Shown here: one piece after another, positions 1 to 64,000 of the stretch
How the letters are laid out: each line of letters starts with the position of its first letter
How positions within the stretch are numbered: position 1 is the stretch's first letter
Virus record (IMG/VR): IMGVR_UViG_3300048438_000153
Span: 62,001-126,000 of that record
DNA: 64,000 bases
Direction: 5' to 3' (one strand)
Notes under the pieces: generated by a model
What the model was told of the DNA's origin: nothing
The model's input: the letters and a program-made list of their open reading frames with translations, nothing else
The model's database searches: none
Translations under genes and position numbers: made by a program

Positions 1-2357
1 TAGAAAGTTCTTTCTGTGTCGCCTACATGACCCCCTGTTAAGAGTCTTCTCCCTTGAGGGTTGCTCATGAGAGCTTCTACAGAGGGCGTCTCTATACTCA
101 GTTTAGGGTCGAAGTTATAGGTCTTAGGCTCAATGAAAGGCACTTGTCCTTCACTCAGAGTTTCCCCACCTCTGTTCCAATCTTGGTTGGCTGTCAGAGG
201 ACGGTTTGAGATCGCCTCTAAGCGCACCATTTCTCCATCAAGACCGTCTATGTATAAGACACCGCTATCGACTCTGTAATCAGCGATCTCGGAGCTGTCT
301 GACAAGAGCGTGAGGGTGATGATGTAGCTAGGGATGAAACCGAAGGCGTGGAGTGGTACTGAACCATTGATGACCTTTGCGTTCCCTCTCGCTAAGTCTG
401 ATATTCTTTCTTTCTCAATCCCTTGAAAGAGATCCGATTGATTGAGCTTCAGCGCGCCCAAAATCAAGTTCGCGTTGTTAAGCCCGTGAGTCCTCTTCAC
501 AGAGGTTTTGACGCTAAAAAGCTCTTTCGTGAGCGGTGTCTCAGGAGATGCCGGAAATAAGCCTAGAGCGGGTAGGCTCGAAGTGCCTAATACCCTTAGA
601 CTTTTCTCCTGATATAAGCCCCGGTTCGCGTCTGAATCAGGTGTCGTGACTCGCCTTCCGTTGTTGAGTACAAAAGAAGGGCTGTTGAGGTCTGTGTACG
701 AGAACACATCACCTTCTCCATAGGGAACTCTGAAAGAAAGAACTGTACCTTCGGCCTCAAGTGTTGAAAGGGTCAGTCTATTAGTGATCGCGTCGTAACT
801 CTCAATAACGAGCCCATCTATGCTCGTAAGGTCACTCGCGATGATAGGCATCCCCTTGAATGTCTTTCTCAGGGGGAGACTCAGCTCAACAGTGGTCTGT
901 GTGTCAGTAGGGTCATTCTGAACTGTGACTTGAGTTGATCTGTACCTTAAAGGTGCGCTCTTCCAAGAGTAGTCTCGGAAAGTAACCTCTGAAAAGCCGT
1001 CTGTGGTAGCGATGTTGTCTGAGATGACCTCAAGCGCCCTAACATAGAAAGTGTTTCTCGCGCGCACCTCGATGAAGAAAGCAGACCCATCTAACAGAAG
1101 AAGCTCTCCCTCCCCTAAGAAAGAGAGGAGGCTGTTCCCTAAGTCGTTCGTAAAGTACCCATTGGTAATCGAGCTTGTTCCTGACTGAGACAGACGTGGT
1201 GCTTCCCAAGAATAAACTCCATCTTCAGGTCTAATCTCCTCTATAGAGACAGCGCGCCTGACTTGATGCTTGACTCCAACTCCGATTGCTCCTGTGTAGC
1301 CCACAGCTCTCGTTAGAAGACCTCCCGATTCCTCCACAAGACTCTTAAAGACTCGGATGCTTTTCCCTACTCCATACCCATAGACCACGCTCTCATAAGT
1401 ACCAGCTCTTGCTTTCCTCATGTTCTGTTGGAAAGAAGAGGCGTAAGTGAGACACAAGGGGCTCAAATCTCCCCACTCGACAAGACCATCTTCTGAAGAA
1501 ACCTCGTCATACTCGGGGGTAGCCTCAGTCGGATTATTTCTCAGGAAAGTAACCGTCTTGAACGAGGGGTGCGTGATGCTCTCACCTAGTAGAGAACTCA
1601 CCTCTCCTATCTTGACGTGGGCGGGCTTAGTGACGTTTAAGAGTTTTCTGATGTTCGCTTGGAGCTCAAGCACTTGCTGAGGTAGTCCGAAGTCTATTTC
1701 GTGTGTGTGCTCCGCGCCCTCTGAGTTAGTGTAGGGTTGAACCTCTCCGTTGATGACATCATGTTGGTGGAGATCATCTCCCCAAGAGTAGCCGATAGGA
1801 GAAAGGGTTGACCCGAGCCCCTGATCAGGAGCGAATACGAAGTGTCTATGCCCATCAGCCACCTTTGTGTAACTTAAGATAGACGTAAGGACGCTTATCA
1901 GGTGATTGTCAACCTGAGTGATCTCGACCCTAGAGCCACCCGAAGAGGTTGAGAGCAAGTCGAGGATCGCGCTCTCTTTCGACCCCTCAATCAACGCCAC
2001 TACAGTCGCTAAGATTATTTCTTTCAGGGTGAGATCATCGCTCGCGGTCGGTTCTTGATCTTCCTCGAAGATGAGAGAGGTGAGCTTAGTTGTCAGGAAC
2101 TCCACTCTTAAGTCCGAGTAATCAAGGTCATCACTCAAGTCAGCGATGTCTAAGACCATGTTGGCGAATATCTCAGAAACGCCGTCATAGATGATCTTAT
2201 GGTTCGCGCCGTACTGTGTAGACTTGTAGTTCGACGCAGTACCTGAAGCAATCGAGGTGCTGATTTTCTGAGTGAGGGTTTTGACGAGCTTTCTTGTAGG
2301 TGTGGATTGCTCTCCTAGAGGGTCTTTCACACTACGGTTGTCGTAATAGACTTTCAT
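1..2357 (-). CDS. baseplate wedge protein (P2 gpI/gp7-like N-terminus), partial; runs off the left edge
   Basis: Not in the ORF track, apparently because it has no stop in the window. Its ATG at 2357 overlaps the upstream stop (TGATG). Manual translation gives MKVYYDNRSVKDPLGEQ... and includes LLNVTKPAHVKI, a KPAH motif typical of gpI-like wedge proteins. It lies directly after the J-like gene. Confidence 0.7.
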   Translation of the reverse strand, partial: MKVYYDNRSVKDPLGEQSTPTRKLVKTLTQKISTSIASGTASNYKSTQYGANHKIIYDGVSEIFANMVLDIADLSDDLDYSDLRVEFLTTKLTSLIFEEDQEPTASDDLTLKEIILATVVALIEGSKESAILDLLSTSSGGSRVEITQVDNHLISVLTSILSYTKVADGHRHFVFAPDQGLGSTLSPIGYSWGDDLHQHDVINGEVQPYTNSEGAEHTHEIDFGLPQQVLELQANIRKLLNVTKPAHVKIGEVSSLLGESITHPSFKTVTFLRNNPTEATPEYDEVSSEDGLVEWGDLSPLCLTYASSFQQNMRKARAGTYESVVYGYGVGKSIRVFKSLVEESGGLLTRAVGYTGAIGVGVKHQVRRAVSIEEIRPEDGVYSWEAPRLSQSGTSSITNGYFTNDLGNSLLSFLGEGELLLLDGSAFFIEVRARNTFYVRALEVISDNIATTDGFSEVTFRDYSWKSAPLRYRSTQVTVQNDPTDTQTTVELSLPLRKTFKGMPIIASDLTSIDGLVIESYDAITNRLTLSTLEAEGTVLSFRVPYGEGDVFSYTDLNSPSFVLNNGRRVTTPDSDANRGLYQEKSLRVLGTSSLPALGLFPASPETPLTKELFSVKTSVKRTHGLNNANLILGALKLNQSDLFQGIEKERISDLARGNAKVINGSVPLHAFGFIPSYIITLTLLSDSSEIADYRVDSGVLYIDGLDGEMVRLEAISNRPLTANQDWNRGGETLSEGQVPFIEPKTYNFDPKLSIETPSVEALMSNPQGRRLLTGGHVGDTERTF

Positions 2358-5300
2358 CAGGACTCCTCCTCAAAAGTGAAGCTCAGCTCCCCCACAGAGA
2401 AAGAAGAAAACTCGTTCAGGCGAGCTTCAGAAATAACCTCAATCTTATCCGCGACTGTGTAATCGACGTAGAAAACATAGCTGTAAGGGTCATCTCCTAC
2501 CTCTAAGCCTACGGCAATCTTGCTCGCGCTATCTTCAAGACCGACTATCCCTGAGTCTCCTAAGATTGTTGCGGTGTTCGACTTCCAATTTGCCGAGTTA
2601 TTTCTTTCAATGTCACTCAATACAGAGAGCTCAGTCTCTACTCCTGTAGATAGGCTTTTCTTAAAGACCCGAGCGTTCAAACCACCTGAGTCTATGGGCG
2701 TGTTCAACAGCCTTGTGTCTATGACCCACACGCGAGAAAGACCGTTAGAAAGAGAGCCGTTCTCTCGGTACTCGCTTAAAGCAACCTTAACCTTTTCCCT
2801 GATGATCGAAGTACCCTCTGCAAAAGAGAGCTTAACAAGGGGAAGGCTCACATGGCTCACTCCCTCTGTTGAGTTGATCTCTCTGATTATTTCTGAAGGT
2901 CTAATCACGCCTCCGATGTTCGTAGAGACAATGAAGCTCGACAAGTTGTACTGTAGGAGCGAGTTCACATCCGAAGATGAGAATCCCCTTTCAAGAACAA
3001 TCGAAGCGTTGATGTTCAGAGGTGCTTCTCTAATTTCTTTCACGAGAACATCCGCGCCTAAGTTTTTCTGAGTATCTAACAAGTCCTGTGCGTTCTTGAC
3101 TACTAGGTTTGTCGAGTACGTCACGACAATGTTCTCAAGATAGTTGTAGGAAATGAGAATCGTCTCTCCATCTGTGATCCTAGATCCCTCTGTTCTCTTG
3201 ATTGAGAGTTGACCCACGCCGTCGCTCAAGATCGAGTAGTCAGGGTCAACTGTGTAAGGACTGTCGTAAGTCACGTTAGAAAGATTCTTAACTACGATAG
3301 AAAGAGGATCAGCGCCAAGCTTCAATAGCCTCTCCTCATAGAATCCAGTGATGACATGGTTCTCATCAGAAACGGTTCTGATCTTGTCCTCTGACGTGTT
3401 AGAAAGAACAACACTCGCTGTGTCTCTTGAAGACCTCCCCAAGAAGAGAGGGTCATTGTTATTCTTGACTGAATAATTGGCGATCTCCGCGCCATCCTCA
3501 TCGACCACAGAAAGAACCTCTCTGACAGGCTGTCTAGAAAGAACTAGCTCTGAAGAGAAGTCGCTCCTCCAATCCCCTGTGAAGATGTCCCCTAAGTTGT
3601 AAGAGGGCTGACTGATAGAGGAGTCGAGTCGGATTGTCCGATAGTCCTCCACAACGTACCCTGTAAGGTCGAAGTAAGTCTTTGTAGTGGCGTTGTATAG
3701 TCCAAATCTTACTGAGGAGAAAGTACGGTCAATCAGCTCAAAGATAGGAGTCTCTACAGTAGCGTCTAAAGACCTAAAACGATAAGCCCCGATGCCACCT
3801 ATGGGAATGAACCGAGAGCCAAATATAGACTGATATGAGGGGGCAAATACGTCTGTCACGTTGGCTAAAGATTCCCCCTTAACCCACACGTCTACTTTGC
3901 CCCCTCTCCCATCATCTCTTTTCATGTATTCGCTACTCGCGTCTACCACAAAAGAGTCTAAGACTCCCGCCACAGACCTACTCAGCCTCTCATACCCTCC
4001 CTTAGTCCCTCCGTCTACAGAGTCGAGAGAGCTGAGAGCCCTGATCGCTAGCTCAATGTTATTCTCAACATCGTCTCCTCCAAAGGTTGGGGAGGGGTTC
4101 ATCACAGAAAGACCTAGAGGCGCGCCTCGATTGATCATCCCTGTAGTGAGGTTGCCTCTAACACCGCCAATTTCAGCGACGATAGGCACTCTTATTGAGT
4201 ACCTCTTTGTCACAGGGTTGTAGAAACGCGATGCGTCCTCTAGTGGAATAGACGCTGACGTGGTGGTTATGAAGTTCTGACCGCCTCCTGTCACTCTCGT
4301 ACTACTAGGGATCGAGAAAGAGAAAGTAGGGGGCGTAGTGGTGAAAAACTCGACCACTCCACTCGCCTGAGAAGAAAGTCGTCTCTGAACGCCGAAGTTA
4401 GAGGCGAGCTTCTCAAAGGCGCTGTCGATTAAGATCTGCACTTGATCAGGAGACTCTAGAAAGAGTGATGACTGAAGCGCAGACTTGTACTGACTGTCCT
4501 CCACAGCAATAGATGTTCCCTCGTTAAGTGGGTCGTCAATCTGAAGAAGCCCTAGAAAGCTTGAGCTCCTGTATGAGAAATCGAGCAAGAACCTTGCTCT
4601 TTCCATTTCTGACGCGATTGGGTCAATGATCACATCCCTCACTACAGATCCCGCCACAACCGACACATCAGGTTGCGCCAAGTAAATAGTCTGAACCATG
4701 TCAGCAACGAGCTGATCTCTCGTCACCACAGGGATCGAAGAGTTTGAGCTTGAGATTTGAACGGGCTTGCCAGCCACCTCAGAAGAATAAGAGGACTCCA
4801 CCTCTACACCGTTAACGACTTTTGTTGCGCTCACGATGTAATAAAGAGGCTCAGAAGAAGGGAGACTAGTGAAAAGCCCTACCTGAACTGTCTTTGGAGT
4901 TGAGAACTCTGTGGCGGAGCGGTTGTGCAAGAAAGAAATACTAGTTTTAAGGTACACGTTATTGATTGCGCTAGACACCCTCAGCCTATTCGCGTACTCA
5001 GGGATTTCTTTCTCCCCTAAAGAGGTGGTAGAGAGCGCGGTATCCCCATCTTTTTGGTTGACTAGAATCTCGGCGAATAAAGGGTCAGCAGACTCAAGAA
5101 CGACATCAGTCTGAAGCTGTCCGATCTCTTCAACTACCTCTGTCCGTGAGCCATACTTAACAGGGTCAAGAGGCTCAAAGTTAACTTGCTGATAACCCTC
5201 CGCACCACCCCCTGAGATGGTACTCGCATACAGCGCGTAGTAAGACACCTCTGAGTCAGTGTGGGAGAAAGAAATCTCAACTGCATTACTCCTCCTCTTT

Positions 5301-5647
5301 ACTACGAGCCCTGTAGGTGGTTCAGGCAAGCCGACCGCCTCATCTGAGAGAATCACATTAACTACAAAACCATCTCGGTTTGAGTCTTCTTTCAGAGTAA
5401 AGGTATTGACCCCTGAAGAGAGGTCAAAGCCTTCGGGAAAGACAGAAGGGTTAGGGAACGTGAAAGCGCCGTCTACATCAAGCAAGACATCACCACTAGC
5501 GGAGGTGAATGTCTCTCCCTTGTATTGAACGTCTACGCTCGACGTACCTGAAGAGAAGCCCCTAAGAAATAGACTCTCTTTCGCGGTAGAGAAAGTAGAA
5601 GGAAGAGGCGCTCTCTTGCCTTCGGGTGTAACTATATATTCAATCAT
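2357..5647 (-). CDS. baseplate J-like wedge protein (1096 aa) with N-terminal FN3/Ig-like extension
   Basis: Motifs GSVVRDVIIDP, ASGVVEF, GGVRGNL, NPSPTFGGDDVENN.ELAIR, GGKVDVWV and INSTEGVSHV match the baseplate J layout. PEPPTGLVV resembles an FN3 start. Confidence 0.85.
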   Translation of the reverse strand: MIEYIVTPEGKRAPLPSTFSTAKESLFLRGFSSGTSSVDVQYKGETFTSASGDVLLDVDGAFTFPNPSVFPEGFDLSSGVNTFTLKEDSNRDGFVVNVILSDEAVGLPEPPTGLVVKRRSNAVEISFSHTDSEVSYYALYASTISGGGAEGYQQVNFEPLDPVKYGSRTEVVEEIGQLQTDVVLESADPLFAEILVNQKDGDTALSTTSLGEKEIPEYANRLRVSSAINNVYLKTSISFLHNRSATEFSTPKTVQVGLFTSLPSSEPLYYIVSATKVVNGVEVESSYSSEVAGKPVQISSSNSSIPVVTRDQLVADMVQTIYLAQPDVSVVAGSVVRDVIIDPIASEMERARFLLDFSYRSSSFLGLLQIDDPLNEGTSIAVEDSQYKSALQSSLFLESPDQVQILIDSAFEKLASNFGVQRRLSSQASGVVEFFTTTPPTFSFSIPSSTRVTGGGQNFITTTSASIPLEDASRFYNPVTKRYSIRVPIVAEIGGVRGNLTTGMINRGAPLGLSVMNPSPTFGGDDVENNIELAIRALSSLDSVDGGTKGGYERLSRSVAGVLDSFVVDASSEYMKRDDGRGGKVDVWVKGESLANVTDVFAPSYQSIFGSRFIPIGGIGAYRFRSLDATVETPIFELIDRTFSSVRFGLYNATTKTYFDLTGYVVEDYRTIRLDSSISQPSYNLGDIFTGDWRSDFSSELVLSRQPVREVLSVVDEDGAEIANYSVKNNNDPLFLGRSSRDTASVVLSNTSEDKIRTVSDENHVITGFYEERLLKLGADPLSIVVKNLSNVTYDSPYTVDPDYSILSDGVGQLSIKRTEGSRITDGETILISYNYLENIVVTYSTNLVVKNAQDLLDTQKNLGADVLVKEIREAPLNINASIVLERGFSSSDVNSLLQYNLSSFIVSTNIGGVIRPSEIIREINSTEGVSHVSLPLVKLSFAEGTSIIREKVKVALSEYRENGSLSNGLSRVWVIDTRLLNTPIDSGGLNARVFKKSLSTGVETELSVLSDIERNNSANWKSNTATILGDSGIVGLEDSASKIAVGLEVGDDPYSYVFYVDYTVADKIEVISEARLNEFSSFSVGELSFTFEEES

Positions 5648-6690
5648 GATAAATCTCCATCAAGAGGGATCGAGCCGGGTACTGCGAAGATGATGTTTAT
5701 ACTGACGGGCTGAGCAGAAAAGCTCTCGACAATCACTCTCACTAAGTAAGCTGTCTCATCATCCCCAATCGTAGACACCTCGACGCCCAAGACTTTCTTA
5801 ATTCTTTCCTCATAACTCATGGTCTGTACTCTCGCCTGTTGCGTCTGTACGTCGATGAGGTTATCGAGCGCGTCTCTCACAGAGGACTTGAGGGCTTGAA
5901 CCACGCCCGCGCTCACTTTCTGACCAATCAAGCTAGGGGCAGTAGAACCATAGAAAGTTTGATAGGGGTTCGACCCTCTCGTTGTGAGCAGAGCTTTGGC
6001 GACTCTTTGATAGAGAAGATCATATCCCTCGATTACCTTGAGCCCACCATAATCGTCAAATCTGAAGTCATTCTCTACACCCGTACCCGAGCACCGCCTA
6101 CAGTAACTCTTTTCTGCTGTGTATGAGACATCAAGAACACCCTCAGAGTAATACGGCTTAGAAAGAAGAATCTTGTAGCCCACGAAGTTCCTCTGCTTGA
6201 CGATTTTCCATGAGGGGAAGACCTCTTTCCCTTTGGCTCTGTAGGAGTTCGCACTGAAGCCTAGTTTCTTAACTACTGACCCACTGATCTTGAACCCGTC
6301 AGAAAGAAGCGAGTCTGTGATCTTTACGGAGGTCTTGTGAGCCTCTGCTGAAAGAGGGTATGGGAGAGCCTCATTCAGCACCCTGACCATCTCTGCTTGA
6401 GAAATAATCTTAGAGGGTAACTTGATCTCTTTTCTAGAGATACCTGACCCTTCTATGACGAGCACGTCTTCCCCTGATTTTACGCGATAGGGAGATGCGC
6501 TTGGAAAGACTGTTTCAGAGCTCTTTCTTAGCCCTTCAGGTGGGATGCTTACGCCGTCTCTTCGGAGGTCGAGCAAGCCCTGTCCCGAAATAGGAGAGAG
6601 GGTCACGATCTCTCGACCGCCTAAGATGGTAACGTCCTCGAACCTGATGTAATGAGGACACGCATGGGCTATCTGAGCGTCTTTGCTCAT
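5644..6690 (-). CDS. baseplate wedge/sheath initiator (gp25/gpW-like C-terminal domain)
   Basis: The C-terminal LYQRVAKALLTTRGSNPYQTFYGS...LIG matches the gp25/GPW pattern. It is preceded by a CxxCxGxG motif and lies directly upstream of J-like. Confidence 0.7.
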   Translation of the reverse strand: MSKDAQIAHACPHYIRFEDVTILGGREIVTLSPISGQGLLDLRRDGVSIPPEGLRKSSETVFPSASPYRVKSGEDVLVIEGSGISRKEIKLPSKIISQAEMVRVLNEALPYPLSAEAHKTSVKITDSLLSDGFKISGSVVKKLGFSANSYRAKGKEVFPSWKIVKQRNFVGYKILLSKPYYSEGVLDVSYTAEKSYCRRCSGTGVENDFRFDDYGGLKVIEGYDLLYQRVAKALLTTRGSNPYQTFYGSTAPSLIGQKVSAGVVQALKSSVRDALDNLIDVQTQQARVQTMSYEERIKKVLGVEVSTIGDDETAYLVRVIVESFSAQPVSINIIFAVPGSIPLDGDLS

Positions 6691-6740
6691 ATCTCACACT
6701 CTCTTTCTGAATAATGACTCACGAAAGAGAGTGTGAGATA
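6690..6740 (-). promoter_or_regulatory. perfect 18-bp inverted repeat covering the RBS and start of the gp25-like gene
   Basis: tatctcacactctctttc (6690-6707) is the reverse complement of gaaagagagtgtgagata (6723-6740). Confidence 0.8.
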
Positions 6741-6754
6741 AAGCATTTATTCTC

Positions 6755-9700
6755 TTAGATATCCTCTACTTCTTTTTCAAAGTCAGCGCGAACCATTGCT
6801 TCGATCTGCTCTTCGCTCATCTTATATATCTCAGCCAAGCTCTCAACCGTGTTAGGGTTAATACCCACTTCAACAATCTCACTATCGCCAACCACATCGG
6901 AGGCGAGGAACATAAGAAGGTTCAGGTCTGCGAGCAGACCCTTGAAGTTATTCAGAGTGTTTTTGTAAAGGGAGAAGGTAATCGAGTTAGTGCCTCCGAG
7001 AAGACCTTGCCATTGTTTACCATCTTCAATCTTCTCTACAAGCGTATCGAGATTTCCTGAAAGATAGTTCATACCCTTGCCTAGAGCTTGAGTAAGGACT
7101 AAAGAAGATTCTTCTTCATTTAAAATAGCCAGACCTTGAGGTGTAGAGTCATACCCCTTTCGGAAATCTTTGTATTCATCGTCAGATTTGATTTCAGGAT
7201 GCACCGCTCCGACAAGGTTTCTGAAGAAACTCTGAAGGTGTACTGAAAAGCCGACATCTGAGAACACATTGGGCTTAGGATAAGAATAAGCTCTACCCTC
7301 TGTATCTACTAGAACAACGCTGTTAGTGTCAGGGTAAGGGGTCTTTAAGAAAGCAAAAAGAAGCCCTCTCTCAAGCTCGTCCTGACTCACAGAAGGGAAA
7401 GACGTAGGGTCTTTCTGAATCAAGTCGGTGATCTTATCAACTTGAGCTTCTCTCGTGTTCTCATACACAGGCAAGAAAGTACGGCTCTCGAAAGGGTACT
7501 TGTTTCTGAGGGCGTTAATCTTACGAATAGCGTTCGCCCTGTTCGCAACTGAAAGATCCTTAACATTAGTTAGGATGTTGGAGTTCTCTCCAAAGAACTC
7601 ACCCACGCCAGTTGCTTCAAGATTAACGACAGCAGAGATACCCGCTTGAACAACCTTGTTGTATGATTCTAAAATGGCTTCTTCTTGCTCTTCAACTGCG
7701 GGCGCATAACGGTAGTTCTTAGAAACACCGCGATCTTGTCGGGCTAGTCTGAGAGCATCTCGAACGTCCTCTTGATACTTCTTTCTAGCCTGACCGCGCT
7801 TTCTTTGAATCTCATGAGTACCTGACTCAATGTCGTCGAGCTCTTCCCTCGCCTCTGCGGTATCTTGACCCTCAAGAGACTCTATACGAGTCTCAAGCTC
7901 TTTTGAGATGCTCTCAAGGTTCGCCTCATGCTCCTCTTTCAACTCTTTCTTAACGCGATCTTCAAAAGTCACGATATTAGAGTGAATGTAAGCGGTACGA
8001 AGCTCCGTGACTTTCTTGAGAAGTTCTTCGCCCTCAACAATCTCAGTAAGCTTACTCTGTGCTTCGGTGGCTTTCTGAACATAGCCATTAGCCATATTCC
8101 TTGAGAAAGAGTCGAAAGCTCTGATCGCGTCAAGATTACCACTGAGGAAATCCCTGATCTCCTTCGACCCTATAGAGATCTCTTCCTCAATCTGCTTTTC
8201 AGACTTAGACATAGCTTCGTCAAAGAAGCTGTTAGAAACCCTCAACTCTTTTGACGCCCCTGTCATGATCGACTTGGCGTTGCGGTTGGTGAGCTTCTTG
8301 CCTTTCTTGTTATCACCCGGAGTCACTTTACCCTTAGCATCAACAGTCACCTCAAAGCCCTTCTTCTTACACACCTTGTCAAAGGTTTCGGCGGAACCTG
8401 AATGCTTGATGATCTCATTTCTGATTGAAGTAAGAATCTTTGAAGTTGTCGGATCAGAGCTCTTTTCTGCGAAAGAAAGAGTTTTCTGCGCGACAAACGT
8501 GTCCCAACCGAGAGATTTAAGAACCTGACGGCTCGTTCGGTCGGCAACTGCTTCGTGTGGGAAGTAGTGAGACCCGATCCTTCTAGCGGGGTCGCCCACG
8601 TTCTCTTTAATTGAGTCTCTGAGAAGTGAGCTGACTGTGCTTCCGAGAGACTCCTTGTAGGTTTCACTGAGGATTTCTTTCTGAGCATCAACCTCAACCA
8701 CAATCTTAGTGAGTAATTTCTTGGCTTCTTTGCCCGCTTGCTTGTCTCCCTCGTCGAACAAGTCGAGGATACTATACGCTTCCTCAATCAACTCCTGATC
8801 TGTTGAACTCACTTGCCCAAGAGTCTCAAAGGCGTAATCGACATCTTCCTGTTTTTTCTTGCCTTTAGAAGTAAGGGTAGAGATCGCTTGCTGAACTCTC
8901 ACAAGATCCCTCAGCTCACTTGTAGACTGATCTACTGCTTGCTTAGCCTCTGTGGTGAGGTTTCTCTGAATGGCGTTTGCAACGCTCAAGTCTCTCGCAC
9001 TTAAGCCTTTCAAACCTGATCCTGTCGCCATACCCGCAATAGCTGTGACAGCATCCACACTCTTAGACCCCTGAACAGGAGTGTAGTCTGAGACACTATA
9101 GCGAGAAAGCGGGTGTCCTGAACTTTCCCCTACAGGTAGGAGAGTCAGCTCACTTCTGCGCTGATTGATCTTATCAATATAAGAGAGCTGACTCTCTATA
9201 TGATCCCTTAGCCCTCCCATATCGCTATCTTCATCAATATCGCCTGAAAAGTCGTACTTGTCAGCGACCTCTTTGATGGCATCTTTAAAGGCTTTGACTA
9301 AACGCTTAGAAGACACATAAAAAGACGCATCTCTTAAGCTGTAAATCTCTGTAGGAGCTGTGTTTAAAACTAGGTACAACTCACCCACAACAGACTCAAT
9401 ATTTTCGAGCTTATCGTAATCACCGTCAATATCATCTTCTACAGGGGCGTTAATCTGAGCACTACGACTCTTGATCAAGCTACGAGACTCTCTCTTAAGG
9501 GTGGCTTCATCATAACCACCGTCAAGGAAAACGAGCTCTCTTGGCTCAAGCTGACCGCGCCTGAAGAGCTTGTCATAGACGATTCCCCTGAGCTTCTTCT
9601 GATTACTCTCTGAGTCAGAAATGAGAGAGAGATTATCAAGTAAGAAACGCAGATCCTCTTTAGTGACCCTATCCGTAGTCACAAGGTCAAGAATAGCGTG

Positions 9701-10750
9701 TGCATAGTCCGACTTCTCTTCCTCAGAAGGACTGCCTTTCTTATAGGTAGCCCTCGCATCCGAAAGAGACTCACGCGCCTCACCTGTGTCTGACTGCGTT
9801 CTTTCTTTATTGACGACATCCACGAGATCAGAGTAAGCCTGACTCACGTTCTCAAGAACAACGTCGAAAGCTTCCTGATTACCGAAGCTCGCAGACTTGT
9901 CTTCTTTAACCGCTCGGTCAATGATGTCGAGCATCGTGTGGTTAACGCGAGAGACTTGGCTAAAAATGAATCGTGACCTGTTTTTCCATGAGAACACGCC
10001 TTTACCAATCTTAGGGTCGTTCTCACCGAGTGCTTCGATCTTCTTCTTTCGGAGAGTAGCTGACCTAAAGAGCTTATAGAAGAGAGTCCCACTCTTTGGG
10101 CCTTTCTTAAGAGATGACCGAGAAAGAAAATCCTCTTCTGAACCAACGTCCTCTGACCGCCCGATTAGCGCCTCTAGAATCTTCTCGACGACGTACTCTC
10201 CGAGAGGGTAACCACCGATGTACTGAGCTTGCTCGTAAAGCATACCGCCCTTACCGACTCTCTGTTTAACGATGCTCGCGACAACCCACTCAATGCTGTA
10301 AGTGACCTCAATCGACCGATCAATAATCTTTCTTAAAAGCTGATCTTTCTGAGCGTCTGCCACACCTGTACCTTGAAAAACCACCTCAGCGAATGAAACA
10401 CCCTCGGGAGTCTTGAGCTTCTTGAGTGCTCGGACAAGTTGAGAGGGCTCAGAAAGAGTCCTGAACCTTCTGAATGCCTGTTGAGAAGGGAAATCCTCAA
10501 CATCAAGACCAAGAGCGTAAATGAGCGCGGTGTTGTGAATCATGAAGCGGAAAGAACCGAGTAACTCGCGCACCGCGAGTCTGTCCTCGCGAGTTACGGC
10601 AATCTTAGAGAAAGAAGAGGCGATCTTCTTTCTGAGTGCCACACCAACTTTAGCATTGATTGATGCCGTCTTGATGTCTGAAGCGGGTCGAGTGCCAATC
10701 TCCTCTAAGGAAAGTATTGAAGGCACGATCTCGTGTGCAGAAAGAAGCAT
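6755..10750 (-). CDS. large hypothetical helical/coiled-coil protein (~1330 aa), probable internal virion protein
   Basis: Long ORF. I placed the start at Met 10750 (GGAGA RBS) rather than 10771. It carries an N-terminal IKTAS...KKIASSF motif. No family recognised. Confidence 0.6.
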   Translation of the reverse strand: MLLSAHEIVPSILSLEEIGTRPASDIKTASINAKVGVALRKKIASSFSKIAVTREDRLAVRELLGSFRFMIHNTALIYALGLDVEDFPSQQAFRRFRTLSEPSQLVRALKKLKTPEGVSFAEVVFQGTGVADAQKDQLLRKIIDRSIEVTYSIEWVVASIVKQRVGKGGMLYEQAQYIGGYPLGEYVVEKILEALIGRSEDVGSEEDFLSRSSLKKGPKSGTLFYKLFRSATLRKKKIEALGENDPKIGKGVFSWKNRSRFIFSQVSRVNHTMLDIIDRAVKEDKSASFGNQEAFDVVLENVSQAYSDLVDVVNKERTQSDTGEARESLSDARATYKKGSPSEEEKSDYAHAILDLVTTDRVTKEDLRFLLDNLSLISDSESNQKKLRGIVYDKLFRRGQLEPRELVFLDGGYDEATLKRESRSLIKSRSAQINAPVEDDIDGDYDKLENIESVVGELYLVLNTAPTEIYSLRDASFYVSSKRLVKAFKDAIKEVADKYDFSGDIDEDSDMGGLRDHIESQLSYIDKINQRRSELTLLPVGESSGHPLSRYSVSDYTPVQGSKSVDAVTAIAGMATGSGLKGLSARDLSVANAIQRNLTTEAKQAVDQSTSELRDLVRVQQAISTLTSKGKKKQEDVDYAFETLGQVSSTDQELIEEAYSILDLFDEGDKQAGKEAKKLLTKIVVEVDAQKEILSETYKESLGSTVSSLLRDSIKENVGDPARRIGSHYFPHEAVADRTSRQVLKSLGWDTFVAQKTLSFAEKSSDPTTSKILTSIRNEIIKHSGSAETFDKVCKKKGFEVTVDAKGKVTPGDNKKGKKLTNRNAKSIMTGASKELRVSNSFFDEAMSKSEKQIEEEISIGSKEIRDFLSGNLDAIRAFDSFSRNMANGYVQKATEAQSKLTEIVEGEELLKKVTELRTAYIHSNIVTFEDRVKKELKEEHEANLESISKELETRIESLEGQDTAEAREELDDIESGTHEIQRKRGQARKKYQEDVRDALRLARQDRGVSKNYRYAPAVEEQEEAILESYNKVVQAGISAVVNLEATGVGEFFGENSNILTNVKDLSVANRANAIRKINALRNKYPFESRTFLPVYENTREAQVDKITDLIQKDPTSFPSVSQDELERGLLFAFLKTPYPDTNSVVLVDTEGRAYSYPKPNVFSDVGFSVHLQSFFRNLVGAVHPEIKSDDEYKDFRKGYDSTPQGLAILNEEESSLVLTQALGKGMNYLSGNLDTLVEKIEDGKQWQGLLGGTNSITFSLYKNTLNNFKGLLADLNLLMFLASDVVGDSEIVEVGINPNTVESLAEIYKMSEEQIEAMVRADFEKEVEDI

Positions 10751-10797
10751 AGTCATCTCCATTAAGGTCATATTTTATATCCTACCCACGTATCAAG

Positions 10798-10809
10798 ATA
10801 AATAATCTA
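10798..10809 (-). promoter_or_regulatory. putative late-promoter element TAGATTATTTAT (representative of a family, consensus about TWNWTNNTYTAT)
   Basis: Similar 12-mers occur 38-57 nt upstream of about 14 starts; see findings. Confidence 0.6.
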
Positions 10810-10919
10810 TTATGGCTTGATCTGTGTCGGATAGTGTAGTACAAGATGGGTGGCTTTGGAGCTGAGGCAATCTCATCACCGCTCCGCTAACATCCCTCCC
10901 TTATGAGGCGTACATATAC

Positions 10920-11885
10920 ATGACAAACACAGTAATGACGACAGTTTGTCGTTCATTCGGCGCTACTTTCTCTGAGCTTGAGAAAGAACTAATGCCCGAA
11001 GTGAGCGAATCTTTTGAGGCTACTTTCATCCAAATTGAGAAAGAACTAATGCCCGAAGTGAGTGGGTCTTTTGAGGCTACTTTTTCTGAGCTTGAGAAAG
11101 AGCTAATACCCAAGTCACCGAAGACCTCTCTTAAGCTCTTGAATACGAGTAGGAGAGAGAGAAAGAGAACCTCTCGTAGAGAAGAGTCAGTAAGCTCTCC
11201 CAACGAGACTGCAAAATACCTCTACGATGTGAAGCACAATCGCTTCATAGAATGGCAAGAAAGAATCGCTAAATACGCGCTACGCAAGCGCCTCGCTTAC
11301 AATGAGCACGACGCAGACGACCTAGCGTCTAGCTTCATGGTGTGGCTCGTTAAGAAAGACAAGTTTCAGGGGCGAACATCTGACCCTATCATGTACCATT
11401 GGGTACGGGGTCAGATGTTCGTTCAGTGGGTGTCTCGACTACGAGAGAAGCAAGGTAAAGATGGTCTCTCTAGACACCGCGATAAGAAAAACCGCACCCA
11501 ACAAGAGAAGAAGGTCGGGGAGTTTAAGATTACATCTCCAAACTACGCATCCACCGCGATCAGCTCGACCGACGAAAGTGGGCGCGTATCGAGTGAAGAT
11601 TGGTACTACGATTCGGATACAGACCCGACCTCTGAGGAGCTTGAGAAGAAAGATATAGACTCTCACATCTGCGAGGCTTTCGCGTCTGTAGCGAACGAGG
11701 AGGCTGACGTAGAGACTCTCTACAATGTGATGCAAGAGATGATGGACAAGAGCTATCGCTCAGACCTAGAATGGGCTGATGCTTGGTCTGTCTCAAAGCA
11801 GAAGGTCAAGTACCTCAAGTCCATCGTCAGGGACAGCCTACGGTCGAACCGCGCTCTCAGAGAGATCGTGTCTCTCAGCATCTAA
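10920..11885 (+). CDS. phage sigma-70/ECF-like sigma factor with N-terminal tandem repeats
   Basis: Region-2-like HDADDLASSFMVWL resembles the DAEDL motif. C-terminal region-4.2-like HTH: DLEWADAWSVSKQKVKYLKSIVRDSLR. Confidence 0.6.
   Translation: MTNTVMTTVCRSFGATFSELEKELMPEVSESFEATFIQIEKELMPEVSGSFEATFSELEKELIPKSPKTSLKLLNTSRRERKRTSRREESVSSPNETAKYLYDVKHNRFIEWQERIAKYALRKRLAYNEHDADDLASSFMVWLVKKDKFQGRTSDPIMYHWVRGQMFVQWVSRLREKQGKDGLSRHRDKKNRTQQEKKVGEFKITSPNYASTAISSTDESGRVSSEDWYYDSDTDPTSEELEKKDIDSHICEAFASVANEEADVETLYNVMQEMMDKSYRSDLEWADAWSVSKQKVKYLKSIVRDSLRSNRALREIVSLSI
10956..11114 (+). repeat. about 3 x 57-bp coding tandem repeat (19 aa: F(E/G)ATF..(L/I)EKEL(M/I)PEVS.S)
   Basis: Units start at 10956, 11013 and 11070. 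Units 1 and 2 share gagaaagaactaatgcccgaagtgag. Confidence 0.9.
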
Positions 11886-12454
11886 GACTTGTTGATCACG
11901 ACCACATCATCTTTAGATGGGTATCTCCTTGCAAGCGAGCGCCACACACGCAGAGCGTGATCTGAAGTGGGGTTCGAGTTACAGTAGTTGGGAATGAACA
12001 AGAAAGGGACTCTCTTAGTGCGTCTCTCAAAGACGTAGTGGGCGAGTCTTAAGTAGCCCTCAAGACCACACTTACGCCCCCTGAAGCCCTCTTCTAAGTA
12101 GGAGTTAATCACTTCCACGACGTATACCTTACCATCAGGATTGAGGAGAGCTGAATGGTCAGAGACAAGCTCAGCCATTTCCTCATAGCAGACGTACTCA
12201 TCTAGCTCATCCATATGGACTAGAGAAACCGTAGCCTCAAAATCGCCTATTAACTTGTCTTCAGAGTATGCCTGTATGACACTCGTCAACGAGTCGGAGT
12301 CTATGTCCCAACCGCTCTCTCTGTGGAAAGAGACTTGAGACTTAGCGACGAGACGGCGCTCTCTCGACATCCTCTCAGGCGTAAGTGAGTAATCTTCAGG
12401 TAGAGTGCCTTTTGCCATCATGTGTCGGCTCGCGACTCGGATCGACATACTCAC
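11882..12454 (-). CDS. GNAT-like fold protein with RVASRH leader
   Basis: FRGRKCG resembles an acetyl-CoA loop. C-terminal TSDHALRVWRSLARRYPS. Paralogue of 15121-15630. Confidence 0.5.
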   Translation of the reverse strand: MSMSIRVASRHMMAKGTLPEDYSLTPERMSRERRLVAKSQVSFHRESGWDIDSDSLTSVIQAYSEDKLIGDFEATVSLVHMDELDEYVCYEEMAELVSDHSALLNPDGKVYVVEVINSYLEEGFRGRKCGLEGYLRLAHYVFERRTKRVPFLFIPNYCNSNPTSDHALRVWRSLARRYPSKDDVVVINKS

Positions 12455-12819
12455 CGCTTGCCTCCGTCGTAGGCAACTGCGTGACCCTCTTGGATCATGA
12501 GGTCATTAAGGGATTGACCTAGCTCAGTCATGTCCTCTTCATAGAGCCACAGGACACCGAGCCACCTCCCGAACTTACCCTTCTTAACAGTGTGGACGAT
12601 GACAGTCTTTCCCTCGATCAATTCCTTAAGAAAGTTTTTTGCCGAGTAGCCTCTTTCTTTCTCTTCGAGGTCTGTTGTTCTGATCTCAGGGGTGTTGATC
12701 CCAACAAGCCTGACTTTGACGCGCGCGAAGTGCTTCATGCCCTGATCAATCATCAAGGTCACAGTGTCTCCGTCATAGACAGAAATGACCTCTGCTTTGT
12801 AGTGATATAAGCTCTTCAT
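12451..12819 (-). CDS. thermonuclease (SNase-like)
   Basis: Motifs VYDGDT, VRLVGINTPE, GKFGRWLG and LNDLMIQEGHA. Start moved to MKSLYHY at 12819. Confidence 0.9.
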   Translation of the reverse strand: MKSLYHYKAEVISVYDGDTVTLMIDQGMKHFARVKVRLVGINTPEIRTTDLEEKERGYSAKNFLKELIEGKTVIVHTVKKGKFGRWLGVLWLYEEDMTELGQSLNDLMIQEGHAVAYDGGKR

Positions 12820-12820
12820 T

Positions 12821-13573
12821 TTATTTCCTTTCGGTATTGTTTCTTGAGTCAAACACACTCGCCATAGCAGAACCTAATATGCCTGTTAGGACGAGTAGCA
12901 CTCGCTCAATCATAGCGAGTGAGTCTTTAGCTTCGTTATTACCTGTAATCCAAGAAGTTATAATGAGGACGCCTAGCATTGTTATCAAGCCTACTGTGCC
13001 AGTGAATATTTGTCTTAAGAGTGTGATCTGACCTGTTATCTTCTTTTCCTGTAGCAAGGACTCTTCCGCTTTCATCTTTGCTTCATCAGACTCTTTTTTT
13101 AATTTCTCAAGCTCTTCAATAACCTTATGGTTCTCCTCGATACTCGACTGTAGTTGCTTCTCTCTTTCGACTTCCGAACTACGATCAACAAATAAAGCTA
13201 CAAAGTATCGTTCTTCAGAGTTCTTGATGTCTGCAACATTTGCAGACAATGAAACCAAAGAGCCGTCTTTTCGGACTGCCTCTAGCTTTCTCCAACTACC
13301 CATAATCCCACTACTACGCACAGACCTACCCGAATCTGAACCTTCCTTATAGGAGTTCACATAAGACCTGTGGTTTGAAGAGATACTTTCGGGCATTAAC
13401 TTGCGTACATCTAAGCCCACCATTTCTAAATGTTGATAGCCGAATAAGTGTGAAGCGGGTGTGTTCGCAAATCTTATTTCAAGATCACCTGATTTATCTT
13501 TAGGGTAATCACAGACTACAATAGCGATTTGTAGTCTGTTCCCCATCATTTCAAGAGTCTCTATAACCTTCAT
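12821..13573 (-). CDS. PAS domain (FixL-like) + coiled coil + two C-terminal TM helices
   Basis: IRFANTPASHLFGYQHLEMVGLDVRKLMPE...NHRSYV...RKDGS is a PAS signature. Two hydrophobic segments lie at the C-terminus. Confidence 0.8.
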   Translation of the reverse strand: MKVIETLEMMGNRLQIAIVVCDYPKDKSGDLEIRFANTPASHLFGYQHLEMVGLDVRKLMPESISSNHRSYVNSYKEGSDSGRSVRSSGIMGSWRKLEAVRKDGSLVSLSANVADIKNSEERYFVALFVDRSSEVEREKQLQSSIEENHKVIEELEKLKKESDEAKMKAEESLLQEKKITGQITLLRQIFTGTVGLITMLGVLIITSWITGNNEAKDSLAMIERVLLVLTGILGSAMASVFDSRNNTERK

Positions 13574-13585
13574 TTCTTACATCCC

Positions 13586-14845
13586 TTAACTAGCGATGAT
13601 GTAAGAGATGTAATAGTCTTGAGCTTGGACTGCATTATTGGTGATGTCCAATACCACAGCAAACTGATTATTAGGTGCGTCTATCTCAGCAACAAGAGGA
13701 AGAGTCGTAATCAAAGTCGTGGCAAGCTGTAGAGCATTATCAAGCTGTAGAGAAACCACGATAGATGAAGTGGCGGTTAAGACTCCGACTACTGGTGGTG
13801 TGATCGTTAGGGTAGTTCCTTGAGCACCGTTAGCTAAGTTGAGAGTCTCTCGACCTTGATAGTTGCGAGTACCTACAACGCCATCTGCGTCTACGGAAAG
13901 AACACCCTCTGCTAGATGTGGGATGATTAGATTACCTCCATCTGCACCATTCGCCCCATTAGGTATCTCAAGAGTAATGTCTCCACTCTGATTCCCGACA
14001 CTATCACCTTGACCTGTGGTTAAATAAAAGTCTCCACCATCACTGTCATTTTCGCTGTCCCCACATTGGATCTCTACTCGACCACCACTCTCTTGATGAC
14101 CTGTACCAAGACGAATGTTGAAGTCTCCACCCTCCCCACCAAACAGACCTCCATTACCTGTGTTGAAATGTACACTCCCCCCTTTCGATCCTTCCTCATC
14201 TTGAGGGTTTGAGTCATACCCCTTACCTGTATAAACTCTGAACTCTCCGCCACTGCCAACATCTGAGTCCACATCACCTATGAGCTTGTACCCCTCTGAG
14301 GTGTAGAAGTACATATCGGCATCATCAGCATCGGGTTCACCCGGTGCAAATTCTTGATTTGTAGGTGCGTGAGAAACAACCCGCAAGGCAGAAGTAGAGT
14401 CATCATAAAAGATGTCAACAAACCCATTATTGATACCACTCTTCCCTTTCAATCTTAACCCTTGGTCATTAGCGTCACCTACCTCATCCTGTCCATCATG
14501 TGGGTCACGATTAAAGAGTTCAGTGCCTTCGACTAAATCTAAAGCCCCCCCTAGCTCACCCTCGTAGGTTACTGCCACATAGCCATTAGCGAGGTAGTAA
14601 GCGATTGACCCACTCTCGATAGATTGTTCCACTCTATCTGTGAGAGCCATAGAGACTGTATTATTTCCACCTGTAGTGAAAGTCAAACTTGAGGGAGGTG
14701 CGAGTGATCTTGTGTACTGACTCTGATCGAGATTATCAGCAAGGTCGTTGAAGTAAAGAGTGTACCCTTCACCTGTAAGTTCGGTGTTTGTACGAGGGTC
14801 GATAGGCCCTCTACCTGTATGTGTTAGTGTGATCTTCCTAGACAT
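13586..14845 (-). CDS. glycine-rich beta-repeat structural protein (fibre/decoration-like)
   Basis: Repeated GG.(F/V).h.TG.G units and acidic composition; preceded by the late-type motif. Confidence 0.5.
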   Translation of the reverse strand: MSRKITLTHTGRGPIDPRTNTELTGEGYTLYFNDLADNLDQSQYTRSLAPPSSLTFTTGGNNTVSMALTDRVEQSIESGSIAYYLANGYVAVTYEGELGGALDLVEGTELFNRDPHDGQDEVGDANDQGLRLKGKSGINNGFVDIFYDDSTSALRVVSHAPTNQEFAPGEPDADDADMYFYTSEGYKLIGDVDSDVGSGGEFRVYTGKGYDSNPQDEEGSKGGSVHFNTGNGGLFGGEGGDFNIRLGTGHQESGGRVEIQCGDSENDSDGGDFYLTTGQGDSVGNQSGDITLEIPNGANGADGGNLIIPHLAEGVLSVDADGVVGTRNYQGRETLNLANGAQGTTLTITPPVVGVLTATSSIVVSLQLDNALQLATTLITTLPLVAEIDAPNNQFAVVLDITNNAVQAQDYYISYIIAS

Positions 14846-15120
14846 CAGTTAAGTCCTATCTTGGGCATGGGATTTCTATAGAAGCTATTGCATAAACGAT
14901 CCATCAATCTTAGACGTTTTATGCCTCCTTGTAAGGTGTTAAGACACTAATAGATAGGAGGCACAAATGGGAGCTAGGGTCATAACTCTAGCAAAGTGCT
15001 CCGCGCCCTGATCAATGCTGATCGCCTCTGCTATTCTCACGAGTATCTTGGAGATGAGTCAAGGATTCTAAAAGAACAAGAAGACAAACTTAAGACTCGT
15101 GCTCTTTCTCCTCTTCTTGA

Positions 15121-15630
15121 TTAGGGGGCTTCAAGTACTGCGATACAATCGCCCGATGAAGGATACCTTCTTGCTAAGGATGTCCAGACCCGCCTTGCCT
15201 CGTTTGAGGTCACGCCATCCATGCAATAGTGGGGTACAAAGAGGAATGGCTTGCGCCCATTGTCTTTCCAACCCTCTCCCATACACTTCAGATATAGGCT
15301 CTTGCCTATTCCTTGATTTTGATATTCTGAGTTAAGTTCGCTTTCGTTCATGATAAGCACTGTCACCTCACCTCCCCTACCACGAAGAGAGGGAAACTCT
15401 TGGAGTAGGATTCTCACATCACGAATGCAAGGTGAGTTTGTCAGATCATTAGAACTAGTGAGGTCAAAGGTTGCTAGACTGGCATTGATGAGCCCCACTA
15501 CCTTTGACCTCTCACCCGTAGTTCTTTTATAAAGAACTATGTAGAAGTGGTCTCCATCTGTTTCTCTGACATAAACAAGAGAAGAAGACGCTGACAGGTA
15601 CATAGAGGCTACTCTCTCGCAAGGCTTCAC
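15121..15630 (-). CDS. GNAT-like fold protein with RVASMYL leader
   Basis: EYQNQGIGKSLY matches the Q/RxxGxG motif A. Also TSNEARRVWTSLARRYPS. Confidence 0.6.
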   Translation of the reverse strand: MKPCERVASMYLSASSSLVYVRETDGDHFYIVLYKRTTGERSKVVGLINASLATFDLTSSNDLTNSPCIRDVRILLQEFPSLRGRGGEVTVLIMNESELNSEYQNQGIGKSLYLKCMGEGWKDNGRKPFLFVPHYCMDGVTSNEARRVWTSLARRYPSSGDCIAVLEAP

Positions 15631-15641
15631 TTTTTATGTCC

Positions 15642-17252
15642 TTACCTTCTGAGGCCGAGCTCAGAGAACACCTCAAAGATGAAATCTTGCGCCTCTTTAG
15701 GTTCGCCCACCCTCTTAGGAACACCATCCACGACGACTCTTATATTCTTATAGTTAGACCCTGGTCCATCTTGGTTGACGAAGAAGCCCTTTACCTCGAC
15801 CGTAACGCCCTTAGCGGAGAGCCTGATGATGTGGAAAGTGTTTGTCCTGTCAACGTGGTGTACTACGTCTAGCTGACCTTTTCTGAACATCCACCTCAGT
15901 TGGTCTACAAACCTCTTCATCTCAAAGTTAGACATCGGTGTGCTGAGAAGCCCAAAGAAGCGCGCTGTCCTAATTTGATCGCGAGTAACCTCTTGACCGA
16001 GAGGGTCGATCACCTGATGACCATCATCTAAGAGAATATCAAGACACTCCTTCAAAACCCTGTTAATCTTCCTCTGATTTGAAAGCTCTGAAGAAGCCCC
16101 CGCGCTGATGTCAGAAAGAACAAGCTCTGCTTCTATGGTATTAGGAGAGCCATACATAGTGTCTGCTGAAAAGTACACTCTGTTGAAGCCTCTGAAAGAT
16201 CCTCTTAAGGGTTTGAATCCACGACTAGGGCTGAGAGTGTAAGAGACGCCTTCCGAGTCAGTGATGGTAAATCCATTTTTGTAGAAGGCTTCCGCGTTCC
16301 TGACATATTCAGGGTCATCACTCTGCGCTTTATCTCTCAAGTTCAACCTAACCCAAGTTTGGAGAGCTAAAGTGAATGGCTTGAGAGATCTTCTCAAGTT
16401 CCCTCCCTTGATGTCCCCAATCTCTCGTTCTTTCCCGTTCAGATTGACAGAAATAGAAAGGGTTTTAACCTGCCCTCTAGCTCGGGGCAACCAATCTCCC
16501 ATACTTGGGACAACTACAGTGTAAGGACCTCCGAAAGAAGCTCTTCTTTGGTTAGATGGGGTGTTAACTATGAAGTTAAGATCCTCTAACTTATTAATAC
16601 ACTTCTTAACCTTGATCTCCCCTCTAGTTAAGCGCCCCGCAGAACCTTTTCCTGACGTATTAACAAGACTAGGGACTTTTAAAGTTATTGATTGAGCAGG
16701 TAGTTTATAGCCTTCGTATGATACCACCCCGCCTCCCACCACAGGTAGTCTGAACTCCATTCTTTCTTCTCTTTCACTTCGGTAAAAAATACCATCATTT
16801 TTTGCTCGCGAACCCTCTAGAAAGTGCCTCGCTCTCTCCTTGTATTCGCTCTTATCACCTGAGTTCCAAAGTTCGGCGAGGCCGTCAAGGTAATTCTGAA
16901 TAGCTTTTATAAGCTCTTCTTTTGGAACACAGCGTGAATCCATTCGGGCTTGAGAGTGCGACGTCAACTCAAGAGTAATCTCTACCGTATCCCCCTCATA
17001 GGGATGGTTGTCTAATCTATGGAAATAGCGGTGGGTCAAATTCTGATTGGCGTATACAAGGTTTTCGTACTTTCTTTGAAGATCATAGTTTCTTGAGTGA
17101 ACAACAAACATACCGTCTATTTCAGACTCTGTAATCTCAGGTCCGTAGACTGTTCTGATCCTTTCCCTGATTAAATCAGGCCCGTCACACCTTGTTCTGT
17201 CTCCAAGATTATTAAAAAGTAGGGGCGGTTTTATAGGTCTTCGAGATGTCAT
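15642..17252 (-). CDS. hypothetical multidomain protein with a DUF4258/RelE-like motif
   Basis: LTSHSQARMDSRCVPKEELIKAI resembles HAxxRMxxRxI. Internal RRAS and IRTA motifs. Confidence 0.5.
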   Translation of the reverse strand: MTSRRPIKPPLLFNNLGDRTRCDGPDLIRERIRTVYGPEITESEIDGMFVVHSRNYDLQRKYENLVYANQNLTHRYFHRLDNHPYEGDTVEITLELTSHSQARMDSRCVPKEELIKAIQNYLDGLAELWNSGDKSEYKERARHFLEGSRAKNDGIFYRSEREERMEFRLPVVGGGVVSYEGYKLPAQSITLKVPSLVNTSGKGSAGRLTRGEIKVKKCINKLEDLNFIVNTPSNQRRASFGGPYTVVVPSMGDWLPRARGQVKTLSISVNLNGKEREIGDIKGGNLRRSLKPFTLALQTWVRLNLRDKAQSDDPEYVRNAEAFYKNGFTITDSEGVSYTLSPSRGFKPLRGSFRGFNRVYFSADTMYGSPNTIEAELVLSDISAGASSELSNQRKINRVLKECLDILLDDGHQVIDPLGQEVTRDQIRTARFFGLLSTPMSNFEMKRFVDQLRWMFRKGQLDVVHHVDRTNTFHIIRLSAKGVTVEVKGFFVNQDGPGSNYKNIRVVVDGVPKRVGEPKEAQDFIFEVFSELGLRR

Positions 17253-17314
17253 CCTCTGAACTCCTTATATGGTAGTCTTTACAGTGCAGTCGAACACATA
17301 AAAGGAGTACAGAT

Positions 17315-17716
17315 ATGGGCGCAGGAGTCTTATTACAGAAAGATGGGAGGGTTCTCCTCCTCAAGAGAAATAGAAGAAACGACCAATGGGGAGGATATTG
17401 GAACTGTCCTGGCGGAAGCTCAGAGATGGGAGAGTCTCGCTATCAGACCGCTCTCAGAGAAATGAATGAAGAGATAGGAGAGACGCCCCCTTTTAGGGTC
17501 TATGACCACATAGACACAAGAGGCTACACGCTCTTTCTAGCTGACGTGGACTACTTTTTCGCACCCACGCTCAACGAAGAACACTCTGAATGGAGGTGGT
17601 TCGAGAAATCAAGTGTTCTCTCTCTGCCTCTACACCCTAAAGATAGGAAGCCGATCAACCACCTGTTCAGGAAAGAAATAAAGCCCCCTCAGCCCATCGC
17701 GCCACCTAAGACTTAG
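17315..17716 (+). CDS. Nudix hydrolase
   Basis: Nudix box GGSSEMGESRYQTALREMNEEIG; also LNEEHSEWRWF. Confidence 0.92.
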   Translation: MGAGVLLQKDGRVLLLKRNRRNDQWGGYWNCPGGSSEMGESRYQTALREMNEEIGETPPFRVYDHIDTRGYTLFLADVDYFFAPTLNEEHSEWRWFEKSSVLSLPLHPKDRKPINHLFRKEIKPPQPIAPPKT

Positions 17717-20010
17717 TAGGCGTAAGAGGCATTCTTTCCGAACACGTTATCATCTAGAACCTCTTCGATCTCACCGTAGTTCTCCTCATACCAATCGAGG
17801 TGACCTGGCTCATCGACCACATCGTCTTTCGCGCCCTTGAAGTACGCGATAATGATAGGTGTGATGATCTCAAGAAGAGGGATAGAAGCAGTCGCCCAAA
17901 GCGCCTCAATGCCTGTCAGCTTAACTAAGACATAAGGCAAGAGGTAGTGCTCAAGAACCTCCACAAACGCCACCGCGATTGCCATGAGAACAACCTTGAA
18001 TACGCGCATAGGCCACTTGATATACCACTGTTTATCTGCATCTGCATCCCAACCGTATTTCTTAATGATCTCAAAGGCGTGTTTGATGATCTCGATGGGG
18101 TTGATCGTATGCCATGCTTTCTTGAGGGCTCTCTCAATAACTTTCTTACTGTGCTCCTGAGCAGCCTCCTCAACCAACTTCTTCTTAACTGATGGAGGTA
18201 CAGGGAGTTGGTTAGTGTCTCCCCACACATAACCCTCAATAAACTCAGGGCTCTTATCGCTAGGAGGATCGAGCTCATCTACATAGCCTCCGCGAGACAT
18301 GGCGCGCTCTTGGTTACGGAGCTTTGCACCCTGTTCAAACTCTTCAAAGTCTGCGTCAACCTCTGCCTCAAGCATCTTCTCCGCGACTTCAGGGGCAATC
18401 GCCTCAATCACGTCATCCATGAGGTCATCTACAGGCATCGTGAAAAGGTCGAGATGTCTGCGGAACTTGTCGATAGGGTTCACGACATACTTAAGAAGCA
18501 TCGCCTTAAGTGAGTCTTTCGCGCCCGCCTGATAGTACATAGCAGCGGTTCTGATCTGACCCTCGTAAGAGTTCTGACTCGCTCTTCTCTGCATAACCTG
18601 ACGGACAACCTGTCTCTTCAAATGTCTTTGATCCATTTCTAGCTCTCTTTCTGAATGGGGGATCGTTTTCTTATATGGCTTCATTAACGACTTATCGAGA
18701 ACCCTACTTGCTGAAGAGGTCTTTGAGCTTTTCTTACTTAAGCTAAGGGCATCTACTAGCTCTTGGTCTATTTCTTTCTCTCCGCTTAAGTAAGACCTCA
18801 TCTCATTACCTATCCCCACAGGGTCTTTCTCTAACTCTTCTAAAATCATGTCTTGAACGTCATAGAAGTGTTTCATCCGCGCCAACATTACGAAAGTAGG
18901 TAACTTATCTTCTGAACCGAGCTTCAGGGAGTTAAAGAAACTCTGAAACTTCTTCATCGGAGTATACGCCTCTGAGTGACCCTCATAACCTAACTGTTTT
19001 AGACCCTTATCTATCGAGGGTCTTGCGTTTTCTTGAAAGTCAGAATAAAGCCCACATATCTTTTCTCTCGCGTCTTTTGGAGAAAGAGATTTGTCTTCTA
19101 AGACAGACTGTAGCTTTTTACTGTACTCAGCCTCCACCCCTTCGGGAGTTTGATAGCCTGAGTATATATCTGAAGCTAGGCTGTCGAAGTTAGAGGCACT
19201 TTCTCTCCTTTTGCTTGAGAGCTGATGTAGTGCTTTCTTGTAGAAAACCATCCCCGCCCCAAAAGCAACTGCGGTAGACCCCACTGTAGCAACCACACCT
19301 GTAGCACCTAAAGCAGTTAAGATATTGGTGGTCGCTAACCCCGCAACCGCATTAACAGAAGCAACCCCCCCTTGAGCTCCAGCGCCCCAACCTAACAGGG
19401 GGAGAACCGTAGTCATAGTCCAATTAAGAGAGCAATTTCTAACCATCTGCCTGACTTCAGGATTCTCATCTTTTTTCTTTGACTTCAAGACCTTAAGAGA
19501 CAGAATATCTCCGAGCATCTTCGGAGTTCTTCTTAGAAACTCGTCGCCGATAGATGCGTCCCAAAACTGCTTCAACGCACCCCTCTGAAAACCATCAGTC
19601 TTAAAGCTACGACTAACCTCACTCGCTAAAGCTTTTAAGGACTCTTCAGAAGTCTCTTGGAGAGTCAGGTTGAGCTTGTTATCAGAAAAGACGTCTTCAG
19701 GTAGCCCGAGATTAGGCTTAGATAAGTTCTCAACAACCTGCTTGGAGATGTCTTTCTGAACCGCTTCGTTGAAGCCCTCAAATAACTTGAGAGCGAAATC
19801 ATATCTAGCTTTGTTTAGAGGATCAGCTCTTTCTTTCTCTGAAAGGTAAGACCATCCCTTCACTGTGGTGTACTGAACAATGTTTCCTGTAGGCTTGAAA
19901 CAGTCCTCCCAATCTTTAAACTTTTTGTCGATAAGGTCAAAGACTGTCTCGCTCTCTGATTTTTTAAGTGCTTTCAGGTATCTTGAAGCGACTCTTCTTG
20001 ATGCGCTCAT
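17713..20010 (-). CDS. hypothetical 765-aa protein with two hydrophobic (TM-like) regions and an RVASRYL leader
   Basis: A Gly/Ala-rich hydrophobic stretch at about aa 200-255 and a C-terminal hydrophobic cluster. Several RxA motifs. Confidence 0.6.
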   Translation of the reverse strand: MSASRRVASRYLKALKKSESETVFDLIDKKFKDWEDCFKPTGNIVQYTTVKGWSYLSEKERADPLNKARYDFALKLFEGFNEAVQKDISKQVVENLSKPNLGLPEDVFSDNKLNLTLQETSEESLKALASEVSRSFKTDGFQRGALKQFWDASIGDEFLRRTPKMLGDILSLKVLKSKKKDENPEVRQMVRNCSLNWTMTTVLPLLGWGAGAQGGVASVNAVAGLATTNILTALGATGVVATVGSTAVAFGAGMVFYKKALHQLSSKRRESASNFDSLASDIYSGYQTPEGVEAEYSKKLQSVLEDKSLSPKDAREKICGLYSDFQENARPSIDKGLKQLGYEGHSEAYTPMKKFQSFFNSLKLGSEDKLPTFVMLARMKHFYDVQDMILEELEKDPVGIGNEMRSYLSGEKEIDQELVDALSLSKKSSKTSSASRVLDKSLMKPYKKTIPHSERELEMDQRHLKRQVVRQVMQRRASQNSYEGQIRTAAMYYQAGAKDSLKAMLLKYVVNPIDKFRRHLDLFTMPVDDLMDDVIEAIAPEVAEKMLEAEVDADFEEFEQGAKLRNQERAMSRGGYVDELDPPSDKSPEFIEGYVWGDTNQLPVPPSVKKKLVEEAAQEHSKKVIERALKKAWHTINPIEIIKHAFEIIKKYGWDADADKQWYIKWPMRVFKVVLMAIAVAFVEVLEHYLLPYVLVKLTGIEALWATASIPLLEIITPIIIAYFKGAKDDVVDEPGHLDWYEENYGEIEEVLDDNVFGKNASYAY

Positions 20011-20080
20011 CTAACACCCCCCCCCTAAAGAAATGTCTTTTCTGATATAGTTAAAAACAGTTAAGTATAAAGGATCTAAC

Positions 20081-20401
20081 ATGAACGAATGGGTCGTATA
20101 TGTCATTCAGAGTCAGCAACCTCGAAAGACAGCAAGTGGAAAGCCTACTGAGGGATTCTTCTACGTTGGGTGTACTACAGATGTTAGCCGTAGACTGAGA
20201 CAACACAACGGAGAAATAAGAGGTGGGGGTAAATATACATCAAAGCATAGACCTTGGAAGCTCATGTGTACCTATGGCACATACGCTAACAGATCTGAAG
20301 CTATGAAAGCAGAGTTAGCTCTTAAGAAGAAGCGAGGTAAGGCTAGGTTATACTGGACAGAGGAACAGTCTAAATGGTGCAGAGGCAAGAACCTCATTTA
20401 A
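20081..20401 (+). CDS. GIY-YIG nuclease, SLX1-like
   Basis: VVYVI...FYVGCTTDVSRRLRQHNGEIRGGGKYTSKHRPW...AMKAE. Confidence 0.88.
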   Translation: MNEWVVYVIQSQQPRKTASGKPTEGFFYVGCTTDVSRRLRQHNGEIRGGGKYTSKHRPWKLMCTYGTYANRSEAMKAELALKKKRGKARLYWTEEQSKWCRGKNLI

Positions 20402-21233
20402 GCTCTCTCACTTTGCCTTTCTTAAAAGAGGGCTCTATATCCCGTGTTTCGTATCGACCCTCTTCATTCCAACTTAGCTCTGTATAAAAGTATCTACCAT
20501 CAGCCTCAAAAGTAAGCTCTAAACCATCGGGATCTCTGTACAGGTCGAGATCTACCTTCTCAAATTTAGTCTGTATAGGTAAGCCATGTAGAGAAAGATA
20601 GTCTTTTAAAGCGGTTTCCAACTCTTCTGAGGTGACGTAAATATCATCTTCTCTATCTAACTCTCTCTGCATAAGAATGAGCATAGAGAAGAAACCAATA
20701 CCTCCCCCCGCTCTCTTCTCAAGAGACCCTGAATTCTTAGAGAGTAGCGCCTTGAGCTTCTCGTAGATCTCGTTGTTATTCTTACGATAGATCTCTCCTG
20801 AATCTGTGTGGAGAGAAAAGCGAGTGTCGCCATGTTGGAAACTATATATATTCCCAATGCCTCCCATACGTCTCCCACCACCTAAACTTGGGGATCTTCC
20901 CGTAGACCTTGCTCTCTGCATTAAGAACAGCGAAGGGTTCGCGCTTTTGTAATATCCGTCGTAGACCCTCTCTAAGTCTTGTATACACTTCCCTACGAAA
21001 TGGAAATGAACTCCATGAAATCTTACGTCCATCGTTATCTTCTTCTTGTCAGATAAGTCGATAGAAACATCAGAAACACCTCTTGTCGCTTTGACGTGGC
21101 TCTCTAGAAGTTTTTGCTCGCTCTCAAGAGTTACCTCTTCTCGACCCTTAAAAAGACCGAAGATCGCCTGCTTTTCGAGGCTTGCTACTCTCATCTCAAG
21201 GTAGTTGACTATTTCTGAAGCTGTTCTTCTCAT
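20394..21233 (-). CDS. hypothetical protein with MRRTASEI leader
   Basis: Leader MRRTASEIVNYLEMRVASLEKQA. The first domain is similar to that of 36865-37959. Confidence 0.7.
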   Translation of the reverse strand: MRRTASEIVNYLEMRVASLEKQAIFGLFKGREEVTLESEQKLLESHVKATRGVSDVSIDLSDKKKITMDVRFHGVHFHFVGKCIQDLERVYDGYYKSANPSLFLMQRARSTGRSPSLGGGRRMGGIGNIYSFQHGDTRFSLHTDSGEIYRKNNNEIYEKLKALLSKNSGSLEKRAGGGIGFFSMLILMQRELDREDDIYVTSEELETALKDYLSLHGLPIQTKFEKVDLDLYRDPDGLELTFEADGRYFYTELSWNEEGRYETRDIEPSFKKGKVRELK

Positions 21234-21288
21234 GTTCTTTCTCCGTTCAAGGGGCCGTCAATAAAGAAAGATGACTATAAAAGATTAA

Positions 21289-21555
21289 TCACTTAATCTC
21301 ATACATCTCAGGGAGAAACTCATCAAGTATTAACCGATGAGAGAAACCATCCCCTCGAACAATAAGTAAAGAGCTTGATAGGTAGTCCACACTATACTCA
21401 GGGTACATATTCTTGAGCATCCTATAAGCATCGTAAGGATAACCTAGAAAGAACAAAGATTTACCGTCAAGAGAGACTCGATCCTTATCGTGTCTACTCA
21501 TCTGAATAAAGATGTCCATCTTTGAGGGGTTTCTCTTCATAGAAAACCTCCCCAA
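21289..21555 (-). CDS. hypothetical protein
   Basis: ORF packed tightly between co-oriented genes. Confidence 0.5.
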   Translation of the reverse strand: MGRFSMKRNPSKMDIFIQMSRHDKDRVSLDGKSLFFLGYPYDAYRMLKNMYPEYSVDYLSSSLLIVRGDGFSHRLILDEFLPEMYEIK

Positions 21556-21556
21556 C

Positions 21557-21955
21557 CTAGCGATCCTGATCTTTCTCTGAAGAGTCTAACCCACCAAGAG
21601 GGTAACTCATCCAAGAATACCTCTTTCTCGTGTCTAGGTAGTTGATGAACTTGTCACATTCCCAAGCCTCTTGCTCAAACCTGATGGCAAGGTAAGAGTC
21701 GCGGGTGAAACCCTTCTTTCTGACGATCGCGCTCCACAGATAGTCGAACAAGTAAATCAGTAGGAAGCCAACTACGAAAGTCTCAAGATACTGCTGAAAG
21801 TGAATCGTCTCATGCCTCTTGGTTTCCTCACTGAGCGTGCCCCTAGAAAACACGAAACAGAAGAGAGTGATCGCGCTGATTTCAATAGGGGCAAACTTTG
21901 ATAGCCATACGGGAATCTTAGAATTCTCGAAGAAAAACGGTTTTAAGCACTTCAT
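21557..21955 (-). CDS. HExxH zincin-like protein
   Basis: RHETIHFQQ...IRFEQEA. Confidence 0.65.
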   Translation of the reverse strand: MKCLKPFFFENSKIPVWLSKFAPIEISAITLFCFVFSRGTLSEETKRHETIHFQQYLETFVVGFLLIYLFDYLWSAIVRKKGFTRDSYLAIRFEQEAWECDKFINYLDTRKRYSWMSYPLGGLDSSEKDQDR

Positions 21956-22029
21956 AAAGTCACTTTCCTTTCTCTGATAGGTTTTCTATCTATCCCCATA
22001 AGAAAATAACCGACTAAGGGGCAGAGATC

Positions 22030-22518
22030 ATGAGCACACGAAGTAGAGAGTTTAGAGACACACACGCGACGATGGCTAAGCTATGTCAAGTCGCCATCCG
22101 AGAAGTCGTGAAAATTCTGAGTAAGACCCAAGACCCTCTCGTCAGAACCATCGCGATGAGAAAGTTTAAGAACGGCTACAGGCTTCCTAGAGATACCCGA
22201 AGAATCTCTTTAGAGTTTATTACTCTTGGGAGGATATACGCGGAGAAAGAACGGACTTATGGAGGAAGCCGAGTGCCTTTCAGCCGGGATAAGGTTCAAC
22301 TCACTCTTGGTCAGTCAGTGGAGGTCAACACTCTTCTCAGAAACGCGATTCTGTGGGTCTACAGGTTTTGGTCACCGACAGCAATGGCGAAGCTACTCTT
22401 AAGAGGCGGTGGCTTAGAGTTCGTGGATCTCCACATCAGAGAATACGCGCTCCTCAGAAACATCGGATTGATCCACCGCATGAGGTACAGAGAGCTGTTG
22501 AGGCTATTCTTCACCTGA
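22030..22518 (+). CDS. hypothetical basic protein
   Basis: ORF with an RBS and the late-type motif TAGGTTTTCTAT at 21978-21989. Confidence 0.6.
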   Translation: MSTRSREFRDTHATMAKLCQVAIREVVKILSKTQDPLVRTIAMRKFKNGYRLPRDTRRISLEFITLGRIYAEKERTYGGSRVPFSRDKVQLTLGQSVEVNTLLRNAILWVYRFWSPTAMAKLLLRGGGLEFVDLHIREYALLRNIGLIHRMRYRELLRLFFT

Positions 22519-22582
22519 ACACCATCTTTTTTCTGATATATAATGCGCGTAACCACAACCACGCGCAGAGAAAGGACAGACG

Positions 22583-24175
22583 ATGGAAAGTGAAAAGCTA
22601 CTCTCCACCATCGAGAAACTAAGAAAGATCAGGACGAAAGAAGATCTCAAAGCACCCCCCTCAACGATTCTCAAGACTACCCTTGATAACGGCGCTCCAC
22701 TCACTTTGAGGCAGTATCAGATACAGGGGATTCTCCATCTCCTCGCCATGCCCCGATTCGTTCTCGGTGATGATACAGGTCTAGGCAAGACCTTGCAGAC
22801 GATATCAGCTCTTTCTTACTTGTGGGAGAAGAAGCCCGAAATCCCCGCCCTCATCTGCACCACCAAGAGTGCCGTGGGGCAGTGGGAATCAGAGTTTGCT
22901 CGATTCACTAATGGTGTGAAGATATTCAAGTGTCTCGGCACAAAGAAAAAGAGAGCTAAGATTCACGAGGAGTTTCAGAGCTACTCAGACGGACCGAAAG
23001 CTCTTGTGATGGGCTACCGTACCGCTGTCATGGACTTCCAACACCTACAGCACATGAACGGTCATGTGATGATCTTTGATGAGGCTACCGCTTTTAAGAA
23101 TGACTCATCTCAAGTCCATCAGGTATGTAAGCACCTAGCGGGATCTGCGGAGCGCGTTTGGAGTCTTTCTGCGACTATCATCAAGAACAGGCTCATGGAG
23201 GCGTGGGCGATCTATAAGGTCACTGTCCCTCACCTCTTCACGACTAAGACTCACTTTATGAGAGAATACTGCATCACCCGCGATCAGACCCTCCCTGGCG
23301 GTAGGCGACGCATTAAGATCGTCGTAGGCCACAGAAAGAGAGACATCGAGGCTTTTCGAGAGGTCATCGACCCCTATTTCATTGGGCGTCCCAAGCACGA
23401 AGTGGCTCAGGAGCTACCCCCTCTCACGACTAAGACAATCCCATGCCCCCTCTCGAAAGCTCAGAAAGCGAAATATGAGGAGGCGCTACAGGGACTCTTA
23501 GAGGTCATCGACCCCGAAACAGGTGAGGTGATAGAAAGAGAAGTGACGAAGCTCACAGCAGTCACCATCTGTCAGCAAATAGTCAATCACCCCTCTCTCG
23601 TTAACTGTGATGGAGACAGTGGGAAGCTCGACACTCTGATCGACCTCCTAGAGAATGAGTTGGACGGCGAGAAAGTAATCGTGTTCTCGCGCTTCAGGTC
23701 GATGGTTGATATTCTTGAAGCTGAGCTAGAGGGCAGAAAGATCAAGACCTGTCGAATCACAGGGGCGGAGAACGGCGATCAGCGCGTGGCGAGTCAGAAA
23801 GCATTTCAAGACCCTGAGAATGAGACGAGAGTGTGTCTCATCACAATGGCCGCCGCTGAGGGTGTCAACTTACAGCTTGCAAAGGCTGTTGTGTTCTACG
23901 ACACCCCTTGGAGCGCGGGTGACTACCTTCAGATTATTGGTCGCATGATCCGTATCGGGTCTATCCACGATAGGGTCTTTTCCTACCACATCTGCGCCCC
24001 CAAGACGATTGATGATCGCGTGATGAAAACACTAGGGGTCAAGATGAACCTCATCGAGTCTGTGCTCGGAAAGAGACTTAAGTCTGAGACAGATGGAGAG
24101 TCCGTTGTAGAGATGGGACAATCGGAGGTAGCCGACCTCTTTGATGGTCTTTTGGAGGACGCTAGAAGCCTGTAG
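22583..24175 (+). CDS. SNF2-family SF2 helicase/ATPase
   Basis: Motifs LGDDTGLGKT (I), IFDEA (II), SAT (III), EGVNLQ and QIIGRMIRIG (VI). Confidence 0.93.
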   Translation: MESEKLLSTIEKLRKIRTKEDLKAPPSTILKTTLDNGAPLTLRQYQIQGILHLLAMPRFVLGDDTGLGKTLQTISALSYLWEKKPEIPALICTTKSAVGQWESEFARFTNGVKIFKCLGTKKKRAKIHEEFQSYSDGPKALVMGYRTAVMDFQHLQHMNGHVMIFDEATAFKNDSSQVHQVCKHLAGSAERVWSLSATIIKNRLMEAWAIYKVTVPHLFTTKTHFMREYCITRDQTLPGGRRRIKIVVGHRKRDIEAFREVIDPYFIGRPKHEVAQELPPLTTKTIPCPLSKAQKAKYEEALQGLLEVIDPETGEVIEREVTKLTAVTICQQIVNHPSLVNCDGDSGKLDTLIDLLENELDGEKVIVFSRFRSMVDILEAELEGRKIKTCRITGAENGDQRVASQKAFQDPENETRVCLITMAAAEGVNLQLAKAVVFYDTPWSAGDYLQIIGRMIRIGSIHDRVFSYHICAPKTIDDRVMKTLGVKMNLIESVLGKRLKSETDGESVVEMGQSEVADLFDGLLEDARSL

Positions 24176-24247
24176 AAAAACTGCTCTGACCTCCGCTTAT
24201 TCTGATATGGGTAAGACATACTTACCACAGAGATGAAAGGAGAGGTC

Positions 24248-24985
24248 ATGGCGGTCTGCAAGAAGTGTCACGGACACGGTTATGTCCAAGTGGACGAGGG
24301 GCATTATGGGATGCCTCAAGCCGTCCCTTGTTCATGCGTGCTTAAGAGAGCCCTGAGCGTCCAAGCGAGAAAGGCTTGGGGAGGGCTCGAAATCGTACCT
24401 GTTAAGAGAAGCAGTTTACTCAAAGGAAAGATTCGCGAGAACATCGTAGTCACGGCGAACAAGGCTGATCTGATGATCCACCTCAGATCAGCTCTCGCAC
24501 ACCACGCCCGACCTGAAGAGTTCGTAAAAGTAGTTTCTGACGCAACTCTTATTTCTGCTTGGCTCTCAAACCTCGCGCGCTCTGACAAGGATGTGATCGA
24601 CCCCGACTACATCCGTGAGCTGAGAGTGGCGAGCTTAGAAGACTTGGCTGAGTCACCTACTCTCCTCATCATTCGACTTGGCGTTAAGACAGCTAGAAAT
24701 AGCGCGATGCCTGAAGTACTCGCTGAGACGATTGAGCTGAGACAACACTTAGGTAAGCCAACTTGGGTTGTGGAAGAAACAGATAAGCCCTTAGAAGAAG
24801 GTCATATTTCATGGTCTAGGGCTGTGGATGACGCGCTTGATGGTTGGGAGCAAGTACCTCTCATGGGTACAGCTAAAGCAACAAAGCCTATTCAGAGAAA
24901 GGGTGGAGGACTTACTGTTCAGGACGTAAGCTCCAACACCGCTCAAGGACTCCCTCAAGCCCGACATAAGACGATGAAACTATGA
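24248..24985 (+). CDS. DnaC/IstB-like helicase-loader homologue (Zn finger + degenerate ATPase)
   Basis: CKKCHGHG...PCSC Zn finger, LLIIRLG at the Walker-B-like position, IELRQHLGKPTWV. Directly upstream of DnaB. No canonical Walker A seen. Confidence 0.55.
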   Translation: MAVCKKCHGHGYVQVDEGHYGMPQAVPCSCVLKRALSVQARKAWGGLEIVPVKRSSLLKGKIRENIVVTANKADLMIHLRSALAHHARPEEFVKVVSDATLISAWLSNLARSDKDVIDPDYIRELRVASLEDLAESPTLLIIRLGVKTARNSAMPEVLAETIELRQHLGKPTWVVEETDKPLEEGHISWSRAVDDALDGWEQVPLMGTAKATKPIQRKGGGLTVQDVSSNTAQGLPQARHKTMKL

Positions 24986-26493
24986 AGATTCTTAGAAGCA
25001 TATTACCTGACCCCCGCATTGGCGACGACGCTAAAGCGATGCTCCAAAACTACTCTGCGCTCAGGGAGTCTATCTTAAGGTTCGATCTCCCAACTGACGT
25101 GACGATCTATGAGTACATCAAAGACTTCGTTTCTCAGCACTCTCACCTACCTGTGCAGAACACCGCCATTCAGTTTTTCGACTCAAATAATCAATACGAT
25201 GAAGCTGACCGAATCCGTTCCCTCGCCTCTGTCGATCCCGCTTATCGTGGAGACTTCATCTTCTTAATTGAGAAGCAAGTAGAGGACGCGAGGGTTATTT
25301 CCCTGAGTGAGACAATGGCTCAGGTGAAAGAAATCACTCGAAATGGGATCGAGATCAAAGAGGGAAAGAAAAAGCGTATTCTTAAGGGAGCGCGTGACGC
25401 GGGGAAGTACATATTTCAGCAACTACATGGAGTGATGACACCTACGTTCGGATCGCGCATTGGAGGCGAGGCGCTCGGTGATGGAGATGAGTTTTGGGAG
25501 GAGTATCAGAAAGTAAAGGACACTAAAGTAGAAGTCTTACCAAAAACAGGACTTGAAGTAATCGACAACGCTCTCGGAGGCTTTAAGAGGAAAGAACTTT
25601 ACATCATCGCGGGCTTCACAGGACACATGAAGTCTAGGTCAGCACTTAATTGGGTCTACAATCAGAGCGTCTATGGAGGCACGAGCACGATCTATTTCTC
25701 TCTTGAAATGCACTACTCCCAATGTCGTAGGATGATCTATTGCTTTCACAGTATGCACCCTAAGTTCCGCGCTAAGAGAATGGCTCTCGACATCCAAAAG
25801 CACGCTAACCCTGATGTGGGACTCGACCCTATCAAGATGCGTGAAGCGAAGCTCAGTCAAGATGAAGAGGCTTTTCTGAAAGAGGTCGTTCAAGACCTGA
25901 AAGAGAACATGGAGAATGGCACTTACGGCTCGATCTTCTTTGAGGTCGCTGATCCTGACAGCCTCGATTTCACTGTCGAGGACATGAGGACTAAGGCAGA
26001 AGCCATCTCTCAGAAACACCCCATCAAATTGGTCGTAGTAGACCACGCTCTCTTAATGTCGAGTAGGCGGTGGGTCAACTCTACTACAGAGCGACTCAAT
26101 GAGGTGATACGCGACCTCAAGAAAACCGCTATGGGCTTTAATCGTGGTCAGGGTGTCCCTATCCTGTGCCTCTTTCAGATTAACCGCGAGGGCTTCAAAG
26201 CGGCTGAAAAGAACAACGGCACTTACAACCTCACTCACCTTTCCTACGCTAACGAAGCTGAACGCTCTGCTGACGTGGTAATCGCGGGTTGGTTCGGTGA
26301 TGATATGCGTGAGAAGAGCATGATTAAGTATCAGTGTCTGAAGTCTCGCGACCAAGCTCCTTTCGAGGCTTTCGAGGCTCAGGTGTCTTGGCCTGTTGGT
26401 CGTATTCTGAACACACCTCTAAACTTTAATATGGGGTCGTCTTCCAAGTCAGGCGGTAAAGCTAAAGCAGACCCTTTAGATGACGTCGTGTAA
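24982..26493 (+). CDS. dnaB: DnaB-like replicative helicase
   Basis: TGLEVIDNALGGF, IIAGFTGHMKS (Walker A), FSLEM, VVVDH, QINREG, ERSAD, KSR. Confidence 0.9.
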   Translation: MKILRSILPDPRIGDDAKAMLQNYSALRESILRFDLPTDVTIYEYIKDFVSQHSHLPVQNTAIQFFDSNNQYDEADRIRSLASVDPAYRGDFIFLIEKQVEDARVISLSETMAQVKEITRNGIEIKEGKKKRILKGARDAGKYIFQQLHGVMTPTFGSRIGGEALGDGDEFWEEYQKVKDTKVEVLPKTGLEVIDNALGGFKRKELYIIAGFTGHMKSRSALNWVYNQSVYGGTSTIYFSLEMHYSQCRRMIYCFHSMHPKFRAKRMALDIQKHANPDVGLDPIKMREAKLSQDEEAFLKEVVQDLKENMENGTYGSIFFEVADPDSLDFTVEDMRTKAEAISQKHPIKLVVVDHALLMSSRRWVNSTTERLNEVIRDLKKTAMGFNRGQGVPILCLFQINREGFKAAEKNNGTYNLTHLSYANEAERSADVVIAGWFGDDMREKSMIKYQCLKSRDQAPFEAFEAQVSWPVGRILNTPLNFNMGSSSKSGGKAKADPLDDVV

Positions 26494-26503
26494 TGGAAAG
26501 AAA

Positions 26504-26857
26504 ATGGACTCTGATCAGATCTACAAAAAAATCTTAGAATTGCAAAGAAAGAGCAAGTTGGAAAGAAAAGGAGACTGCCTTTACTTTGTGCAGGCGAGAG
26601 GAACAGGTCGCATTAAGATCGGCCGGTCAAAAAACCCTAAAAGACGACTACAGTCTTTACAGACAGGGAACGCGAAAGAGCTCAGACTCATCGCCTCTCT
26701 CGAAGGGTTAGGGTGGCGAGAAAGAAATATCCACGAGAGACTCAGAGAATGGAGAGTTTCAGGGGAGTGGTTCGACTACGATTGTGTAGGAAACATCCCC
26801 GATGAAATCTATGATCTTATCCCCTATGGGGGGCTAGATGATTGGTGGATTGAATGA
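26504..26857 (+). CDS. T5orf172/MUG113-type GIY-YIG domain protein
   Basis: LYFVQ...IKIGRSKNPKRRLQSLQTGN...E..IH...RVSGEWF. Confidence 0.85.
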   Translation: MDSDQIYKKILELQRKSKLERKGDCLYFVQARGTGRIKIGRSKNPKRRLQSLQTGNAKELRLIASLEGLGWRERNIHERLREWRVSGEWFDYDCVGNIPDEIYDLIPYGGLDDWWIE

Positions 26858-27012
26858 ACCCTGAAGAGTGTATGCTCGTCGCTTCTTTCTTAACAATCAT
26901 CGCGACACAACCCAAACGCCCCACTGAGTATGACCCACTCAAGAAAGTGGGTGTGTTCTGTCTTTATGCGCTTATTTTGTTCTACCTCAATCAAATACTA
27001 TATGGAGTGTAA
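26854..27012 (+). CDS. small membrane protein (52 aa, below the track cutoff)
   Basis: MNPEECMLVASFLTIIATQPKRPTEYDPLKKVGVFCLYALILFYLNQILYGV*, with ATGA overlap with the upstream stop. Confidence 0.5.
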   Translation: MNPEECMLVASFLTIIATQPKRPTEYDPLKKVGVFCLYALILFYLNQILYGV

Positions 27013-27042
27013 GTCTTACTTTAACACACACTCAAAAAAGAG

Positions 27043-27393
27043 GTGAACATGACATTTGAAGAGCTGAGAAAGACCACAAGGACTCCCATTGACTGTATCT
27101 GTGGCGGTAATGGAGTTATACTCTCGACAAAGAAGCCTTGTGCAGAACACTTCCTCTACTCAACAGACGAGGAGTTCAGACTTGAATCTCTTCGTCTTGT
27201 ATACGCTAACTTCCGCGCCTACGTCGTGGCTCAGGCTAAGGCACTTAAGGATACCGCCCCACACCTCCCTAAGAACTCAAAGCAAGTCGATGAGGTGGTC
27301 AAGGCGATCTTCAACCCAACCACGCCTGAAGAGTGGGTCACAGCGATCCGTAACTACATCCTCTCTGCCCTCTTCTATTTCATCTGCGATTAA
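27043..27393 (+). CDS. hypothetical protein (CxC...CxxH)
   Basis: ORF within the replication operon. Confidence 0.6.
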   Translation: MNMTFEELRKTTRTPIDCICGGNGVILSTKKPCAEHFLYSTDEEFRLESLRLVYANFRAYVVAQAKALKDTAPHLPKNSKQVDEVVKAIFNPTTPEEWVTAIRNYILSALFYFICD

Positions 27394-27405
27394 GGATAGA
27401 GAACA

Positions 27406-27951
27406 GTGAGCAAGCGAGCCGAGCGCATCAAGGAAGAAATCTCAATCTTAAAGGTTCTTTCCGACTACGGCTACGATGTCTATGAGGGAGGGGGAGAACA
27501 GCAGTTCCGCTGTGATCTTCATGGAGACGGATCAGATAATGCTCCGAGCGCGAGAGCCTACCCTGAGTCTAACTCTTTCTTCTGCTTCGCCTGTGGTAGA
27601 CCTAGAGACAGCATCGCTCTCGTCATGGAGAAAGAGGGCGCGGAGTTCTCAAAAGCCTGTTCTCTAATAGAAAAAAAATACGGCCTTTCTGAATGGGTCT
27701 ACAAGAAGAAAGAAGACCCATTCGAGCGAGCTGAGAGAGAGGCTGAAGCGCCCTTAGACAATCGCGCTGAGATGGAGAGGAGAGTTGGGTCTAAACTCTT
27801 TTTTCTCACTAGAGAACGAACCCTCGATTTAAGTACCATGCTAAGACTTTGGGAAGGGTATGATTTGATCTGTTCGCTAGATCATCAATCACCCGATCAT
27901 TGGAGGAAACTCCTCCGACAAATACCCCAAAGGCAAGACGATGAGTGCTGA
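27406..27951 (+). CDS. CHC2 zinc-finger protein (primase N-terminal domain, no TOPRIM)
   Basis: FRCDLHGDGSDNAPS...FFCFACG...DSIALVMEKEGAEF. Confidence 0.85.
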   Translation: MSKRAERIKEEISILKVLSDYGYDVYEGGGEQQFRCDLHGDGSDNAPSARAYPESNSFFCFACGRPRDSIALVMEKEGAEFSKACSLIEKKYGLSEWVYKKKEDPFERAEREAEAPLDNRAEMERRVGSKLFFLTRERTLDLSTMLRLWEGYDLICSLDHQSPDHWRKLLRQIPQRQDDEC

Positions 27952-28261
27952 CGAAAATGACCTAGACATAGCCGAAATCTTTTACGCATCCTTAACCCTA
28001 GTTGCAGAGCAAGCGCAGTCCCCTTCTGATCTCCTTAAAGTGTGGATCAGCTTAGGGAAACGCATCGGGATAGATGAGATCATACCCCACCTCAAAGTCG
28101 TTCTTTATGAGAGCGAAGAGGGGGACAGAAATATCGTGGGGATCGTGGGCGCTCCCTCTGAAGATGTAGTAACTCATATTAGCTCAGAAAGAGTCTTTAA
28201 CGAGATGCTCTGTCAAGCCTCAGTGAGAGCACTAGAGGAAATGAAAGAGACGTATCACTAA
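27941..28261 (+). CDS. hypothetical protein
   Basis: Overlapping operon ORF. Confidence 0.6.
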   Translation: MSADENDLDIAEIFYASLTLVAEQAQSPSDLLKVWISLGKRIGIDEIIPHLKVVLYESEEGDRNIVGIVGAPSEDVVTHISSERVFNEMLCQASVRALEEMKETYH

Positions 28262-28698
28262 TGATCTACAGGCGAGACGGACTCATCTTCACGAAGTTCA
28301 CAGACCCTCATTGGGCGAATCCTAAAGTAGCTCGGATTATGCCCACCCATGAAGGGGGTTCTTGGGGATCTTTCTTAGAGCTGAAAGACACCGAGTGGGC
28401 TCGATTCATTGATGAGGTGTCTCCCGAGTCAATAGAGAGAGCACTACAGGGCGACTCTACGCCCCTAATGAAAGAGGGTCTGCGCGACCCTAGAGGATGC
28501 CTGAAGAGATCCCCTCTTGAGAGAGAGTGCGCCGACGCGAAAGGGTGTACCTCATTTAAGAAATCAGTGTGTTCGTCTGCCTCGAAAAAGACACCTGAGT
28601 GCTTCGCTATTTCTAGGGAGTTACCCCCCTCAGTTCGAGTCCTTCTTTCTGCGTGGAAAGAAGGCTATTATGTAGTCAGAGAAAGGATCAAGACATGA
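28261..28698 (+). CDS. hypothetical Cys-containing protein
   Basis: Operon ORF with coupled stop/start and 5 Cys. Confidence 0.6.
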   Translation: MIYRRDGLIFTKFTDPHWANPKVARIMPTHEGGSWGSFLELKDTEWARFIDEVSPESIERALQGDSTPLMKEGLRDPRGCLKRSPLERECADAKGCTSFKKSVCSSASKKTPECFAISRELPPSVRVLLSAWKEGYYVVRERIKT

Positions 28699-29336
28699 GA
28701 GCTTTAAGCCCGTCTAATCGTAGGGTCTACCCTAACCAACCACAAAACAGCTCAGGCAAGTTGAGCAATAACTCTGAGTACTACGGAGACTTGACGGTCG
28801 CAGATAACAACATCTACCTCTACCAAGACATCACTCCGAAAGCGATGATGGAGCTTGGTATTGCGATCAAGAGCCTGAACAATCAGATTATCTCTCTCAT
28901 CAGTGAGCTAGAGATGTCGAGCGCGCCCACTATCCACCTCCACATCAACTCAGGTGGAGGGTGCGCTTTCAGTGGTCTCGCAGGAGCGAGCCATATCCTT
29001 AACTCTCAAATTCCTGTATCCACCTACGTCGAGGGAAGAGCGGCTTCAGCCGCTACTATTCTTTCTAGCGTGGGCGCGCACAGGTACATCACCGAACACA
29101 GCTTCATGCTAATCCATCAAGTCTCGACAGGTGTGTGGGGGACTTACGAAAACTTGAATGACGAGAAAGAAAGCATGGACTCTCTCATGGAGATGCTTGA
29201 ATCTATTTACCTCAAGCACACCAAGATGAAGAAGAAACAGCTCAAGCAACTCTTAAAGAGGGATCTTTGGATGAACCCTGAGAAATGCTTGGAGCTCGGG
29301 CTTGTTGACGAGATCATCAAGTACGAGCGCACTTGA
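28695..29336 (+). CDS. clpP: ClpP-family serine protease
   Basis: LHINSGGG, AASAAT (catalytic Ser), MLIHQ (His), RDLWM...ELGLVDEI. Start at the ATGA overlap, 28695. Confidence 0.9.
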   Translation: MRALSPSNRRVYPNQPQNSSGKLSNNSEYYGDLTVADNNIYLYQDITPKAMMELGIAIKSLNNQIISLISELEMSSAPTIHLHINSGGGCAFSGLAGASHILNSQIPVSTYVEGRAASAATILSSVGAHRYITEHSFMLIHQVSTGVWGTYENLNDEKESMDSLMEMLESIYLKHTKMKKKQLKQLLKRDLWMNPEKCLELGLVDEIIKYERT

Positions 29337-29385
29337 GTTTTCTTTCTACATCCTTATCTATGTCAACAGCTATGGGAGAAAGAAC

Positions 29386-29736
29386 ATGAAAAGAACAGCA
29401 TCCGAAATTCTCAGTGACCTCGACAGGCGACTCGCACGTTTAGAAAGGACAGCATCAAGAGGTATAAGTGACGGCACTACAGAAGAGCTTCTTGACCGCA
29501 TCAACGACGAATACACCGAGTGGGTTGGGTGGCAATACCCGACGACTCTTAACCAAAGAAAAGACGGCGTTACCCTCGTTTCAGTCGAGGACTACTACGC
29601 AGTAATATGGGTCGGCTTCGGTGAGGGCGAAGACGAGATCATTGACATCACAAAGAATATGAGCAGAGCGAAGAGAATCTATCAGTCATTGAAGTTTGAC
29701 CCTATTCGCTACCCCCACTATCGCTTTAACACCTGA
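29386..29736 (+). CDS. hypothetical protein with MKRTASEI leader
   Basis: RBS ggagaaagaacATG; leader MKRTASEILSDLDRRLARLERTAS. Confidence 0.7.
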   Translation: MKRTASEILSDLDRRLARLERTASRGISDGTTEELLDRINDEYTEWVGWQYPTTLNQRKDGVTLVSVEDYYAVIWVGFGEGEDEIIDITKNMSRAKRIYQSLKFDPIRYPHYRFNT

Positions 29737-29740
29737 ATCA

Positions 29741-30757
29741 TTAGCTCTGAGCATCAATCGCGTGACTAAGAATCGTCCCGTGATATAAGATATCTTTCAG
29801 GGTTTCCACGTCACTGACCTGTTTCGAGGTCACTCTGATGTGTGCCTCTTGATATGACCTCCCTGACACACTAGGGAAATCATATCGAAAGAACAGGATG
29901 TTCCCATCTTCCCCGATGAGAGTGAACCGTTCTTCAGACGCCTTCATAAACAGTGGCGAGTATTTTCTGATGAAAGTATTGATCTCCCGATCAAGAGCCC
30001 TCTCGTCTTTCACGGAAACGACCTTCTCAGAATACTGTCTTTTAGAAGGTGGCTTGAGAGGGTTCTTGTCTAAGAAAGACATCTCTAAGGTGTAAAAATC
30101 AGAGCTAGAGATCAAGTACATATTCGCGACTCTAATCGCGCTCGCTCTCTTCGTAGAGCCTATATGCTCTATCACAGACCTGTTGTTGTCGATAAGAACA
30201 ACATCCCCACTCTCTACAGCTTCATAGAGAGCTCCATCGACACGAGGATGGATAGACAAAATATCCTCTCCTAACATCGGAACACCGTCTAAAGAAAACA
30301 GAGTTCTCATAAGAACACTCGCGCTATCTACAATGGCTTCGGCGATATCTTCCACATAAGGCTTCAGACTGTATTGAAGATCAACGGTCGTAAAGCTGTA
30401 ACCTCTTGGATTGAGCGCGTCTACTTTGTTATGTGGCTGTCCCATAACTTTCTTAAAGATCGTCTTGAACTCCCCTACCTCCATCACAGTAAGAACAGGT
30501 TTGATACCCCCCTTTTTCATCTTTACCGCGCCCATTGTCTCGTCAAGAGAAAGGATCATATGCCACACTCCTCTTTCGCATTTAATGACCCAAGTGTCGT
30601 CTACAACAACCTGACCATTTTTGCGGTAGGGGATCTTTTTCTTAGCACTCCATGTACTTTTAGGGACGTGAGTCACAGACCAATCAAGAGAGGGGGTCTT
30701 TCTATTCAAAACGCCCACTACAGGATCAGCCCATTTCTCGTCTGCATACTCCATCAC
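29741..30757 (-). CDS. two-domain hypothetical protein with an internal KRAS-RVANMYL junction
   Basis: The C-terminal domain is paralogous to 30754-31188. Confidence 0.65.
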   Translation of the reverse strand: MMEYADEKWADPVVGVLNRKTPSLDWSVTHVPKSTWSAKKKIPYRKNGQVVVDDTWVIKCERGVWHMILSLDETMGAVKMKKGGIKPVLTVMEVGEFKTIFKKVMGQPHNKVDALNPRGYSFTTVDLQYSLKPYVEDIAEAIVDSASVLMRTLFSLDGVPMLGEDILSIHPRVDGALYEAVESGDVVLIDNNRSVIEHIGSTKRASAIRVANMYLISSSDFYTLEMSFLDKNPLKPPSKRQYSEKVVSVKDERALDREINTFIRKYSPLFMKASEERFTLIGEDGNILFFRYDFPSVSGRSYQEAHIRVTSKQVSDVETLKDILYHGTILSHAIDAQS

Positions 30758-31188
30758 CGAACTTCTCTCAAGGCATGACTAAAAACAGTGCCATATTGCA
30801 AAATCTGAAGAAGATCCTCGTCGCTAAAGTCCTCTGAATCTATACCTATCAAAACGTACCTACCCTCACCGTTAAACTCACTGAGAGTGTACTTAAAGTT
30901 GGCTTGGTAAGAATCTCTAGTACGAAAAACTTCAAGGTAGGAGATGCGCTTTTCGTCAACCTCATTGAGATCCCACTCCACATCTTTCACATATTCTCTT
31001 AATGCCTTCTCGAATTCATCTTCGTTTCTTATATCAGTAATGGATGATCCGAGTGACCTTGGTTTATTTGCCCAAGGCTTATTTCGATAGTCTGTCCTAT
31101 CTTCATAGGTGAGTTGCATCTTAAAAGGGGCTCGTCCAGCAACCTTCATCCTTACGATGCGTTCTATCATTTCTTCCCTAGCCATCAC
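30754..31188 (-). CDS. hypothetical protein, paralogue of the C-terminal domain of 29741-30757
   Basis: LLQILQYGTVFSHAL versus LKDILYHGTILSHAI. Confidence 0.65.
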   Translation of the reverse strand: MMAREEMIERIVRMKVAGRAPFKMQLTYEDRTDYRNKPWANKPRSLGSSITDIRNEDEFEKALREYVKDVEWDLNEVDEKRISYLEVFRTRDSYQANFKYTLSEFNGEGRYVLIGIDSEDFSDEDLLQILQYGTVFSHALREVR

Positions 31189-31235
31189 ATCTCCTGTCTG
31201 TGTTAATATAGTAAGATACAGGGGATATAGACGAC

Positions 31236-31811
31236 TTATTTAATCTTCTTCTTAGACCGCCACTCTTCCCTCATCTTGGCTTCGATGAGGGGTAGATTCT
31301 GCTCGGCGCGGTGGAGGTCGTGAGCTTTCTTTCTCGCGTTTTGATCAAGTTTCATGTTCCCTAGCACTGTAATCTCACCCGTAGTCTTATCTTGAAGCCT
31401 AGAGGTGAGTCCTGTGGTTTGGGGCATGAGTTGCTTGATCAGGTTAGGGTCGATATTCTTGATGGCGATATCCCACACAAGGTCGATCTCAAGACCCTGC
31501 ATCACCATGAGAGGGTTGCCTCCATACTCGGTGTTCATCTTCTGACGAAAAAGACTGATTCCTGAGCGGGTCTTAAGCTCAAGGTCAAAGAAGTGAACAG
31601 CCATAGGAAAGTTGGGGCGGTCAAAGAACATCTTGAAAGCCACATGGAGATTCTTATCTCCGAAAGAAACGACAGGGTTGTCTACATGACCCCAATCATG
31701 AATCAGAACGTGGATCTCTTTACTCTCAACGAGTCTCGAAATGAACTCCTGTTCTATTTCTGACATAGGCACATAGAGCGCCTTACCTTTACCTCCGAAG
31801 ATGTTGCTCAT
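31236..31811 (-). CDS. hypothetical protein
   Basis: Clean ORF with a GAGGAGAG RBS. Confidence 0.65.
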   Translation of the reverse strand: MSNIFGGKGKALYVPMSEIEQEFISRLVESKEIHVLIHDWGHVDNPVVSFGDKNLHVAFKMFFDRPNFPMAVHFFDLELKTRSGISLFRQKMNTEYGGNPLMVMQGLEIDLVWDIAIKNIDPNLIKQLMPQTTGLTSRLQDKTTGEITVLGNMKLDQNARKKAHDLHRAEQNLPLIEAKMREEWRSKKKIK

Positions 31812-31834
31812 ACTCTCCTCCTCTTCTCTGTAGT

Positions 31835-33346
31835 TTAGTTAATACTACCAAGAGAAGAGTCCATCATATCCATCAGTTCGAGCAAGTTTTCACCTGATGT
31901 TCTTTCTCCGAGAGAGTCATCTAGTTGACTCATAAGAGAAAGAAGATTCTCACCCGCTGTGCGCCCTAGTGGGTAGCTCGGAGTCCCTATTGTGTTAGCG
32001 ACCTCAATGAACTTATCCACGTCGAAGCTGATCGTGTCGAAGCCTTGCAAGATCGCTTTCTCGATGTTTCTTTCTACATACCCCTGTGAGATGAAGTTTA
32101 AGACAATCATCGGACTCACATAGTAGTCAATCGTGTTTTGGCGTTCCATATGACTCAGACCTTGAGAAGCCCTCTCAAGAGCGTCATTAAAGAACTCTGA
32201 GACCTCATCAGCTACGAGTTTCTTAAGATCCGCTGTGCCTCTCTGCACGAGCGCCTTAATCGCTGTGTGGAGATCCTCTTGCTCCTCCTCAAAGTGATCA
32301 TAAAACTTGCGAGTGGCTTTCAGCATACGGAAGTCTCTTGGCTCAAGACCACAACTACCGACCTTCGATTTGACATATCTTCTTAAATAGTTGTAGTCGT
32401 ATTGAAAGCCACTTAAGCCTCTAAAGATGGGGAGCTGTGACTCAGGATCTCCACTACCTAAACCTACCTCTTCTGAGGCTTTCTCTATGTAGGGTGTAAG
32501 AGCCTCTATGATTTCTGTGTTAGAGAGCTCCGCTATGTTATCGACACCACTCTTACCGACGAACTTGATTTGAACAAAGTCCTCTCGAAACTCAGTGATG
32601 TGGGAGGGGCGAAGAGAAGAAGCGCCAAACGTAGAGATCTCTTCAACTACATTACCCCCACTGTCTTTTCTGACTGTCTTTCCGATTTTCTGAGATCCCG
32701 GCCTAATACCCGTCTCCATCATAATCGCAGTCAAGATCGCGCTAAGTCTGAGGTCTTCATGAGGGCTCTTCATATCAGTTAAGACTTCATCAACAAGATC
32801 GTTATAGTTGGATATCATATTAGCGAGGAGATCATGCTTATGGAGAAGATCTCTACCTTGGTTACCTACCCTATCACGCACCTGAGAAATATTACCCGCA
32901 TCGTCGAGTTTAAAAACGATGTTTCTCGGGAGATACTTTCGGATTGCCTGTGGGATTCTTTCTCTTACAGACGCCTGCTCGACGAAGAGGAGCTTATACT
33001 CGAACCCTTGATCTGCGTATCTCTTAACCCTTCCCTCCTCAATAGGAGTGACAGGCTCACCCTCAAAGAGAAGAGTCACTAGGAGGTTGAGCGCGCCGTT
33101 TCTGACGCGGTTAGATCCCTCAGCTTCTTCGAGAGTACCCATGTAAGTGTCTAGGTACTTCTCGACTTCAGAGAAAGCAGAAATGTACTTCTTGAATCTA
33201 GGCTTCTTATCGAAAGAAGCCACGTTTACTTTCTTATTGATTTTAGCGTGGAGCTTAATGAACTCCCTAACAGCCTTACGAGCGTGCTTGATCTGATTCT
33301 TTGCGTCTCGGACGTTGAGCGCGTCAGCTTGTATTTGAAATCCCAT
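31835..33346 (-). CDS. DNA topoisomerase IB (poxvirus/bacterial type)
   Basis: Catalytic pentad context: TGIRPG (R), FVGKSG (K), PRDFRMLKAT (R), LSH (H), TIDYYV (Y). Also STFGASSL. Confidence 0.88.
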   Translation of the reverse strand: MGFQIQADALNVRDAKNQIKHARKAVREFIKLHAKINKKVNVASFDKKPRFKKYISAFSEVEKYLDTYMGTLEEAEGSNRVRNGALNLLVTLLFEGEPVTPIEEGRVKRYADQGFEYKLLFVEQASVRERIPQAIRKYLPRNIVFKLDDAGNISQVRDRVGNQGRDLLHKHDLLANMISNYNDLVDEVLTDMKSPHEDLRLSAILTAIMMETGIRPGSQKIGKTVRKDSGGNVVEEISTFGASSLRPSHITEFREDFVQIKFVGKSGVDNIAELSNTEIIEALTPYIEKASEEVGLGSGDPESQLPIFRGLSGFQYDYNYLRRYVKSKVGSCGLEPRDFRMLKATRKFYDHFEEEQEDLHTAIKALVQRGTADLKKLVADEVSEFFNDALERASQGLSHMERQNTIDYYVSPMIVLNFISQGYVERNIEKAILQGFDTISFDVDKFIEVANTIGTPSYPLGRTAGENLLSLMSQLDDSLGERTSGENLLELMDMMDSSLGSIN

Positions 33347-33362
33347 TTCTTTCTCCTATCTT

Positions 33363-33689
33363 TTAAAGAGTGCCGTCGAACTTCTCGTCATCAGTAATTG
33401 CACCTAGAGGCTCTGATGGAGAAATGGGTTTCTTAGGGGGAGGTGTGGGCGCTTCCTTGTCGATAGCAGAGACAGCGATGTGTGTGTACTTGTCGAGTGC
33501 AGCCTGACCCAAAATGTAGCCTATCTGAATGAACCCACTAGTCACGATCATAGAAACGAGCACCATGAAAGCATAGTGCTCGATCTTAGTCTGATACTCC
33601 CAAATCACATAGAACATGAGAATCTTCCACCCGAGATCGGCGATGAGGTAGGCGAGGAACTTCTTACTCTTTAAAGGCAACTTGTCCAT
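33363..33689 (-). CDS. small two-TM membrane protein, holin-like candidate
   Basis: KSKKFLAYLIA start followed by two hydrophobic helices and a charged/Pro-rich tail. Confidence 0.45.
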   Translation of the reverse strand: MDKLPLKSKKFLAYLIADLGWKILMFYVIWEYQTKIEHYAFMVLVSMIVTSGFIQIGYILGQAALDKYTHIAVSAIDKEAPTPPPKKPISPSEPLGAITDDEKFDGTL

Positions 33690-33749
33690 GATAGTGGTTC
33701 TCTTTCTTATCGAGGTATTCTAGCTCTCTTTGAGGATAAAGAAAGTATC

Positions 33750-34124
33750 TCAGCGCGCGAGGGGCTTGATGTTGACTGTCAAACCACTCTTCGCCCCCGA
33801 TGGCTTCGCTTTCCCCCTAAGCTGACCTAGCATGGGGTCATTTATTCTGAGGTTGTTCATTCCTGTCTGAAAGTCATCCTCCTCCTGTTGCTGATACTTG
33901 TTCGTTTTCAGCACAGAGGGGTGTTCCTCAATCAGCGTCTCAAGCCTGTACTGCTCTTCAGGGAGGAGCGTTGGGAGGAGCTGAAAGAAATCCTTTCTCG
34001 CTGACGGGTATATCTTAAGGAACTCCAAGATGACCTCATCATCAAGTACAGGTGGGTTCTGTGGGTTCGTGTTGCTTCCCTTGAGGGACACTCCACCCTG
34101 AGCGTTGATCCAAAAGTTGCCCAT
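33750..34124 (-). CDS. hypothetical protein
   Basis: ORF with an AAGGAG RBS. Confidence 0.6.
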   Translation of the reverse strand: MGNFWINAQGGVSLKGSNTNPQNPPVLDDEVILEFLKIYPSARKDFFQLLPTLLPEEQYRLETLIEEHPSVLKTNKYQQQEEDDFQTGMNNLRINDPMLGQLRGKAKPSGAKSGLTVNIKPLAR

Positions 34125-34127
34125 GAT

Positions 34128-34186
34128 CTCTCCTTATTCTGATATGTATCTCCACCTATCACCCTCCCATAAAAGAATAAGGAGAG
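34128..34186. promoter_or_regulatory. 13-bp inverted repeat formed by the RBSs of two divergent genes
   Basis: ctctccttattct (34128-34140) and agaataaggagag (34174-34186). Confidence 0.65.
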
Positions 34187-34189
34187 CGA

Positions 34190-36868
34190 ATGTTTGACGA
34201 CTTTCTCGCAGACATAAGACGACCTGTCATAGAGTCCTACGAATGGATGAAAGAATGTGACCTAATCTTAGGCACGAAAGAGAACATAACTCAAGCCATT
34301 GACGAGTGCATGGCGGTTGAAGTCTACGGTTGCGACATCGAGACTACAGGACTTGACAACCGCGTCTTTGAAGGGCGCACGATGGACTCTATCGTGGGTA
34401 TCGGGATCGCGCCATCTCACGACAAGGCTTATTACTTTCCTATCGGACACAAGTCAGGCTCAGAGTATAACATTCCTTGGTCAATCATCGGACGAGAGTT
34501 TGGGCGTCTGTTCGACCCTTCCACGAAAGCCCGACCTGTCTTCCACAACATCTCTTTCGACGCGCCTTTCTTAGAGTACAACGGCTTCTTCTCGCTCGGG
34601 AAAGATCGGTGGGATGACCACAAGAAATGGGAAGACTCTCTCATCATCAAGTACCTCCTCAACCCACGTCAAAAAGGAGGGCGTGGGCTTAAGGCTCTGT
34701 CAGACAAGCTCTGTGACATGAAGATGATTGAGCTCAATGAGCTATTCCCCCCTGAAGAGGAACAGCGAGACTACTCGACCATTGACCCTTCATGGCAACC
34801 TTGTGTACTCTACGCGGCGGCTGATCCTCTCTGTACTCTCAGAATATGGGATATCATGAGAAAGGAATACGAAGATGCGCCTGAGCACTCTGACTCGATG
34901 TATAACCTCGAAAAGATGTGCTGTATCGCCACCTCATGGATGCACCGATGCCGAGTGTATATTGACCCTGAGAAAGCGATGGAGTCAGCGATTGAAGGTC
35001 AGCGCCTATGGTGGGAGAGTCTACTAGAGGTATATAAGGGCGCGTCTAAGATTCTAGAGAGAGACATCACACCCTCTTTCGTCAAGATCATGCGCGATGG
35101 ATCAAGAGGTCTGATCGAGCCCTTCGACCCCCGAGCCATCTCTGAGGGAGGGAGCGCCAACTACAAAGTGATCGTACAGGAAGCTCGAAGATACGCGCAA
35201 AACACCGCACCTGATCCAACTCAAAAGATCAGTAAGAGTGTGGCTCTGCTCGGTAAGTCTGCTGGTACTGAGAAAGTGGAGTTTCCCTATACGTATGACG
35301 TTCTCTCTCCTCAACAGCTAGGTTTGCTCTTGAGAGAGTTGGGAGTAGATGGTCTGCTCGCCTCTGAGAAGTCAGGCCAAGTAGTCACTAAGGGAGAAGT
35401 TCTCGATGAGGTCATCGAGAAAAACTCTGAGAAACTCCCTTTCATGAAGAAAGTGAAGAACCTCCGTGTTCTCGTCAAGGCGCTCAGCCAATACCTCATC
35501 CCTTTCATAGAGGACATTGGATCTGACGGTACGCTGAAGCCGAAGTTCGATCAGTTCAGTGCTGACACAGGGCGTTTTTCGTGTAAGACTAACAGTAAGC
35601 CCCATATCGTGAGAGACGGCGGTTGTCGCGTACCTTTTCAGGGCATCCCCGCCTATGGAAAAGACAAAGACAAGAAGCCCGCGATCATTTCTTACATGAG
35701 AGATTGTATAGTCGCGCGCGAAGAAGGGTGGTGGCTGACCGCGATTGACTACGCAGGTGTAGAGCTAAGACTCGTAACTAACCTCTCGAAAGAGCCCCTG
35801 TGGATTAAAGCTTTCTTCGAGTGTTCAGACTGTGGGCAACAGTACCCTAGAGAGATGGGGGAAGATGAGATTCCCACACCGACTCCAACCTATTGTGTGT
35901 GTGGGTCGGATCGCATAGGTGATCTGCACACTGTAACTGCGGTTGCTTTCTACGGCGAGGGCGCTAAGGGAAAACCTGATTGGAAAGACAAGCGAGGGAA
36001 CGGAAAGGGATGTAACTTCGCCCTTTCTTACGGAGGCACAGGGAAAGCTGTTCAGCGCACTATCAAGTGCTCTGCTAAGGAAGGGGACGAAAAGTATAAG
36101 ACTTTCACGAGCACTTACAAGACACTCGCCTCTTGGTGGGGGAAACAGAACAAGTTCGCCCATAAACATGGCTATGTTAAGACGGCTTTCGGACGAGTTC
36201 AGCCCCTCCCTGATATCCACGACGAGGATTACAGAAAGTCCTCGAAAGAGGAGAGAAAGGCGGTGAATGGACCTGTTCAGGGAACGAGCGCGGATATCAC
36301 GAAGCTCGCGATGAGTCTCATCTACAGAGAGGTTAAGAAACGAGGGTGGTTCGATAAGCTCAAGATGATCCTTACAGTCCACGACGAGATTGTCTTTGAG
36401 ATCCATGAAGACGTGATCGGAGAGGCTATCCCTGTACTGACTCAGATTATGGCGAGAAACAAAGCAATCGCCAATCAGGGATGGGAAGTCCCTCTCCTTG
36501 TAGACGTAGAGATCGGAAAGACGTGGGGAGTGCCATACGACCTCAAAGACTTAAGGCGAGGGTACAAGGAAAAGCTCGTACCTGACGGCGTTGATGAAAA
36601 GGGGGAGAAGAAGTACAGAGAGGAGCGCGTTCCTGTGCCTGAATCACTCGCTAAGATTTTCTATGTGGGGAGTGAGGCTGATGAGCCTTCTTCAAGCTCG
36701 CCTGAGAAAGAAGAAGGCTCAGGTTCTTCATCCGAAAGCCCCTCTAAGACTTATGTGCTTAAAGAGCTTTCTCAGGACTCCGCGTTCGATTTGGGTATGT
36801 GGCTCTCCCATAATACGGACGGTGTTGTAACGTATGAGGGGAGAGACATCACGGCGCTGTTTTCTTAG
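34190..36868 (+). CDS. polA: DNA polymerase family A with 3'-5' exonuclease
   Basis: ExoI CDIETTGL, ExoII FHNISFD, ExoIII YAAAD; DTGRFSC; motif A IDYAGVELR, motif B RGNGKGCNFALSYG, NGPVQGTSADI, motif C VHDEIV. Confidence 0.95.
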   Translation: MFDDFLADIRRPVIESYEWMKECDLILGTKENITQAIDECMAVEVYGCDIETTGLDNRVFEGRTMDSIVGIGIAPSHDKAYYFPIGHKSGSEYNIPWSIIGREFGRLFDPSTKARPVFHNISFDAPFLEYNGFFSLGKDRWDDHKKWEDSLIIKYLLNPRQKGGRGLKALSDKLCDMKMIELNELFPPEEEQRDYSTIDPSWQPCVLYAAADPLCTLRIWDIMRKEYEDAPEHSDSMYNLEKMCCIATSWMHRCRVYIDPEKAMESAIEGQRLWWESLLEVYKGASKILERDITPSFVKIMRDGSRGLIEPFDPRAISEGGSANYKVIVQEARRYAQNTAPDPTQKISKSVALLGKSAGTEKVEFPYTYDVLSPQQLGLLLRELGVDGLLASEKSGQVVTKGEVLDEVIEKNSEKLPFMKKVKNLRVLVKALSQYLIPFIEDIGSDGTLKPKFDQFSADTGRFSCKTNSKPHIVRDGGCRVPFQGIPAYGKDKDKKPAIISYMRDCIVAREEGWWLTAIDYAGVELRLVTNLSKEPLWIKAFFECSDCGQQYPREMGEDEIPTPTPTYCVCGSDRIGDLHTVTAVAFYGEGAKGKPDWKDKRGNGKGCNFALSYGGTGKAVQRTIKCSAKEGDEKYKTFTSTYKTLASWWGKQNKFAHKHGYVKTAFGRVQPLPDIHDEDYRKSSKEERKAVNGPVQGTSADITKLAMSLIYREVKKRGWFDKLKMILTVHDEIVFEIHEDVIGEAIPVLTQIMARNKAIANQGWEVPLLVDVEIGKTWGVPYDLKDLRRGYKEKLVPDGVDEKGEKKYREERVPVPESLAKIFYVGSEADEPSSSSPEKEEGSGSSSESPSKTYVLKELSQDSAFDLGMWLSHNTDGVVTYEGRDITALFS

Positions 36869-37959
36869 ATGCTCCAACCTATAGGGACGTATTTATCTTC
36901 AAGCCTCACGCCGTTGTAGGAGTACTGTTTCTTCTGAGGACCTATATACCTATCTCTTGTAAACTCTCTGTCAGAGTCTTCTATATACTCCTTAAGTTTA
37001 CGTCTCTCATGATCAGTCATCTTTCTTTTCTTCGGCTTATTGTCAACGTAGATGAGCTTCTTTTTGAGGACTTGCCTTAAGAAAGAGTAAGCGAGGTCAC
37101 TGTGGAGTGTGTTCCTTGCCTTCCTACCGTATGTCTCCTCTATAATGTCCGTCACCTCGTCAGCGTCAACAGCGAGGTGGGCGCTATCCGCCCAATCGTA
37201 AAGGTCTGAAGCGCCTTTTAAGAATGTCTTAATTTCAGACGAGTCAGAAAGACTAGCGAGCTTGAAATACACTTCGACCCCTCTGTACTGAAAGCAAATC
37301 GTATGGCTCTTTTCTTTTAAGAAAGAAAAGCCATGCCTCTTGAGGAGTTCATTTGATCTAAGGGTGTCTTGATACTCGGGCTTACTTTGATACATAGACT
37401 CAGAGTTCCATCTCTGATAGTATTCAGGAAACTCAGGGTACGCGCTCATCTTGTCGAGCCGAGCGATTCTCCCTCTAGAGCTATTCCTTTCTCCCCCTTC
37501 TAAATCGAGTAACTCCGTGAGCCCAATAACAGTAGAAAGAACAGAATAAAGCCCCTTTGTGGTGGAGATCACGACTGATTTCTCAAGTCCTCTTCTGTCA
37601 ATCTCATACCTAGTGATGGGGATCTGCCCCGACCTCAAGCCTGTGGGTCTAATTTTCGAGTCATAAACTCCGAATCTCTCTGTTTCGTCGTGAGTAACCT
37701 TTCCGTTAAAAACGAAAATCTCCCCCCGAAAGATAAGATTGATTCTGAGACCCCCTTTTTTTGAGATAGAGACATCGACTCGATCAACGTCGTCAAGGTT
37801 CGCTTTTATCGCGCCCTCAATCGACTCTTCTTCTTCTCTAGTGTAGCTTTTAAAGAGGTTAAGAAACCCTGACTCTGTTTCTGAAGCAAAGTGATCACCC
37901 TCAAGTCGGGCGACCCTGATCTCTAGGTCGGAAAGGATTTCTGAAGCTGTTCTTCTCAT
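36865..37959 (-). CDS. hypothetical protein with MRRTASEI leader
   Basis: Leader MRRTASEILSDLEIRVARLE, plus an internal RIARLDK. Confidence 0.7.
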   Translation of the reverse strand: MRRTASEILSDLEIRVARLEGDHFASETESGFLNLFKSYTREEEESIEGAIKANLDDVDRVDVSISKKGGLRINLIFRGEIFVFNGKVTHDETERFGVYDSKIRPTGLRSGQIPITRYEIDRRGLEKSVVISTTKGLYSVLSTVIGLTELLDLEGGERNSSRGRIARLDKMSAYPEFPEYYQRWNSESMYQSKPEYQDTLRSNELLKRHGFSFLKEKSHTICFQYRGVEVYFKLASLSDSSEIKTFLKGASDLYDWADSAHLAVDADEVTDIIEETYGRKARNTLHSDLAYSFLRQVLKKKLIYVDNKPKKRKMTDHERRKLKEYIEDSDREFTRDRYIGPQKKQYSYNGVRLEDKYVPIGWSI

Positions 37960-38027
37960 GGTCTGAGCTCCCTTTCTTTGATATGGTTAAGCACACATTA
38001 AAGCCAAGATAAAGAGGATACAGAAAC

Positions 38028-38606
38028 ATGAAGAAAGACCTGTTAGGAGATTGTAACGACCAAAAGATATCTGAGGTCGAGTTCACTTCCATTTTTTGCA
38101 AGAGATGTAAGAATAAAACCTGTGATCGAGCGGGTTGGGCATCTTCTTCTTGGGAAGAAAGAATGTCTACTCAAGCTGTCCGATTTCTCAAACACCCTAA
38201 TATCGTCTCTCAGTCTGAATCCTCTAGGTGGGATGGGTTAGTCAACCTAGAGTCGCTAGAGGTGACAGGATCAATCGAAGTGTGGGGAGTGCCTCAGAAA
38301 GCCCCTCCTGTAGCCTTTGAAGAAGTGAAACCTCAGCCTATCTTTGAGTCTGATTCTACTCCTCCTCTAGTACAGATAGAGACGCCTAAGTCTGAAGAGA
38401 AAGAAGAGTCAGATACCCAACAAAAAGCTGTAGAGAAAGAGCCACTTGAACCTCCTCCCCAACAGGTGAGAAGAGTAGTAAACACACCGCCTCAACAGAT
38501 CATGGTGAGCGGTATAGATAATACACCTAAGAGGAAGTCTTTCGATGAGTGGGCTGTCCCGACTAACAAGCTCAACATCGGCGGTACGTTTAAGATGGGA
38601 GGCTAA
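38028..38606 (+). CDS. hypothetical protein (N-terminal Cys cluster, Pro/Glu-rich linker)
   Basis: C..FCKRCKNKTC motif. Confidence 0.6.
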   Translation: MKKDLLGDCNDQKISEVEFTSIFCKRCKNKTCDRAGWASSSWEERMSTQAVRFLKHPNIVSQSESSRWDGLVNLESLEVTGSIEVWGVPQKAPPVAFEEVKPQPIFESDSTPPLVQIETPKSEEKEESDTQQKAVEKEPLEPPPQQVRRVVNTPPQQIMVSGIDNTPKRKSFDEWAVPTNKLNIGGTFKMGG

Positions 38607-38608
38607 AT

Positions 38609-38839
38609 ATGAGCGAAGAAATGGTCATAGCAAGTTTAGTTAGGAGCGGTGAGATTGTGGTCTGTGGGTACAATTACAAACAGAAACTCAGGATCGACCC
38701 TGAGTGCTACAGGCTCATCGTGACTAAGCCAAATCAAATTAAAGACGAGAGCAAGAAGATCCACTTCATTGGGAGTCTTTCAGATGAAGAAAGAAGAATT
38801 TGGAGATCTTACATGGAGGCGCGTAAGTCCTCTAGGTAA
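38609..38839 (+). CDS. hypothetical protein
   Basis: GGAGG RBS; operon position. Confidence 0.55.
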   Translation: MSEEMVIASLVRSGEIVVCGYNYKQKLRIDPECYRLIVTKPNQIKDESKKIHFIGSLSDEERRIWRSYMEARKSSR

Positions 38840-39161
38840 GATCCCCCGCAAGCATATTAGAAAGTTCCTCAACAAAGACCCTGAAACCATTGATATTATT
38901 AAGAAATGGCTCGACAAGAATGGGCTGATCATTCTCTTTACTCAAAGAAAAGCAAAGGGGTGGGAAAAAGTTTGGGCCACAGATGGGGGCAATATCTATA
39001 TGAATGATGAGGATCACAACCCTACTTCAGAAGAACTCGACATAAGGATCAGGAAAGTATCTGTGAAAGAGCAAGAGCCATTGCGCGAGGATCTGCTAGG
39101 GAAAGACGTGTCTTTGAGAGACAAACTAGAATACTTAAAAGAGATGGAAAGACCCCTGTAA
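38784..39161 (+). CDS. hypothetical protein
   Basis: Its stop overlaps the next start (TAATG). Exact start uncertain. Confidence 0.5.
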   Translation: MKKEEFGDLTWRRVSPLGKIPRKHIRKFLNKDPETIDIIKKWLDKNGLIILFTQRKAKGWEKVWATDGGNIYMNDEDHNPTSEELDIRIRKVSVKEQEPLREDLLGKDVSLRDKLEYLKEMERPL

Positions 39162-40354
39162 TGTTTTTTGAATATGATAAAGAAAAACCAAAGCTCCTAG
39201 ATGAGACAACAATAAATGGCCCGTCAGGAAACCTTTATATCCCCAAAGGGCTTTGGCAAGACATGATCAAATCTTATGAGAAAGAAGATGTCTTGAACCG
39301 CCTCCGAGACTTAATCAACAAGGGAGTGATTTCTTTCCCTTATCAACACTACAGTAAAGAGGAGGTGCTTGACGAGTTTCAGCGACTCAGGAACTCAGTA
39401 GCTTCTTTCTCTGAAAGCGAGTGGGAGTGCAACCGATTGGTGACTGAAGCCCCTCTCTCATTTAGGAGAGGTAGCTACTACACTCCCAAGTCAGCTCGGG
39501 TTGGGAGTAAGGTGTCTGATTTGTTCACACAGAGAATAAGAATGGAGGTTGGACATCAGAGGTTTCTTTCTCCTATAAGAGCGTGGGAGAGTGAAAGAAA
39601 GTCCTTTCTCAACTATCTCTTCAACCCTGATATGTTTGAAGGAGACATCAACGAAAGATGTCTCAGAGTTTCGCTGAGTATGAGGTCATACATTGCGAGT
39701 CAGTTCAAACCTGAGTCAGCTAAGGTCATTTATGATACCTTTCAAGCCAAGAGAGTCCTAGACTTCAGCGCGGGATGGGGAGATAGACTCGTCGGGTTCC
39801 TCGCAAGTAATGCTGAGAGTTATATAGGGATTGACCCTAACTCTAAACTCCACGAACCCTATCAGAAGATTGTCGATTTCTGTGACGTAGGGAAAGAAAC
39901 AAGGTTCATCTGCGCTCCCGCAGAGGAAGCAGATTTAACGGGTGTTGAGGTGGACTTTATATTCACCTCTCCTCCCTATTTCACTCTCGAAAGGTACAGT
40001 CAGGAAGACACTCAGAGTTGGAAGCGATACCCTAAAATCAACGCTTGGCTAGATGGATTTCTATTTCCTACTTTATCTAAGTGTTGGAATTGCCTTGAAG
40101 AAGGGGGGAGAGTACTCGTCAATATCGCCGACGCTTATACGAATGGAGAGCGAGAGGAAATATGTCAGCCGATGTTAAGACATATGGAATCTCTTGGGGC
40201 TACTTACGAGGGAGTCATAGGTTACGAAATGGGAGCGAGACCAGGTAAAAACATGGATAATATCGGCAAGACTTTCTGTGAGCCGATATGGGTTTGGAGC
40301 AAAGGGGAAGCTCCCGAACCTAAGTGGAAATCAGATACGTTTTTGGGAGTCTAA
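39161..40354 (+). CDS. DNA amino-methyltransferase (N4-C/N6-A type), paralogue 1
   Basis: Motif I VLDFSAGWGDR, IGIDPN, motif IV FTSPPYF. Confidence 0.85.
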   Translation: MFFEYDKEKPKLLDETTINGPSGNLYIPKGLWQDMIKSYEKEDVLNRLRDLINKGVISFPYQHYSKEEVLDEFQRLRNSVASFSESEWECNRLVTEAPLSFRRGSYYTPKSARVGSKVSDLFTQRIRMEVGHQRFLSPIRAWESERKSFLNYLFNPDMFEGDINERCLRVSLSMRSYIASQFKPESAKVIYDTFQAKRVLDFSAGWGDRLVGFLASNAESYIGIDPNSKLHEPYQKIVDFCDVGKETRFICAPAEEADLTGVEVDFIFTSPPYFTLERYSQEDTQSWKRYPKINAWLDGFLFPTLSKCWNCLEEGGRVLVNIADAYTNGEREEICQPMLRHMESLGATYEGVIGYEMGARPGKNMDNIGKTFCEPIWVWSKGEAPEPKWKSDTFLGV

Positions 40355-40355
40355 T

Positions 40356-41066
40356 ATGTGGGGTTATTATGGGTCAAAAGCAAAGATTGTTAGTCAATAC
40401 CCGAAGCCGACCAAAGATAAGATTATAGAGCCATTTGCAGGAACTGCTCAATATGCTCTTAAATACTTTGATAGAGACATAGAACTCTATGATAAATATG
40501 AGCTGATCGTAAATCTTTGGAAGTGGTTACAGAAATGTAGCCCAAAAGACATCACATCACTACCTCACTTAAAGGCAGGCGAGAGCGTAGATGATTACGA
40601 ATGGGATTGTGATGAAGCAAAACACTTAATAGGCTTCATCATTTCAGGCGGTGCTACTCAGCCAAAAAAATCAGTGACTAAGTGGAAAGCGGTGATCAGG
40701 CCGAACACTCAAAACTACAAGAAAACTCTCATTTCTTCTAACCTATACAAGATCAGGCATTGGAACATCGAGTGTAAGTCTTATGAAGAAATAGATAACC
40801 AAGAAGCTACTTGGTTCATTGACCCTCCTTATGAAGAGGGGGGGGTATATTACAGACACAGCTCAAAAAACATAGATTTCAGCCACCTTTCAGAATGGTG
40901 TCAGGAACGTGAGGGAGAAGTGATTGTCTGTGAGAAACAAGGTGCGTCTTGGCTTCCCTTTGAACCGCTTACAGAAGTGAAAGGCTTGAAGGCACAGAGC
41001 TTCCAAGAAGCAGTCTGGTTGAAGAACATGAGTTTACCTAAGCAATTAGACTTGTTTGGACTTTAA
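40356..41066 (+). CDS. Dam/D12-like N6-adenine methyltransferase (short form)
   Basis: YYGSK, IEPFAGTA, FIDPPY. True start MWGYY at 40356. Ends KQLDLFGL. Confidence 0.85.
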   Translation: MWGYYGSKAKIVSQYPKPTKDKIIEPFAGTAQYALKYFDRDIELYDKYELIVNLWKWLQKCSPKDITSLPHLKAGESVDDYEWDCDEAKHLIGFIISGGATQPKKSVTKWKAVIRPNTQNYKKTLISSNLYKIRHWNIECKSYEEIDNQEATWFIDPPYEEGGVYYRHSSKNIDFSHLSEWCQEREGEVIVCEKQGASWLPFEPLTEVKGLKAQSFQEAVWLKNMSLPKQLDLFGL

Positions 41067-41069
41067 GAA

Positions 41070-41246
41070 ATGAAGAACCAAATATTTAACGAGGTCTGCT
41101 TAGAAACCATGTCTCGAATGAGCGATAGCTCAATAGACAAAAACATGAATAACATCGGCAAGACCTTCTGTGAGCCGATATGGGTTTGGAGTAAGGGCGA
41201 AGCCCCTGAGCCCAAGTGGAACCAAGACACTTATTTCGGAGTATGA
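41070..41246 (+). pseudogene. 58-aa chimeric relic: beta-class MTase-like N-terminus fused to an SPPY-paralogue C-terminus
   Basis: MKNQIFNEVCLETMSRMSDSSID|KNMNNIGKTFCEPIWVWSKGEAPEPKWNQDTYFGV*. The second half nearly duplicates the end of 39161-40354. Confidence 0.75.
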
Positions 41247-41249
41247 AGC

Positions 41250-42401
41250 ATGAGTCTTACTAGAAAGAGCTTTCTCAACTCTAAAGGTGAGATATACCTC
41301 ACACAGAAAGAGATTAGAACCCTTGCGAAAGAACATGACATAGAAGAGATTATAGAGGTACTCGGTAAGATCGTAGACGAGTTGCCTTTCCCACTCACTG
41401 AGTACACAGATCAAGAGGTCATAACCGATTTTAATAGGTTAAAAAACACACACCTTGAAGTTATACGGGGCGGTTGGGTGAGCCACAGGATAGATGAGGC
41501 GATCTCTCCTTTATACAGAGGGGAGTCAATAAGATTCCCTAAGACAAGAAACATAGGGGGCAAAGTCTCTAATCAATACACAGAGGCGTTAAGGTTATCT
41601 ACGCCTCATGCGAGATACAAAAGCCACAAAGATCTTTGGTATGCTAAGAGAAAGTATTGGTTAAAGTATTTCTTCAACATCAAGATGCACACAGGAAATC
41701 TCGAACAGGGTAAGCTGAGGCAAGGTTTGTCAGGTCAATATTACTGCTCTCAGTTTAAACCTCTCATCGCTAAGTCAATGTACGATACTTTCCAAGCTAA
41801 GAGAGTCTTAGACTTCAGCGCGGGATGGGGAGACAGACTCGTGGGCTTCCTCGCGAGCGGAGCTGAGAGTTATGTCGGGATAGACCCTAACTCTAAGCTA
41901 CATGAACCCTATCAGAAGATCGCTGATTCTATTTCTGATAGGGTAGCTTCGACTTTCGTCAGCCCTGCGGAAGATTTTGATTATAACTCTGTTGAGTACG
42001 ACTTTGTGTTTACTAGCCCTCCCTATTTCGACCTAGAGAGATACAGCAACGAAGGCACTCAAAGTTGGAAAAGGTACTCAGAATTTGAAGAGTGGGTTCA
42101 AAACTTCCTGTTTAAAACGCTAACCGCCTGTTGGAGAAACCTCTCAGACAACGGTCGGATGATAATTAACATATCTGACATATATTCAAAGGGAGCAAAG
42201 AGAGAGATCTGTAGCCCCATGTTAAGACATATGGAGTCTCTAGGCGCTACCTATGAAGGTGTTATAGGGTATGAGATGGCCCATAAGACTAGCAAATCGG
42301 TTAAGCGACACGATCTGCCTTTCTGCGAGCCTATGTTCGTGTGGTCAAAAGGAAACCCACCTGAGCCTCAGTGGAACTCCCAACTCTTTTTTGAGATCTA
42401 A
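41250..42401 (+). CDS. DNA amino-methyltransferase, paralogue 2
   Basis: VLDFSAGWGDR and FTSPPYF. Confidence 0.85.
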   Translation: MSLTRKSFLNSKGEIYLTQKEIRTLAKEHDIEEIIEVLGKIVDELPFPLTEYTDQEVITDFNRLKNTHLEVIRGGWVSHRIDEAISPLYRGESIRFPKTRNIGGKVSNQYTEALRLSTPHARYKSHKDLWYAKRKYWLKYFFNIKMHTGNLEQGKLRQGLSGQYYCSQFKPLIAKSMYDTFQAKRVLDFSAGWGDRLVGFLASGAESYVGIDPNSKLHEPYQKIADSISDRVASTFVSPAEDFDYNSVEYDFVFTSPPYFDLERYSNEGTQSWKRYSEFEEWVQNFLFKTLTACWRNLSDNGRMIINISDIYSKGAKREICSPMLRHMESLGATYEGVIGYEMAHKTSKSVKRHDLPFCEPMFVWSKGNPPEPQWNSQLFFEI

Positions 42402-42537
42402 GACTCCTGACCCTGAGCCTAAGTGGACACAAGACAACTTCTTCGGAGTTTAAGAAATGCAGAACCAAATCTTCAATGAGGAGTACTTCAAGATGTCGAA
42501 AGTAAGACTAGAAAACACTCAGGAGTATCTTTTCTAA
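42402..42537 (+). pseudogene. two relics: an orphan MTase tail (PDPEPKWTQDNFFGV*) and an internally deleted MTase mini-ORF at 42457-42537
   Basis: The mini-ORF MQNQIFNEEYFKMSKVRLENTQEYLF* joins an N-terminus like that at 41070 to a beta-MTase-type C-terminal EEY..S..RL helix. Confidence 0.65.
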
Positions 42538-43238
42538 TGCACCACATACAAGAAAGAAACTGCGCTGAAGCGTGGATTAAAGCCACTCAAGACATCCTCT
42601 CTAAAGGAGAGAATATGGGTGGCCTATACGAGATCCTCAATATGGGGATAGAAATCACTTCCTCTGAGGTATGTCCTGTCTTTGACAGCCATTTCAGAGA
42701 CGTCTTCGGAGACGAGAGAATAGACTATGCTAAGTCTGTCACTTTCATCGAGCCTAAGCCCAACCCTCTCTTTCCCGATTTAAGAGAATACGAGCAGAAC
42801 AAGACGGGGAAATGGACAAATAGCTATTGGGGTCGGATGTTCTCTTGGAACGGCGGATTCAACCAAGTCGAACAGACGATTAAGAGACTGAAAGAGAACA
42901 AGCAAGCCAAGACCATCGTAATCGGAGTCTACGACCCTCAGACTGACGGAAAGAAAGTCATGGGAGGGATGCCCTGTCTGCTCACCATAGACCTCAAGCC
43001 TAGAGGCGGTAAACTTAACCTCACAGCTAACTTTAGGAGTCAGGCTGTCTCCAAGTCAGGGTATGCGGATTACATGGCTCTCGTAGAGTTCTGTGACTTC
43101 CTCTGCAAAGAGAGCGGGTGTCTCGACTTTGGGTTAGTGACTTCTTTCGCTCACTCATGTCATGTGAGGACTCAAAACGGAGAACTTAAGAAATCCAAGG
43201 AGCTGATGAGGAGATATCATGAAGAAATGGGTAGCTGA
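42537..43238 (+). CDS. thymidylate-synthase-fold pyrimidine-modifying enzyme (dCMP hydroxymethylase-like)
   Basis: YWGR, NQVEQTIKRL, MPC (catalytic Cys), FRSQAVSKSGYAD, HSCH. Confidence 0.8.
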   Translation: MHHIQERNCAEAWIKATQDILSKGENMGGLYEILNMGIEITSSEVCPVFDSHFRDVFGDERIDYAKSVTFIEPKPNPLFPDLREYEQNKTGKWTNSYWGRMFSWNGGFNQVEQTIKRLKENKQAKTIVIGVYDPQTDGKKVMGGMPCLLTIDLKPRGGKLNLTANFRSQAVSKSGYADYMALVEFCDFLCKESGCLDFGLVTSFAHSCHVRTQNGELKKSKELMRRYHEEMGS

Positions 43239-44130
43239 TTTTAAGAGTATTCTTTACTCCACTATAGAGGCTCTCCCCCCTGAAGTGAGTCTTTCTTTCT
43301 CGGGTGGCGTTGACTCCTCTATGCTTTTATTCGCTATGATTGATTTAGGCAGACCCCCTACAGAGCTCATCACATTCAAGATTGTAGGGGAATACTCTAA
43401 GGACTTAGATTTCGCTAGAAAGACCGCCCATCATTACGGCATCCCTTTGAGGGTTGCTCAGATCCCAAGTAACCCTCAAAAGAAAGACCTCGAAAGAGAG
43501 ATTAAAGAGATTCTTAGAGAAACGAGAGTTTCTCGGAGCATAGACACTCAGGTGTCCTATGCCTACTCCTACATGACCTCAATCACCTCAACTGACCATC
43601 TTGTTCTCGGGTTCTACGAGGACTTGTACTGCCTCAACAATAAGAAAAACTCTGTCATGTATAGCAATATGCTAAAGGGAAATCTCTCTGAGAAAGAGTT
43701 CGTTTCTTGGATCAATCAAGAAAGAGTCGAAATATATCAAGGCAAGGTTGCAGGGCGCAAAGCTCAGATTGACCACAACTATGTCGTGATCTCTAACTAC
43801 ATTGAGTCTAAGGGTATTCAGACTATCTGTCCCCTCAGAAATCAGGAGATGTTGGATCATTGTCTTAAGAAAGGGTTTGAAGATCTGACGTTCGATCTGA
43901 ATGGAAAGAGAAGGTCTAAGTGGTTCATCAAAGACATGATCTTTAAGAAGTATTTCGACCAACACAAAACCAACATATCTAACTTTCATACATCGGGAAA
44001 AGAAGGTGGGCTGAAAGGTCTGCATCAGAGGGTGCTTCTAACAGGATCACCATACAAAGACACAAGAGCAATTTACAATCAAATACTTAAAGACATTGAG
44101 TTTGAAGAGAGCGCGCATTTCCTATGCTAA
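43219..44130 (+). CDS. asparagine-synthetase-like PP-loop ATP pyrophosphatase/amidoligase (no glutaminase domain)
   Basis: SLSFSGGVDSS, DLDFARKTAHHYGI, CPLRN, SKWFIK. Confidence 0.8.
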   Translation: MKKWVADFKSILYSTIEALPPEVSLSFSGGVDSSMLLFAMIDLGRPPTELITFKIVGEYSKDLDFARKTAHHYGIPLRVAQIPSNPQKKDLEREIKEILRETRVSRSIDTQVSYAYSYMTSITSTDHLVLGFYEDLYCLNNKKNSVMYSNMLKGNLSEKEFVSWINQERVEIYQGKVAGRKAQIDHNYVVISNYIESKGIQTICPLRNQEMLDHCLKKGFEDLTFDLNGKRRSKWFIKDMIFKKYFDQHKTNISNFHTSGKEGGLKGLHQRVLLTGSPYKDTRAIYNQILKDIEFEESAHFLC

Positions 44131-44957
44131 ACCTACACACACCTGTCGAAACTTACCGCATAGAAAGCACTGAGGTAGACGTTAAGAGAGATGACCTTCA
44201 TAATGGAGATCTCGACCTCCCTCCTTGGGCAAAGCTAGAGGGGGTGCGCCAACTACTCCTCTCAGACTGCTTCGATAAAAGAAAGCCCATCGTACACCTA
44301 ACTATCAGAGGTTCATACACAGGGTGGGCTCTTTCTTATTTCGGGAGAGAATACGGGTACGACATCAAGATCGCCTATCCGAAAACCAAGTCTTACCCTC
44401 AAGAAATGCTCGATAAGATCACTCAATATGGAGGGGAACTTGTGCCTCTCCGACATAATATGGTGGCGGTTCTCTCAGCTCAGGTTAAGAAGATGGCTAA
44501 AGAGCGCGGGTGGCAAATGAGCCCCGACGCTTTCAACCACCCTGTCTATGTAAAGTCTTGGAAAGAAAGATCTGCTTCTTTCTTTCAAGAGAACGACTAT
44601 CAGACCCTCGTCATTCAAGGGGGGAGTGGAGTTACGAGTGTTGGACTCATTCAGAGTTTTCTCGGTGTAGATTACATTGCGGGTCAGATGTTTGAGCCCA
44701 CATACGAGGGAAAGAAAGTAATCATCATCTCCACCTCAAGTGTAAAGACCGTGAAGTCTGCGCTCGTATCAAATATGGGGAGTGTGCCTTCGTGTGTAGA
44801 AATCTACAAATCTGAACATGACTTCTATGACGAGATTCCTACTCATGCGACACCGTTCCCCTGTAACCGTCTGTGGGACAAGAAAGCGTGGGTTTGGATG
44901 ACTCAGAATGTGGGTGAGTTGAAGGATAGAACTCTCTTTTGGAACTTGGGGGCATAA
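44124..44957 (+). CDS. PLP-dependent fold-type II enzyme (D-cysteine desulfhydrase/ACC deaminase-like)
   Basis: TPVE...VKRDDL...WAK (PLP Lys), GGSGVT phosphate loop, WDKKAW, LFWNLG. Confidence 0.8.
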   Translation: MLNLHTPVETYRIESTEVDVKRDDLHNGDLDLPPWAKLEGVRQLLLSDCFDKRKPIVHLTIRGSYTGWALSYFGREYGYDIKIAYPKTKSYPQEMLDKITQYGGELVPLRHNMVAVLSAQVKKMAKERGWQMSPDAFNHPVYVKSWKERSASFFQENDYQTLVIQGGSGVTSVGLIQSFLGVDYIAGQMFEPTYEGKKVIIISTSSVKTVKSALVSNMGSVPSCVEIYKSEHDFYDEIPTHATPFPCNRLWDKKAWVWMTQNVGELKDRTLFWNLGA

Positions 44958-44960
44958 GCT

Positions 44961-46184
44961 GTGTTTTTTGAGTACGAGAAAGAACTGCCTAAAACAGATC
45001 TCTCTGACTATAGTCTCCTCAAGAATGGGCAAATCTCTATACCTTCCTATGTATGGCGCGAGATTAAAAACAGCTTCGATAAGAAAGAGGTGATCGAGCA
45101 CATCTCTCAACTTATACAAGATCACAACCTCCCCTACCCGAGTAGGACATACACAAAAGCTGTACTCGACAGGGACTTCAGAAAGCTCAAGAGCGAGTCA
45201 TGTGGTGTGAAAGAGGGATCTTGGGAGTGCTTGAGGACGATCCCTAATGTCACTCTTAAATACCTTAATCGTCAGTGCTACATACAGGCTAGTCAACATG
45301 GTCTAAAAGTCTCGGATCAGCAGACGCATCTCTCTCGCATGAAATGCGCTCACTTCGAGCACAAGAGTCCGTACAGAGAATGGACTCGGCAAGGGTGCAA
45401 GTCGAAGGTCAGATACGTTCTAAGAGTGTTGTGGAGTCTATCAGAAGGAGACGCCCTTAAGAACGGTGTGTGCGAGAAGCAACTGAGAGACTGCTTGAGG
45501 TTGGGCAACTACATGGCGAGTCAGTTCAAGCCCTCATGCGCTAAGACCCTGTATGATTTCTTTCAGGCTAAGAGAGTCTTAGACCTAAGCTCAGGGTGGG
45601 GTGACAGGCTCGTAGGTTTTCTTGCGAGTGGGGCTGAGAGCTATGTCGGGATAGACCCTAACTCTGAACTCCACGAACCCTATCAGAAGATCGCTGACTT
45701 CTGTGACACAGGGAAGGAAACACGATTCATCTGTGATCCCGCAGAGGACGCAGACTTAACGGGTGTTGAGGTGGACTTCGTATTTACGAGCCCCCCTTAC
45801 TTTGACGTTGAAAAGTACAGTGAAGAAGACACTCAGAGTTGGAAACGATATAAGTCGAAAGACCTATGGCTGAATAACTTCTTTCTCCCATCGCTCACTA
45901 AGGCTTGGGAGGCTCTTTCTGAGGGAGGGAGGATAGCCATCAACATCGCAGACAAGGGTCACTCAAGAGAAGATGTGGGCGAGGACATCTGTAGCCCCAT
46001 GTTAAGACATATGGAGTCTCTAGGCGCTACCTATGAGGGGATTATCGGGTATAGGATGAACAAGAGGCCGGGTGACAGAATGGGCGCGGTTGGAGGCGCG
46101 GTTTTCTGTGAGCCGATATGGGTTTGGAGTAAGGGTGAAGCCCCTGATCCCAAGTGGACTCAAGACACCTATTTCGGAGTTTAA
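44961..46184 (+). CDS. DNA amino-methyltransferase, paralogue 3
   Basis: VLDLSSGWGDR and FTSPPYF; GTG start. Confidence 0.85.
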   Translation: MFFEYEKELPKTDLSDYSLLKNGQISIPSYVWREIKNSFDKKEVIEHISQLIQDHNLPYPSRTYTKAVLDRDFRKLKSESCGVKEGSWECLRTIPNVTLKYLNRQCYIQASQHGLKVSDQQTHLSRMKCAHFEHKSPYREWTRQGCKSKVRYVLRVLWSLSEGDALKNGVCEKQLRDCLRLGNYMASQFKPSCAKTLYDFFQAKRVLDLSSGWGDRLVGFLASGAESYVGIDPNSELHEPYQKIADFCDTGKETRFICDPAEDADLTGVEVDFVFTSPPYFDVEKYSEEDTQSWKRYKSKDLWLNNFFLPSLTKAWEALSEGGRIAINIADKGHSREDVGEDICSPMLRHMESLGATYEGIIGYRMNKRPGDRMGAVGGAVFCEPIWVWSKGEAPDPKWTQDTYFGV

Positions 46185-46185
46185 G

Positions 46186-47364
46186 ATGTTTTTCGATTAC
46201 GAAAAAGAGATCACATCTCTCGATGAGATCAAGTATATTAAGAACGGTTATTTCCACATCCTCCCTAGTGAGTGGGAGATGCTTAGAAAGTCTTTTACCA
46301 AGGAAGAAATAAAAGACCATATCGCGCCCATCCTGAGTTCATTACCGTACCCCTATTTCGAGTATTCAGAGAAAGAGCTGAGGAGAGATTTCTCTAAGCT
46401 GAAATCACTCTCGAATAAACTCAAGCAAGGGGAATGGGTAGCTACAAGACAAGCAGCAGAAAGAGACACACTCTTTCTCGGTCAGAGTATCTATATGGAC
46501 TGCTACTACACAGGGAAAGGAATATCTGATCAGTACACTCAAGAGGCGCGCTTTAAATGCTCTTATAGAGCTGTCGGTAACTCCCCTTACGACGAGTGGG
46601 TCAGTGCGGACAAGAAGAACTCTTTCTTAAGATGTTTCTTCGGCATCTCAGAGAGGGACATCTACGAAAGAGGAGGAGTCAACAAGCAGACACTCAGGCG
46701 CGCTCTAAAGATGCACACATACACAGCGAGTCAGTTCAAGGCTGAAGCCTCTAAAACCCTGTATGATTTCTTTCAGGCTAAGAGAGTCTTAGACTTCAGT
46801 GCAGGATGGGGTGACAGGCTCGTGGGTTTCCTCGCTAGCGGAGCAGATAGTTATGTCGGGATAGACCCTAACTCTAAGCTACATGAACCCTATCAGAAGA
46901 TCGTCGATTTCTGTAACACAGGGAAGGAAACACGATTCATCTGTGCTCCCGCAGAGGACGCAGACTTAACAGGTGTTGAGGTGGACTTCGTGTTTACAAG
47001 TCCTCCCTATTTTGACATAGAGAGATACAGTGACGAAGACACTCAGAGTTGGAAACGATACCCTGAAATAGACTCTTGGGTCGAGGGCTTCTTCCTCCCC
47101 ACTCTAAGCAAGTGTTGGAGTGTTCTTTCTGAGGGCGGGAGAATACTTGTCAACATCGCCGATAAGAAGGGCAACGACATCTGTAGCCCCATGTTAAGAC
47201 ATATGGAGTCTCTAGGCGCTACCTATGAGGGTGTTATAGGCTACCGTATGTCAGAAAGAGGAGGGCAAAAGACCACCGTACCGAGCTGTGAGCCGATATG
47301 GGTTTGGTCTAAAGGCGACGCGCCCGAACCTAAGTGGACTCAAGACACCTATTTCGGAGTTTAA
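46186..47364 (+). CDS. DNA amino-methyltransferase, paralogue 4
   Basis: True start MFFDYEKE at 46186; VLDFSAGWGDR and FTSPPYF. Confidence 0.85.
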   Translation: MFFDYEKEITSLDEIKYIKNGYFHILPSEWEMLRKSFTKEEIKDHIAPILSSLPYPYFEYSEKELRRDFSKLKSLSNKLKQGEWVATRQAAERDTLFLGQSIYMDCYYTGKGISDQYTQEARFKCSYRAVGNSPYDEWVSADKKNSFLRCFFGISERDIYERGGVNKQTLRRALKMHTYTASQFKAEASKTLYDFFQAKRVLDFSAGWGDRLVGFLASGADSYVGIDPNSKLHEPYQKIVDFCNTGKETRFICAPAEDADLTGVEVDFVFTSPPYFDIERYSDEDTQSWKRYPEIDSWVEGFFLPTLSKCWSVLSEGGRILVNIADKKGNDICSPMLRHMESLGATYEGVIGYRMSERGGQKTTVPSCEPIWVWSKGDAPEPKWTQDTYFGV

Positions 47365-47367
47365 AGC

Positions 47368-47562
47368 TCAGTCCTCTTTATAAGCCTCAAGAATCTCACC
47401 CCGAAGCGCCTTGAGCTGATCCATAGCTACCTTGAGTTGCTTACGGACGCGAGTTCCTGCTGAGCGGTTCTTCTTAGTGTCGATCTTCTGTGCGTCAGAG
47501 ACGACTTCTTCAGCAGTAAGAATAGTAGTGATTTCCTGTAGGCGATTAGAGATGTTACTCAT
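47368..47562 (-). CDS. Hc1/histone-H1-like small nucleoid-associated protein
   Basis: KKNRSAGTRVRKQL...LKALRGEI resembles the KGNKAAGTRARK family. Start MSNIS at 47562. Confidence 0.7.
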   Translation of the reverse strand: MSNISNRLQEITTILTAEEVVSDAQKIDTKKNRSAGTRVRKQLKVAMDQLKALRGEILEAYKED

Positions 47563-47682
47563 ATCTTTTCTCCGATATAGGTGTTGGTGTGTGGGAATGA
47601 GTCGGAACTGACTCATGAACATTTATACCGATCAGTTTTACTTTTATACCTAGTTAAGAGAAAAGTAGAAAGAGGGACACTC

Positions 47683-48354
47683 ATGAGAACAATCACAGCA
47701 AGAGTCGCCACAAAGTTCTTAAAGAAAGCAGCGGAAAGTCTTGAGATACACATCTATGACTTCGATGGAACTCTGTTCCGTAGTCCTGAAGCTCCTGAGT
47801 GGTGGAGTAAAAGAAGATATGGTCAGTGGCACTCCAACCAATCTTCATTGGGTCAGCCCTTTGTGCCTAACAACCCTTCTTCAGACTATTGGATTAACGG
47901 CGTAGTAGAGGAAGCAAAGAAGTCCATAGCAGACTTGAATACTTGGGCAGTCATGTGTACAGGACGCATCGACACAGGAGCTCTCAGATACAGAGTGGCT
48001 GAGTTACTGAGGCAAGAGGGTCTTGATTTCGATCAGAACTTTCTTAACGACACAGGTAGGCTGACAAGACCCTACAAGAAAGTGACTCTAATCGAACTCC
48101 TGAAGCAGTTCCCACAGGTCAAGAAAGTCGTTGTGTGGGAGGACACTCAGAAAAACCTCGACGCGCTCGAAAGCATCTGCGACAGGATCGGGATCGAGTT
48201 TGAAGGGAAGCTCATTTCTGAGAGGCTTCTCTCTTCAAACCACATCTCAGAGGATGAATACATAGACTTTCTTAGAGGAGAGCTCTCCGCTAAAGAGTTC
48301 ACTCAGATCTATAAGGCTCTACAGAAGAGTAGAAAGAGAAAGCAAGAATTATGA
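47683..48354 (+). CDS. HAD-superfamily phosphatase (Swiss-Army-Knife RNA-repair type) with RVATKFL leader
   Basis: IYDFDGTLFRSP, MCTGR, YKK, WED. Confidence 0.8.
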   Translation: MRTITARVATKFLKKAAESLEIHIYDFDGTLFRSPEAPEWWSKRRYGQWHSNQSSLGQPFVPNNPSSDYWINGVVEEAKKSIADLNTWAVMCTGRIDTGALRYRVAELLRQEGLDFDQNFLNDTGRLTRPYKKVTLIELLKQFPQVKKVVVWEDTQKNLDALESICDRIGIEFEGKLISERLLSSNHISEDEYIDFLRGELSAKEFTQIYKALQKSRKRKQEL

Positions 48355-48671
48355 GAAAGACAGCCTCTTCAAAGAGAGTCGCAAAGATGTACTTCTTAGC
48401 GAGCACAAACTTGCCTCTCTTAGAGGAAGCCTTACCAAACACCTTCTCAGAAATCGAGCCCTTTAACCGAGTCTCTTGTAGTCACGACATTATGGAGAGC
48501 CTCAAGGCTGAGAAAGAGTTCAACCAAGAGACTCTCTTAAGGGTCTTGTCTGAGTACACTCAAGTAGATACCAACCTTGTCATGGCTGATGTCTCTCACT
48601 TATTCTCAGACGTGGGAGTAGCTCAGAAAGAAAAGCTCTTATCAGCTCTCACCACAGATAGAGAGCTGTAG
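48351..48671 (+). CDS. hypothetical protein with MRKTAS-RVAKMYF leader
   Basis: Leader motif; ATGA overlap. Confidence 0.6.
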   Translation: MRKTASSKRVAKMYFLASTNLPLLEEALPNTFSEIEPFNRVSCSHDIMESLKAEKEFNQETLLRVLSEYTQVDTNLVMADVSHLFSDVGVAQKEKLLSALTTDREL

Positions 48672-49451
48672 AGTGAGGTAGGTAGAAAGAGAGTTAAGCT
48701 CTTTCACTACCTTGAAGGGGTCGAACTTAAGACGACGATTATCACCTTTAAGTCTAGAAAGAGGCTTTCGGAGTTTTTTCTGAACCTCTTGAGCCATTGA
48801 CTCTTCAAGCTTTGACGTAAGCGCGAAGGCTGACTCAAGATCCTCGATCAAGTCTTGACCAACTTGACCTTGCTCTGCGTCAAGAACAGCCTCTTCAAGT
48901 GCTCTCTTAAGCTTCATAAGAACAGGCTTGCAAGAGATGACTGATTGGTTCGCCCACGAGCCTGCGTGAGACTCTAGACCCACAGGATACTGACCGAGAG
49001 GGAGCTTCCTGTTGTTTGGAGCGCGGTGGTAGTCTCCAAAGGCAGAAATATAACCCTTCTTAACCTTACTTAGCTCAAGGCGTTGAAGCTCGTACTTTGC
49101 ACCCGCGAGGTTCTTGAAGGTATCGCGTCTCTCTTGGAAACGAGGCCCAAGACGACCATACCTCTTGATGAGTGTGTAGCCCCCGACATTCTGAGGGTTC
49201 TGAACGATCAGCATCTCGTAATACTTAGACTGATTCTTCTCGCTATCAATCTTGTAAAGCATGGAGGCTTCCCCCTCCCTTGCTTTCTGACGTGTAAGAC
49301 CCTCAGATTTGAGGTAGGGCTTACCCGCAGCAGTCTTATTGATTTGTTGAGAGGCGCGCTTCGCCATAGCCTGACGAACATAAGCTCTTTTCTCTAGATA
49401 CTCGATGCGGTCTTCAAGGGCTGTCAGATTTTCTGAAGATAACCTATACAT
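48642..49451 (-). CDS. WGR-domain protein
   Basis: KIDSEKNQSKYYEM...LIKRYGRLG...A..EL..L..SKVKKGY. Confidence 0.75.
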   Translation of the reverse strand: MYRLSSENLTALEDRIEYLEKRAYVRQAMAKRASQQINKTAAGKPYLKSEGLTRQKAREGEASMLYKIDSEKNQSKYYEMLIVQNPQNVGGYTLIKRYGRLGPRFQERRDTFKNLAGAKYELQRLELSKVKKGYISAFGDYHRAPNNRKLPLGQYPVGLESHAGSWANQSVISCKPVLMKLKRALEEAVLDAEQGQVGQDLIEDLESAFALTSKLEESMAQEVQKKLRKPLSRLKGDNRRLKFDPFKVVKELNSLSTYLTLQLSICGES

Positions 49452-49508
49452 AGTGTCCTCCTCTTTGGTAAGGAAAATAGATAAACCAAGGAGGAGATAA
49501 AAAACCTA

Positions 49509-49841
49509 TTAAGAGCTGTAGCTGTAAGAGACTACCGCGAACTCTTTCTTGCCGATGATTTCTTTCGGAGAGAGATCGGTTCTCTTAATAGCCCACTCTA
49601 CATAGTAAGTACGTGGGATAAACTCTGTGCTTAGAGTCTCTCCCACATAGTAGACGCCTTCAGACTCTCTGACAGGAGAGCGATCTCCTAGACCGACGCG
49701 ATAGACTCCTCTTGTTTGAGTCTCACCGTAGAAAGTATACGTGATCTCGTAAGGGTCAAAAGGAAACCCGTTCTCGTCTGCTATAGATACTCTTAAGTCA
49801 TTCGGACCGAGTAGTTGGAGTTGTTTGAACAAAACAGCCAT
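49509..49841 (-). CDS. hypothetical beta-rich (Ig-like) structural protein
   Basis: DPYEITY...GVYY...YYVEW pattern. Confidence 0.5.
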   Translation of the reverse strand: MAVLFKQLQLLGPNDLRVSIADENGFPFDPYEITYTFYGETQTRGVYRVGLGDRSPVRESEGVYYVGETLSTEFIPRTYYVEWAIKRTDLSPKEIIGKKEFAVVSYSYSS

Positions 49842-50044
49842 CAGGTAGCACCCGCATATAAACCGAGAAAGAGATCTTCAAGCAGTGAGTGATCGAACAC
49901 ATCGTATATCACGTCTACAGTTTGAGAGTCAGGAAATAGCCAAACGGATCTCCCTACGTTAACCTCAATTAAGGATACCTGAAGAGTGCTACCCTTTAGG
50001 CATCTCCTGAAGAGAGCAACAGGGTTTGAAAAATCAATCAGCAT
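49841..50044 (-). CDS. hypothetical protein
   Basis: Coupled TGATG overlap. Confidence 0.45.
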   Translation of the reverse strand: MLIDFSNPVALFRRCLKGSTLQVSLIEVNVGRSVWLFPDSQTVDVIYDVFDHSLLEDLFLGLYAGAT

Positions 50045-50055
50045 AAGGTGTTCCT

Positions 50056-50394
50056 TCAGAAAGTAGCCAAGAGCTTCTGAGCGGTGACAGGCTTTTCAAC
50101 TTGTATAACTAGGTCGCGGATCAGCTCAGACCCATCAGCCACAAGTTCAGACTTGCATTCTACAAATACAGTATAACCCGCAAGCCCTTCGGGGATTTGA
50201 TACTGAGCTATGAAACGATAAGCCTGATCAGTAGCTCCCATAGGGAGGTCTGCGTCCGTCAAGGCTGTCCTCACAGCGCCTACAAAGTAAAACACTTGAT
50301 AGACGACATTCTGAACGGTCAGCGGTTTACCTAGCTCATCAAGCCAAGACACTTGTAGTGGGTGCGTATCGCCTTCTCTAGCTCTAGTAGTCAT
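50056..50394 (-). CDS. hypothetical beta-rich structural protein
   Basis: REGDTHPLQV start; late operon context. Confidence 0.5.
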   Translation of the reverse strand: MTTRAREGDTHPLQVSWLDELGKPLTVQNVVYQVFYFVGAVRTALTDADLPMGATDQAYRFIAQYQIPEGLAGYTVFVECKSELVADGSELIRDLVIQVEKPVTAQKLLATF

Positions 50395-50396
50395 GA

Positions 50397-51095
50397 TCAG
50401 TCCTCGTGAGTGTGGTAGCCCTCTCCGAAGAGAAAGTAACGGTGGAGGTCAGAGAGCAGAGCGTGGGCGTGTGAAATCTTATCCTCAACCCAATCTTCTA
50501 GCTCCTCACCCTCATGTACTTGACCTTCAAGGGTGCGGAGAAAGTCATCCATCTCTCGGATATTCTGAAGGCTCATGTAAGAGCCTCTGTGATGCCCCCC
50601 TCCTTGCTTCACAAATCGGGAATCGAGATCTCTTTCTAGCTCGTCTTCTTCCTCAATCATATCTACGAGCTGATCCGCGAGGTCATCAATCAAGCCCTCC
50701 TCTTCAGCGATCTCATAGAGATCATAATCTGACGCGGTGCGCTTGTAGAACTCACCCTCAGAAATGAAGCCGTCATCGTCGTCATCGAGAAGATCAAAGC
50801 CCTCTTCCCACTCGCGCTCAGAAATCAAACCGTCGCCATCAATGTCGAGGTCGTCGAAGTGAGGGTTATCCCACTCTTCTTCTGAAATAAAACCAGAGTT
50901 ATCTGTGTCGATCTGATCGAAAGCGTACTCCCACTCTTCGGGAGAAAGGCGTCCGTCATCGTCTTCGTCCATGTCTCGGAAAGAAGATGATGAAGTCTTA
51001 GTCTCACCGTAGTCGTGCCTCATGCGTAGAGGCTGTGTAAGAAAGGGGCTTCTCTCGCGAGAGAAATCAGGTGAGAATTTATGTTTGTAGCTCAT
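50397..51095 (-). CDS. four-EF-hand (calmodulin-like) protein with an extra C-terminal domain
   Basis: Loops DEDDDGRLSPEE, DTDNSGFISEEE, DIDGDGLISERE and DDDDDGFISEGE. Confidence 0.85.
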   Translation of the reverse strand: MSYKHKFSPDFSRERSPFLTQPLRMRHDYGETKTSSSSFRDMDEDDDGRLSPEEWEYAFDQIDTDNSGFISEEEWDNPHFDDLDIDGDGLISEREWEEGFDLLDDDDDGFISEGEFYKRTASDYDLYEIAEEEGLIDDLADQLVDMIEEEDELERDLDSRFVKQGGGHHRGSYMSLQNIREMDDFLRTLEGQVHEGEELEDWVEDKISHAHALLSDLHRYFLFGEGYHTHED

Positions 51096-51112
51096 AGCTT
51101 TAGTTGTCTTTC

Positions 51113-51880
51113 TTAGTGGTTGTTGATGTAGGCAGATGCAACGCGCTCAATCATTGCATACCTCTCTCCGCTTGGGCTCTTCTTATGTTTGGGCTTACGC
51201 GATCTACCCTTTGCCACATCTTTACTTCTGTTGTGGTGCTTACCCTTACCTGATGACCCCACGCCCCCATCAAACATACCCTGAGTGCTCGGGTCGCGGA
51301 ACTTAGGTATGGTGTTAGGGTCTTTTTTCTTTTTCTTCTTAGAAGCCGTCTTAAGACTCGCCATCACCTGACGTCCGTCTTCGGTGATCTCACGATCAAG
51401 CATGACCGCAGGCCGACGAACAAGGTAGTTAGGCCATTTCTCAAACCACTTAGAATAAAACTCGTCTTCCCCTACCTCTCTAACAGTCTTATCCGGGTTC
51501 GGGATGTTCGGGTCAGCGACGTGAACGATGTAGTTACCGCGCTCTCCTGTGACATCAAAGATCAGGCTCGCGTGACTCCAATCACGACCCTCGGGATTCC
51601 ACGCAATTAAGACAGGCTTTCCCTGATCAGTCCATGCTTTCACCTGAGAAAGAGTAGCAGGTGTGGTGAGCGTAGCCCGACACCCAAAGTACTGAGCGCA
51701 AGCTAAGACTTCTTCCCATCGAGCACCCTTCATAGGTTGCGCGCCGATGACCTTGTTTACCTGATCTTCGTTGCAGTCAACACCGAGCGCGTTGAGAGCC
51801 ATACACGTCGAGGTAGAGACACAGCTAAACTGAGATCTCTGTCTGATGGGCTTTACGTTAGCCTTCGCTGTTCTTCTCAT
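51113..51880 (-). CDS. C39-like cysteine peptidase with MRRTA leader
   Basis: RQRSQFSC (Q..C), WSHASL (H), VADPN (D). Start placed at 51880 from the RBS and the TAGATCGTCTAT motif at 51918-51929. Confidence 0.8.
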   Translation of the reverse strand: MRRTAKANVKPIRQRSQFSCVSTSTCMALNALGVDCNEDQVNKVIGAQPMKGARWEEVLACAQYFGCRATLTTPATLSQVKAWTDQGKPVLIAWNPEGRDWSHASLIFDVTGERGNYIVHVADPNIPNPDKTVREVGEDEFYSKWFEKWPNYLVRRPAVMLDREITEDGRQVMASLKTASKKKKKKDPNTIPKFRDPSTQGMFDGGVGSSGKGKHHNRSKDVAKGRSRKPKHKKSPSGERYAMIERVASAYINNH

Positions 51881-51954
51881 GGGAAGCACCTTTCTTAGTC
51901 TTTCCTCTAACCCTCTTATAGACGATCTACCAAGGGACGACATTCTCCGCATAT

Positions 51955-51987
51955 TGTGCGGAGAATAGACCTCTTAATCTCCGCACA
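51955..51987. promoter_or_regulatory. 10-bp inverted repeat in a divergent intergenic region
   Basis: tgtgcggaga ... tctccgcaca. Confidence 0.5.
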
Positions 51988-52047
51988 CTCGAAAAGCATC
52001 TTGCCTCTCCCTAAATACGATATGTACCCCTCACAAGGAGGTAAGTC

Positions 52048-52395
52048 ATGATCGCAGTCTTACATGACAAAGACATACTCAGCGTGAGAACAGACAAGCT
52101 GTATGGGGGCGTTATCATCTGCCCTATGAGAAAGAAGAACGCAGAGCAGTTCAGGATATTTATCTTAAACGGAAAGAGATCCTACGCGCTCTCATTTGAT
52201 CAGAGTAGAGGGGAAGTCCTGAAGCACCAATCCGCAAAGACATCTGAAGCCCTTCTCTTAAGGGATCTCATCAAGTCCCTCAATCAAGAAGAATACGTCT
52301 CGATGCACCCCCCTGTTATGTGGGAGTGGGGAGAGAAAGAGCTCGATTATCGAATACTCAAAATGACCCCACACGATTACTTAAACTCATGGTGA
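52048..52395 (+). CDS. hypothetical protein
   Basis: Strong AAGGAGGT RBS. Confidence 0.65.
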   Translation: MIAVLHDKDILSVRTDKLYGGVIICPMRKKNAEQFRIFILNGKRSYALSFDQSRGEVLKHQSAKTSEALLLRDLIKSLNQEEYVSMHPPVMWEWGEKELDYRILKMTPHDYLNSW

Positions 52396-52405
52396 AAGAA
52401 AGAAC

Positions 52406-53182
52406 ATGAACGAGCAGAAAGCTGGATGTGAAGCCATCGTGGAAGCGATGAAGGAAGACGCTAAGAAAAAAGGCTCTAGGGCAAAAAATATCGACCATTG
52501 GAAGTCCTTTGCCTGCCAAGCCATCGGAATCTCCAAGATGGGGTCAGCGCGGTGGCTGATGGTCATCAACTACGGCGTGAGAGAAGGCTATTTTAAGATT
52601 GTAAACGTCAAGGAAAAAGAAACCCTCTCCTTAGACACAGAGACACCCCCCCAAGTCTCTCTCATCGAAGAAGATCCCGAAGTCGAGACTCCTGAGCCTC
52701 CCGAAACGCCAAAGCGCGACAAGAGAGGATTCATGCCCTCTGACTACATCAAGGGTACAGGGATGCTTAAAGCAGAAACACCTAGAGCCAAGTCAATTCG
52801 AGAGAACGCGCACCGCTCAGACCTCATCCCTCAAAAGGGAGATCTCCTATGGGCGATCCGACCCGATAACTCCGTCTTCCATTCTGAAGTAGAAGAGGTC
52901 AGCATCGGAGTCCACGTCACGCCCCTCAATAAGAAAGATGGGCATTGGAGCTACGTCTCCTCTAATGACGTGTATGAAGATCAGAAAGAAGCTAAGAAAG
53001 AAGCGGATCGCAGAAGGTCAGAGAAAGAGAAAAGGTCAGCTAAGACTTATTGGTCTGCCGAGCTCGTGAATCGCGACGAATACGCTCTCTTCAAAGAATA
53101 CCTTGATAACAGAGAAGCCTTCTTCGCCTACTTGAAAAAGTTCTCCGAGGACACTGAGCTTGAGGGCAATCTCTTAAGCTAA
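52406..53182 (+). CDS. hypothetical protein
   Basis: Long ORF co-oriented with the preceding gene. Confidence 0.65.
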   Translation: MNEQKAGCEAIVEAMKEDAKKKGSRAKNIDHWKSFACQAIGISKMGSARWLMVINYGVREGYFKIVNVKEKETLSLDTETPPQVSLIEEDPEVETPEPPETPKRDKRGFMPSDYIKGTGMLKAETPRAKSIRENAHRSDLIPQKGDLLWAIRPDNSVFHSEVEEVSIGVHVTPLNKKDGHWSYVSSNDVYEDQKEAKKEADRRRSEKEKRSAKTYWSAELVNRDEYALFKEYLDNREAFFAYLKKFSEDTELEGNLLS

Positions 53183-55528
53183 TATCTGACCTCTAGGGAT
53201 GAGCCCGAGTGCTTGATACGTCTTACCCACCAAAGGGTGGAGATCAGAGGCGCAGAGGATAGCGCCTGATACCCCCGTTGCGGTAGACCCCGCATTTAAG
53301 ACTACAGAAGGTGCTTCTAAAGACACTTTACCCACTGACCTAATGCCTACCCCTAGTGAACCTGTAATCGCCACGTTACCTACCGCAGACTGAACACTCG
53401 CGTCTCCCAAGATCGCCTTGACCGTCACGCTCTCAGGAGAGGTGTCAACTGAGTTGCCCGCAGACCTCAGAGTAACACTCCCCACAGTAGATGACTGACT
53501 AATGCTTCCTAAGTTAACGCTCGTTGATCTGTCCCCTACTGTGAGGCTCGTCTGTTCCACATCTCCAAAGGCGACTGTTTCTTTCCTGACAGTACCGCCC
53601 ACCGATCCTGTCGCGGGCGACGACCCAAACGTCTCCTCAAGACCCTGACTCTTAATTGGCAATCCGTCTGTAGGACCTCCGTAGACTACTCTCTTGTTAC
53701 CTGTCACTGTCTCAGTCATGTCCGACGTCTCTAAAGTGAGCGATTTACCGCTCGCCAATGAGAAAGAGTCCTGACTTGAGAATCTGAAAGACTTAACGTC
53801 TGTGAAATCCACGATAGGAGCTGAGAGCTTAACCACACTAGAAGACTGTATTGAGATGCCTCGGCGCGCCTCAATGTTAACGCCCATCTGAGCTTCTTTC
53901 GCATCTTGGTTAGACGCGCCCTCATTAGGTGTTATGTAGCCCCCCGCAGAGATATTGACCGCGCCCTTTGGAGAAGTGACGTTGACACCTAGTGAGTTAC
54001 CGCTGTCTGACCCACCCACTAGGTTAATCTGAGCAGATTTCACCCTTAAATCGCCATCGAGAGTCACCTCTCCCCCACCGTTTACTTTCGCCTGTAGAGC
54101 TTCAGTAGAAAGACTAGAAATCTGCGCCTTCAAAGCTCCATTCTTAGTGAAAGAAACGAATGAGTCAGAGAGCTCTTCACTCAGAGGGTTCACCTTGATA
54201 AGTGTCGCGCACTGACTCCCGACCTCTCCCGTAACAGAGGGGACGAGAACTCCCTGACCGCTCGCGAAAGAAACACCGAGAGGGATGCCGTAGCTCTGAC
54301 GACCTACCCCAAAAGGATCATTACCTACAACACTCCCTAAGACAAACTCTACAAGAGGCAGACCACTCGCTAGGCGCTCAGCGTCGAAGCCGTCTGTTTG
54401 CTCCGTCACAGGGAGCGTGCCGTTAGACGTGTGAGATACCTCTACCCTATACTCTGAAAGAGCAGAGGATATCGGTTTCCCTGACTTGGCTTTCCTGTCT
54501 CTCCCTCTCTCGTCCATGCGGAGAATCGACTTGCCCCCATAGATTAGTTTACCTGAGTTAGCTCCCGTGACCTGACCTGACTCGTTAATAAGATTGGCTT
54601 CAAAGAAGAAAGAGAAAGGATTGAGATGGGGGTCAAGAGTGCCTCCCTCCTTCTCGAACTCTGTCTTGCCCTCTGAGTCCTTAAGAAAGATCTTATTTGG
54701 AAGGAACTTTCCGAGTGGGTCTGTGCTCGGCTCTGAAGGGTTCAACGTCGGGCTCGATTGAGGAGATCCGATTGAATCCTCCCCGAGATAAACCTGCATA
54801 CCCCCATCCCAATTGAAGCCGTCAGAAATCATCTCTTGAGGGATATGCTGTGCGTCTCTCTGAACCATCCCCGAATAGACTCGCGCTCCCGCCATCGAGT
54901 GGAACTGCTGAAGCGACCTCATCACAATCGCTTGGTCTTGATCTCTTAGTCTGATCTCGTTGGCTCTCCTGTTCGTGAGCAAAACACTCTCGTCAAGAAA
55001 GAGATCCGCACCCTGAGCTGACGAGGCGAGGATGTTCCCCTGATCCATGTGGCGCATCTTAAATCTTATTCTCTGCGCCACCTGAGAAACAGCCTGTCTG
55101 TCTTTCAGGTTGTTAAGAACCTGTTCCTCTGTAGTGAAGTCCTGAACAGGAAGCCAATCATGGCCGTAGAAAGGAGTTCTAGGCATCCAAGTCAGAATAA
55201 TAGGCTGTTTCCTACCTGCCTTATCCCCACTGTTGGCGACCCAACCTACCATACAGTAGTCGCCGACCTGTGGGATCGCCCCTAAGAAATGCCTAGACCC
55301 CGCTGAGGCCGCTGAAATCTCAACGCCCGTATACTTGGGTCTTTGATGCTCTCCGTGAACCACCTCAATGTTACACCTGAGCTCAGGGTGATAGACATCC
55401 GTGACTCGCGCCAAGCACAGAGAAAGAGCTGACCACCCATAACTAGGGTTGCTTTGCTTAAGCGCACTATTTCTGAGCCTCTCACTATCTCCCGCAGGGA
55501 AGTGAGTCATCTTACTGTACTTATCCAT
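53174..55528 (-). CDS. baseplate central spike (gp5/VgrG/gpV-like)
   Basis: N-terminal OB-fold-like LARVTDV...GAIPQVGDYCMVGW; C-terminal Ser/Gly/Val-rich beta-helix repeats; downstream of the hub. Confidence 0.7.
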   Translation of the reverse strand: MDKYSKMTHFPAGDSERLRNSALKQSNPSYGWSALSLCLARVTDVYHPELRCNIEVVHGEHQRPKYTGVEISAASAGSRHFLGAIPQVGDYCMVGWVANSGDKAGRKQPIILTWMPRTPFYGHDWLPVQDFTTEEQVLNNLKDRQAVSQVAQRIRFKMRHMDQGNILASSAQGADLFLDESVLLTNRRANEIRLRDQDQAIVMRSLQQFHSMAGARVYSGMVQRDAQHIPQEMISDGFNWDGGMQVYLGEDSIGSPQSSPTLNPSEPSTDPLGKFLPNKIFLKDSEGKTEFEKEGGTLDPHLNPFSFFFEANLINESGQVTGANSGKLIYGGKSILRMDERGRDRKAKSGKPISSALSEYRVEVSHTSNGTLPVTEQTDGFDAERLASGLPLVEFVLGSVVGNDPFGVGRQSYGIPLGVSFASGQGVLVPSVTGEVGSQCATLIKVNPLSEELSDSFVSFTKNGALKAQISSLSTEALQAKVNGGGEVTLDGDLRVKSAQINLVGGSDSGNSLGVNVTSPKGAVNISAGGYITPNEGASNQDAKEAQMGVNIEARRGISIQSSSVVKLSAPIVDFTDVKSFRFSSQDSFSLASGKSLTLETSDMTETVTGNKRVVYGGPTDGLPIKSQGLEETFGSSPATGSVGGTVRKETVAFGDVEQTSLTVGDRSTSVNLGSISQSSTVGSVTLRSAGNSVDTSPESVTVKAILGDASVQSAVGNVAITGSLGVGIRSVGKVSLEAPSVVLNAGSTATGVSGAILCASDLHPLVGKTYQALGLIPRGQILA

Positions 55529-58500
55529 CAGCTACCCCCTTTTAATTTTTCCTGTCGGACAACCCAATCAAGAGCCTTTTCTTCAATCTCTTTCTTATAC
55601 TGATTGACGATGTAGTTATCGTCTAGGTCATTAGAGGCCACAGTGAGGAAGTTACCCTCATCAGCTAAGAAAATCTCAATGTCACTTGTGTCTCCTCGAC
55701 ACTCACATGACGCACCACCCCGCGACTGTGGCCTTATGTCAGAAATACGTCTCGGCGTGTTCGCAATCACCAGATCATTCTTCTGATCCATGAAACCGTT
55801 AGCTAGAGCTGATTTCAGACTCTCAGCCTTGTTCTCTCCCTGTAAAACATTTCCTGTGAGGCGCTGATACGCATCAGCGACCTTACCCTCTCCACCGCTC
55901 GCCTCAATTCTCTTAACGACCGTCGAGGCGAGGTCTTGAAAGATCTTCTTTCTGTCCTTACCCTGTACTTTGTTGTGAAGTGCTCTGAGAAACTGATCAA
56001 CCTCTTCTTCTACGAGAAGTCTCGTCACATCGCTTCTTAAGAGACGGTCAAAACCCCCTCCCTGATCTATGTCCAGACCTCTCCCGTACTGATACGCTCC
56101 AAATAGCTCATAACCCTTCTCGTCAGAAACAGGGAAGATAGGGCTCTTCCAAGTATCTTCATAGTAAGTGATAGGCTTTTTAACATAGGATATGTTGCCC
56201 TTGGAACTCACGCGCACTCTTAGCTTGAGGTACACATCGTTCAATAGCTTTCTAACCTCGTTGGGGTTCATCACCTCATTCTTTCCGAAGGCGACACCAC
56301 CCCAATCATTCTTAAGGTTATTTACGAGTAGAAGCGCGGTGTTCTCCGCAACCTCATACTCAAGTAATGCGTCGATGATCTCACCATCTCCCACAACAAC
56401 CCTCTCTTTTTTAACTACCTTTGTCACCCTCTTGAAATCACCTGATTTCTTAGCCTTACCCTTGTAGAAAGAAGCCGAAGCTTTCTTCCCTGTGAGGTTC
56501 TTTCCTTTAAGTACTTTTCTGAAGTGAACTACGAGCTGTGAGAGAATGAGCCCATACAAAGTCGCGCCGTTTATCTTGCCATTGATTTTTGTGATACGTC
56601 TCGTGCCTTTTCTCTTGATCCCATGCTCTTGGAAAGAAAGGAACAGAATATCTTTAGTCGGCACTGTAACTGCCTGATTGTCTGAATACCTCGTCCTCGT
56701 GTAAAGACCCCTCACCACAGCACCCTCTCCAAAGCGCACTCGGTTTCCACCTCCAACTTCAGTCTCTTTGAGCACCATGTTTGTCTCTGTAGAATCTATT
56801 CTTTCTTCTTCAAGATAAGCCTGTTCGTCCTCAGTCTGTCTGAACACTCTTGGACCTTGATCTTCAGGGTTTGGTGACGAAGACGAATAGTACCTGTAAT
56901 AGCCGGGTTGGTTCGGGTTGAAGCTAGCCTTTTTGTTAGAAAGAAGAGTAAGAATAGAAGCCGTACTCCCTGGCTTTTGGATCGACCCATCCGTCTGCGC
57001 TTTGTTCTCCACCGCCTCAATCAAGTCTACAATCGTAGCAAGACCCACTGTCGAAGCCCTTGTATCAGTCTTAGCTTGATCCCCCCTTAGCTTCTCTCTC
57101 GCTTCAAGGTATGCTTTCTCAATCTTCTCGTTCACTTGACGAGCATCCTTACGCCCCCTCTTCCTCACCTTAGAAGCACTTCTACGAGCATTATTAAGCT
57201 CCCCTAAAGCCCCTGAAAGACTGACCTCTCCGGGAAGTAGCCCTGTGTATGTCCTACTATATGCCTTTCTTGTCACCTTCCCTGTGGCTTTGTCTTTCAG
57301 CTCTTTCTTAGAAACTGTGTGCTTTGTGAATTTAAGTTTCAGCTCTCTTCCATCACTTGTTGTAAGCACCCAAGGACCTTTGTAAAGAGTGACATCATCT
57401 ACCTCTCTCGTCTCCCCCGACCCTATAGTTTTAGAGTCGTTTGAAGCGAGCTTAAGTACGCCGAGCCTCAGCCCATACTTAATCAGCATATTCCGATACA
57501 TCTTGCGCGTATTAGAACCTAGACCTGAAGTCGCGCCCTTCAGCATATCAAGCCCGAAAGCAATCGCTGAGGGGTCAGGATGTTCAGGGTCAAGTGCCAT
57601 CACCACATTAGGGAAACCGACTGTCTTGTAAAAGCCCTCGTCGTCCTTTGCGATCAAACTCTTAGGTGGGAAGAGAGGGTTCGCGAGATTGATCGAGTCT
57701 ATGCCGTCTTTAGCGGGATCTCCAGGGGGTAGGAACTTCTTTCTGCGCGCAGTAAGGGTTAAGCCTGTCGTACAGTCTCCGCCGAAAGAGAAAGAATGAG
57801 AAACAGAGGTCACATAATAAAAACAGTCTATATGCTCAACATAGACAGGGTATCCAGGTTTAAGCTCAGGGCGCATAGGGATACTTAAAGAACACCCATT
57901 CACGTTGGTGTTCGATTTCTCTAGCTCCACCACAGAGGCAAAGAAAGCACTCCGCGCTGTGTTGAAGAAAGTAGTGTCCATTTCTAAGGGCTTCCAACCA
58001 TACTTAGCCACGAGCCTGTAGTCCACATAAGTACCCTTCACTCCCCACGTTCCCTCCATAGGTAAGCCCGCTGTATTTCTGAACATACCGCCTTTCGTGA
58101 TCGCATAGGTGTACTCAGGCTCTTGATGCTCGAAAGAAATGTCGAGGATGTCTTCTCTCTTAATACGGTAGACTCGGCTTGAACTCGTGTCCATGTTGTA
58201 GAAAGGAGGCTTGAAAACCAAGTCTCCGTCCACGTCCTGATAAAACTCGTAACCCACTTTCTCAGCCACTGTGTCTGCGATGGATTGTTTAGTCTCAAAC
58301 TGACTAGAGAAAAGCTCGACATTTCCGAGCGCGCCTATATCGGTGATGAAAGCCTTGAGCTCTGTAGAGAGCATCCCCAAACCGCCTCTGCCTGTGTCGT
58401 CAAGCTCCACCGCGAAGAGAAGGTCTGCTGCTCTTAAGAGTCTAGCGTTCTCATCACTCTCGAAAAGGCCGAGTGCCTGAGCCACCCCGAGCTCCCCACC

Positions 58501-59457
58501 CTTCGTTACTTTCCCATTGTAATGGATGTTGTGCTGACCCTTGATGATCTTTCTTAAGTCAGACCCCTTTCTCTTTCCCCTAGAGGGATCGCCTAGAAAA
58601 GCCGTCTGTAAGCTAGAGAACATACTCCCTGAAGCCCCATACATTCTTAGACCATAAAGCCCCTGTGAGAAACGGTTCTCCCAATAGCGGAGTGTCTGAG
58701 AAAAGAGACTCCTACCTCCCGCGTTCTTGCTCTTTTGATTGCTCGATTTACTGAACACCCACTCAGCATCCCCTGCGGAACCCCCTGAGTCTCTGTAGAG
58801 GTCATAGATAATCTGATGAGGAGTCATGTTCGTGTAGACGTGTCCGTCGAGCCTCATCGAACCTCTAGACTCAGCAGGCGTAGAAGCGAGGTAGGCCGCG
58901 TTGGTGTTGATCTTTTGATTCTGCCAAAAGTGAAGCAACCCACTACAGCTAAGACTTGCAGAATAAAAGCCCCCACTGAAGTTGTAAGAAACACTCGTCA
59001 CTACACCGTGAAAGACAGGGTAGTAAGGGCGCATCCCCACCTTAGAAAGATCATATTCTTCACTACTTGCTCCGTTGACATAGGTGTCGCCTTTAGGACT
59101 CAAGCCCTCTACCTCAAAGAAGCCCCTGTAGTAGACGTTGATTTCCACTCCTGTAGAGAAAAGAAACTCACCATCCTTAAATATCGAGTCTCCGTAGTGA
59201 GAAGGGATCGACATCTCGATGCTCGAAGAAGAGTCGCCTGACGAGACGCCCGCGTTCACAGAAACAGATGTGATGAAAGCCTGAAAGTCGATCTTATTCC
59301 TACACTCTAGACAGCCCGCGATTGTTGTGTCTCCGTTCAAGAGCACGATGCAGTCGGGAGTCCAAGAAATGATCTTCCTATGCTTGTTGAGAATATCTTG
59401 TGACCAATTGCCCGCTGAGGGCCTACCCTCTAAGATGTTGTTCGCCATATTGTCCAT
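55528..59457 (-). CDS. baseplate hub protein (gp27/gpD-like, 1309 aa)
   Basis: VFHGVVTSVS, YEFYQDVDGDLVFKPPFYN, MRPELKPGYPV, YVTSVSHSFSFGG. Confidence 0.75.
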   Translation of the reverse strand: MDNMANNILEGRPSAGNWSQDILNKHRKIISWTPDCIVLLNGDTTIAGCLECRNKIDFQAFITSVSVNAGVSSGDSSSSIEMSIPSHYGDSIFKDGEFLFSTGVEINVYYRGFFEVEGLSPKGDTYVNGASSEEYDLSKVGMRPYYPVFHGVVTSVSYNFSGGFYSASLSCSGLLHFWQNQKINTNAAYLASTPAESRGSMRLDGHVYTNMTPHQIIYDLYRDSGGSAGDAEWVFSKSSNQKSKNAGGRSLFSQTLRYWENRFSQGLYGLRMYGASGSMFSSLQTAFLGDPSRGKRKGSDLRKIIKGQHNIHYNGKVTKGGELGVAQALGLFESDENARLLRAADLLFAVELDDTGRGGLGMLSTELKAFITDIGALGNVELFSSQFETKQSIADTVAEKVGYEFYQDVDGDLVFKPPFYNMDTSSSRVYRIKREDILDISFEHQEPEYTYAITKGGMFRNTAGLPMEGTWGVKGTYVDYRLVAKYGWKPLEMDTTFFNTARSAFFASVVELEKSNTNVNGCSLSIPMRPELKPGYPVYVEHIDCFYYVTSVSHSFSFGGDCTTGLTLTARRKKFLPPGDPAKDGIDSINLANPLFPPKSLIAKDDEGFYKTVGFPNVVMALDPEHPDPSAIAFGLDMLKGATSGLGSNTRKMYRNMLIKYGLRLGVLKLASNDSKTIGSGETREVDDVTLYKGPWVLTTSDGRELKLKFTKHTVSKKELKDKATGKVTRKAYSRTYTGLLPGEVSLSGALGELNNARRSASKVRKRGRKDARQVNEKIEKAYLEAREKLRGDQAKTDTRASTVGLATIVDLIEAVENKAQTDGSIQKPGSTASILTLLSNKKASFNPNQPGYYRYYSSSSPNPEDQGPRVFRQTEDEQAYLEEERIDSTETNMVLKETEVGGGNRVRFGEGAVVRGLYTRTRYSDNQAVTVPTKDILFLSFQEHGIKRKGTRRITKINGKINGATLYGLILSQLVVHFRKVLKGKNLTGKKASASFYKGKAKKSGDFKRVTKVVKKERVVVGDGEIIDALLEYEVAENTALLLVNNLKNDWGGVAFGKNEVMNPNEVRKLLNDVYLKLRVRVSSKGNISYVKKPITYYEDTWKSPIFPVSDEKGYELFGAYQYGRGLDIDQGGGFDRLLRSDVTRLLVEEEVDQFLRALHNKVQGKDRKKIFQDLASTVVKRIEASGGEGKVADAYQRLTGNVLQGENKAESLKSALANGFMDQKNDLVIANTPRRISDIRPQSRGGASCECRGDTSDIEIFLADEGNFLTVASNDLDDNYIVNQYKKEIEEKALDWVVRQEKLKGGS

Positions 59458-59464
59458 CCCATTT

Positions 59465-60421
59465 TTAATTGGAAGAGTTGAGGTTTCTTAATCTTTCAAC
59501 CACCTGTGTCTCGAATGGGTCATTGAACTTGTGGTTGTAAACTACGAAAGAAAGGTCGAAAGAGATACCACCGTTTTGCCTCGTTTCTTCGAGAGTATAG
59601 CTCATACTCTCAATACGCCCCTCCCATGTCTGTCCGTCATAGTGGATCGCTTGCCTACCTATTGCGTGGTAAGCCCTTGAGCGCCCTATTCGATCTGCAA
59701 TGGCTGTGTTATTTCTGTAGAGAGAAAAGATCGCCATGAGGTGTCGGAAAGAGGCGCTGTCTTTGCGTGCTGTATGCGTTAAGCCGTTGGGACCAGTTTC
59801 TGAGGTGTTACCCGCCACGAACGCGCCAATAGAGCATGAAATACTGATCGTAGGAAGCTCTTCTCCCCACCTCTGAAAGACGAACCCATATCTCGTCTGA
59901 TCTTGGTAACTCTGAATAGAGTTGTAGGACACTTCAAAGCTCGAAGGGTTGATCATAAACACAATGGGTGGGAGTGTATCTAACGCCCTGTGCTGAATGG
60001 CAAAGTCAATCAGACCCTCTCTGTCTGTGAACGCGGGCGCGACTGCCCCTATCGTCTCACTGAGTCTAGACCTCGCCTGTACGCTAGAGCTAGGGTTGAT
60101 AGGAGGTCCAGCTAGGGAGGAGAGGCGAGGGGAGAAAGAGTTACTCCCACCTAAGTCTTGCCTACTTCTCGGCAAGAAAGAAGCTCTCGGATTGAGGGGG
60201 CTAGAGAAAGGAGTGGAACTAGAAAAACTTCTTACGAGGTATCCGCTCTTCGTGGGCGGAGGGACTGCCTCTAGAATGAAAGGGGAATACTGCCTAAGAT
60301 TTTGGTTAGAGAAATCAATCGGGTAGTGACTCTCGCTATCTTCAGGAAAGAGAATCAAGTCTTCTCCCATAGGTAGGTCTACATAAGGGACGGTGCTTGT
60401 CGTGCCTCTCATCTGAACCAC
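59465..60421 (-). CDS. tail tube initiator/gpU-like protein
   Basis: FMINPSSFEV...TRYGFVFQRWGEELPTISISC...G.IESMSY. Paralogous layout to 60409-61059. Confidence 0.55.
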   Translation of the reverse strand: MVQMRGTTSTVPYVDLPMGEDLILFPEDSESHYPIDFSNQNLRQYSPFILEAVPPPTKSGYLVRSFSSSTPFSSPLNPRASFLPRSRQDLGGSNSFSPRLSSLAGPPINPSSSVQARSRLSETIGAVAPAFTDREGLIDFAIQHRALDTLPPIVFMINPSSFEVSYNSIQSYQDQTRYGFVFQRWGEELPTISISCSIGAFVAGNTSETGPNGLTHTARKDSASFRHLMAIFSLYRNNTAIADRIGRSRAYHAIGRQAIHYDGQTWEGRIESMSYTLEETRQNGGISFDLSFVVYNHKFNDPFETQVVERLRNLNSSN

Positions 60422-61059
60422 CCTCCCTGAGTCCTCACGCCGTGTACTTCTCTTTCTACCTGAAAGACGGTGTTGAGCTTGAAAGTGAAGGGTGAGTCAG
60501 CCGTCTCAGAAACGGAGAAACTCTGAAACCATCCGTACCACTGACCACCGTCAAAATTCATCTGTATACGCCCCTGTAGAGCGATGTAGCCTCTTGAGTC
60601 ATAGATCGAGCCGTTGTTGTGAAAGAGCGCGAGCATATCTAGGTATTTGTCGTAGGCGAGCGTCTCTCTTCGATTGCCCCCTAGATCAATGCCATAGGTG
60701 CGATTCTGAGTCGGTGTGTTCGGTCTATTCGCTTGAAGAGAGGTGACTGCCCCTGTGGTATTAGAAAGACCCGAGTAGAGCCGTATAAAGCCACCTGTGC
60801 TCATATCAAGAGTAATGGTATAGGGCTCATCTCCCCAATAGTATTCGACCCAACCTCCGATGGTCGGAGTTCGACTTACTTTCTTCTGATAAGAGAAAGC
60901 GAGTTGAGTGGGGTTGACGTGACATACGAGCTTAATCCCATCGGGGAGCATGGAGTCTCTTCCGTTGGGGTGTATGATGTCGAAGTAGACAGGTCGCTTA
61001 TTGAGCGCGGGGTTAGACTCATCTAAATGAGAATTGAAATAGGGTTTAATAACAGACAT
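60409..61059 (-). CDS. tail tube initiator/gpU-like protein
   Basis: HVNPTQL...RTPTIGGWVEYYWGDE...YGWFQSFSVSETADSPF. Follows the tape measure gene. Confidence 0.6.
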   Translation of the reverse strand: MSVIKPYFNSHLDESNPALNKRPVYFDIIHPNGRDSMLPDGIKLVCHVNPTQLAFSYQKKVSRTPTIGGWVEYYWGDEPYTITLDMSTGGFIRLYSGLSNTTGAVTSLQANRPNTPTQNRTYGIDLGGNRRETLAYDKYLDMLALFHNNGSIYDSRGYIALQGRIQMNFDGGQWYGWFQSFSVSETADSPFTFKLNTVFQVEREVHGVRTQGGWFR

Positions 61060-61073
61060 GAATCACCTCTTTC

Positions 61074-64000
61074 TTAGCCCATCAACATACCCTGAGACTG
61101 ATTAGCTCTCTTAAGGGTTTCTAGCATCGCAGAAGGGTTGTTTCCGTTGATGTTATAGTTGTTGATGATAGTAGCTCCACCCATTCCTCCTCCCCCCGCG
61201 TTGGGGGCATTAGGATTGTAGAAAGCAACCGAATCATCGCTTCGACCTTCCATTAAGTATCCGTTATGGAACAGCATGGGCTTTGTCATCCCTGTAGCGG
61301 AGACGGCATCTTCGGCGTAGTATCTCTTAAATTGCTGTCTGAGATCGGTCAATCTCTCAAGATCCATGCTCTCTTGAGAAGTCAAATCACCCTCTTTCCC
61401 ATAAATTTTAGTTATCTCGCTGTCGAGTTTATTAATGTATGATTTACGACCACTTTCTGTAGAAAAGTCCCCCCCTGGACCCAGCTCTCCCGTAACTTGC
61501 CTTTTTAACTGATCGCGATCATGCTTAAGAAGAGCGTCAAGTTGAGCTTCTGAATACATATCTTTAAGCTTTTTACTCTTAAGCTTTATGTCAAGATCGA
61601 CTTGGGCTCTCTGTTCATTGGCACGTTTAGCTTCAGCCGGGGTCATATTGCCATTCTCTACGAGCTTTTGGATGTCCTCTGCTGAGAGCATTTCCTTTCT
61701 ATAATCTTTCAGATTACCAAGTTCCTCTTGCTCTGCAAGGAATCTACTAGAGACACCTTCAACTCTCCCACTTGAGAGCTTTATGTCTCCTGTACTGCTA
61801 TAGTTTCTGCGGGAGAAAAAGCTATCTGCATGAGTGGCTTGTACGTTACCGTCATAGTAGTTCTGAGAGAACTTCGCGCCCTCGTCTGAAGCTCCAAAGC
61901 TAACGCCTCTAGTGGTTTTGATATCCTCCATAACCAGCTCACCCAGACTCCCCCTTTGTTCTGCTATTCTCTGAATATCTCCTCCTGAAGCTTTCATGCC
62001 ATAAGACTTTATCAGCTTTTCGAGGAACTCCTGATGATCACTATCTCCCGCTTTACCTCCCTTTAGGACTGCCAAGAAGTCTGCGTTAGAAACACCCTTA
62101 CGCTTGAGCTGTTGCCTTAAGAACTCACCACCACCTTCATGCTTTTGAAGTAGACCTGCGAGCTCTTGATCAGCGCCCTCGTCAGTTAATCTATGAATAG
62201 CTTCGCCCCTTGCGCTCCCTGTGTCTATATTCGACGCATATACCTTAGCTTCCTCTTTCTTTATTTTAAGCTCAAGCTCTCTTCTCTTAAACCCGTCCTC
62301 GGCCAATTTCCTCTTTTTCTCCTCTTCCTTGATAGCCTTTTCCTTAATTTCAGGGTTTTTCATTTTATCTATCTCAAGTCTTCTCTTAGATGCCCTTTCT
62401 CTTTCCTTTTTTCTTTCTTGAAATAGCGTTTTCCTCCCAACCCGAACCTCCTGTCTAGTCTTTTGAGCCTTCTCAAGATTTCCCTGACGGCCTGTATCAA
62501 ATCTTAAAAACCAAGAAGCAAGCGACAGTATCGGGTCTAAGATGCTTTGCAATAACGACCCTAAGTGGTTGTTGATAACATCTGCGGAGGTCATTGTCGC
62601 ATTAACAACTTCTTGAAGGAGATCCATTTGAGTGAGAGAGTCGAGTTTCTGAGCGTCGAGATCTGCGCCCTGTGCGTGAACATAGTCTTGGATGTTGTCT
62701 ATGACGCGCCCTTGCTTATCGACGATTTTTCCATTTTGAACACTAACCTTATCAGAAAGACCAGCCTCTTCAATGGCTTTCTTCATATTCGCTTCGTCAA
62801 AACCACCTATACCGTCACTTGCGTTGTCTCTAATCTCCTCCAACACTCTGAAGTCATCCCTCATAGCCATATCGAGCAACCTCATCTGCTCTAGCTCATC
62901 GAGGCTCTTTCCAGTCATCTGAGATATCTTCTCCATCTCAATCGCAGTAACATCTCTGAAGCCCTTACCCCCCGTGACATTGTAGAGTTGCTTAAACTGA
63001 GCTGAGAGCGCACCCGACATATCAAGATCACCGAGCGCGAGGGCTTGATTACTCAGACCACCCTTACCTGCTCTAGATAATCTTACTGACTGCATAAGTT
63101 TTCTAGCAGCACCCTCACCTTCTGCACCACCCTTTCTGCGAAGCTCCCCCATTTTTTTTTCTAAGTCAGCGTCGCTCATCTTAGAGAAATCAGTGGCTCG
63201 ATCTATGCCGATTTCTGCCATGATTTTCTTAGTTCTCTTGCTCCTAAAAAGAGCAAAAAAGTCTTTCTTAGTCTGATCTGCTGTCCTCTTGAAAGCTCCC
63301 TTCATGCCTCCCGTCAAGATAATCCTCTTAAACCTTTCTTGGATGCCCTCGCCTTTGAAACCGCCCGCCAAGCCCTTGGTGAAAGCTTGGGCCGCTTCAG
63401 GCCCTAAGACCTTAGAGAGATTGACGAAAAGATTAGCGGCTTCACCTATTCTTATGTTCATCGACCCGATGCCCTGAGACAAGTCCTGAACAACACTGAA
63501 GAAATCCTTTGTGTTAAGAGTGGACTGCTTAGAGAGGTCACGGATGCGCCCGAACTCCTGAGACATCCTCTCCATATAAACTCCGCTTTTGACCGAGATA
63601 CCAAGCTCTTTCCGAAACTCGCTTGAAAATGCAACGAGAGTGCCGAAATCGACACCCAAAGACTTAGCTGAGGCTTGGAAAGTAATTGTAAGGTCTTTAA
63701 TGGTTTCGAGGCTCTTTTTAAGACTCATCCCATCATCTTGAAGAGAGCCGAAGTTAATACCTACCTCATTGAAAGTATAAGCGAGTTGCCTAGCTTCTTC
63801 TAGGGTGACTCCAAGGGCGTTCGCGAAGCCTGCATCAGAAAGACCTTTTCTTATCGTATGGACTGTATCACTAACATTGGTCATCCCATCTGCGAGAAGA
63901 TCCGTCGCACCATAAGAGTCAATGAGCTCTTTGTGTATGCCTTTCATGTTCTCTTCGAGAGCCTGTAAGCCCTTAAAGATCGCAAAAGCCCCCGCTAGCG
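61074..64000 (-). CDS. tape measure protein, partial; the frame stays open past the right edge
   Basis: Long helical Ala/Gly/Lys-rich ORF with a C-terminal GGGMGGATIINNYNING. It heads the tail module, and there is no stop between 63947 and 64000. Confidence 0.8.
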   Translation of the reverse strand, partial: LAGAFAIFKGLQALEENMKGIHKELIDSYGATDLLADGMTNVSDTVHTIRKGLSDAGFANALGVTLEEARQLAYTFNEVGINFGSLQDDGMSLKKSLETIKDLTITFQASAKSLGVDFGTLVAFSSEFRKELGISVKSGVYMERMSQEFGRIRDLSKQSTLNTKDFFSVVQDLSQGIGSMNIRIGEAANLFVNLSKVLGPEAAQAFTKGLAGGFKGEGIQERFKRIILTGGMKGAFKRTADQTKKDFFALFRSKRTKKIMAEIGIDRATDFSKMSDADLEKKMGELRRKGGAEGEGAARKLMQSVRLSRAGKGGLSNQALALGDLDMSGALSAQFKQLYNVTGGKGFRDVTAIEMEKISQMTGKSLDELEQMRLLDMAMRDDFRVLEEIRDNASDGIGGFDEANMKKAIEEAGLSDKVSVQNGKIVDKQGRVIDNIQDYVHAQGADLDAQKLDSLTQMDLLQEVVNATMTSADVINNHLGSLLQSILDPILSLASWFLRFDTGRQGNLEKAQKTRQEVRVGRKTLFQERKKERERASKRRLEIDKMKNPEIKEKAIKEEEKKRKLAEDGFKRRELELKIKKEEAKVYASNIDTGSARGEAIHRLTDEGADQELAGLLQKHEGGGEFLRQQLKRKGVSNADFLAVLKGGKAGDSDHQEFLEKLIKSYGMKASGGDIQRIAEQRGSLGELVMEDIKTTRGVSFGASDEGAKFSQNYYDGNVQATHADSFFSRRNYSSTGDIKLSSGRVEGVSSRFLAEQEELGNLKDYRKEMLSAEDIQKLVENGNMTPAEAKRANEQRAQVDLDIKLKSKKLKDMYSEAQLDALLKHDRDQLKRQVTGELGPGGDFSTESGRKSYINKLDSEITKIYGKEGDLTSQESMDLERLTDLRQQFKRYYAEDAVSATGMTKPMLFHNGYLMEGRSDDSVAFYNPNAPNAGGGGMGGATIINNYNINGNNPSAMLETLKRANQSQGMLMG

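What the first reader, a model, noticed from the sequence alone, without database searches (positions are those of the whole stretch)
6738..51929. Position-conserved promoter-like 12-mer (TWNWTNNTYTAT) before structural and cargo genes
Instances on the coding strand, with distance to ATG: TAAATGCTTTAT 6738-49 (48); TAGATTATTTAT 10798-809 (48); TGGATCGTTTAT 14892-903 (47); TACTCCTTTTAT 17298-309 (46); TAGATCCTTTAT 20067-78 (57); TTAATCTTTTAT 21277-88 (44); TAGGTTTTCTAT 21978-89 on + (41); TTATTTTCTTAT 21998-22009 (43); TAAGTCGTCTAT 31227-38 (39); TACTTTCTTTAT 33736-47 (47); TTATTCTTTTAT 34169-80 (45); TATCCTCTTTAT 38009-20 (50); TAGGTTTTTTAT 49497-508 (46); TAGATCGTCTAT 51918-29 (38). The tight spacing argues for a phage-specific late promoter that is neither sigma70 -35/-10 nor T4 TATAAATA. 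It also supports revised starts at 10750 and 51880.
Basis: partly seen in the sequence, partly recalled or inferred. Interest (0 to 1): 0.65.

Follow-up and report, generated by a model that had tools for sequence, protein, structure and literature searches.

The report
Clade-wide promoter-like motif in marine jumbo phage
A short DNA signal (TA, five variable bases, then TTTAT or TCTAT) sits about 45 bases ahead of some 50-60 genes of an uncultured marine giant phage and its relatives; it is most likely this phage group's own promoter for its particle-building genes, an ordinary kind of signal with a previously undescribed sequence.

Summary
The motif is real. The refined motif is ttRA-TA-Gwyyn-TYTAT-(A/C)T, one roughly 18-bp block with no -35 partner.

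The window lies in a 275-kb seawater phage contig. Genome-wide, TA-N5-TYTAT occurs 46 times wholly inside intergenic DNA, against 6.0±2.6 in dinucleotide shuffles of that DNA. It is 16 times denser there than in genes. It points towards the downstream gene 29:4, and ends 33-57 nt before the start codon.

Two near-complete relatives (PolA about 55% identical) show the same motif, spacing and orientation. So do orthologous baseplate and tail-fibre spacers.

It heads structural operons, while replication genes carry a different motif (TCTGATATR). I found no phage RNA polymerase. The ORF at 10920 is probably a diverged two-domain sigma factor, but its link to the motif is only inferred.

No RNA data exist, so neither the transcription start nor "late" timing is shown. 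The revised starts at 10750 and 51880 are supported.

Verdict: a new member of a known kind, a phage-class-specific compact promoter.

The parts
6738..6749 (-). Motif A site TAAATGCTTTAT, ending 47 nt before the ATG of the baseplate-wedge-like gene 5644-6690. It is followed at once by a 15-bp leader hairpin that buries the ribosome-binding site.
   Evidence: 13.1 bits; 16.7 bits; hairpin -28.7 kcal/mol, z = -6.9; PHROG baseplate wedge. Nearly identical in relative L101. Orthologous spacers in G001 and G002 also carry the motif.
10798..10809 (-). Motif A site TAGATTATTTAT before the 1338-aa gene. It is 48 nt from the revised start at 10750.
   Evidence: 17.0 bits; 18.2 bits. In L101 the block AATAGATTATTTATCTT is identical while its flanks differ, the ortholog starts at the equivalent of 10750, and the ATG at 10771 is not conserved.
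14892..14903 (-). Motif A variant TGGATCGTTTAT (G instead of A at motif position 2) before gene 13586-14845.
   Evidence: 14.1 bits, distance 46.
17298..17309 (-). Motif A site TACTCCTTTTAT before gene 15642-17252, in a divergent 62-nt spacer.
   Evidence: (14.3 bits).
20067..20078 (-). Motif A site TAGATCCTTTAT before gene 17713-20010, in a divergent 70-nt spacer that carries motif B (TCTGATATA) on the other strand.
   Evidence: (14.0 bits).
21277..21288 (-). Motif A variant TTAATCTTTTAT before gene 20394-21233, a member of the MRRTASEI N-terminal family.
   Evidence: 16.5 bits; 14.7 bits.
21978..21989 (+). Motif A site TAGGTTTTCTAT before + strand gene 22030-22518.
   Evidence: 18.4 bits; 16.4 bits. 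In L101 the orthologous site reads TAAGTCTTCTAT: the invariant positions are kept and the N5 bases have changed.
21998..22009 (-). Doubtful instance TTATTTTCTTAT before the protease-like gene 21557-21955. It overlaps the leader of the opposite gene.
   Evidence: It is below the PWM threshold (absent from the lists). The string is conserved in L101, but that may reflect the opposite gene's leader.
31227..31238 (-). Motif A site TAAGTCGTCTAT before gene 30754-31188 (GTG start; an ATG lies 3 nt downstream).
   Evidence: 14.2 bits; 13.9 bits.
33736..33747 (-). Motif A site TACTTTCTTTAT before gene 33363-33689.
   Evidence: 14.0 bits; 16.0 bits.
34169..34180 (-). Weak motif A variant TTATTCTTTTAT before gene 33750-34124, in the divergent spacer shared with PolA, which carries motif B.
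   Evidence: 8.1 bits; below 10 bits.
38009..38020 (-). Motif A site TATCCTCTTTAT before gene 36865-37959 (MRRTASEI family), in a divergent spacer with motif B on the other strand.
   Evidence: (14.8 bits).
49497..49508 (-). Motif A site TAGGTTTTTTAT before gene 48642-49451. This is the best-scoring site in the window, and it has a leader hairpin.
   Evidence: 20.2 bits; 18.4 bits; z = -2.9.
51918..51929 (-). Motif A site TAGATCGTCTAT, 38 nt before the revised start 51880 (MRRTAKA...). It lies inside the longest-ORF extension that runs up to 51952.
   Evidence: (12.7 bits).
11139..11885 (+). Candidate reader of the motif (inference only): a sigma-like protein of 248 aa as called in public collections. 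The longest ORF starts at 10920.
   Evidence: five homologs; language-model neighbours are phage sigma clusters, 0.95-0.96; two helical domains, pLDDT 60.6; Foldseek top 50 almost all sigma factors, E 0.016-0.8; VIA-align Z 6.3-7.6; C-terminal domain aligns with region 4. No Pfam, PHROG or NCBIfam hit.

Best explanation
Motif A, consensus ttRA-TA-Gwyyn-TYTAT-(A/C)T on the coding strand, is the core element of a phage-specific promoter class. It is shared by an uncultured marine clade of jumbo phages whose capsid protein is distantly related to that of Bacillus phage G.

Shown:
- It is one compact block of about 18 bp with no -35 partner.
- It is strongly enriched in intergenic DNA, oriented with the downstream gene, and ends 33-57 nt before the start codon.
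- It often overlaps or directly follows the upstream gene's stop codon.
- It heads the baseplate, tail-fibre, head and packaging operons and a family of genes beginning MRRTASEI. Replication genes carry a different motif (TCTGATATR).

Inferred:
- Transcription starts at, or within about 9 nt after, the TAT, giving leaders of about 25-50 nt. If the base after TAT is +1, the invariant TA falls at -12/-11, the register of a sigma-type -10 element, and TYTAT fills -5 to -1.
- No phage RNA polymerase is detectable, so the host core enzyme is probably redirected to these sites by a phage-encoded specificity factor. The diverged two-domain sigma-like protein at window 11139-11885 is the best candidate. 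This would resemble T4 gp55 or phiEco32 gp36 at their single-element promoters.
- The class is probably 'late', as judged from gene content only.

My sub-probabilities: the motif is a real functional signal, above 0.95; it is a promoter, about 0.75; it is late class, about 0.6; it is read by the 10920/11139 sigma, about 0.35.
For: Statistics in this genome:
- 46 intergenic hits against 6.0±2.6 in shuffles of the same intergenic DNA.
- 16-fold higher density in intergenic than in genic DNA.
- At PWM ≥16 bits, 20 intergenic sites and 1 genic.
- Top hexamers in an unbiased upstream scan.
- Orientation 29:4 and a positional peak at 35-50 nt.

Anatomy:
- The information is confined to -11..+6 relative to the first T of TYTAT, with none from -50 to -12.

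Need for a promoter:
- The motif lies on 13 sides of at least 11 true divergent spacers, which have no co-directional upstream gene.

Gene classes:
- Motif A precedes the baseplate wedge gene, two tail-fibre genes and a 1133-aa gene after portal.
- It also heads the head operon and the operon that holds TerL and portal.
- SNF2 helicase, DnaB and PolA carry motif B instead.

Independent replication in relatives:
- In the near-complete relatives G002 (290 kb) and G001 (376 kb), TTTATA is the top or a top upstream hexamer.
- T(-7) and A(-6) are enriched only in gene-proximal copies, the spacing peak is the same, and the density ratios are 8.4 and 10.3.
- Orientation is 31:7 and 51:10.

Footprints at orthologous spacers:
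- In L101 the invariant bases are kept while the N5 bases change.
- Wedge and fibre orthologs at 44-51% identity keep the motif 40-50 nt upstream.

No phage RNA polymerase:
- PF00562, PF00623 and PF00940 find nothing in six clade records, two of them at least 93% complete.
- No NADFDGD-like or T7 motif-B/C-like strings occur in any ORF.

Sigma-like protein:
-.

Precedent:
- phiEco32 gp36 reads the single element tAATGTAtA, with the start 6-8 bp downstream (PMC8948821).
- T4 gp55 reads TATAAATA at -13 to -6 (PMC1524935).
Against: - There is no RNA evidence of any kind. All 20 runs that hold the stretch are DNA from seawater or marine metagenomes, so neither the start site nor the timing is observed.
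- The motif also precedes a ribonucleotide reductase small-subunit gene, so it is not strictly structural.
- About half of the divergent-spacer sides carry neither motif A nor B, so other promoter types exist.
- The sigma-like protein has both sigma2-like and sigma4-like domains, yet the motif has no -35 element.
- The sigma assignment itself rests on a low-confidence model (pLDDT 60.6) and weak scores (E ≥ 0.016, Z < 8).
- No ortholog of it was found in G001 or G002, which carry the motif. The only sigma-like ORF found in G002 (207 aa, Sigma70_r2 E = 0.004) shows no similarity to it.
- Ten or more large ORFs without any family hit (up to 4204 aa) could hide an unrecognised polymerase.
- In 16 of 31 co-directional cases the TA overlaps or abuts the upstream stop codon. 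That inflates its apparent conservation, although TA remains enriched at sites at least 15 nt from any gene (50% against 18%).
Confidence: 0.7

Rival explanations
1. The motif is a promoter, but for an unrecognised phage-encoded RNA polymerase rather than for host polymerase with a phage sigma. In size and layout it resembles T7-type promoters: about 18 conserved bp ending in an AT-rich melting box just before the start.
For: The conserved block spans about -16 to +2 if the base after TAT is +1. That is comparable to the -17..+6 T7-type layout (PMC4496689, Figure 4 legend). Many giant ORFs (4204, 2884, 1786, 1599 and 1367 aa) have no family hit. The sigma candidate is not conserved detectably across relatives that carry the motif.
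Against: PF00940, PF00562 and PF00623 find nothing in six clade records. No NADFDGD-like or T7 motif-B/C-like strings occur in any ORF. The PF00940 control rang nowhere, so that particular negative is weak.
Confidence: 0.1
2. The motif is the binding site of a phage transcription regulator, an activator or repressor, at fixed position. It is not the element that positions RNA polymerase.
For: TA and TAT lie about 10 bp apart, one helical turn, as expected for duplex recognition on one face of the DNA. The genome encodes several multi-HTH proteins and a protein resembling region 4.
Against: No other conserved element that could serve as the core promoter exists between -50 and the Shine-Dalgarno sequence. 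The site is asymmetric and strictly oriented. Sigma70-like sites are not enriched.
Confidence: 0.1
3. The motif acts in RNA. It would be an AU-rich single-stranded cleavage or entry site (RNase E-like), followed by a protective 5' hairpin, that cuts long polycistronic transcripts into stable gene-sized mRNAs.
For: The motif is U/A-rich. It often lies directly after the upstream stop codon. In 12 of 47 leaders it is followed by a strong hairpin that pairs an anti-Shine-Dalgarno stretch with the Shine-Dalgarno sequence.
Against: It occurs on 13 sides of divergent spacers, where no co-directional upstream transcript is expected. Its invariant, spaced positions (TA-N5-TYTAT) are far more specific than known RNase E preferences (my own knowledge). 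35 of 47 leaders have no significant structure. Motifs A and B divide by gene module, as temporal promoter classes do.
Confidence: 0.05
4. The motif is a compositional artefact of AT-rich spacers and stop codons.
For: Intergenic DNA has lower GC (42% against 47.5%). TAA and TAG stop codons coincide with the TA in 16 of 31 co-directional cases.
Against: 46 hits against 6.0±2.6 in dinucleotide shuffles of the same spacers. Orientation is 29:4. TA is enriched away from stop codons. The result is replicated in two other genomes and at orthologous spacers.
Confidence: 0.01

Closest known systems
phiEco32 gp36-dependent middle/late promoters (tAATGTAtA; PMC8948821)
   Same: Both are a single compact element with no -35 box. 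The phiEco32 element is read by host core polymerase carrying a diverged phage sigma, with the start 6-8 bp downstream, and it lies before middle and late genes.
   Different: The sequence is unrelated: AATGTA[TA]A has one intergenic copy here. gp36 lacks region 4, whereas the candidate sigma here appears to have a region-4-like domain. Function is not shown here.
T4-type late promoters (TATAAATA at -13..-6; gp55/gp33/gp45; PMC1524935)
   Same: Both are short, highly conserved single boxes placed before nearly every late gene or operon. Both serve as markers for late genes across a phage group.
   Different: TATAAATA is essentially absent, with one intergenic copy. Motif A is bipartite (TA-N5-TYTAT) and longer. 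It reads ATAAA only on the opposite strand, which is the wrong orientation (29:4 bias). I did not search for gp55 or gp33 homologs by family.
phiKZ and AR9 non-virion RNA polymerase late promoters (TATG with G as +1; AACA-N6-T-A/G; PMC5312081)
   Same: These are also jumbo-phage short late motifs that end at the start site. Their layout, an upstream short element, a spacer, then TA(T) and the start base, is formally similar.
   Different: No beta or beta' homologs occur in the clade. AACA-N6-T[AG] is not enriched (ratio 1.1). The base after TAT is A or C here and rarely G.
Bacterial sigma70 -35/-10 and extended -10 promoters
   Same: If +1 follows TAT, the invariant T and A fall at -12/-11 and a pyrimidine (mostly T) at -7.
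   Different: There is no -35 element, and sigma70-like sites are not enriched. The strongest conservation lies at -5..-1, where sigma70 promoters are weakly conserved (my own knowledge).

Membership tests
sigma70-type -35/-10 promoter | A -35-like hexamer 16-18 bp upstream of a -10 hexamer | tested here: not met
   Information content is about 0 at every position from -50 to -12 in 38 aligned sites. Only one of the window's motif A sites coincides with a sigma70-like match.
sigma70-type -35/-10 promoter | Enrichment of consensus-like sites over shuffled sequence | tested here: not met
   17 sites against 20.8±5.0 in shuffles for window 6000-25999.
T4-type late promoter | TATAAATA (or [A/T]ATAAATA) box upstream of late genes | tested here: not met
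   1 intergenic copy (3 with the relaxed pattern) in 275 kb.
T4-type late promoter | gp55-type sigma with gp33 co-activator and sliding-clamp dependence | not tested
   I made no family search for gp55 or gp33. A clamp-loader gene exists at genome 240642-241952.
phiEco32 gp36-type single-element promoter | One conserved -10-like element, no -35, before middle and late genes | tested here: met
   Single block spanning -11..+6, before structural operons.
phiEco32 gp36-type single-element promoter | Consensus tAATGTAtA | tested here: not met
   1 intergenic copy.
phiEco32 gp36-type single-element promoter | Initiation by host core polymerase with the phage sigma, start 6-8 bp downstream | not testable with these tools
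   There are no RNA runs; this needs in vitro transcription.
T7-like single-subunit RNA polymerase promoter | The phage encodes a T7-like RNA polymerase | tested here: not met
   PF00940 finds nothing in six clade records, although its control rang nowhere. No motif-B/C-like strings were found.
phiKZ/AR9 non-virion RNA polymerase late promoter | The phage encodes split beta/beta'-like subunits | tested here: not met
   PF00562 and PF00623 find nothing. No xADxDGD motif occurs in any ORF.
sigma70-family protein (the ORF at 10920/11139) | Sequence match to Sigma70 region 2 or region 4 models | tested here: not met
   No Pfam hit at E ≤ 0.5, and no PHROG or NCBIfam hit. A profile search against PDB sequences found nothing.
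sigma70-family protein (the ORF at 10920/11139) | Two helical domains with sigma2 and sigma4 folds | tested here: inconclusive
   The model has two helical domains but mean pLDDT 60.6. Nearly all of the Foldseek top 50 are sigma factors, with E 0.016-0.8 and probability up to 0.97. VIA-align gives Z 6.3-7.6, and the C-terminal domain aligns to region 4 over 80 residues at rmsd 5 Å. Atlas feature neighbours are phage sigma clusters at 0.95-0.96.

The most novel reading that the evidence does not exclude
An uncultured, globally distributed marine jumbo-phage clade may use an undescribed promoter architecture. In it a minimal T(-12)A(-11) is joined to an almost invariant TYTAT occupying -5 to -1. 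The motif is embedded in upstream stop codons and is often followed by leaders that sequester the ribosome-binding site, which would couple transcription initiation to translational control.
Probability: 0.15. Interest if true: 0.7.

Novelty: new member of a known kind. Interest (0 to 1): 0.42.

Why it matters
- The motif gives a ready-made map of transcription units for a clade of uncultured marine jumbo phages in which most genes match no known family.
- It also corrects gene starts, here 10750 and 51880.
- It separates a presumptive structural or late regulon (motif A) from a replication regulon (motif B) and a probable early region (motif C). That assigns a provisional class to dozens of genes of unknown function.
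- It pairs a testable DNA signal with a candidate diverged sigma factor. The two could be tried together in vitro without cultivating the phage.
- The kind of signal, a phage-class-specific compact promoter, is well known. The value is therefore practical rather than conceptual.

Tried and rejected
- RNA evidence. I did not use read laying, because contigs of DNA runs cannot show transcript ends.
- Universal leader hairpin. Only 12 of 47 leaders fold significantly better than shuffles, with a median z of -0.19. The hairpin is therefore not part of the motif.
- An upstream -35 element. None was found.
- Linking the sigma to the motif by co-occurrence.
  - No ortholog was found in G001-G005, Tunturi_5 or phage G.
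  - G002's own sigma-like ORF is unrelated by BLASTP and hhalign, and its neighbour is not homologous either.
- Deeper conservation. The cultured phages nearest by capsid protein are Tunturiibacter phage Tunturi_5 (47% identity) and Bacillus phage G (38%).
  - Neither has the motif: their density ratios are 2.0 and 1.7, and other hexamers dominate.
  - They therefore cannot serve as experimental stand-ins.
- The search for related loci with the wedge protein returned only a near-identical contig.
- Known promoter consensus sequences are absent or not enriched.
- Family scans left most downstream genes and all giant ORFs without annotation.
- The 'moraphage' paper (PMC12619734) concerns a different lineage.
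- I did not run the large representative protein search or complex prediction. The sigma question is secondary, and no binding claim is made.


Full report
**Context.** The window is bases 62001-126000 of a single 275,102-bp IMG/VR viral contig. The contig is linear, CheckV estimates it 88% complete, and its GC content is 47.5%. Near-identical DNA occurs in seawater and marine metagenomes from 19 studies, and none of those runs is RNA. The genome encodes a family-A DNA polymerase, SNF2 and DnaB helicases, baseplate J and wedge proteins, tail fibres, a major head protein, portal and large terminase. Most proteins match no family. By capsid protein the nearest records are an uncultured 485-kb phage (89% identity), Tunturiibacter phage Tunturi_5 (47%) and Bacillus phage G (38%). 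By PolA no cultured relative exists.

**Observation.** All 14 12-mers are at the stated coordinates and strands, and the stated distances to the starts are right. An unbiased hexamer scan of 124 upstream regions genome-wide puts TTTATA (20 observed, 1.4 expected) and CTTTAT (21 observed, 2.9 expected) on top.

Iterative alignment gives 56 sites, with invariant T and near-invariant A at -7/-6 and TYTAT at 0..+4. In 38 high-scoring sites the information is confined to -11..+6, giving the consensus ttRA-TA-Gwyyn-TYTAT-(A/C)T. Nothing is conserved from -50 to -12.

The sites at 14892 and 21277 are acceptable variants, 34169 is weak, and 21998 is unsupported by the matrix.

**Statistics.**
- TA-N5-TYTAT lies wholly within intergenic segments 46 times. 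Dinucleotide-preserving shuffles of those same segments give 6.0±2.6, with a maximum of 15 in 300 shuffles.
- Density is 2.15 per kb per strand in intergenic DNA and 0.13 in genic DNA.
- At PWM ≥16 bits there are 20 intergenic sites and 1 genic site.
- The distance from TAT to the ATG is 33-57 nt, mostly 38-50 nt.
- In spacers between co-directional genes the motif points with the genes 29 times and against them 4 times.
- In 16 of 31 co-directional cases the TA overlaps or directly follows the upstream stop codon. TA is still enriched at sites at least 15 nt from any gene, 50% against 18% in controls. It is therefore part of the motif and not a by-product of stop codons.

**Replication in relatives.**
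- Loci around PolA homologs at about 55% identity show TAATAGTTnnTTTAT-type sites 34-49 nt before genes.
- I fetched two near-complete relatives whole: G002 (290 kb, 93% complete) and G001 (376 kb, 100% complete).
  - TTTATA is the top upstream hexamer in G002 and a top one in G001.
  - T(-7) and A(-6) are enriched only in gene-proximal copies, and the spacing peak is the same.
  - The intergenic/genic density ratios are 8.4 and 10.3, and orientation is 31:7 and 51:10.
- In a closer relative (L101, a 270-kb ENA contig) the orthologous sites keep the invariant bases while the N5 bases change. For example, TAGGTTTTCTAT becomes TAAGTCTTCTAT.
- Orthologs of the baseplate wedge and the Mtd_N-type tail fibre in G001 and G002 (44-51% identity) keep the motif 40-50 nt upstream.
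- The motif is absent from Tunturi_5 and phage G, so it is specific to this clade.

**What it precedes.**
- Motif A heads the wedge and baseplate J operon, the 1338-aa gene, two tail-fibre genes and a 1133-aa gene after portal.
- It also heads the head-protein operon, the long operon containing terminase and portal, and at least 8 members of a gene family with the N-terminus MRRTASEI.
- It is also found before a ribonucleotide reductase small-subunit gene.
- Replication genes (SNF2 helicase, the DnaB operon, PolA) instead carry T[C/T]TGATAT[A/G], with 10 intergenic and 4 genic copies.
- A third signal, a 45-nt repeat around GGTATTGGTGAGGT, lies before small genes at both contig ends, with 7 intergenic copies and 1 genic.
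- Motif A occurs on 13 sides of at least 11 true divergent spacers, where a promoter must exist. In three of those spacers motif B is on the opposite strand.

**Mechanism.** Sigma70-like -35/-10 sites are not enriched (17 against 20.8±5). The known phage consensus sequences are absent or not enriched: T4 late, phiEco32, 7-11, AR9 late and the Bacteroidetes -7 box (consensus sequences from PMC1524935, PMC8948821 and PMC5312081).

No multisubunit or T7-like RNA polymerase family is found in six clade records. No catalytic-motif strings are found either. Host RNA polymerase is therefore the likely enzyme.

The ORF at 10920, called as 248 aa from about 11139 in public collections, has no family hit. 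Three lines of evidence nevertheless point to a sigma factor:
- Its language-model neighbours are phage sigma clusters.
- Its model has two helical domains.
- Its Foldseek and VIA-align matches are almost exclusively sigma factors, with E 0.016-0.8 and Z 6.3-7.6, and the C-terminal domain aligns to region 4.

I rate it a probable diverged sigma, at about 0.7. Its link to motif A is inference only. No ortholog was detectable in G001 or G002, and G002's own weak Sigma70_r2-like ORF is unrelated to it.

If the base after TAT is +1, the invariant TA falls at -12/-11 and TYTAT at -5..-1. If TYTAT instead acts like a -10 box, the start would lie 6-9 nt further downstream, as at phiEco32 promoters. 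Only 5'-end mapping can decide between these.

**Revised starts.** In L101 the ortholog of the 1338-aa gene begins at the equivalent of 10750, and the upstream ATG at 10771 is not conserved. The start at 51880 yields MRRTAKA, matching the MRRTA N-terminus of the family. It has a Shine-Dalgarno sequence and places the motif at 38 nt rather than inside the ORF. Both revisions are supported.

**Rivals.**
- An RNA-processing signal is weakened by the sites in divergent spacers and by the motif's specificity. Strong leader hairpins occur in only 12 of 47 cases.
- A regulator-binding site cannot be excluded, but no other core element exists.
- A hidden phage polymerase cannot be excluded, because many giant ORFs have no annotation.
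- A compositional artefact is excluded.

**Verdict.** The signal is real, oriented, positioned and conserved across the clade. It is most likely a phage-specific promoter for the structural, probably late, regulon. The kind of signal is known and the sequence is new. Neither the transcription start nor the timing is shown.

Noticed in passing
window 20041-20049, 22532-22540, 24201-24209, 34138-34146, 37977-37985 (+ strand); genome-wide list: A second compact upstream motif, T[C/T]TGATAT[A/G], lies 23-45 nt before replication genes (SNF2 helicase, the DnaB operon, PolA). It has 10 intergenic and 4 genic copies. In divergent spacers it sits on the strand opposite motif A. It is conserved in L101, and the G001 clade has CTCATATAAT at the PolA site. 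It is probably the early or middle (host-type?) promoter class.
   Followed up: partly
G000 genome 5765, 6354, 8693, 24194, 266829, 269816, 273399 (outside the window; L001, L002, L011): A repeat of about 45 nt, GTTGAGGTATTGGTGAGGTAACAGGATTGGGTAACTAAGAGTAA, lies 35-75 nt before small genes at both ends of the contig (7 intergenic copies, 1 genic). It may be an early promoter or leader class, and it suggests that the contig ends join into one early region.
   Followed up: partly
window starts 21233, 37959, 51880 (- strand); genome 25198, 133097, 136309, 141638, 142304, 215940 and others: At least 10 genes begin with nearly the same DNA, ATGAGAAGAACAGCTTCAGAAAT (peptide M(M)RRTASEIL..LE.RVA.LE). 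The rest of each protein differs, and most sit behind motif A. The shared N-terminus with L-x-E-type sites recalls capsid-targeting or propeptide sequences of phage internal head proteins (my own analogy, untested).
   Followed up: partly
window 6691-6737 (-), 49452-49496 (-); genome 134805-134842, 143266-143297, 151071-151104, 213993-214029 and others: About a quarter of motif A leaders (12 of 47, z < -2) form a strong hairpin in which a CT-rich 5' arm pairs with the purine-rich Shine-Dalgarno region. The hairpin at 6691-6737 is nearly identical in L101. This may reflect translational control or 5'-end protection.
   Followed up: partly
G000 genome 182994-183872 (L006:16994-17872), compared with G001 and G002: The major head protein is 97% identical between G000, G001 and G002. 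In the same genomes PolA is 54-56% identical, the baseplate proteins 42-47%, and portal and terminase 78-82%. This points to extreme constraint on the capsid gene or to its recent exchange.
   Followed up: no
G000 genome 240167-240703, 239605-240174, 243025-243507, 29440-30243: Further transcription-related candidates: a weak NusG/KOW-like protein (KOW E = 1e-4); a protein with a Sigma70 region-4-like HTH just under the cut-off; and two multi-HTH proteins with Sigma70_r4_2 or HTH_23 hits.
   Followed up: partly
G001-clade loci L014-L019 and L024, for example L015 about 9880-9990, 19918-19986 and 20830-20870: The G001 sub-clade has an additional abundant upstream motif, (T)GTAACCCCTTAT[C/T]TAT(A). 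GTAACC occurs 45 times against 1.9 expected. It shares the TYTAT end with motif A but has a different upstream half.
   Followed up: no
window 39859-39866, 41909-41916, 45680-45687, 46890-46897 (- strand; genome 101859, 103909, 107680, 108890): A repeated string, GATCTTCTGATAGGGTTCGTGGAG, occurs within and around the + strand genes 39161-47364. It suggests a tandem family of paralogous genes in that block.
   Followed up: no
window 12821-13573 (-): A phage gene with a PAS sensory domain (TIGR00229 E = 9e-10, over its cut-off) lies two genes away from the sigma-like ORF.
   Followed up: no
G000 genome 41034-53648 (4204 aa), 9780-18434 (2884 aa), 34946-40306, 162010-166809, 53715-57818: Several giant ORFs have no Pfam or PHROG match at all. 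Their function is unknown. They are relevant to the hidden-polymerase rival explanation.
   Followed up: partly

What the first reader, a model, noticed from the sequence alone, without database searches (positions are those of the whole stretch)
6755..51880. Shared RTAS/RVAxxY leader and junction motifs on about 15 unrelated proteins: candidate virion targeting and processing system
Seen directly. Leaders: MRRTASEIVNYLEMRVASLEKQA (21233), MRRTASEILSDLEIRVARLE (37959), MKRTASEILSDLDRRLARLERTAS (29386), MRKTASSKRVAKMYF (48351), MSASRRVASRYLKA (20010), MSMSIRVASRHM (12454), MKPCERVASMYL (15630), MRTITARVATKFLKKAA (47683), LEDRIEYLEKRA..KRAS..KTAA (49451), MRRTAK...KTAS...IERVASAY (51880), IKTAS..KKIASSF (10750). 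Internal copies: KRASAIRVANMYL (29741 gene), KRTAS (EF-hand), GRTAG/ERTSG (TopIB), RRAS/IRTA (17252). The attached cargo domains are unrelated: GNAT-like, HAD, WGR, TopIB, EF-hand, peptidase and orphans. Most of these genes carry the late-type motif, and I did not see such leaders on the replication or tail proteins. Inference: an amphipathic RVAxxY/RxAxLE helix acts as a capsid-targeting signal and [KR]-x-A is a maturation-protease site. This would be analogous to T4 capsid-targeting sequences and jumbo-phage head-protein processing, but with a different code, so that the phage packages and injects a swappable effector arsenal.
Basis: partly seen in the sequence, partly recalled or inferred. 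Interest (0 to 1): 0.88.

Follow-up and report, generated by a model that had tools for sequence, protein, structure and literature searches.

The report
Portable leader tags on huge-phage proteins
A clade of uncultured huge phages attaches two short, almost invariant address tags to over a thousand otherwise unrelated proteins and always encodes a leader-peptidase-like enzyme carrying the same tags, which looks like a protein-sorting and processing code, probably for loading enzymes into the virus particle.

Summary
The window is part of an uncultured huge phage (149-kb and 275-kb contigs). Two tag types exist.

- **F1:** a 24-residue N-terminal helix, M-RRTAS-E..-LE-R(V/I)ARLE-(R/K)xAS.
- **F2:** R(V/I)Axx(Y/H/W/F)(L/M/I), found at the extreme N-terminus, the extreme C-terminus or a domain junction.

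A degenerate DNA pattern for F1 hit 86 sites in viral contigs, each directly after a start codon, and none in 185,579 prokaryotic genomes. A leader profile found 1,067 protein clusters. Serine and arginine codon choices show selection on the protein, not the RNA. In a structure model the tag is a free helix outside its GNAT-fold cargo.

New here:
- A highly conserved cysteine peptidase (window 51113-51880) has the fold of double-glycine leader peptidases and itself carries both tags.
- A third motif, LTQPLxxRxDYG, sits next to it.
- F1 genes lie downstream of, and in the same direction as, a 91-100% conserved major head protein.

Capsid targeting with proteolytic processing is the best reading but is unproven, since there are no virion data. 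The bare [KR]-x-A four-letter motif is at most weakly above chance (29 vs 19.5) outside the first 30 residues. Verdict: new variant of a known kind, high interest.

The parts
21162..21233 (-). F1 leader (residues 1-24) of the 279-aa orphan protein 20394-21233
37888..37959 (-). F1 leader (residues 1-24) of the 364-aa orphan protein 36865-37959
   Evidence: same protein on 9 public contigs
29386..29457 (+). F1 leader (MKRTAS...RLARLERTAS) of the 116-aa protein 29386-29736. A relative (P0128) has this leader duplicated in tandem.
49383..49451 (-). Degenerate F1 leader of the WGR-domain protein 48642-49451. A 263-aa WGR-family relative (L035) carries a canonical F1.
48351..48395 (+). Hybrid leader MRKTASSKRVAKMYF (F1 start plus F2) of the 106-aa protein 48351-48671
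19969..20010 (-). F2 leader (RVASRYL at residues 6-12) of the 765-aa orphan protein 17713-20010
12419..12454 (-). F2 leader (RVASRHM) of the 190-aa GNAT-like protein 11882-12454
15595..15630 (-). F2 leader (RVASMYL) of the 169-aa GNAT-fold protein 15121-15630. In the model, residues 1-14 are a detached helix with mean pLDDT 43 for residues 1-10, while the domain scores about 90.
47683..47733 (+). F2 leader (RVATKFL) of the HAD/polynucleotide-kinase-like protein 47683-48354
   Evidence: orthologues keep it
51113..51880 (-). C39_2-like cysteine peptidase. Its N-terminus MRRTAK (51863-51880) resembles the F1 start, and the F2 motif MIERVASAYINNH (51116-51154) is its extreme C-terminus. It is the candidate leader peptidase.
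51006..51041 (-). Third motif F3 (LTQPLRMRHDYG, residues 19-30) in the acidic EF-hand-like protein 50397-51095, the gene next to the peptidase
   Evidence: (27 unique copies, next to or fused with the peptidase)
30113..30151 (-). Internal junction copy KRASAIRVANMYL (residues 203-215) in the 338-aa protein 29741-30757
15945..15971 (-). Degenerate internal junction copy (RTARFFGLL, residues 428-436) in the 536-aa protein 15642-17252. The C-terminal domain is a separate F2-led gene in relatives.
10607..10690 (-). Possible degenerate copies (RPAS, KTAS, KIASSFS; residues 28-55) in the 1338-aa protein 6755-10771. Uncertain.
28761..29336 (+). ClpP-family protease whose best PHROG matches are head maturation proteases. 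It is the second candidate processing enzyme.

Best explanation
F1 and F2 are portable terminal targeting and docking peptides. A conserved phage-encoded partner recognises them. The likeliest destination is the inside of the assembling head, so that a changeable set of enzymes and orphan proteins is packaged and enters the host with the DNA.

F2 is the older tag, found across the whole peptidase-bearing clade. It works at either terminus or in a linker. F1 is a lineage-specific elaboration: a coiled-coil-type helix bracketed by two R-x-A-S motifs.

The C39-like cysteine peptidase, which carries both tags itself, is the probable processing enzyme. It would remove leaders and cut fused cargo at junction copies and at the LTQPLxxRxDYG motif. 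The ClpP-like head maturation protease is the alternative.

**Shown:** the tags; their position; their selection at the protein level; their modular spread; the peptidase fold, catalytic residues and tag-bearing termini; the gene contexts.

**Inferred:** the destination, the cleavage, and which enzyme does it.
For: **The tag is real and phage-specific**
- The 41-bit F1 DNA pattern gave 86 hits in viral contigs, all directly preceded by M or MI apart from one read as II (L057). It gave 0 hits in 596 Gb of prokaryotic genomes.
- The 53 unique F1 proteins fall into 45 cargo clusters.
- A leader profile found 1,067 clusters at 50% identity. In 141 of the top 150 the match begins at residue 1.

**Selection is on the protein**
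- Ser6 uses TCA and AGT about equally. Arg15 and Arg18 use both AGR and CGN codons.

**The tag is a separate, position-flexible element**
- Terminal F2 copies were about equally often N-terminal (26) and extreme C-terminal (24) in 80 loci; 37 further matches were internal, some of them chance.
- The leader is a low-confidence free helix on a confident GNAT domain.
- Internal and tandem leader copies occur at domain junctions.

**The peptidase**
- It has 442 homologues at 50-94% identity, while the DNA polymerase of relatives is 54-56% identical.
- Q, C, H and D are conserved.
- Its best structural match is a double-glycine leader peptidase bound to its leader.
- F2 is tethered directly after the catalytic domain in most homologues.
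- Arrays of F1 genes lie just upstream of it.

**Head-module context**
- The large terminase lies about 3.6 kb downstream of the peptidase in 7 loci.
- The major head protein was identified at E 6e-51 and is 91-100% identical in the best 80 of 577 loci.
- All 24 F1 genes in head-protein loci lie downstream on the same strand.

**Cargo types**
- They resemble effectors delivered with DNA (PMC5512222).
- The closest precedent is the T4 capsid targeting sequence (PMC9026906).
Against: - There is no virion proteomics and no isolate. The only GenBank phage with the peptidase is an unannotated 485-kb metagenomic record.
- F1 density is similar around the DNA polymerase (6.3 per 100 kb), the peptidase (9.8) and the head protein (7.2). 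Proximity to head genes is therefore only modest evidence.
- The leader end is [RKG]-x-A-[ST], not Gly-Gly, and no cleavage site can be derived.
- The peptidase fold is also used by cell-wall isopeptidases (PeiR), so it could simply be another cargo.
- A tag that ends a protein would lose only a few residues on cleavage. That argues for docking rather than processing at those sites.
- The ClpP-like gene sits after the primase, not in the head module.
Confidence: 0.45

Rival explanations
1. Cytoplasmic pro-protein control. The tags are leader peptides in the bacteriocin sense. The C39-like peptidase binds the helix and cuts it off, or cuts fused cargo apart, to activate or time the proteins. 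No capsid is involved.
For: - Peptidase fold, catalytic residues and extreme conservation.
- F1 gene arrays directly upstream of the peptidase.
- Junction and tandem leader copies.
- F3 at the peptidase/neighbour junction, or fused to the peptidase.
Against: - C-terminal F2 copies with nothing after them have nothing to release.
- There is no Gly-Gly site.
- It does not explain why more than 1,000 unrelated proteins would need one common activation step.
- Terminase and head-gene contexts point to the particle.
Confidence: 0.2
2. Docking to another hub inside the infected cell, such as a replication or assembly compartment, the phage actin-like filament, or the phage chaperonin. This would be analogous to clamp-binding or SSB-binding short motifs.
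For: - The motif tolerates either terminus and internal positions.
- Many cargo proteins act on nucleic acids: TopIB, HAD/PNK, WGR, SNF2.
- An actin-like gene and a GroEL-like gene lie near tagged genes.
Against: - The DNA polymerase, helicases, primase and methyltransferases lack the full tags.
- No candidate hub has been identified.
- Most cargo proteins are small orphans.
Confidence: 0.15
3. Terminal degrons. The tags mark phage proteins for timed destruction by the phage ClpP-like protease working with a host unfoldase.
For: - A ClpP-family gene is present.
- From established knowledge (not tested here), ClpX-type degrons occur at either terminus.
Against: - The best PHROG matches are head maturation proteases, not ATP-dependent ClpP.
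- C-terminal F2 copies are followed by 1-14 variable residues rather than a fixed free end.
- Tagging large late proteins and the peptidase itself for degradation is implausible.
Confidence: 0.07
4. Export signal for a peptidase-containing ABC exporter, as with double-glycine bacteriocin leaders.
For: Fold match to PCAT1, ComA and LahT peptidase domains.
Against: - The peptidase is standalone.
- No ABC transporter was seen in about 108 kb of this genome or in the 80 peptidase loci.
- The leaders have no Gly-Gly and no hydrophobic segment.
- Cargo reaches 765-1,341 aa.
Confidence: 0.03
5. Not a protein signal: chance similarity, simple paralogy, or an RNA-level element at the start codon.
For: - Codons 2-3 are almost always AGA AGA.
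- Some cargoes are paralogues.
Against: - Shuffle and permuted-motif controls.
- 0 hits in prokaryotic genomes against 86 in viral contigs.
- Ser6 is encoded by both TCA and AGT.
- C-terminal and internal copies exist.
- 45 unrelated cargo clusters.
Confidence: 0.02

Closest known systems
T4 capsid targeting sequences on internal proteins, removed by the prohead protease gp21 (PMC9026906)
   Same: - A short N-terminal tag is shared by otherwise unrelated, poorly conserved proteins.
- The protease itself has processed termini.
- The cargo includes host-directed enzymes.
   Different: - The sequence code is different, with no L/I-x-E site.
- One tag (F2) also works at C-termini and junctions.
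- The candidate enzyme is a C39-like cysteine peptidase or a ClpP-type protease, not a gp21-type serine protease.
- The scale is over 1,000 cargo clusters.
- Packaging has not been demonstrated.
Double-glycine leader peptides and C39 peptidase domains (LahT150, PCAT1, ComA)
   Same: - The peptidase fold and the Q/C/H/D catalytic set.
- The substrate model: an N-terminal amphipathic leader helix on hypervariable cargo.
   Different: - There is no Gly-Gly site.
- The peptidase is standalone, with no exporter.
- The cargoes are folded proteins of 57-765 aa or more, not peptides.
- The system is phage-encoded.
- The peptidase carries the tags itself.
Encapsulin cargo-loading peptides and the C-terminal capsid-targeting tail of the HK97 protease (both from my own knowledge)
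   Same: A short terminal peptide at either end of diverse cargo, or of the protease, directs it to the inside of an HK97-fold shell.
   Different: - The consensus sequence is different.
- Binding to the shell has not been tested here.
- The shell here belongs to a DNA-filled huge-phage head.
Polyvalent proteins and MuF or P1 Dar-type packaged effectors (PMC5512222)
   Same: - The domain repertoire: SNF2 helicase, peptidases and nucleic-acid enzymes.
- Proposed delivery together with the DNA.
- Proposed proteolytic processing.
   Different: - The cargo is mostly split into separate genes, each with its own tag, rather than fused into one giant protein.
- No MuF domain was found among the 104 tagged proteins scanned.

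Membership tests
T4-type capsid targeting sequence system | Short N-terminal propeptide shared by unrelated proteins | tested here: met
T4-type capsid targeting sequence system | Propeptide ends in the L/I-x-E site cut by a gp21-family protease | tested here: not met
   The leader ends in [RKG]-x-A-[ST]. The only head-protease-like gene is ClpP-family. No gp21-family hit appeared in the Pfam or PHROG scans.
T4-type capsid targeting sequence system | The tag is sufficient for incorporation into the head, and the cargo is present in virions | not testable with these tools
   There is no isolate and no proteome.
C39 double-glycine leader peptidase systems | Papain-like C39 fold with conserved Gln, Cys, His and Asp | tested here: met
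   Pfam PF13529 and PF03412. Q14, C20, H103 and D123 are conserved. Model pLDDT is 90, and the top Foldseek hits are 6mpz, PCAT1 and ComA.
C39 double-glycine leader peptidase systems | The substrate leader is an N-terminal amphipathic helix ending in Gly-Gly | tested here: not met
   The helix is present, but positions 21-24 are [RKG]-x-A-[ST]. Gly is seen at position 21 in only 8 of 53.
C39 double-glycine leader peptidase systems | The peptidase is fused to or linked with an ABC exporter | tested here: not met
   The proteins are standalone, 161-447 aa. No transporter was seen in the 80 loci.
C39 double-glycine leader peptidase systems | Cleavage of the leader by the peptidase | not testable with these tools
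   The structure tool returns no coordinates, so even docking of the tethered F2 tail could not be examined.
Encapsulin-type cargo-loading peptide | Short peptide at the N- or C-terminus of diverse cargo | tested here: met
   F2: 26 N-terminal and 24 C-terminal copies.
Encapsulin-type cargo-loading peptide | The peptide binds the luminal face of an HK97-fold shell protein | not testable with these tools
   The major head protein is identified, but no complex could be modelled.
Polyvalent / MuF-anchored packaged effectors | MuF or portal-fused anchor domain | tested here: not met
   No such Pfam hit among the 53 F1 and 51 F2 proteins.
Polyvalent / MuF-anchored packaged effectors | Effector-type domain repertoire encoded near packaging genes | tested here: inconclusive
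   SNF2, DUF2958, peptidase, TopIB, HAD, WGR and GNAT domains are present. The terminase and head protein lie nearby in some loci.
Sec/Tat signal peptides | Hydrophobic core segment after the basic N-region | tested here: not met
   The leaders are amphipathic and charged throughout.

The most novel reading that the evidence does not exclude
A huge-phage clade runs a general protein-addressing code. Any protein given a 7-24-residue tag is loaded into the head and then trimmed by a C39-like cysteine peptidase. That would be the first non-serine maturation or leader protease of a tailed phage. The many-to-one dependence would help explain the near-frozen tags and peptidase; the major head protein is also 91-100% identical, although it stays so in lineages that lack F1. 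It would also provide a natural, programmable system for packaging cargo.
Probability: 0.3. Interest if true: 0.92.

Novelty: new variant of a known kind. Interest (0 to 1): 0.8.

Why it matters
If correct, this names the sorting signal, the likely processing enzyme and more than a thousand candidate cargo families for a large, uncultured group of huge phages whose proteins are otherwise almost all orphans.

It turns the question of what these orphan genes do into a testable list of proteins that probably act at the moment of infection. It extends capsid-targeting tags beyond the T4 group with a different code and a different class of protease.

It also offers a short tag that could be used to load foreign proteins into phage heads.

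Even if the destination turns out not to be the capsid, a phage-specific short-motif code of this size has not been described in the literature I could search.

Tried and rejected
- **Near-identical DNA search against GenBank phages:** no match.
- **Pfam and PHROG scans of the leader proteins and many structural candidates:** almost all without hits.
- **k-mer search for a promoter shared by leader genes:** only purine-rich ribosome-binding-like words came out. Two promoter-like classes were then seen by eye and by pattern, but the link to leader genes is modest.
- **Guess that the 456-aa protein L026:1966-3336 is the major head protein:** rejected, as it has only 6 homologues. The real head protein turned up by accident through an internal F2-like match.
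- **Idea that the F1 gene after the ClpP-like protease is a scaffold:** rejected, because that adjacency exists only in this lineage.
- **Host mimicry of a cellular signal:** rejected by 0 hits in prokaryotic genomes.
- **Docking of the tethered F2 tail in the peptidase groove:** could not be judged, because the structure tool returns no coordinates.
- **Walking the 149-kb contig**: found more F1 genes but no recognisable portal, terminase or head protein in the parts read.
Full report
**Where the window comes from.** The window is the reverse complement of part of a 149,403-bp metagenomic contig (JGI 3300047375). The same sequence occurs in a 275-kb IMG/VR contig. It encodes a family-A DNA polymerase, DnaB-like and SNF2 helicases, a primase, baseplate-like proteins and many orphans. 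Relatives with 54-56% identical polymerase are contigs of up to 375 kb. The closest GenBank record is an unannotated 485-kb uncultured phage. There is no cultured relative.

**The observation.** Shuffling each of the 64 window proteins 1000 times gave these results:

| Motif and region | Observed | Expected |
|---|---|---|
| F1 start motif, first 30 residues | 6 | 0.04 |
| F2 motif, first 30 residues | 5 | 0.01 |
| [KR].A[ST], first 30 residues | 12 | 1.7 |
| [KR].A[ST], rest of the proteins | 29 | 19.5 |

For the last row, 30 of 1000 shuffles reached the observed value. The tags are therefore real, but the bare four-letter motif is not a usable site elsewhere. Replication, nucleotide-metabolism and tail proteins lack the full motifs.

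**Two tag families.**
- F1 is M-RRTAS-E-(V/I)(I/L)-xx-LE-x-R(V/I)ARLE-(R/K/G)-x-(A/S/T)-(S/A/G), followed by a Ser/Thr/Gly-rich stretch.
- F2 is R(V/I)A-xx-(Y/H/W/F)(L/M/I), usually 3-9 residues after the initiator Met.
- The 48351 protein has both. F1 itself contains R(V/I)A.

**F1 beyond the window.** A degenerate DNA pattern for F1 carries about 41 bits, so by my estimate about 0.1 chance hits are expected. It matched 86 places in IMG/VR. Every one is preceded directly by M or MI, apart from one read as II (L057), and has a Shine-Dalgarno-like GGAG upstream. The same pattern matched nothing in 185,579 bacterial and archaeal genomes. F1 is therefore specific to these phages and does not mimic a host signal.

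The 53 distinct F1 proteins fall into 45 cargo clusters, and only one has a Pfam domain, WGR. A 35-column leader profile searched against 1.84 billion cluster representatives found 1,067 clusters at E<=0.001. In 141 of the best 150 the match starts at residue 1. This genome has at least eight F1 genes.

**Protein-level or RNA-level selection.** Ser6 is encoded by TCA (26 sequences) and AGT (25). Arg15 uses AGA, AGG and CGN codons. Arg18 is mostly CGY. Leu12 uses CTT or TTA. That pattern means selection acts on the peptide. Only codons 2-3 are fixed (AGA AGA), which may reflect translation initiation.

**F2 is a terminal, position-flexible motif.** In about 1.2 Mb of related loci the F2 pattern gave 42 unique hits, against 4-12 for six permuted control motifs. 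Of these, 29 lay within ten residues of an ATG. In 80 loci around the peptidase there were 26 N-terminal copies, 24 extreme C-terminal copies and 37 internal copies, some of the internal ones being chance.

F2-bearing proteins include C39 peptidases, HAD/PNK-like proteins, a TopIB, DUF2958 proteins and an SNF2 helicase. The window's 169-aa and 190-aa F2 proteins are GNAT-fold acetyltransferases, closest in structure to tRNA-acetylating enzymes such as AtaT and TacT. In the model, residues 1-14 are a helix with very low confidence (mean pLDDT 43 for residues 1-10) on an otherwise confident domain. This is a free appendage, not part of the fold.

**Junction copies.**
- The C-terminal 110 residues of the window's 536-aa protein resemble, by eye, a separate F2-led 118-132-aa gene in relatives, and in one relative the two are in one reading frame.
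- The 338-aa protein has a perfect F2 at residues 209-215, and the sequence from there on resembles the 48351 protein.
- Elsewhere there are proteins with a tandemly duplicated F1, with a leader-cargo-leader-cargo arrangement, and with the half-leader R(V/I)ARLE(K/R)Q(A/S)(S/G) between two domains.

**The peptidase.** The gene at 51113-51880 is a Peptidase_C39_2 protein. It has 442 homologues whose catalytic domain is 50-94% identical to the window protein, which is far more conserved than the polymerase. Gln, Cys, His and Asp are conserved.

An AlphaFold model of a 188-aa homologue (pLDDT 90) matches best the double-glycine leader peptidase LahT150 solved with its leader, then PCAT1 and ComA. 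It also matches the pseudomurein isopeptidase PeiR.

In most homologues the domain is followed directly by ...GRQ(I/V)MAS-(R/K)(I/V)AS-x-(H/Y)L, which is an F2 motif. Short forms stop a few residues later. Long forms carry variable extra domains, and many end in a second F2. Some begin with an F2. The N-terminus MRR-x-AKA resembles the start of F1.

The peptidase is found in contigs of up to 618 kb. F2 accompanies it throughout this range. F1 occurs only where the peptidase is at least about 80% identical to the reference homologue P0013: 17 F1 genes in 174 kb, against 0 in 583 kb.

**A third motif.** LTQPL(M/R)xR(R/H)DYG occurs 27 times. It is usually 20-60 residues into the gene next to the peptidase, after an F2-like start. 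In the window this gene is the acidic EF-hand-like protein. In other cases the motif is fused to the peptidase, or sits at the peptidase C-terminus as in the GenBank record. An aromatic residue followed by Gly at a junction beside a papain-like peptidase is a reasonable candidate cleavage site. This is inference only.

**Context.**
- In seven distant loci the large terminase lies about 3.6 kb downstream of the peptidase.
- A 293-aa major head protein (PHROG 2522, E 6e-51) is 91-100% identical in the best 80 of 577 loci, including the same huge contigs.
- All 24 F1 genes in those head-protein loci lie 0.5-4.6 kb downstream on the same strand, often separated from the head gene only by a homing endonuclease.
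- Overall F1 density is similar near the polymerase, so this adds only modest weight.
- The window also has a ClpP-family gene whose best PHROG matches are head maturation proteases. It lies after the primase in all relatives.
- Several leader genes (20010, 37959, 47683, 49451) and the baseplate-like genes 6690 and 10771 have YTTTAT(C/A) 30-63 nt upstream. Replication genes have TTCTGATAT.

**Interpretation.** The tags behave like addresses. They are short, detached from the fold, moved between unrelated genes, nearly invariant while the cargo is free to vary, and usable at either end.

The best-fitting known model is capsid targeting with proteolytic trimming, as in T4 (PMC9026906). The cargo resembles the DNA-co-delivered effectors described for polyvalent proteins (PMC5512222). 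The peptidase adds a second, compatible analogy: leader peptides read by a C39 peptidase.

The destination and the cleavage are not shown. The rival explanations, with probabilities, are given in their own section.

Noticed in passing
window 39161-47364: A cluster that looks like DNA hypermodification. It holds four to five paralogous N6/N4-methyltransferase-like genes sharing the C-terminal motif CEPIWVWSKGEAPEPKW, plus thymidylate-synthase-like (42537-43238), asparagine-synthase-like (43219-44130) and PALP (44124-44957) genes.
   Followed up: no
L027:73-951; L196-L275: The clade's 293-aa major head protein is 91-100% identical in the best 80 of 577 IMG/VR loci, although the polymerases are only 54-56% identical and the peptidases 52-97%. 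It contains an internal F2-like RVARV(Y/F)M.
   Followed up: partly
L182:1267-1842; L015:2852-3922; L163:3198-4172; fam 17 in L145/L147/L169: A fourth conserved N-terminal motif, roughly LR..LIRLAHENP.LR..LLPLL, occurs on otherwise different proteins. One has a weak tRNA-ligase CPD-like hit and others are DUF2958 proteins.
   Followed up: no
L145:8061-10628, L147:6972-11219, L163:10322-11251, L170:8093-10273; P0057, P0059, P0071 and others: Two more conserved C-terminal endings were seen. ...V(D/E)EWLAWE(D/E) ends the protein after the peptidase in distant relatives. ...FE(A/V)VAYLS ends several peptidase extensions and a 183-aa protein of LR745208.1.
   Followed up: no
L100:8946-9941 (outside the window, same genome): A phage-encoded actin-like protein (Pfam Volactin) lies directly upstream of an F1 gene. 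A Cpn60/GroEL-like chaperonin lies about 4 kb upstream of the peptidase in 18 distant loci.
   Followed up: no
window 20081-20401, 17315-17716, 10920-11885; L220:6384-7295: A GIY-YIG endonuclease gene, a NUDIX gene and an orphan gene sit on the opposite strand inside the minus-strand late block. A LAGLIDADG homing endonuclease often follows the head protein gene in relatives.
   Followed up: no
window 47368-47622: A small Lys/Ala-rich protein has a weak Hc1 (chlamydial histone-like) Pfam hit. It lies between the methyltransferase cluster and the tagged HAD gene.
   Followed up: no
window 51116-51400 and homologues: The peptidase extensions share a conserved basic stretch, about R(E/S)(R/K)DVAKGRSRK(P/E)KHKK, just before the terminal F2. 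It may bind nucleic acid.
   Followed up: no
L183:17407 onward: A reading frame called at 4,204 aa follows the tail-fibre-like genes beyond the window start.
   Followed up: no
L192:7192-7767: An F1-variant leader (MEKKMTNILRELMVRVAHLEKKAG) is attached to a cargo that looks like a pentapeptide-repeat protein (judged by eye, not scanned). If so, it could be a DNA mimic.
   Followed up: no
window 12451-12858: A staphylococcal-nuclease-fold gene (Pfam SNase) lies between the two tagged GNAT-like paralogues. Its 3' end overlaps the start of the tagged gene 11882-12454 by 4 nt.
   Followed up: no

What the first reader, a model, noticed from the sequence alone, without database searches (positions are those of the whole stretch)
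12821..13573. Phage-encoded FixL-type heme-PAS sensor anchored by two TM helices, with no output domain
LMPESISSNHRSYVNSY...GIMGSWRKLEAVRKDGS parallels the FixL heme-PAS pattern LMPE....HD.Y...Y...IIG..R......R.DG, including the His at the proximal-ligand position. The PAS is followed only by a coiled coil and two TM helices, with no kinase or cyclase. Inference: an O2/redox-gated membrane protein, such as a lysis regulator or a decoy for host two-component signalling, that lets the phage sense host redox state.
Basis: partly seen in the sequence, partly recalled or inferred. Interest (0 to 1): 0.7.

Follow-up and report, generated by a model that had tools for sequence, protein, structure and literature searches.

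The report
Phage heme-PAS sensor driving a membrane hairpin
A marine jumbo phage encodes a FixL-like, probably heme-binding gas/redox sensor joined by a rigid signalling helix to a highly conserved, phage-specific two-helix membrane module, so the phage may couple a membrane event (most likely lysis timing) to the oxygen or redox state of its host.

Summary
ORF 12821-13573 (-) encodes a 250-aa protein with an N-terminal PAS domain. Its nearest solved relatives, by sequence and by predicted fold, are almost only heme-PAS domains (FixL, EcDOS/DosP). The proposed proximal His (H68) and the FixL O2-binding Arg (R95) are invariant in 42 diverse relatives.

"No output domain" needs correcting. The C-terminal coiled coil plus two-TM hairpin is the most conserved part (89% mean pairwise identity around TM2, 55% for PAS). 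The same module occurs without any PAS domain in small proteins of other phages. The linker that joins it to the PAS core varies only in steps of seven residues (107 of 107 in the main clade; 10 of 13 in divergent clades). So the hairpin is the output and the PAS domain is a swappable input.

The family has at least 178 clusters, all from uncultivated phage or metagenome contigs, and lies in unrelated gene neighbourhoods. Function is inferred. In two lineages the gene sits inside an endolysin/holin-like cassette. In another, PAS-less versions sit next to a phage hybrid histidine kinase. In this phage it lies in a tail-gene region, 170 kb from the only clear wall hydrolase. My best guess is O2/redox-gated control of lysis timing, held with modest confidence. 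Heme binding is untested.

The parts
12821..13573 (-). Whole gene: 250-aa heme-PAS / coiled-coil / TM-hairpin protein (stop codon 12821-12823)
   Evidence: ORF list; translation and coordinates verified; at least 178 relatives of the same length; dN/dS 0.03-0.10 between relatives
13535..13567 (-). N-terminal cap helix (residues 3-13) preceding the PAS core
   Evidence: AlphaFold secondary structure H3-13; R13 invariant
13181..13525 (-). PAS core (residues 17-131), FixL/EcDOS heme-PAS type
   Evidence: PAS_9 below Pfam's cut-off (23.1 bits). PDB phmmer and profile hits are heme-PAS only. Foldseek and VIA-align rank FixL first
13370..13372 (-). His68 codon: predicted proximal heme ligand on the F-alpha helix
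   Evidence: Aligns with the BjFixL proximal His in SRHDSY. Invariant in 42 of 42 relatives. Absent from sister clades that have lost the F helix
13289..13306 (-). I90-M-G-S-W94-R95 (FG loop / G-beta strand). R95 corresponds to FixL R220 and EcDOS R97, the O2-contacting Arg. W94 is an invariant residue facing outward
   Evidence: HMMER alignments IIGIGR vs IMGSWR. W94 and R95 invariant. W94 is kept even in heme-less clades
13178..13186 (-). D130-R-S132 junction motif between the PAS core and the linker helix (family consensus D-R-T)
   Evidence: D130 is invariant in all 13 sequences of A5, which include the heme-less clades, and nearly invariant in A1. It aligns with FixL RDLTE
13010..13180 (-). 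Linker / signalling helix (residues 132-188), predicted coiled coil that runs straight into TM1
   Evidence: Single helix 132-210 in the model. Strongest hydrophobic periodicity at 3.5 residues. Length varies only as 43/50/57/64 in 107 of 107 members, and 31-73 in steps of 7 in divergent clades
12944..13009 (-). TM1 (residues 189-210, IFTGTVGLITMLGVLIITSWIT), 41% Gly/Ala/Ser/Thr. It is preceded by the conserved juxtamembrane motif Q182-x-x-L-L-R-Q-I-F
   Evidence: Hydropathy and composition; Q182, L185, L186, T193, L196, W208 invariant
12902..12943 (-). Short extracytoplasmic loop and pre-TM2 amphipathic turn (residues 211-224)
   Evidence: Helix break at 211-214 in the model; net charge distribution fits N-in/C-in
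12851..12901 (-). TM2 (residues 225-241, VLLVLTGILGSAMASVF), the most conserved block. One face is made of invariant small or polar residues: T230/G231, G234/S235, A238/S239, D242
   Evidence: 13 of 26 columns invariant and mean pairwise identity 0.89; 3.5-3.6-residue periodicity. Conserved in PAS-less phage proteins
12824..12850 (-). Short cytoplasmic tail DSRNNTERK (residues 242-250); D242 invariant
12451..12819 (-). Downstream staphylococcal-nuclease-like gene. Its ATG at 12819 lies 1 nt after the PAS stop, so it is co-transcribed or coupled. It is not conserved next to the PAS gene in other phages
   Evidence: PF00565 E 4e-14, phrog_452; junction sequence; absent from the 20 related loci
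13586..14845 (-). Upstream 419-aa Gly-rich gene on the same strand, 12 nt from the PAS start; function unknown
   Evidence: no significant family; not conserved in related loci

Best explanation
The gene encodes a dimeric, inner-membrane, inside-out sensor made of three parts.

(1) A cytoplasmic FixL/EcDOS-type PAS domain. It most likely binds b-type heme taken from the host through His68, and it reads O2 (or NO, CO or iron redox state) with help from Arg95.

(2) A linker helix of about 57 residues that forms a coiled coil in fixed phase. It starts at the D-R-S/T junction of the PAS core and runs without a break into TM1.

(3) A two-helix membrane hairpin. This is the real output module. Ligand-dependent changes in the PAS dimer twist or shift the coiled coil, and that repacks the invariant small-residue face of TM2 against TM1, against the partner subunit or against another membrane protein.

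The membrane event most likely controlled is the timing of host lysis, with the hairpin acting as a holin-accessory or antiholin-like element. Lysis would then depend on whether the host is respiring.

Shown by computation: the heme-PAS similarity and invariant His and Arg; the architecture and topology features; strong purifying selection; heptad-phase conservation of the linker; independence and phage specificity of the hairpin module.

Inferred: heme binding, the identity of the ligand, dimerisation, the direction of signalling, and the link to lysis.
For: Heme-PAS:
- PDB sequence hits are heme-PAS only: E 1.8e-9 with the single sequence, 2.4e-12 with the profile.
- H68, R95, M60 and P61 are invariant; I90, M91, G92 and Y75 are nearly invariant.
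- Sister clades that deleted the F helix and FG loop have lost H68 and mostly R95 together, as expected if both serve a cofactor.

Output module:
- The TM2 block has 0.89 mean pairwise identity and the TM1 block 0.71, against 0.55 for PAS and 0.40 for the linker.
- A profile of the C-terminal 86 residues finds only 39 clusters among 1.84 billion proteins. They include genuine PAS-less proteins of 100-175 aa found in 35 viral loci.
- The PAS-less profile matches residues ~140-248 of this protein at E 2e-27.
- The PAS-less group is a separate, well-supported clade.

Signalling helix:
- Linker length is 43, 50, 57 or 64 in 107 of 107 main-clade members.
- The D130-to-Q182 distance is 31, 38, 45, 52, 59 or 73 in 10 of 13 divergent sequences.
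- Periodicity is 3.5 residues, and the model shows one helix from 132 to 210.
- Heptad dependence of linker length is the recognised mark of coiled-coil signalling from PAS/LOV sensors (PMC6798134).

Selection: dN/dS is 0.03 and 0.10.

Lysis link:
- In L070/L071 (protein P0086, 51% identical) the order is tail genes, Peptidase_M15_4 endolysin, TM/coiled-coil 86 aa, secreted 108 aa, PAS-hairpin, 2-TM holin-like 90 aa, N-TM 125 aa.
- In PAS-less group A3 the order is CHAP/PG-binding endolysin, 2-TM holin-like 81 aa, TM+coiled-coil protein, hairpin protein.
- In L008 the PAS gene lies two genes upstream of an SLT lysozyme with a SAR-like N-terminus.
- In L068 it lies beside rIIA-like and rIIB genes and 1.9 kb from a PG_binding_1 protein.

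The gene in the window lies in a tail/baseplate-region operon on the same strand.
Against: - No experiment supports any step, and the heme-docking job was not run.
- FixL's propionate partners R206 and H214 are not conserved (S74 and a variable residue). The FG loop is 6-7 residues longer and is modelled with low confidence (pLDDT 64).
- Lysis placement is not general. Only about 4-5 of about 16 independent PAS-bearing lineages have a wall hydrolase within 4 kb, roughly what chance predicts.
- In this phage the only clear hydrolase (Amidase_2) is 170 kb away and has no holin-like neighbour.
- Other members sit between terS and terL or among early or DNA-metabolism genes.
- Both lysis cassettes already contain a better holin candidate, so the hairpin's role there is undefined.
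- The hairpin matches no holin family in Pfam or PHROGs.
- No transcript data were found.
Confidence: 0.45

Rival explanations
1. The hairpin is a small membrane modulator of single-TM or other membrane histidine kinases, in the manner of MgrB or SafA acting on PhoQ. The PAS-bearing version supplies an O2/redox input in trans to a kinase of the host, since this phage encodes none. It would rewire host two-component signalling during infection.
For: In PAS-less group A4 the hairpin gene lies immediately upstream of a phage-encoded hybrid kinase (HisKA + HATPase_c + receiver, one N-terminal TM, no sensor domain). The gap ranges from a 4-nt overlap to about 100 nt. This is seen in four contigs (L042/L053, L046, L048, L050), with one gene in between in L049 and about 4 kb away in L047. 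A sensorless membrane kinase plus a separate membrane protein is a plausible split sensor.
Against: The association is confined to one lineage of PAS-less proteins. None of 20 PAS-bearing viral loci, nor the 275 kb record, encodes such a kinase, a HATPase_c domain or a receiver. No host kinase partner can be named, because the host is unknown.
Confidence: 0.15
2. The protein controls another membrane property that is not lysis. Examples are superinfection exclusion or immunity (as with T4 Imm/Sp), an rII-like effect on membrane energetics, or a gated ion leak that tunes host metabolism to oxygen supply.
For: The gene neighbourhoods vary, and several contain early or DNA-metabolism genes. One locus has rIIA/rIIB neighbours. 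TM2 has an invariant polar/small face that could line a pore or bind a partner. The gene behaves as a mobile accessory gene whose neighbours are not conserved even at 77% protein identity.
Against: No specific evidence points to any of these functions, and there is no similarity to Imm, Sp or known channels.
Confidence: 0.15
3. The PAS domain does not bind heme. His68 and Arg95 are kept for another ligand or for structure, and the protein senses something other than a gas or redox state.
For: The Pfam PAS match is below threshold. The FixL heme-propionate ligands R206 and H214 are not conserved, and the FG loop is longer. PAS domains change ligand easily, and heme-PAS has arisen several times (PMC10468136). 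Sister clades work without His or Arg.
Against: Every significant solved relative is a heme-PAS domain. The His and the Arg are invariant in the main clade, and both are largely lost in the clades that deleted the F helix and FG loop. Heme binding in PAS domains usually needs only the one His.
Confidence: 0.15
4. The hairpin is only an anchor. The protein is a membrane-tethered heme protein that stores or scavenges heme, O2 or NO, or acts as a PAS-level decoy that pairs with a host FixL-like sensor, with no signal passing into the membrane.
For: There is no enzymatic output domain. PAS domains and their cap helices mediate dimerisation in FixL (title of 1d06).
Against: A passive anchor would not be the most conserved region (0.89 identity, 13 of 26 columns invariant). 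It would not occur on its own in other phages. It would not require heptad-phase conservation of the linker.
Confidence: 0.07

Closest known systems
FixL heme-PAS domain (Bradyrhizobium japonicum, Sinorhizobium meliloti) and EcDOS/DosP heme-PAS
   Same: PAS fold with about 28-32% identity. The His on the F-alpha helix is at the proximal-ligand position. The Arg on the G-beta strand corresponds to R220 (FixL) and R97 (EcDOS). The LMPE...H..Y...Y...I(I/M)G..R...R.DG pattern and the D-x-T/S junction to a C-terminal helix are shared.
   Different: No HisKA/HATPase_c or EAL/GGDEF output. The FixL propionate ligands R206 and H214 are not conserved. The FG loop is 6-7 residues longer. The gene is encoded by phages only. 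The output is a membrane hairpin reached from the cytoplasmic side.
Aer aerotaxis receptor of E. coli (own knowledge of its architecture: N-terminal PAS, F1 linker, TM hairpin, HAMP, MCP signalling domain)
   Same: Domain order for the N-terminal half: a cytoplasmic PAS domain, a helical linker, and a two-TM hairpin with a very short outer loop.
   Different: Aer binds FAD, not heme. Its output is a HAMP plus kinase-control domain after TM2; here the protein ends 9 residues after TM2. No sequence relationship of the hairpins was detected.
Short LOV / short PAS proteins (e.g. PpSB1-LOV) and engineered YF1
   Same: A PAS core followed by a J-alpha coiled coil. Structural matches appear. Heptad-periodic linker length is the sign of coiled-coil signalling (PMC6798134).
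   Different: Short LOV proteins end after the helix and bind flavin. Here the helix continues into a conserved membrane module.
Class II holins / pinholins and antiholins (S21 68/71, T4 RI with holin T; P1 LydA/LydB, PMC9025707; T4 RI-T complex, PMC11413866)
   Same: Two TM helices, N-in/C-in. Both helices are rich in small residues (41% Gly/Ala/Ser/Thr). TM2 has a face of small or polar residues. The C-terminal end is hydrophilic. PAS-less relatives are 100-175 aa. The gene lies inside endolysin/holin-like cassettes in two lineages. T4 RI is a precedent for a sensor domain that sets lysis time.
   Different: No sequence match to any holin or antiholin family. The long cytoplasmic N-terminal coiled coil is atypical. 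Placement next to lysis genes is not general. No functional data.
VqmA-Phi of vibriophage VP882 (phage-encoded PAS receptor; PMC8284805, PMC12802170)
   Same: A phage-encoded PAS-domain sensor that lets a phage read a cue about the host's state and decide when to lyse.
   Different: VqmA-Phi is a soluble transcription factor that binds the autoinducer DPO. It has no heme, coiled coil or membrane segment.
Small membrane regulators of sensor kinases (MgrB, SafA; own knowledge)
   Same: Small phage membrane proteins encoded next to a membrane-anchored kinase that has no sensor domain.
   Different: No homology. The link is seen only for PAS-less relatives in one lineage, and interaction is untested.

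Membership tests
Heme-binding PAS domains (FixL / EcDOS type) | PAS fold (five-stranded antiparallel sheet with flanking helices) | tested here: met
Heme-binding PAS domains (FixL / EcDOS type) | His on the F-alpha helix at the proximal iron-ligand position | tested here: met
   H68 aligns with the FixL proximal His in the single-sequence and profile alignments; invariant in 42 of 42
Heme-binding PAS domains (FixL / EcDOS type) | Distal Arg on the G-beta strand that contacts bound O2 (BjFixL R220, EcDOS R97) | tested here: met
   R95 aligns with the Arg of IIGIGR; invariant
Heme-binding PAS domains (FixL / EcDOS type) | FixL-specific heme-propionate partners (BjFixL R206, H214) | tested here: not met
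   The aligned positions are S74 and a variable residue. The FG loop is 6-7 residues longer
Heme-binding PAS domains (FixL / EcDOS type) | Actual heme binding and ligand-dependent switching | not testable with these tools
   The docking job with heme was not folded and gives no evidence
FixL-type sensor histidine kinases (whole protein) | HisKA and HATPase_c domains C-terminal to the PAS domain | tested here: not met
   No such Pfam match in the protein; no HATPase_c or receiver anywhere in the 275 kb record
Holins / antiholins | Small membrane protein with at least one TM and a hydrophilic charged C-terminus | tested here: inconclusive
   There are two TM helices and a short charged tail. PAS-less relatives of 100-175 aa fit the size criterion, but the 250-aa PAS form does not
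Holins / antiholins | Membership of a described holin or antiholin sequence family | tested here: not met
   No Pfam or PHROG holin family is matched by hairpin modules or PAS-less proteins; atlas leads are at chance level
Holins / antiholins | Gene located in the lysis cassette next to the endolysin | tested here: inconclusive
   Met in L070/L071 and in PAS-less group A3; partly met in L008 and L068. Not met in this window (Amidase_2 is 170 kb away) or in most other lineages
Holins / antiholins | Controls endolysin release or lysis timing | not testable with these tools
   Needs expression or complementation assays
Aer-type PAS-hairpin receptors | HAMP and MCP signalling domains after the TM hairpin; FAD-binding PAS | tested here: not met
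   The protein ends 9 residues after TM2, and the PAS domain is closest to heme-PAS, not flavin-PAS
PAS sensors that signal through a coiled-coil linker | Linker length conserved modulo 7 across homologues | tested here: met
   43/50/57/64 in 107 of 107. 31/38/45/52/59/73 in 10 of 13 divergent sequences; exceptions are 77 (two related sequences) and 42 (one very divergent)

The most novel reading that the evidence does not exclude
This is the first virus-encoded direct gas sensor. It is a heme-PAS domain that reads host O2 (or NO/redox) and, through a phase-locked coiled coil, gates a new class of phage membrane effector. That effector is a holin-accessory, antiholin or pinholin-like hairpin whose cytoplasmic input domain can be swapped (heme-PAS, heme-less PAS, or none). 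Marine phages would use it to hold back or trigger lysis according to whether the host is respiring.
Probability: 0.3. Interest if true: 0.85.

Novelty: new variant of a known kind. Interest (0 to 1): 0.72.

Why it matters
Phages are known to time lysis by superinfection (T4 RI) and by quorum signals (VP882 VqmA-Phi). Direct sensing of oxygen or redox state by a phage protein has not been described in the literature I could search.

Holins are triggered by loss of membrane potential (established knowledge of holin biology). A respiring host that runs out of oxygen therefore risks lysing too early. A sensor that couples O2 status to a membrane lysis component would solve a real problem for phages in oxygen-variable seawater, particles and sediments.

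The family is large (at least 178 clusters), under strong purifying selection, and spread across unrelated phages, including two jumbo phages. It also offers a compact natural example of inside-out signalling from a cytoplasmic PAS domain into a membrane helix bundle, with a clear heptad rule that can be tested by linker engineering. The hairpin module itself is an undescribed phage protein family.

Tried and rejected
- Near-identical or protein-level matches in deposited phage genomes: none for the window, the PAS protein or three PAS-less proteins. No cultured relative or host is available. The DNA polymerase's best hit is an uncultured 485 kb phage.
- Pattern scan of 185,579 species-representative genomes: no cellular copy. 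That search depends on two motifs only.
- Pfam, PHROGs and protein-atlas searches with the hairpin module: only chance-level hits such as L6_membrane, DUF6450 and GTA_holin_3TM.
- Conserved-neighbour analysis of 20 PAS-bearing viral loci: no shared neighbour.
- The idea that the gene always sits in a lysis cassette: rejected after counting lineages. About 4-5 of 16 have a hydrolase within 4 kb, which is not above chance.
- Kinase partner in this phage: none.
- Heme oxygenase in this phage: none.
- RNA runs: none listed.
- Promoter and terminator consensus scans: not above shuffled expectation and uninformative.
- The N-terminal-TM plus Cys-rich neighbours seen in several loci are not all detectably homologous. 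L070's 125-aa protein matches the L020 neighbour (46% identity) but not L012's c4, so I did not treat them as one partner family.
- The short proteins inside the PAS clade are mostly truncated gene calls rather than real PAS-less forms.

Full report
**What is there.** The window is part of a 275 kb IMG/VR virus record, about 88% complete by CheckV. It carries baseplate-wedge, DNA polymerase, DnaB-like and other helicase genes. It was found in 20 seawater or marine metagenome runs at a word share of 0.29 or more. No cultured relative exists: the DNA polymerase's best hit is an uncultured 485 kb phage at 44% identity, and there is no nucleotide or protein match for this region among 50,697 deposited phage records.

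It has its own ribosome-binding site. Its stop codon is followed one base later by the ATG of a staphylococcal-nuclease-like gene. An independent 149 kb viral contig from another sample carries the identical gene and neighbours (L002), so this is not an assembly artefact.

**The PAS domain is of the heme type.** Pfam sees only a sub-threshold PAS_9 match (23.1 bits against a cut-off of 27). Comparison with solved structures is much more specific.
- phmmer puts BjFixL first (E 1.8e-9), followed by RmFixL and EcDOS/DosP. It aligns LMPESISSNH-RSY-NSY with LMPEPDRSRH-DSY-SRY, and IMGSWR with IIGIGR.
- A profile of 42 family members raises RmFixL to E 2.4e-12. All 14 chains below E 0.001 are heme-binding PAS domains, counting 10jx, which is titled a heme-binding PAS domain.
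- Across 42 relatives at 47-79% identity, H68 (the proximal-His position), R95 (the position of FixL R220 and EcDOS R97), W94, M60, P61 and N112 are invariant. I90, M91, G92 and Y75 are nearly so.

Two FixL features are not kept. The propionate partners R206 and H214 align with variable residues, and the FG loop is 6-7 residues longer and modelled with lower confidence. Heme binding in PAS domains usually needs only the one His (PMC10468136), so I regard heme binding as likely. It remains untested, and the docking job gave no result.

**The "anchor" is the output.** Conservation is highest at the C-terminus. Mean pairwise identity is 0.89 for the pre-TM2/TM2/DSR block (13 of 26 columns invariant). 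It is 0.71 for the juxtamembrane motif plus TM1, 0.55 for the PAS domain and 0.40 for the linker. TM2 has one face made of invariant small or polar residues: T230/G231, G234/S235, A238/S239 and D242.

An exhaustive profile search with the last 86 residues found only 39 clusters among 1.84 billion representative proteins. Beside the PAS-bearing proteins, these include complete proteins of 100-175 aa with just an N-terminal helix and the same hairpin. Those occur in 35 viral loci and form a well-supported separate clade. Their profile matches residues ~140-248 of the window's protein at E 2e-27.

There are also sister clades of PAS length in which the F helix and FG loop are deleted. H68 is lost in all of them and R95 in most, while N37, W94 (in all but one), D130 and the hairpin remain. 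So the constant part is coiled coil plus hairpin, and the N-terminal input varies: heme-PAS, heme-less PAS-like, or none.

**The linker behaves as a signalling helix.** The model shows one unbroken helix from residue 132 to 210, running from the PAS junction (D130-R-S, family consensus D-R-T) into TM1. Hydrophobicity in the linker peaks at a 3.5-residue period.

The distance from the end of the PAS core to the juxtamembrane QxxLL motif is 43, 50, 57 or 64 residues in all 107 main-clade members I could measure. In the divergent clades the D130-to-Q182 distance is 31, 38, 45, 52, 59 or 73 in 10 of 13 sequences. Two related sequences have 77, and one very divergent sequence has 42. At least seven length classes in a single phase cannot be chance. 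Heptad-periodic linker length is the accepted signature of coiled-coil signal transmission from PAS/LOV sensors to their effectors (PMC6798134).

Charge distribution and the lack of a signal peptide fit an N-in/C-in topology with the PAS domain in the cytoplasm.

**A real, constrained and mobile gene.** At least 178 clusters at 90% identity share the full architecture. dN/dS is 0.03 (dS 0.31) and 0.10 for two informative pairs, and it is low in both halves. Neighbouring genes share no detectable similarity even between phages whose PAS proteins are 77% identical. A pattern scan of 185,579 species-representative genomes found no cellular copy. The single NCBI label, a Thorarchaeota MAG, sits on a contig with resolvase, amidase and trypsin genes that looks viral.

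**What the hairpin does.** This is inference only, and the clues point two ways.

*Lysis.*
- In L070/L071 (P0086, 51% identical to the query) the order is: tail genes; a Peptidase_M15_4 endolysin; an 86-aa Gly-rich-TM/coiled-coil protein; a 108-aa secreted protein; the PAS-hairpin gene (4-nt overlap with the 108-aa gene); a 90-aa two-TM protein with a charged tail; a 125-aa N-terminal-TM protein; then a strand switch.
- PAS-less group A3 shows the same logic: a CHAP/PG-binding endolysin, an 81-aa two-TM holin-like protein, a TM-plus-coiled-coil protein, and the hairpin protein as last gene of the operon.
- In L008 an SLT lysozyme with a Gly/Ala/Thr-rich N-terminus lies two genes downstream.
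- In L068 the gene is next to rIIA-like and rIIB homologues and 1.9 kb from a PG_binding_1 protein.

*Two-component signalling.* In PAS-less group A4 the hairpin gene lies directly upstream of a phage hybrid histidine kinase with one TM helix and no sensor domain.

*Against generality.* Only about 4-5 of about 16 independent PAS-bearing lineages have a wall hydrolase within 4 kb, which is about what chance predicts. Other members lie between terS and terL, near the portal and ParB genes, or among early genes. In this phage the only clear hydrolase is 170 kb away with no holin-like neighbour. The record has no kinase or receiver. The hairpin matches no described family.

**Verdict.** The heme-PAS reading is well supported by computation. 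"No output domain" should be replaced by [quoted passage not shown]. The most likely role is oxygen- or redox-dependent control of a membrane step in lysis. The kinase-modulator reading and other membrane functions are live rivals. I found no report of a phage heme-PAS protein or a PAS-gated lysis protein in the searchable literature. The known phage PAS sensor, VqmA-Phi, is a soluble transcription factor. PAS domains and kinases are annotated in some phages and giant viruses, but none is close to this protein and none shares the architecture.

Noticed in passing
window 12451-12858 (-), probable start at 12819: A staphylococcal-nuclease-like gene (PF00565 E 4e-14; phrog_452 endonuclease) starts 1 nt after the PAS stop codon, with its ribosome-binding site inside the PAS gene. 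The pairing is not conserved in other phages.
   Followed up: partly
window 15121-15630 (-) and 11882-12454 (-): Two paralogous genes of unknown function (169 and 190 aa, 33% identical over 120 residues) lie in the same operon, separated from the PAS gene by the 419-aa gene on one side and the nuclease gene on the other.
   Followed up: no
window 10962-11122, within ORF 10920-11885 (+): A 57-nt tandem repeat (2.8 copies, 78% matches) encodes a repeated 19-residue peptide (…ATFSELEKELMPEVS…) at the N-terminus of a 321-aa protein. That gene is convergent with the PAS operon.
   Followed up: partly
window 21557-21955 (-); L010:5612-6004: A 132-aa membrane protein with an HExxH motif is 43% identical (E 3e-26) to the gene directly upstream of the PAS gene in an unrelated phage contig (L010). 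In the window it lies 8 kb upstream on the same strand. It could be a second recurrent companion.
   Followed up: partly
L042:7376-8821, L046:7459-8937, L048:7896-9281, L049:5792-7168, L050:7348-8706: Phage-encoded hybrid histidine kinases (HisKA + HATPase_c + receiver, one N-terminal TM, no sensor domain) sit next to PAS-less hairpin genes, among several small membrane proteins that follow the tail genes.
   Followed up: partly
L043:6857-7213, L046:6986-7348 and relatives: The PAS-less hairpin proteins next to those kinases carry a conserved 'SDHE[VI]I.LLE' motif on their N-terminal helix. This raises the idea of a membrane-anchored phosphotransfer (HPt-like) helix. It is not conserved across the whole group.
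   Followed up: no
L068:9506-12564: Homologues of T4 rIIA (710 aa, weak HATPase_c_3) and rIIB (PF26926) lie two genes downstream of a PAS-hairpin gene (P0049).
   Followed up: no
L070 vs L072 (upstream of the 86-aa gene); L003:2058-3497: Homing-endonuclease genes are inserted beside the cassette in some variants: Endonuclease_7 between the endolysin homologue and the 86-aa gene in L072, and an HNH/homing endonuclease directly upstream of the PAS gene in L003. This suggests local gene mobility.
   Followed up: no
L012:650-1066, L018:1317-1802, L019:722-1315, L020:5225-5770, L070:7113-7490: Proteins with one N-terminal TM helix and a Cys-rich extracytoplasmic domain recur next to PAS-hairpin genes in several lineages. 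The L070 and L020 proteins are related (46% identity), but the L070 protein and L012's c4 are not detectably homologous.
   Followed up: partly
G000 95363-95689 (window 33363-33689, -) and G000 206353-206865 (-): Only five small proteins with two or more predicted TM helices exist in the 275 kb record. These two look holin-like: two TM helices plus a hydrophilic or coiled-coil C-terminal part. Neither is near the Amidase_2 gene at G000 243465-244415.
   Followed up: no
L024-L026 (protein P0010): A PAS-hairpin protein is labelled at NCBI as coming from a Candidatus Thorarchaeota MAG. Its contig carries resolvase, Amidase_2, trypsin and NUDIX genes and is probably a mis-binned viral contig.
   Followed up: no
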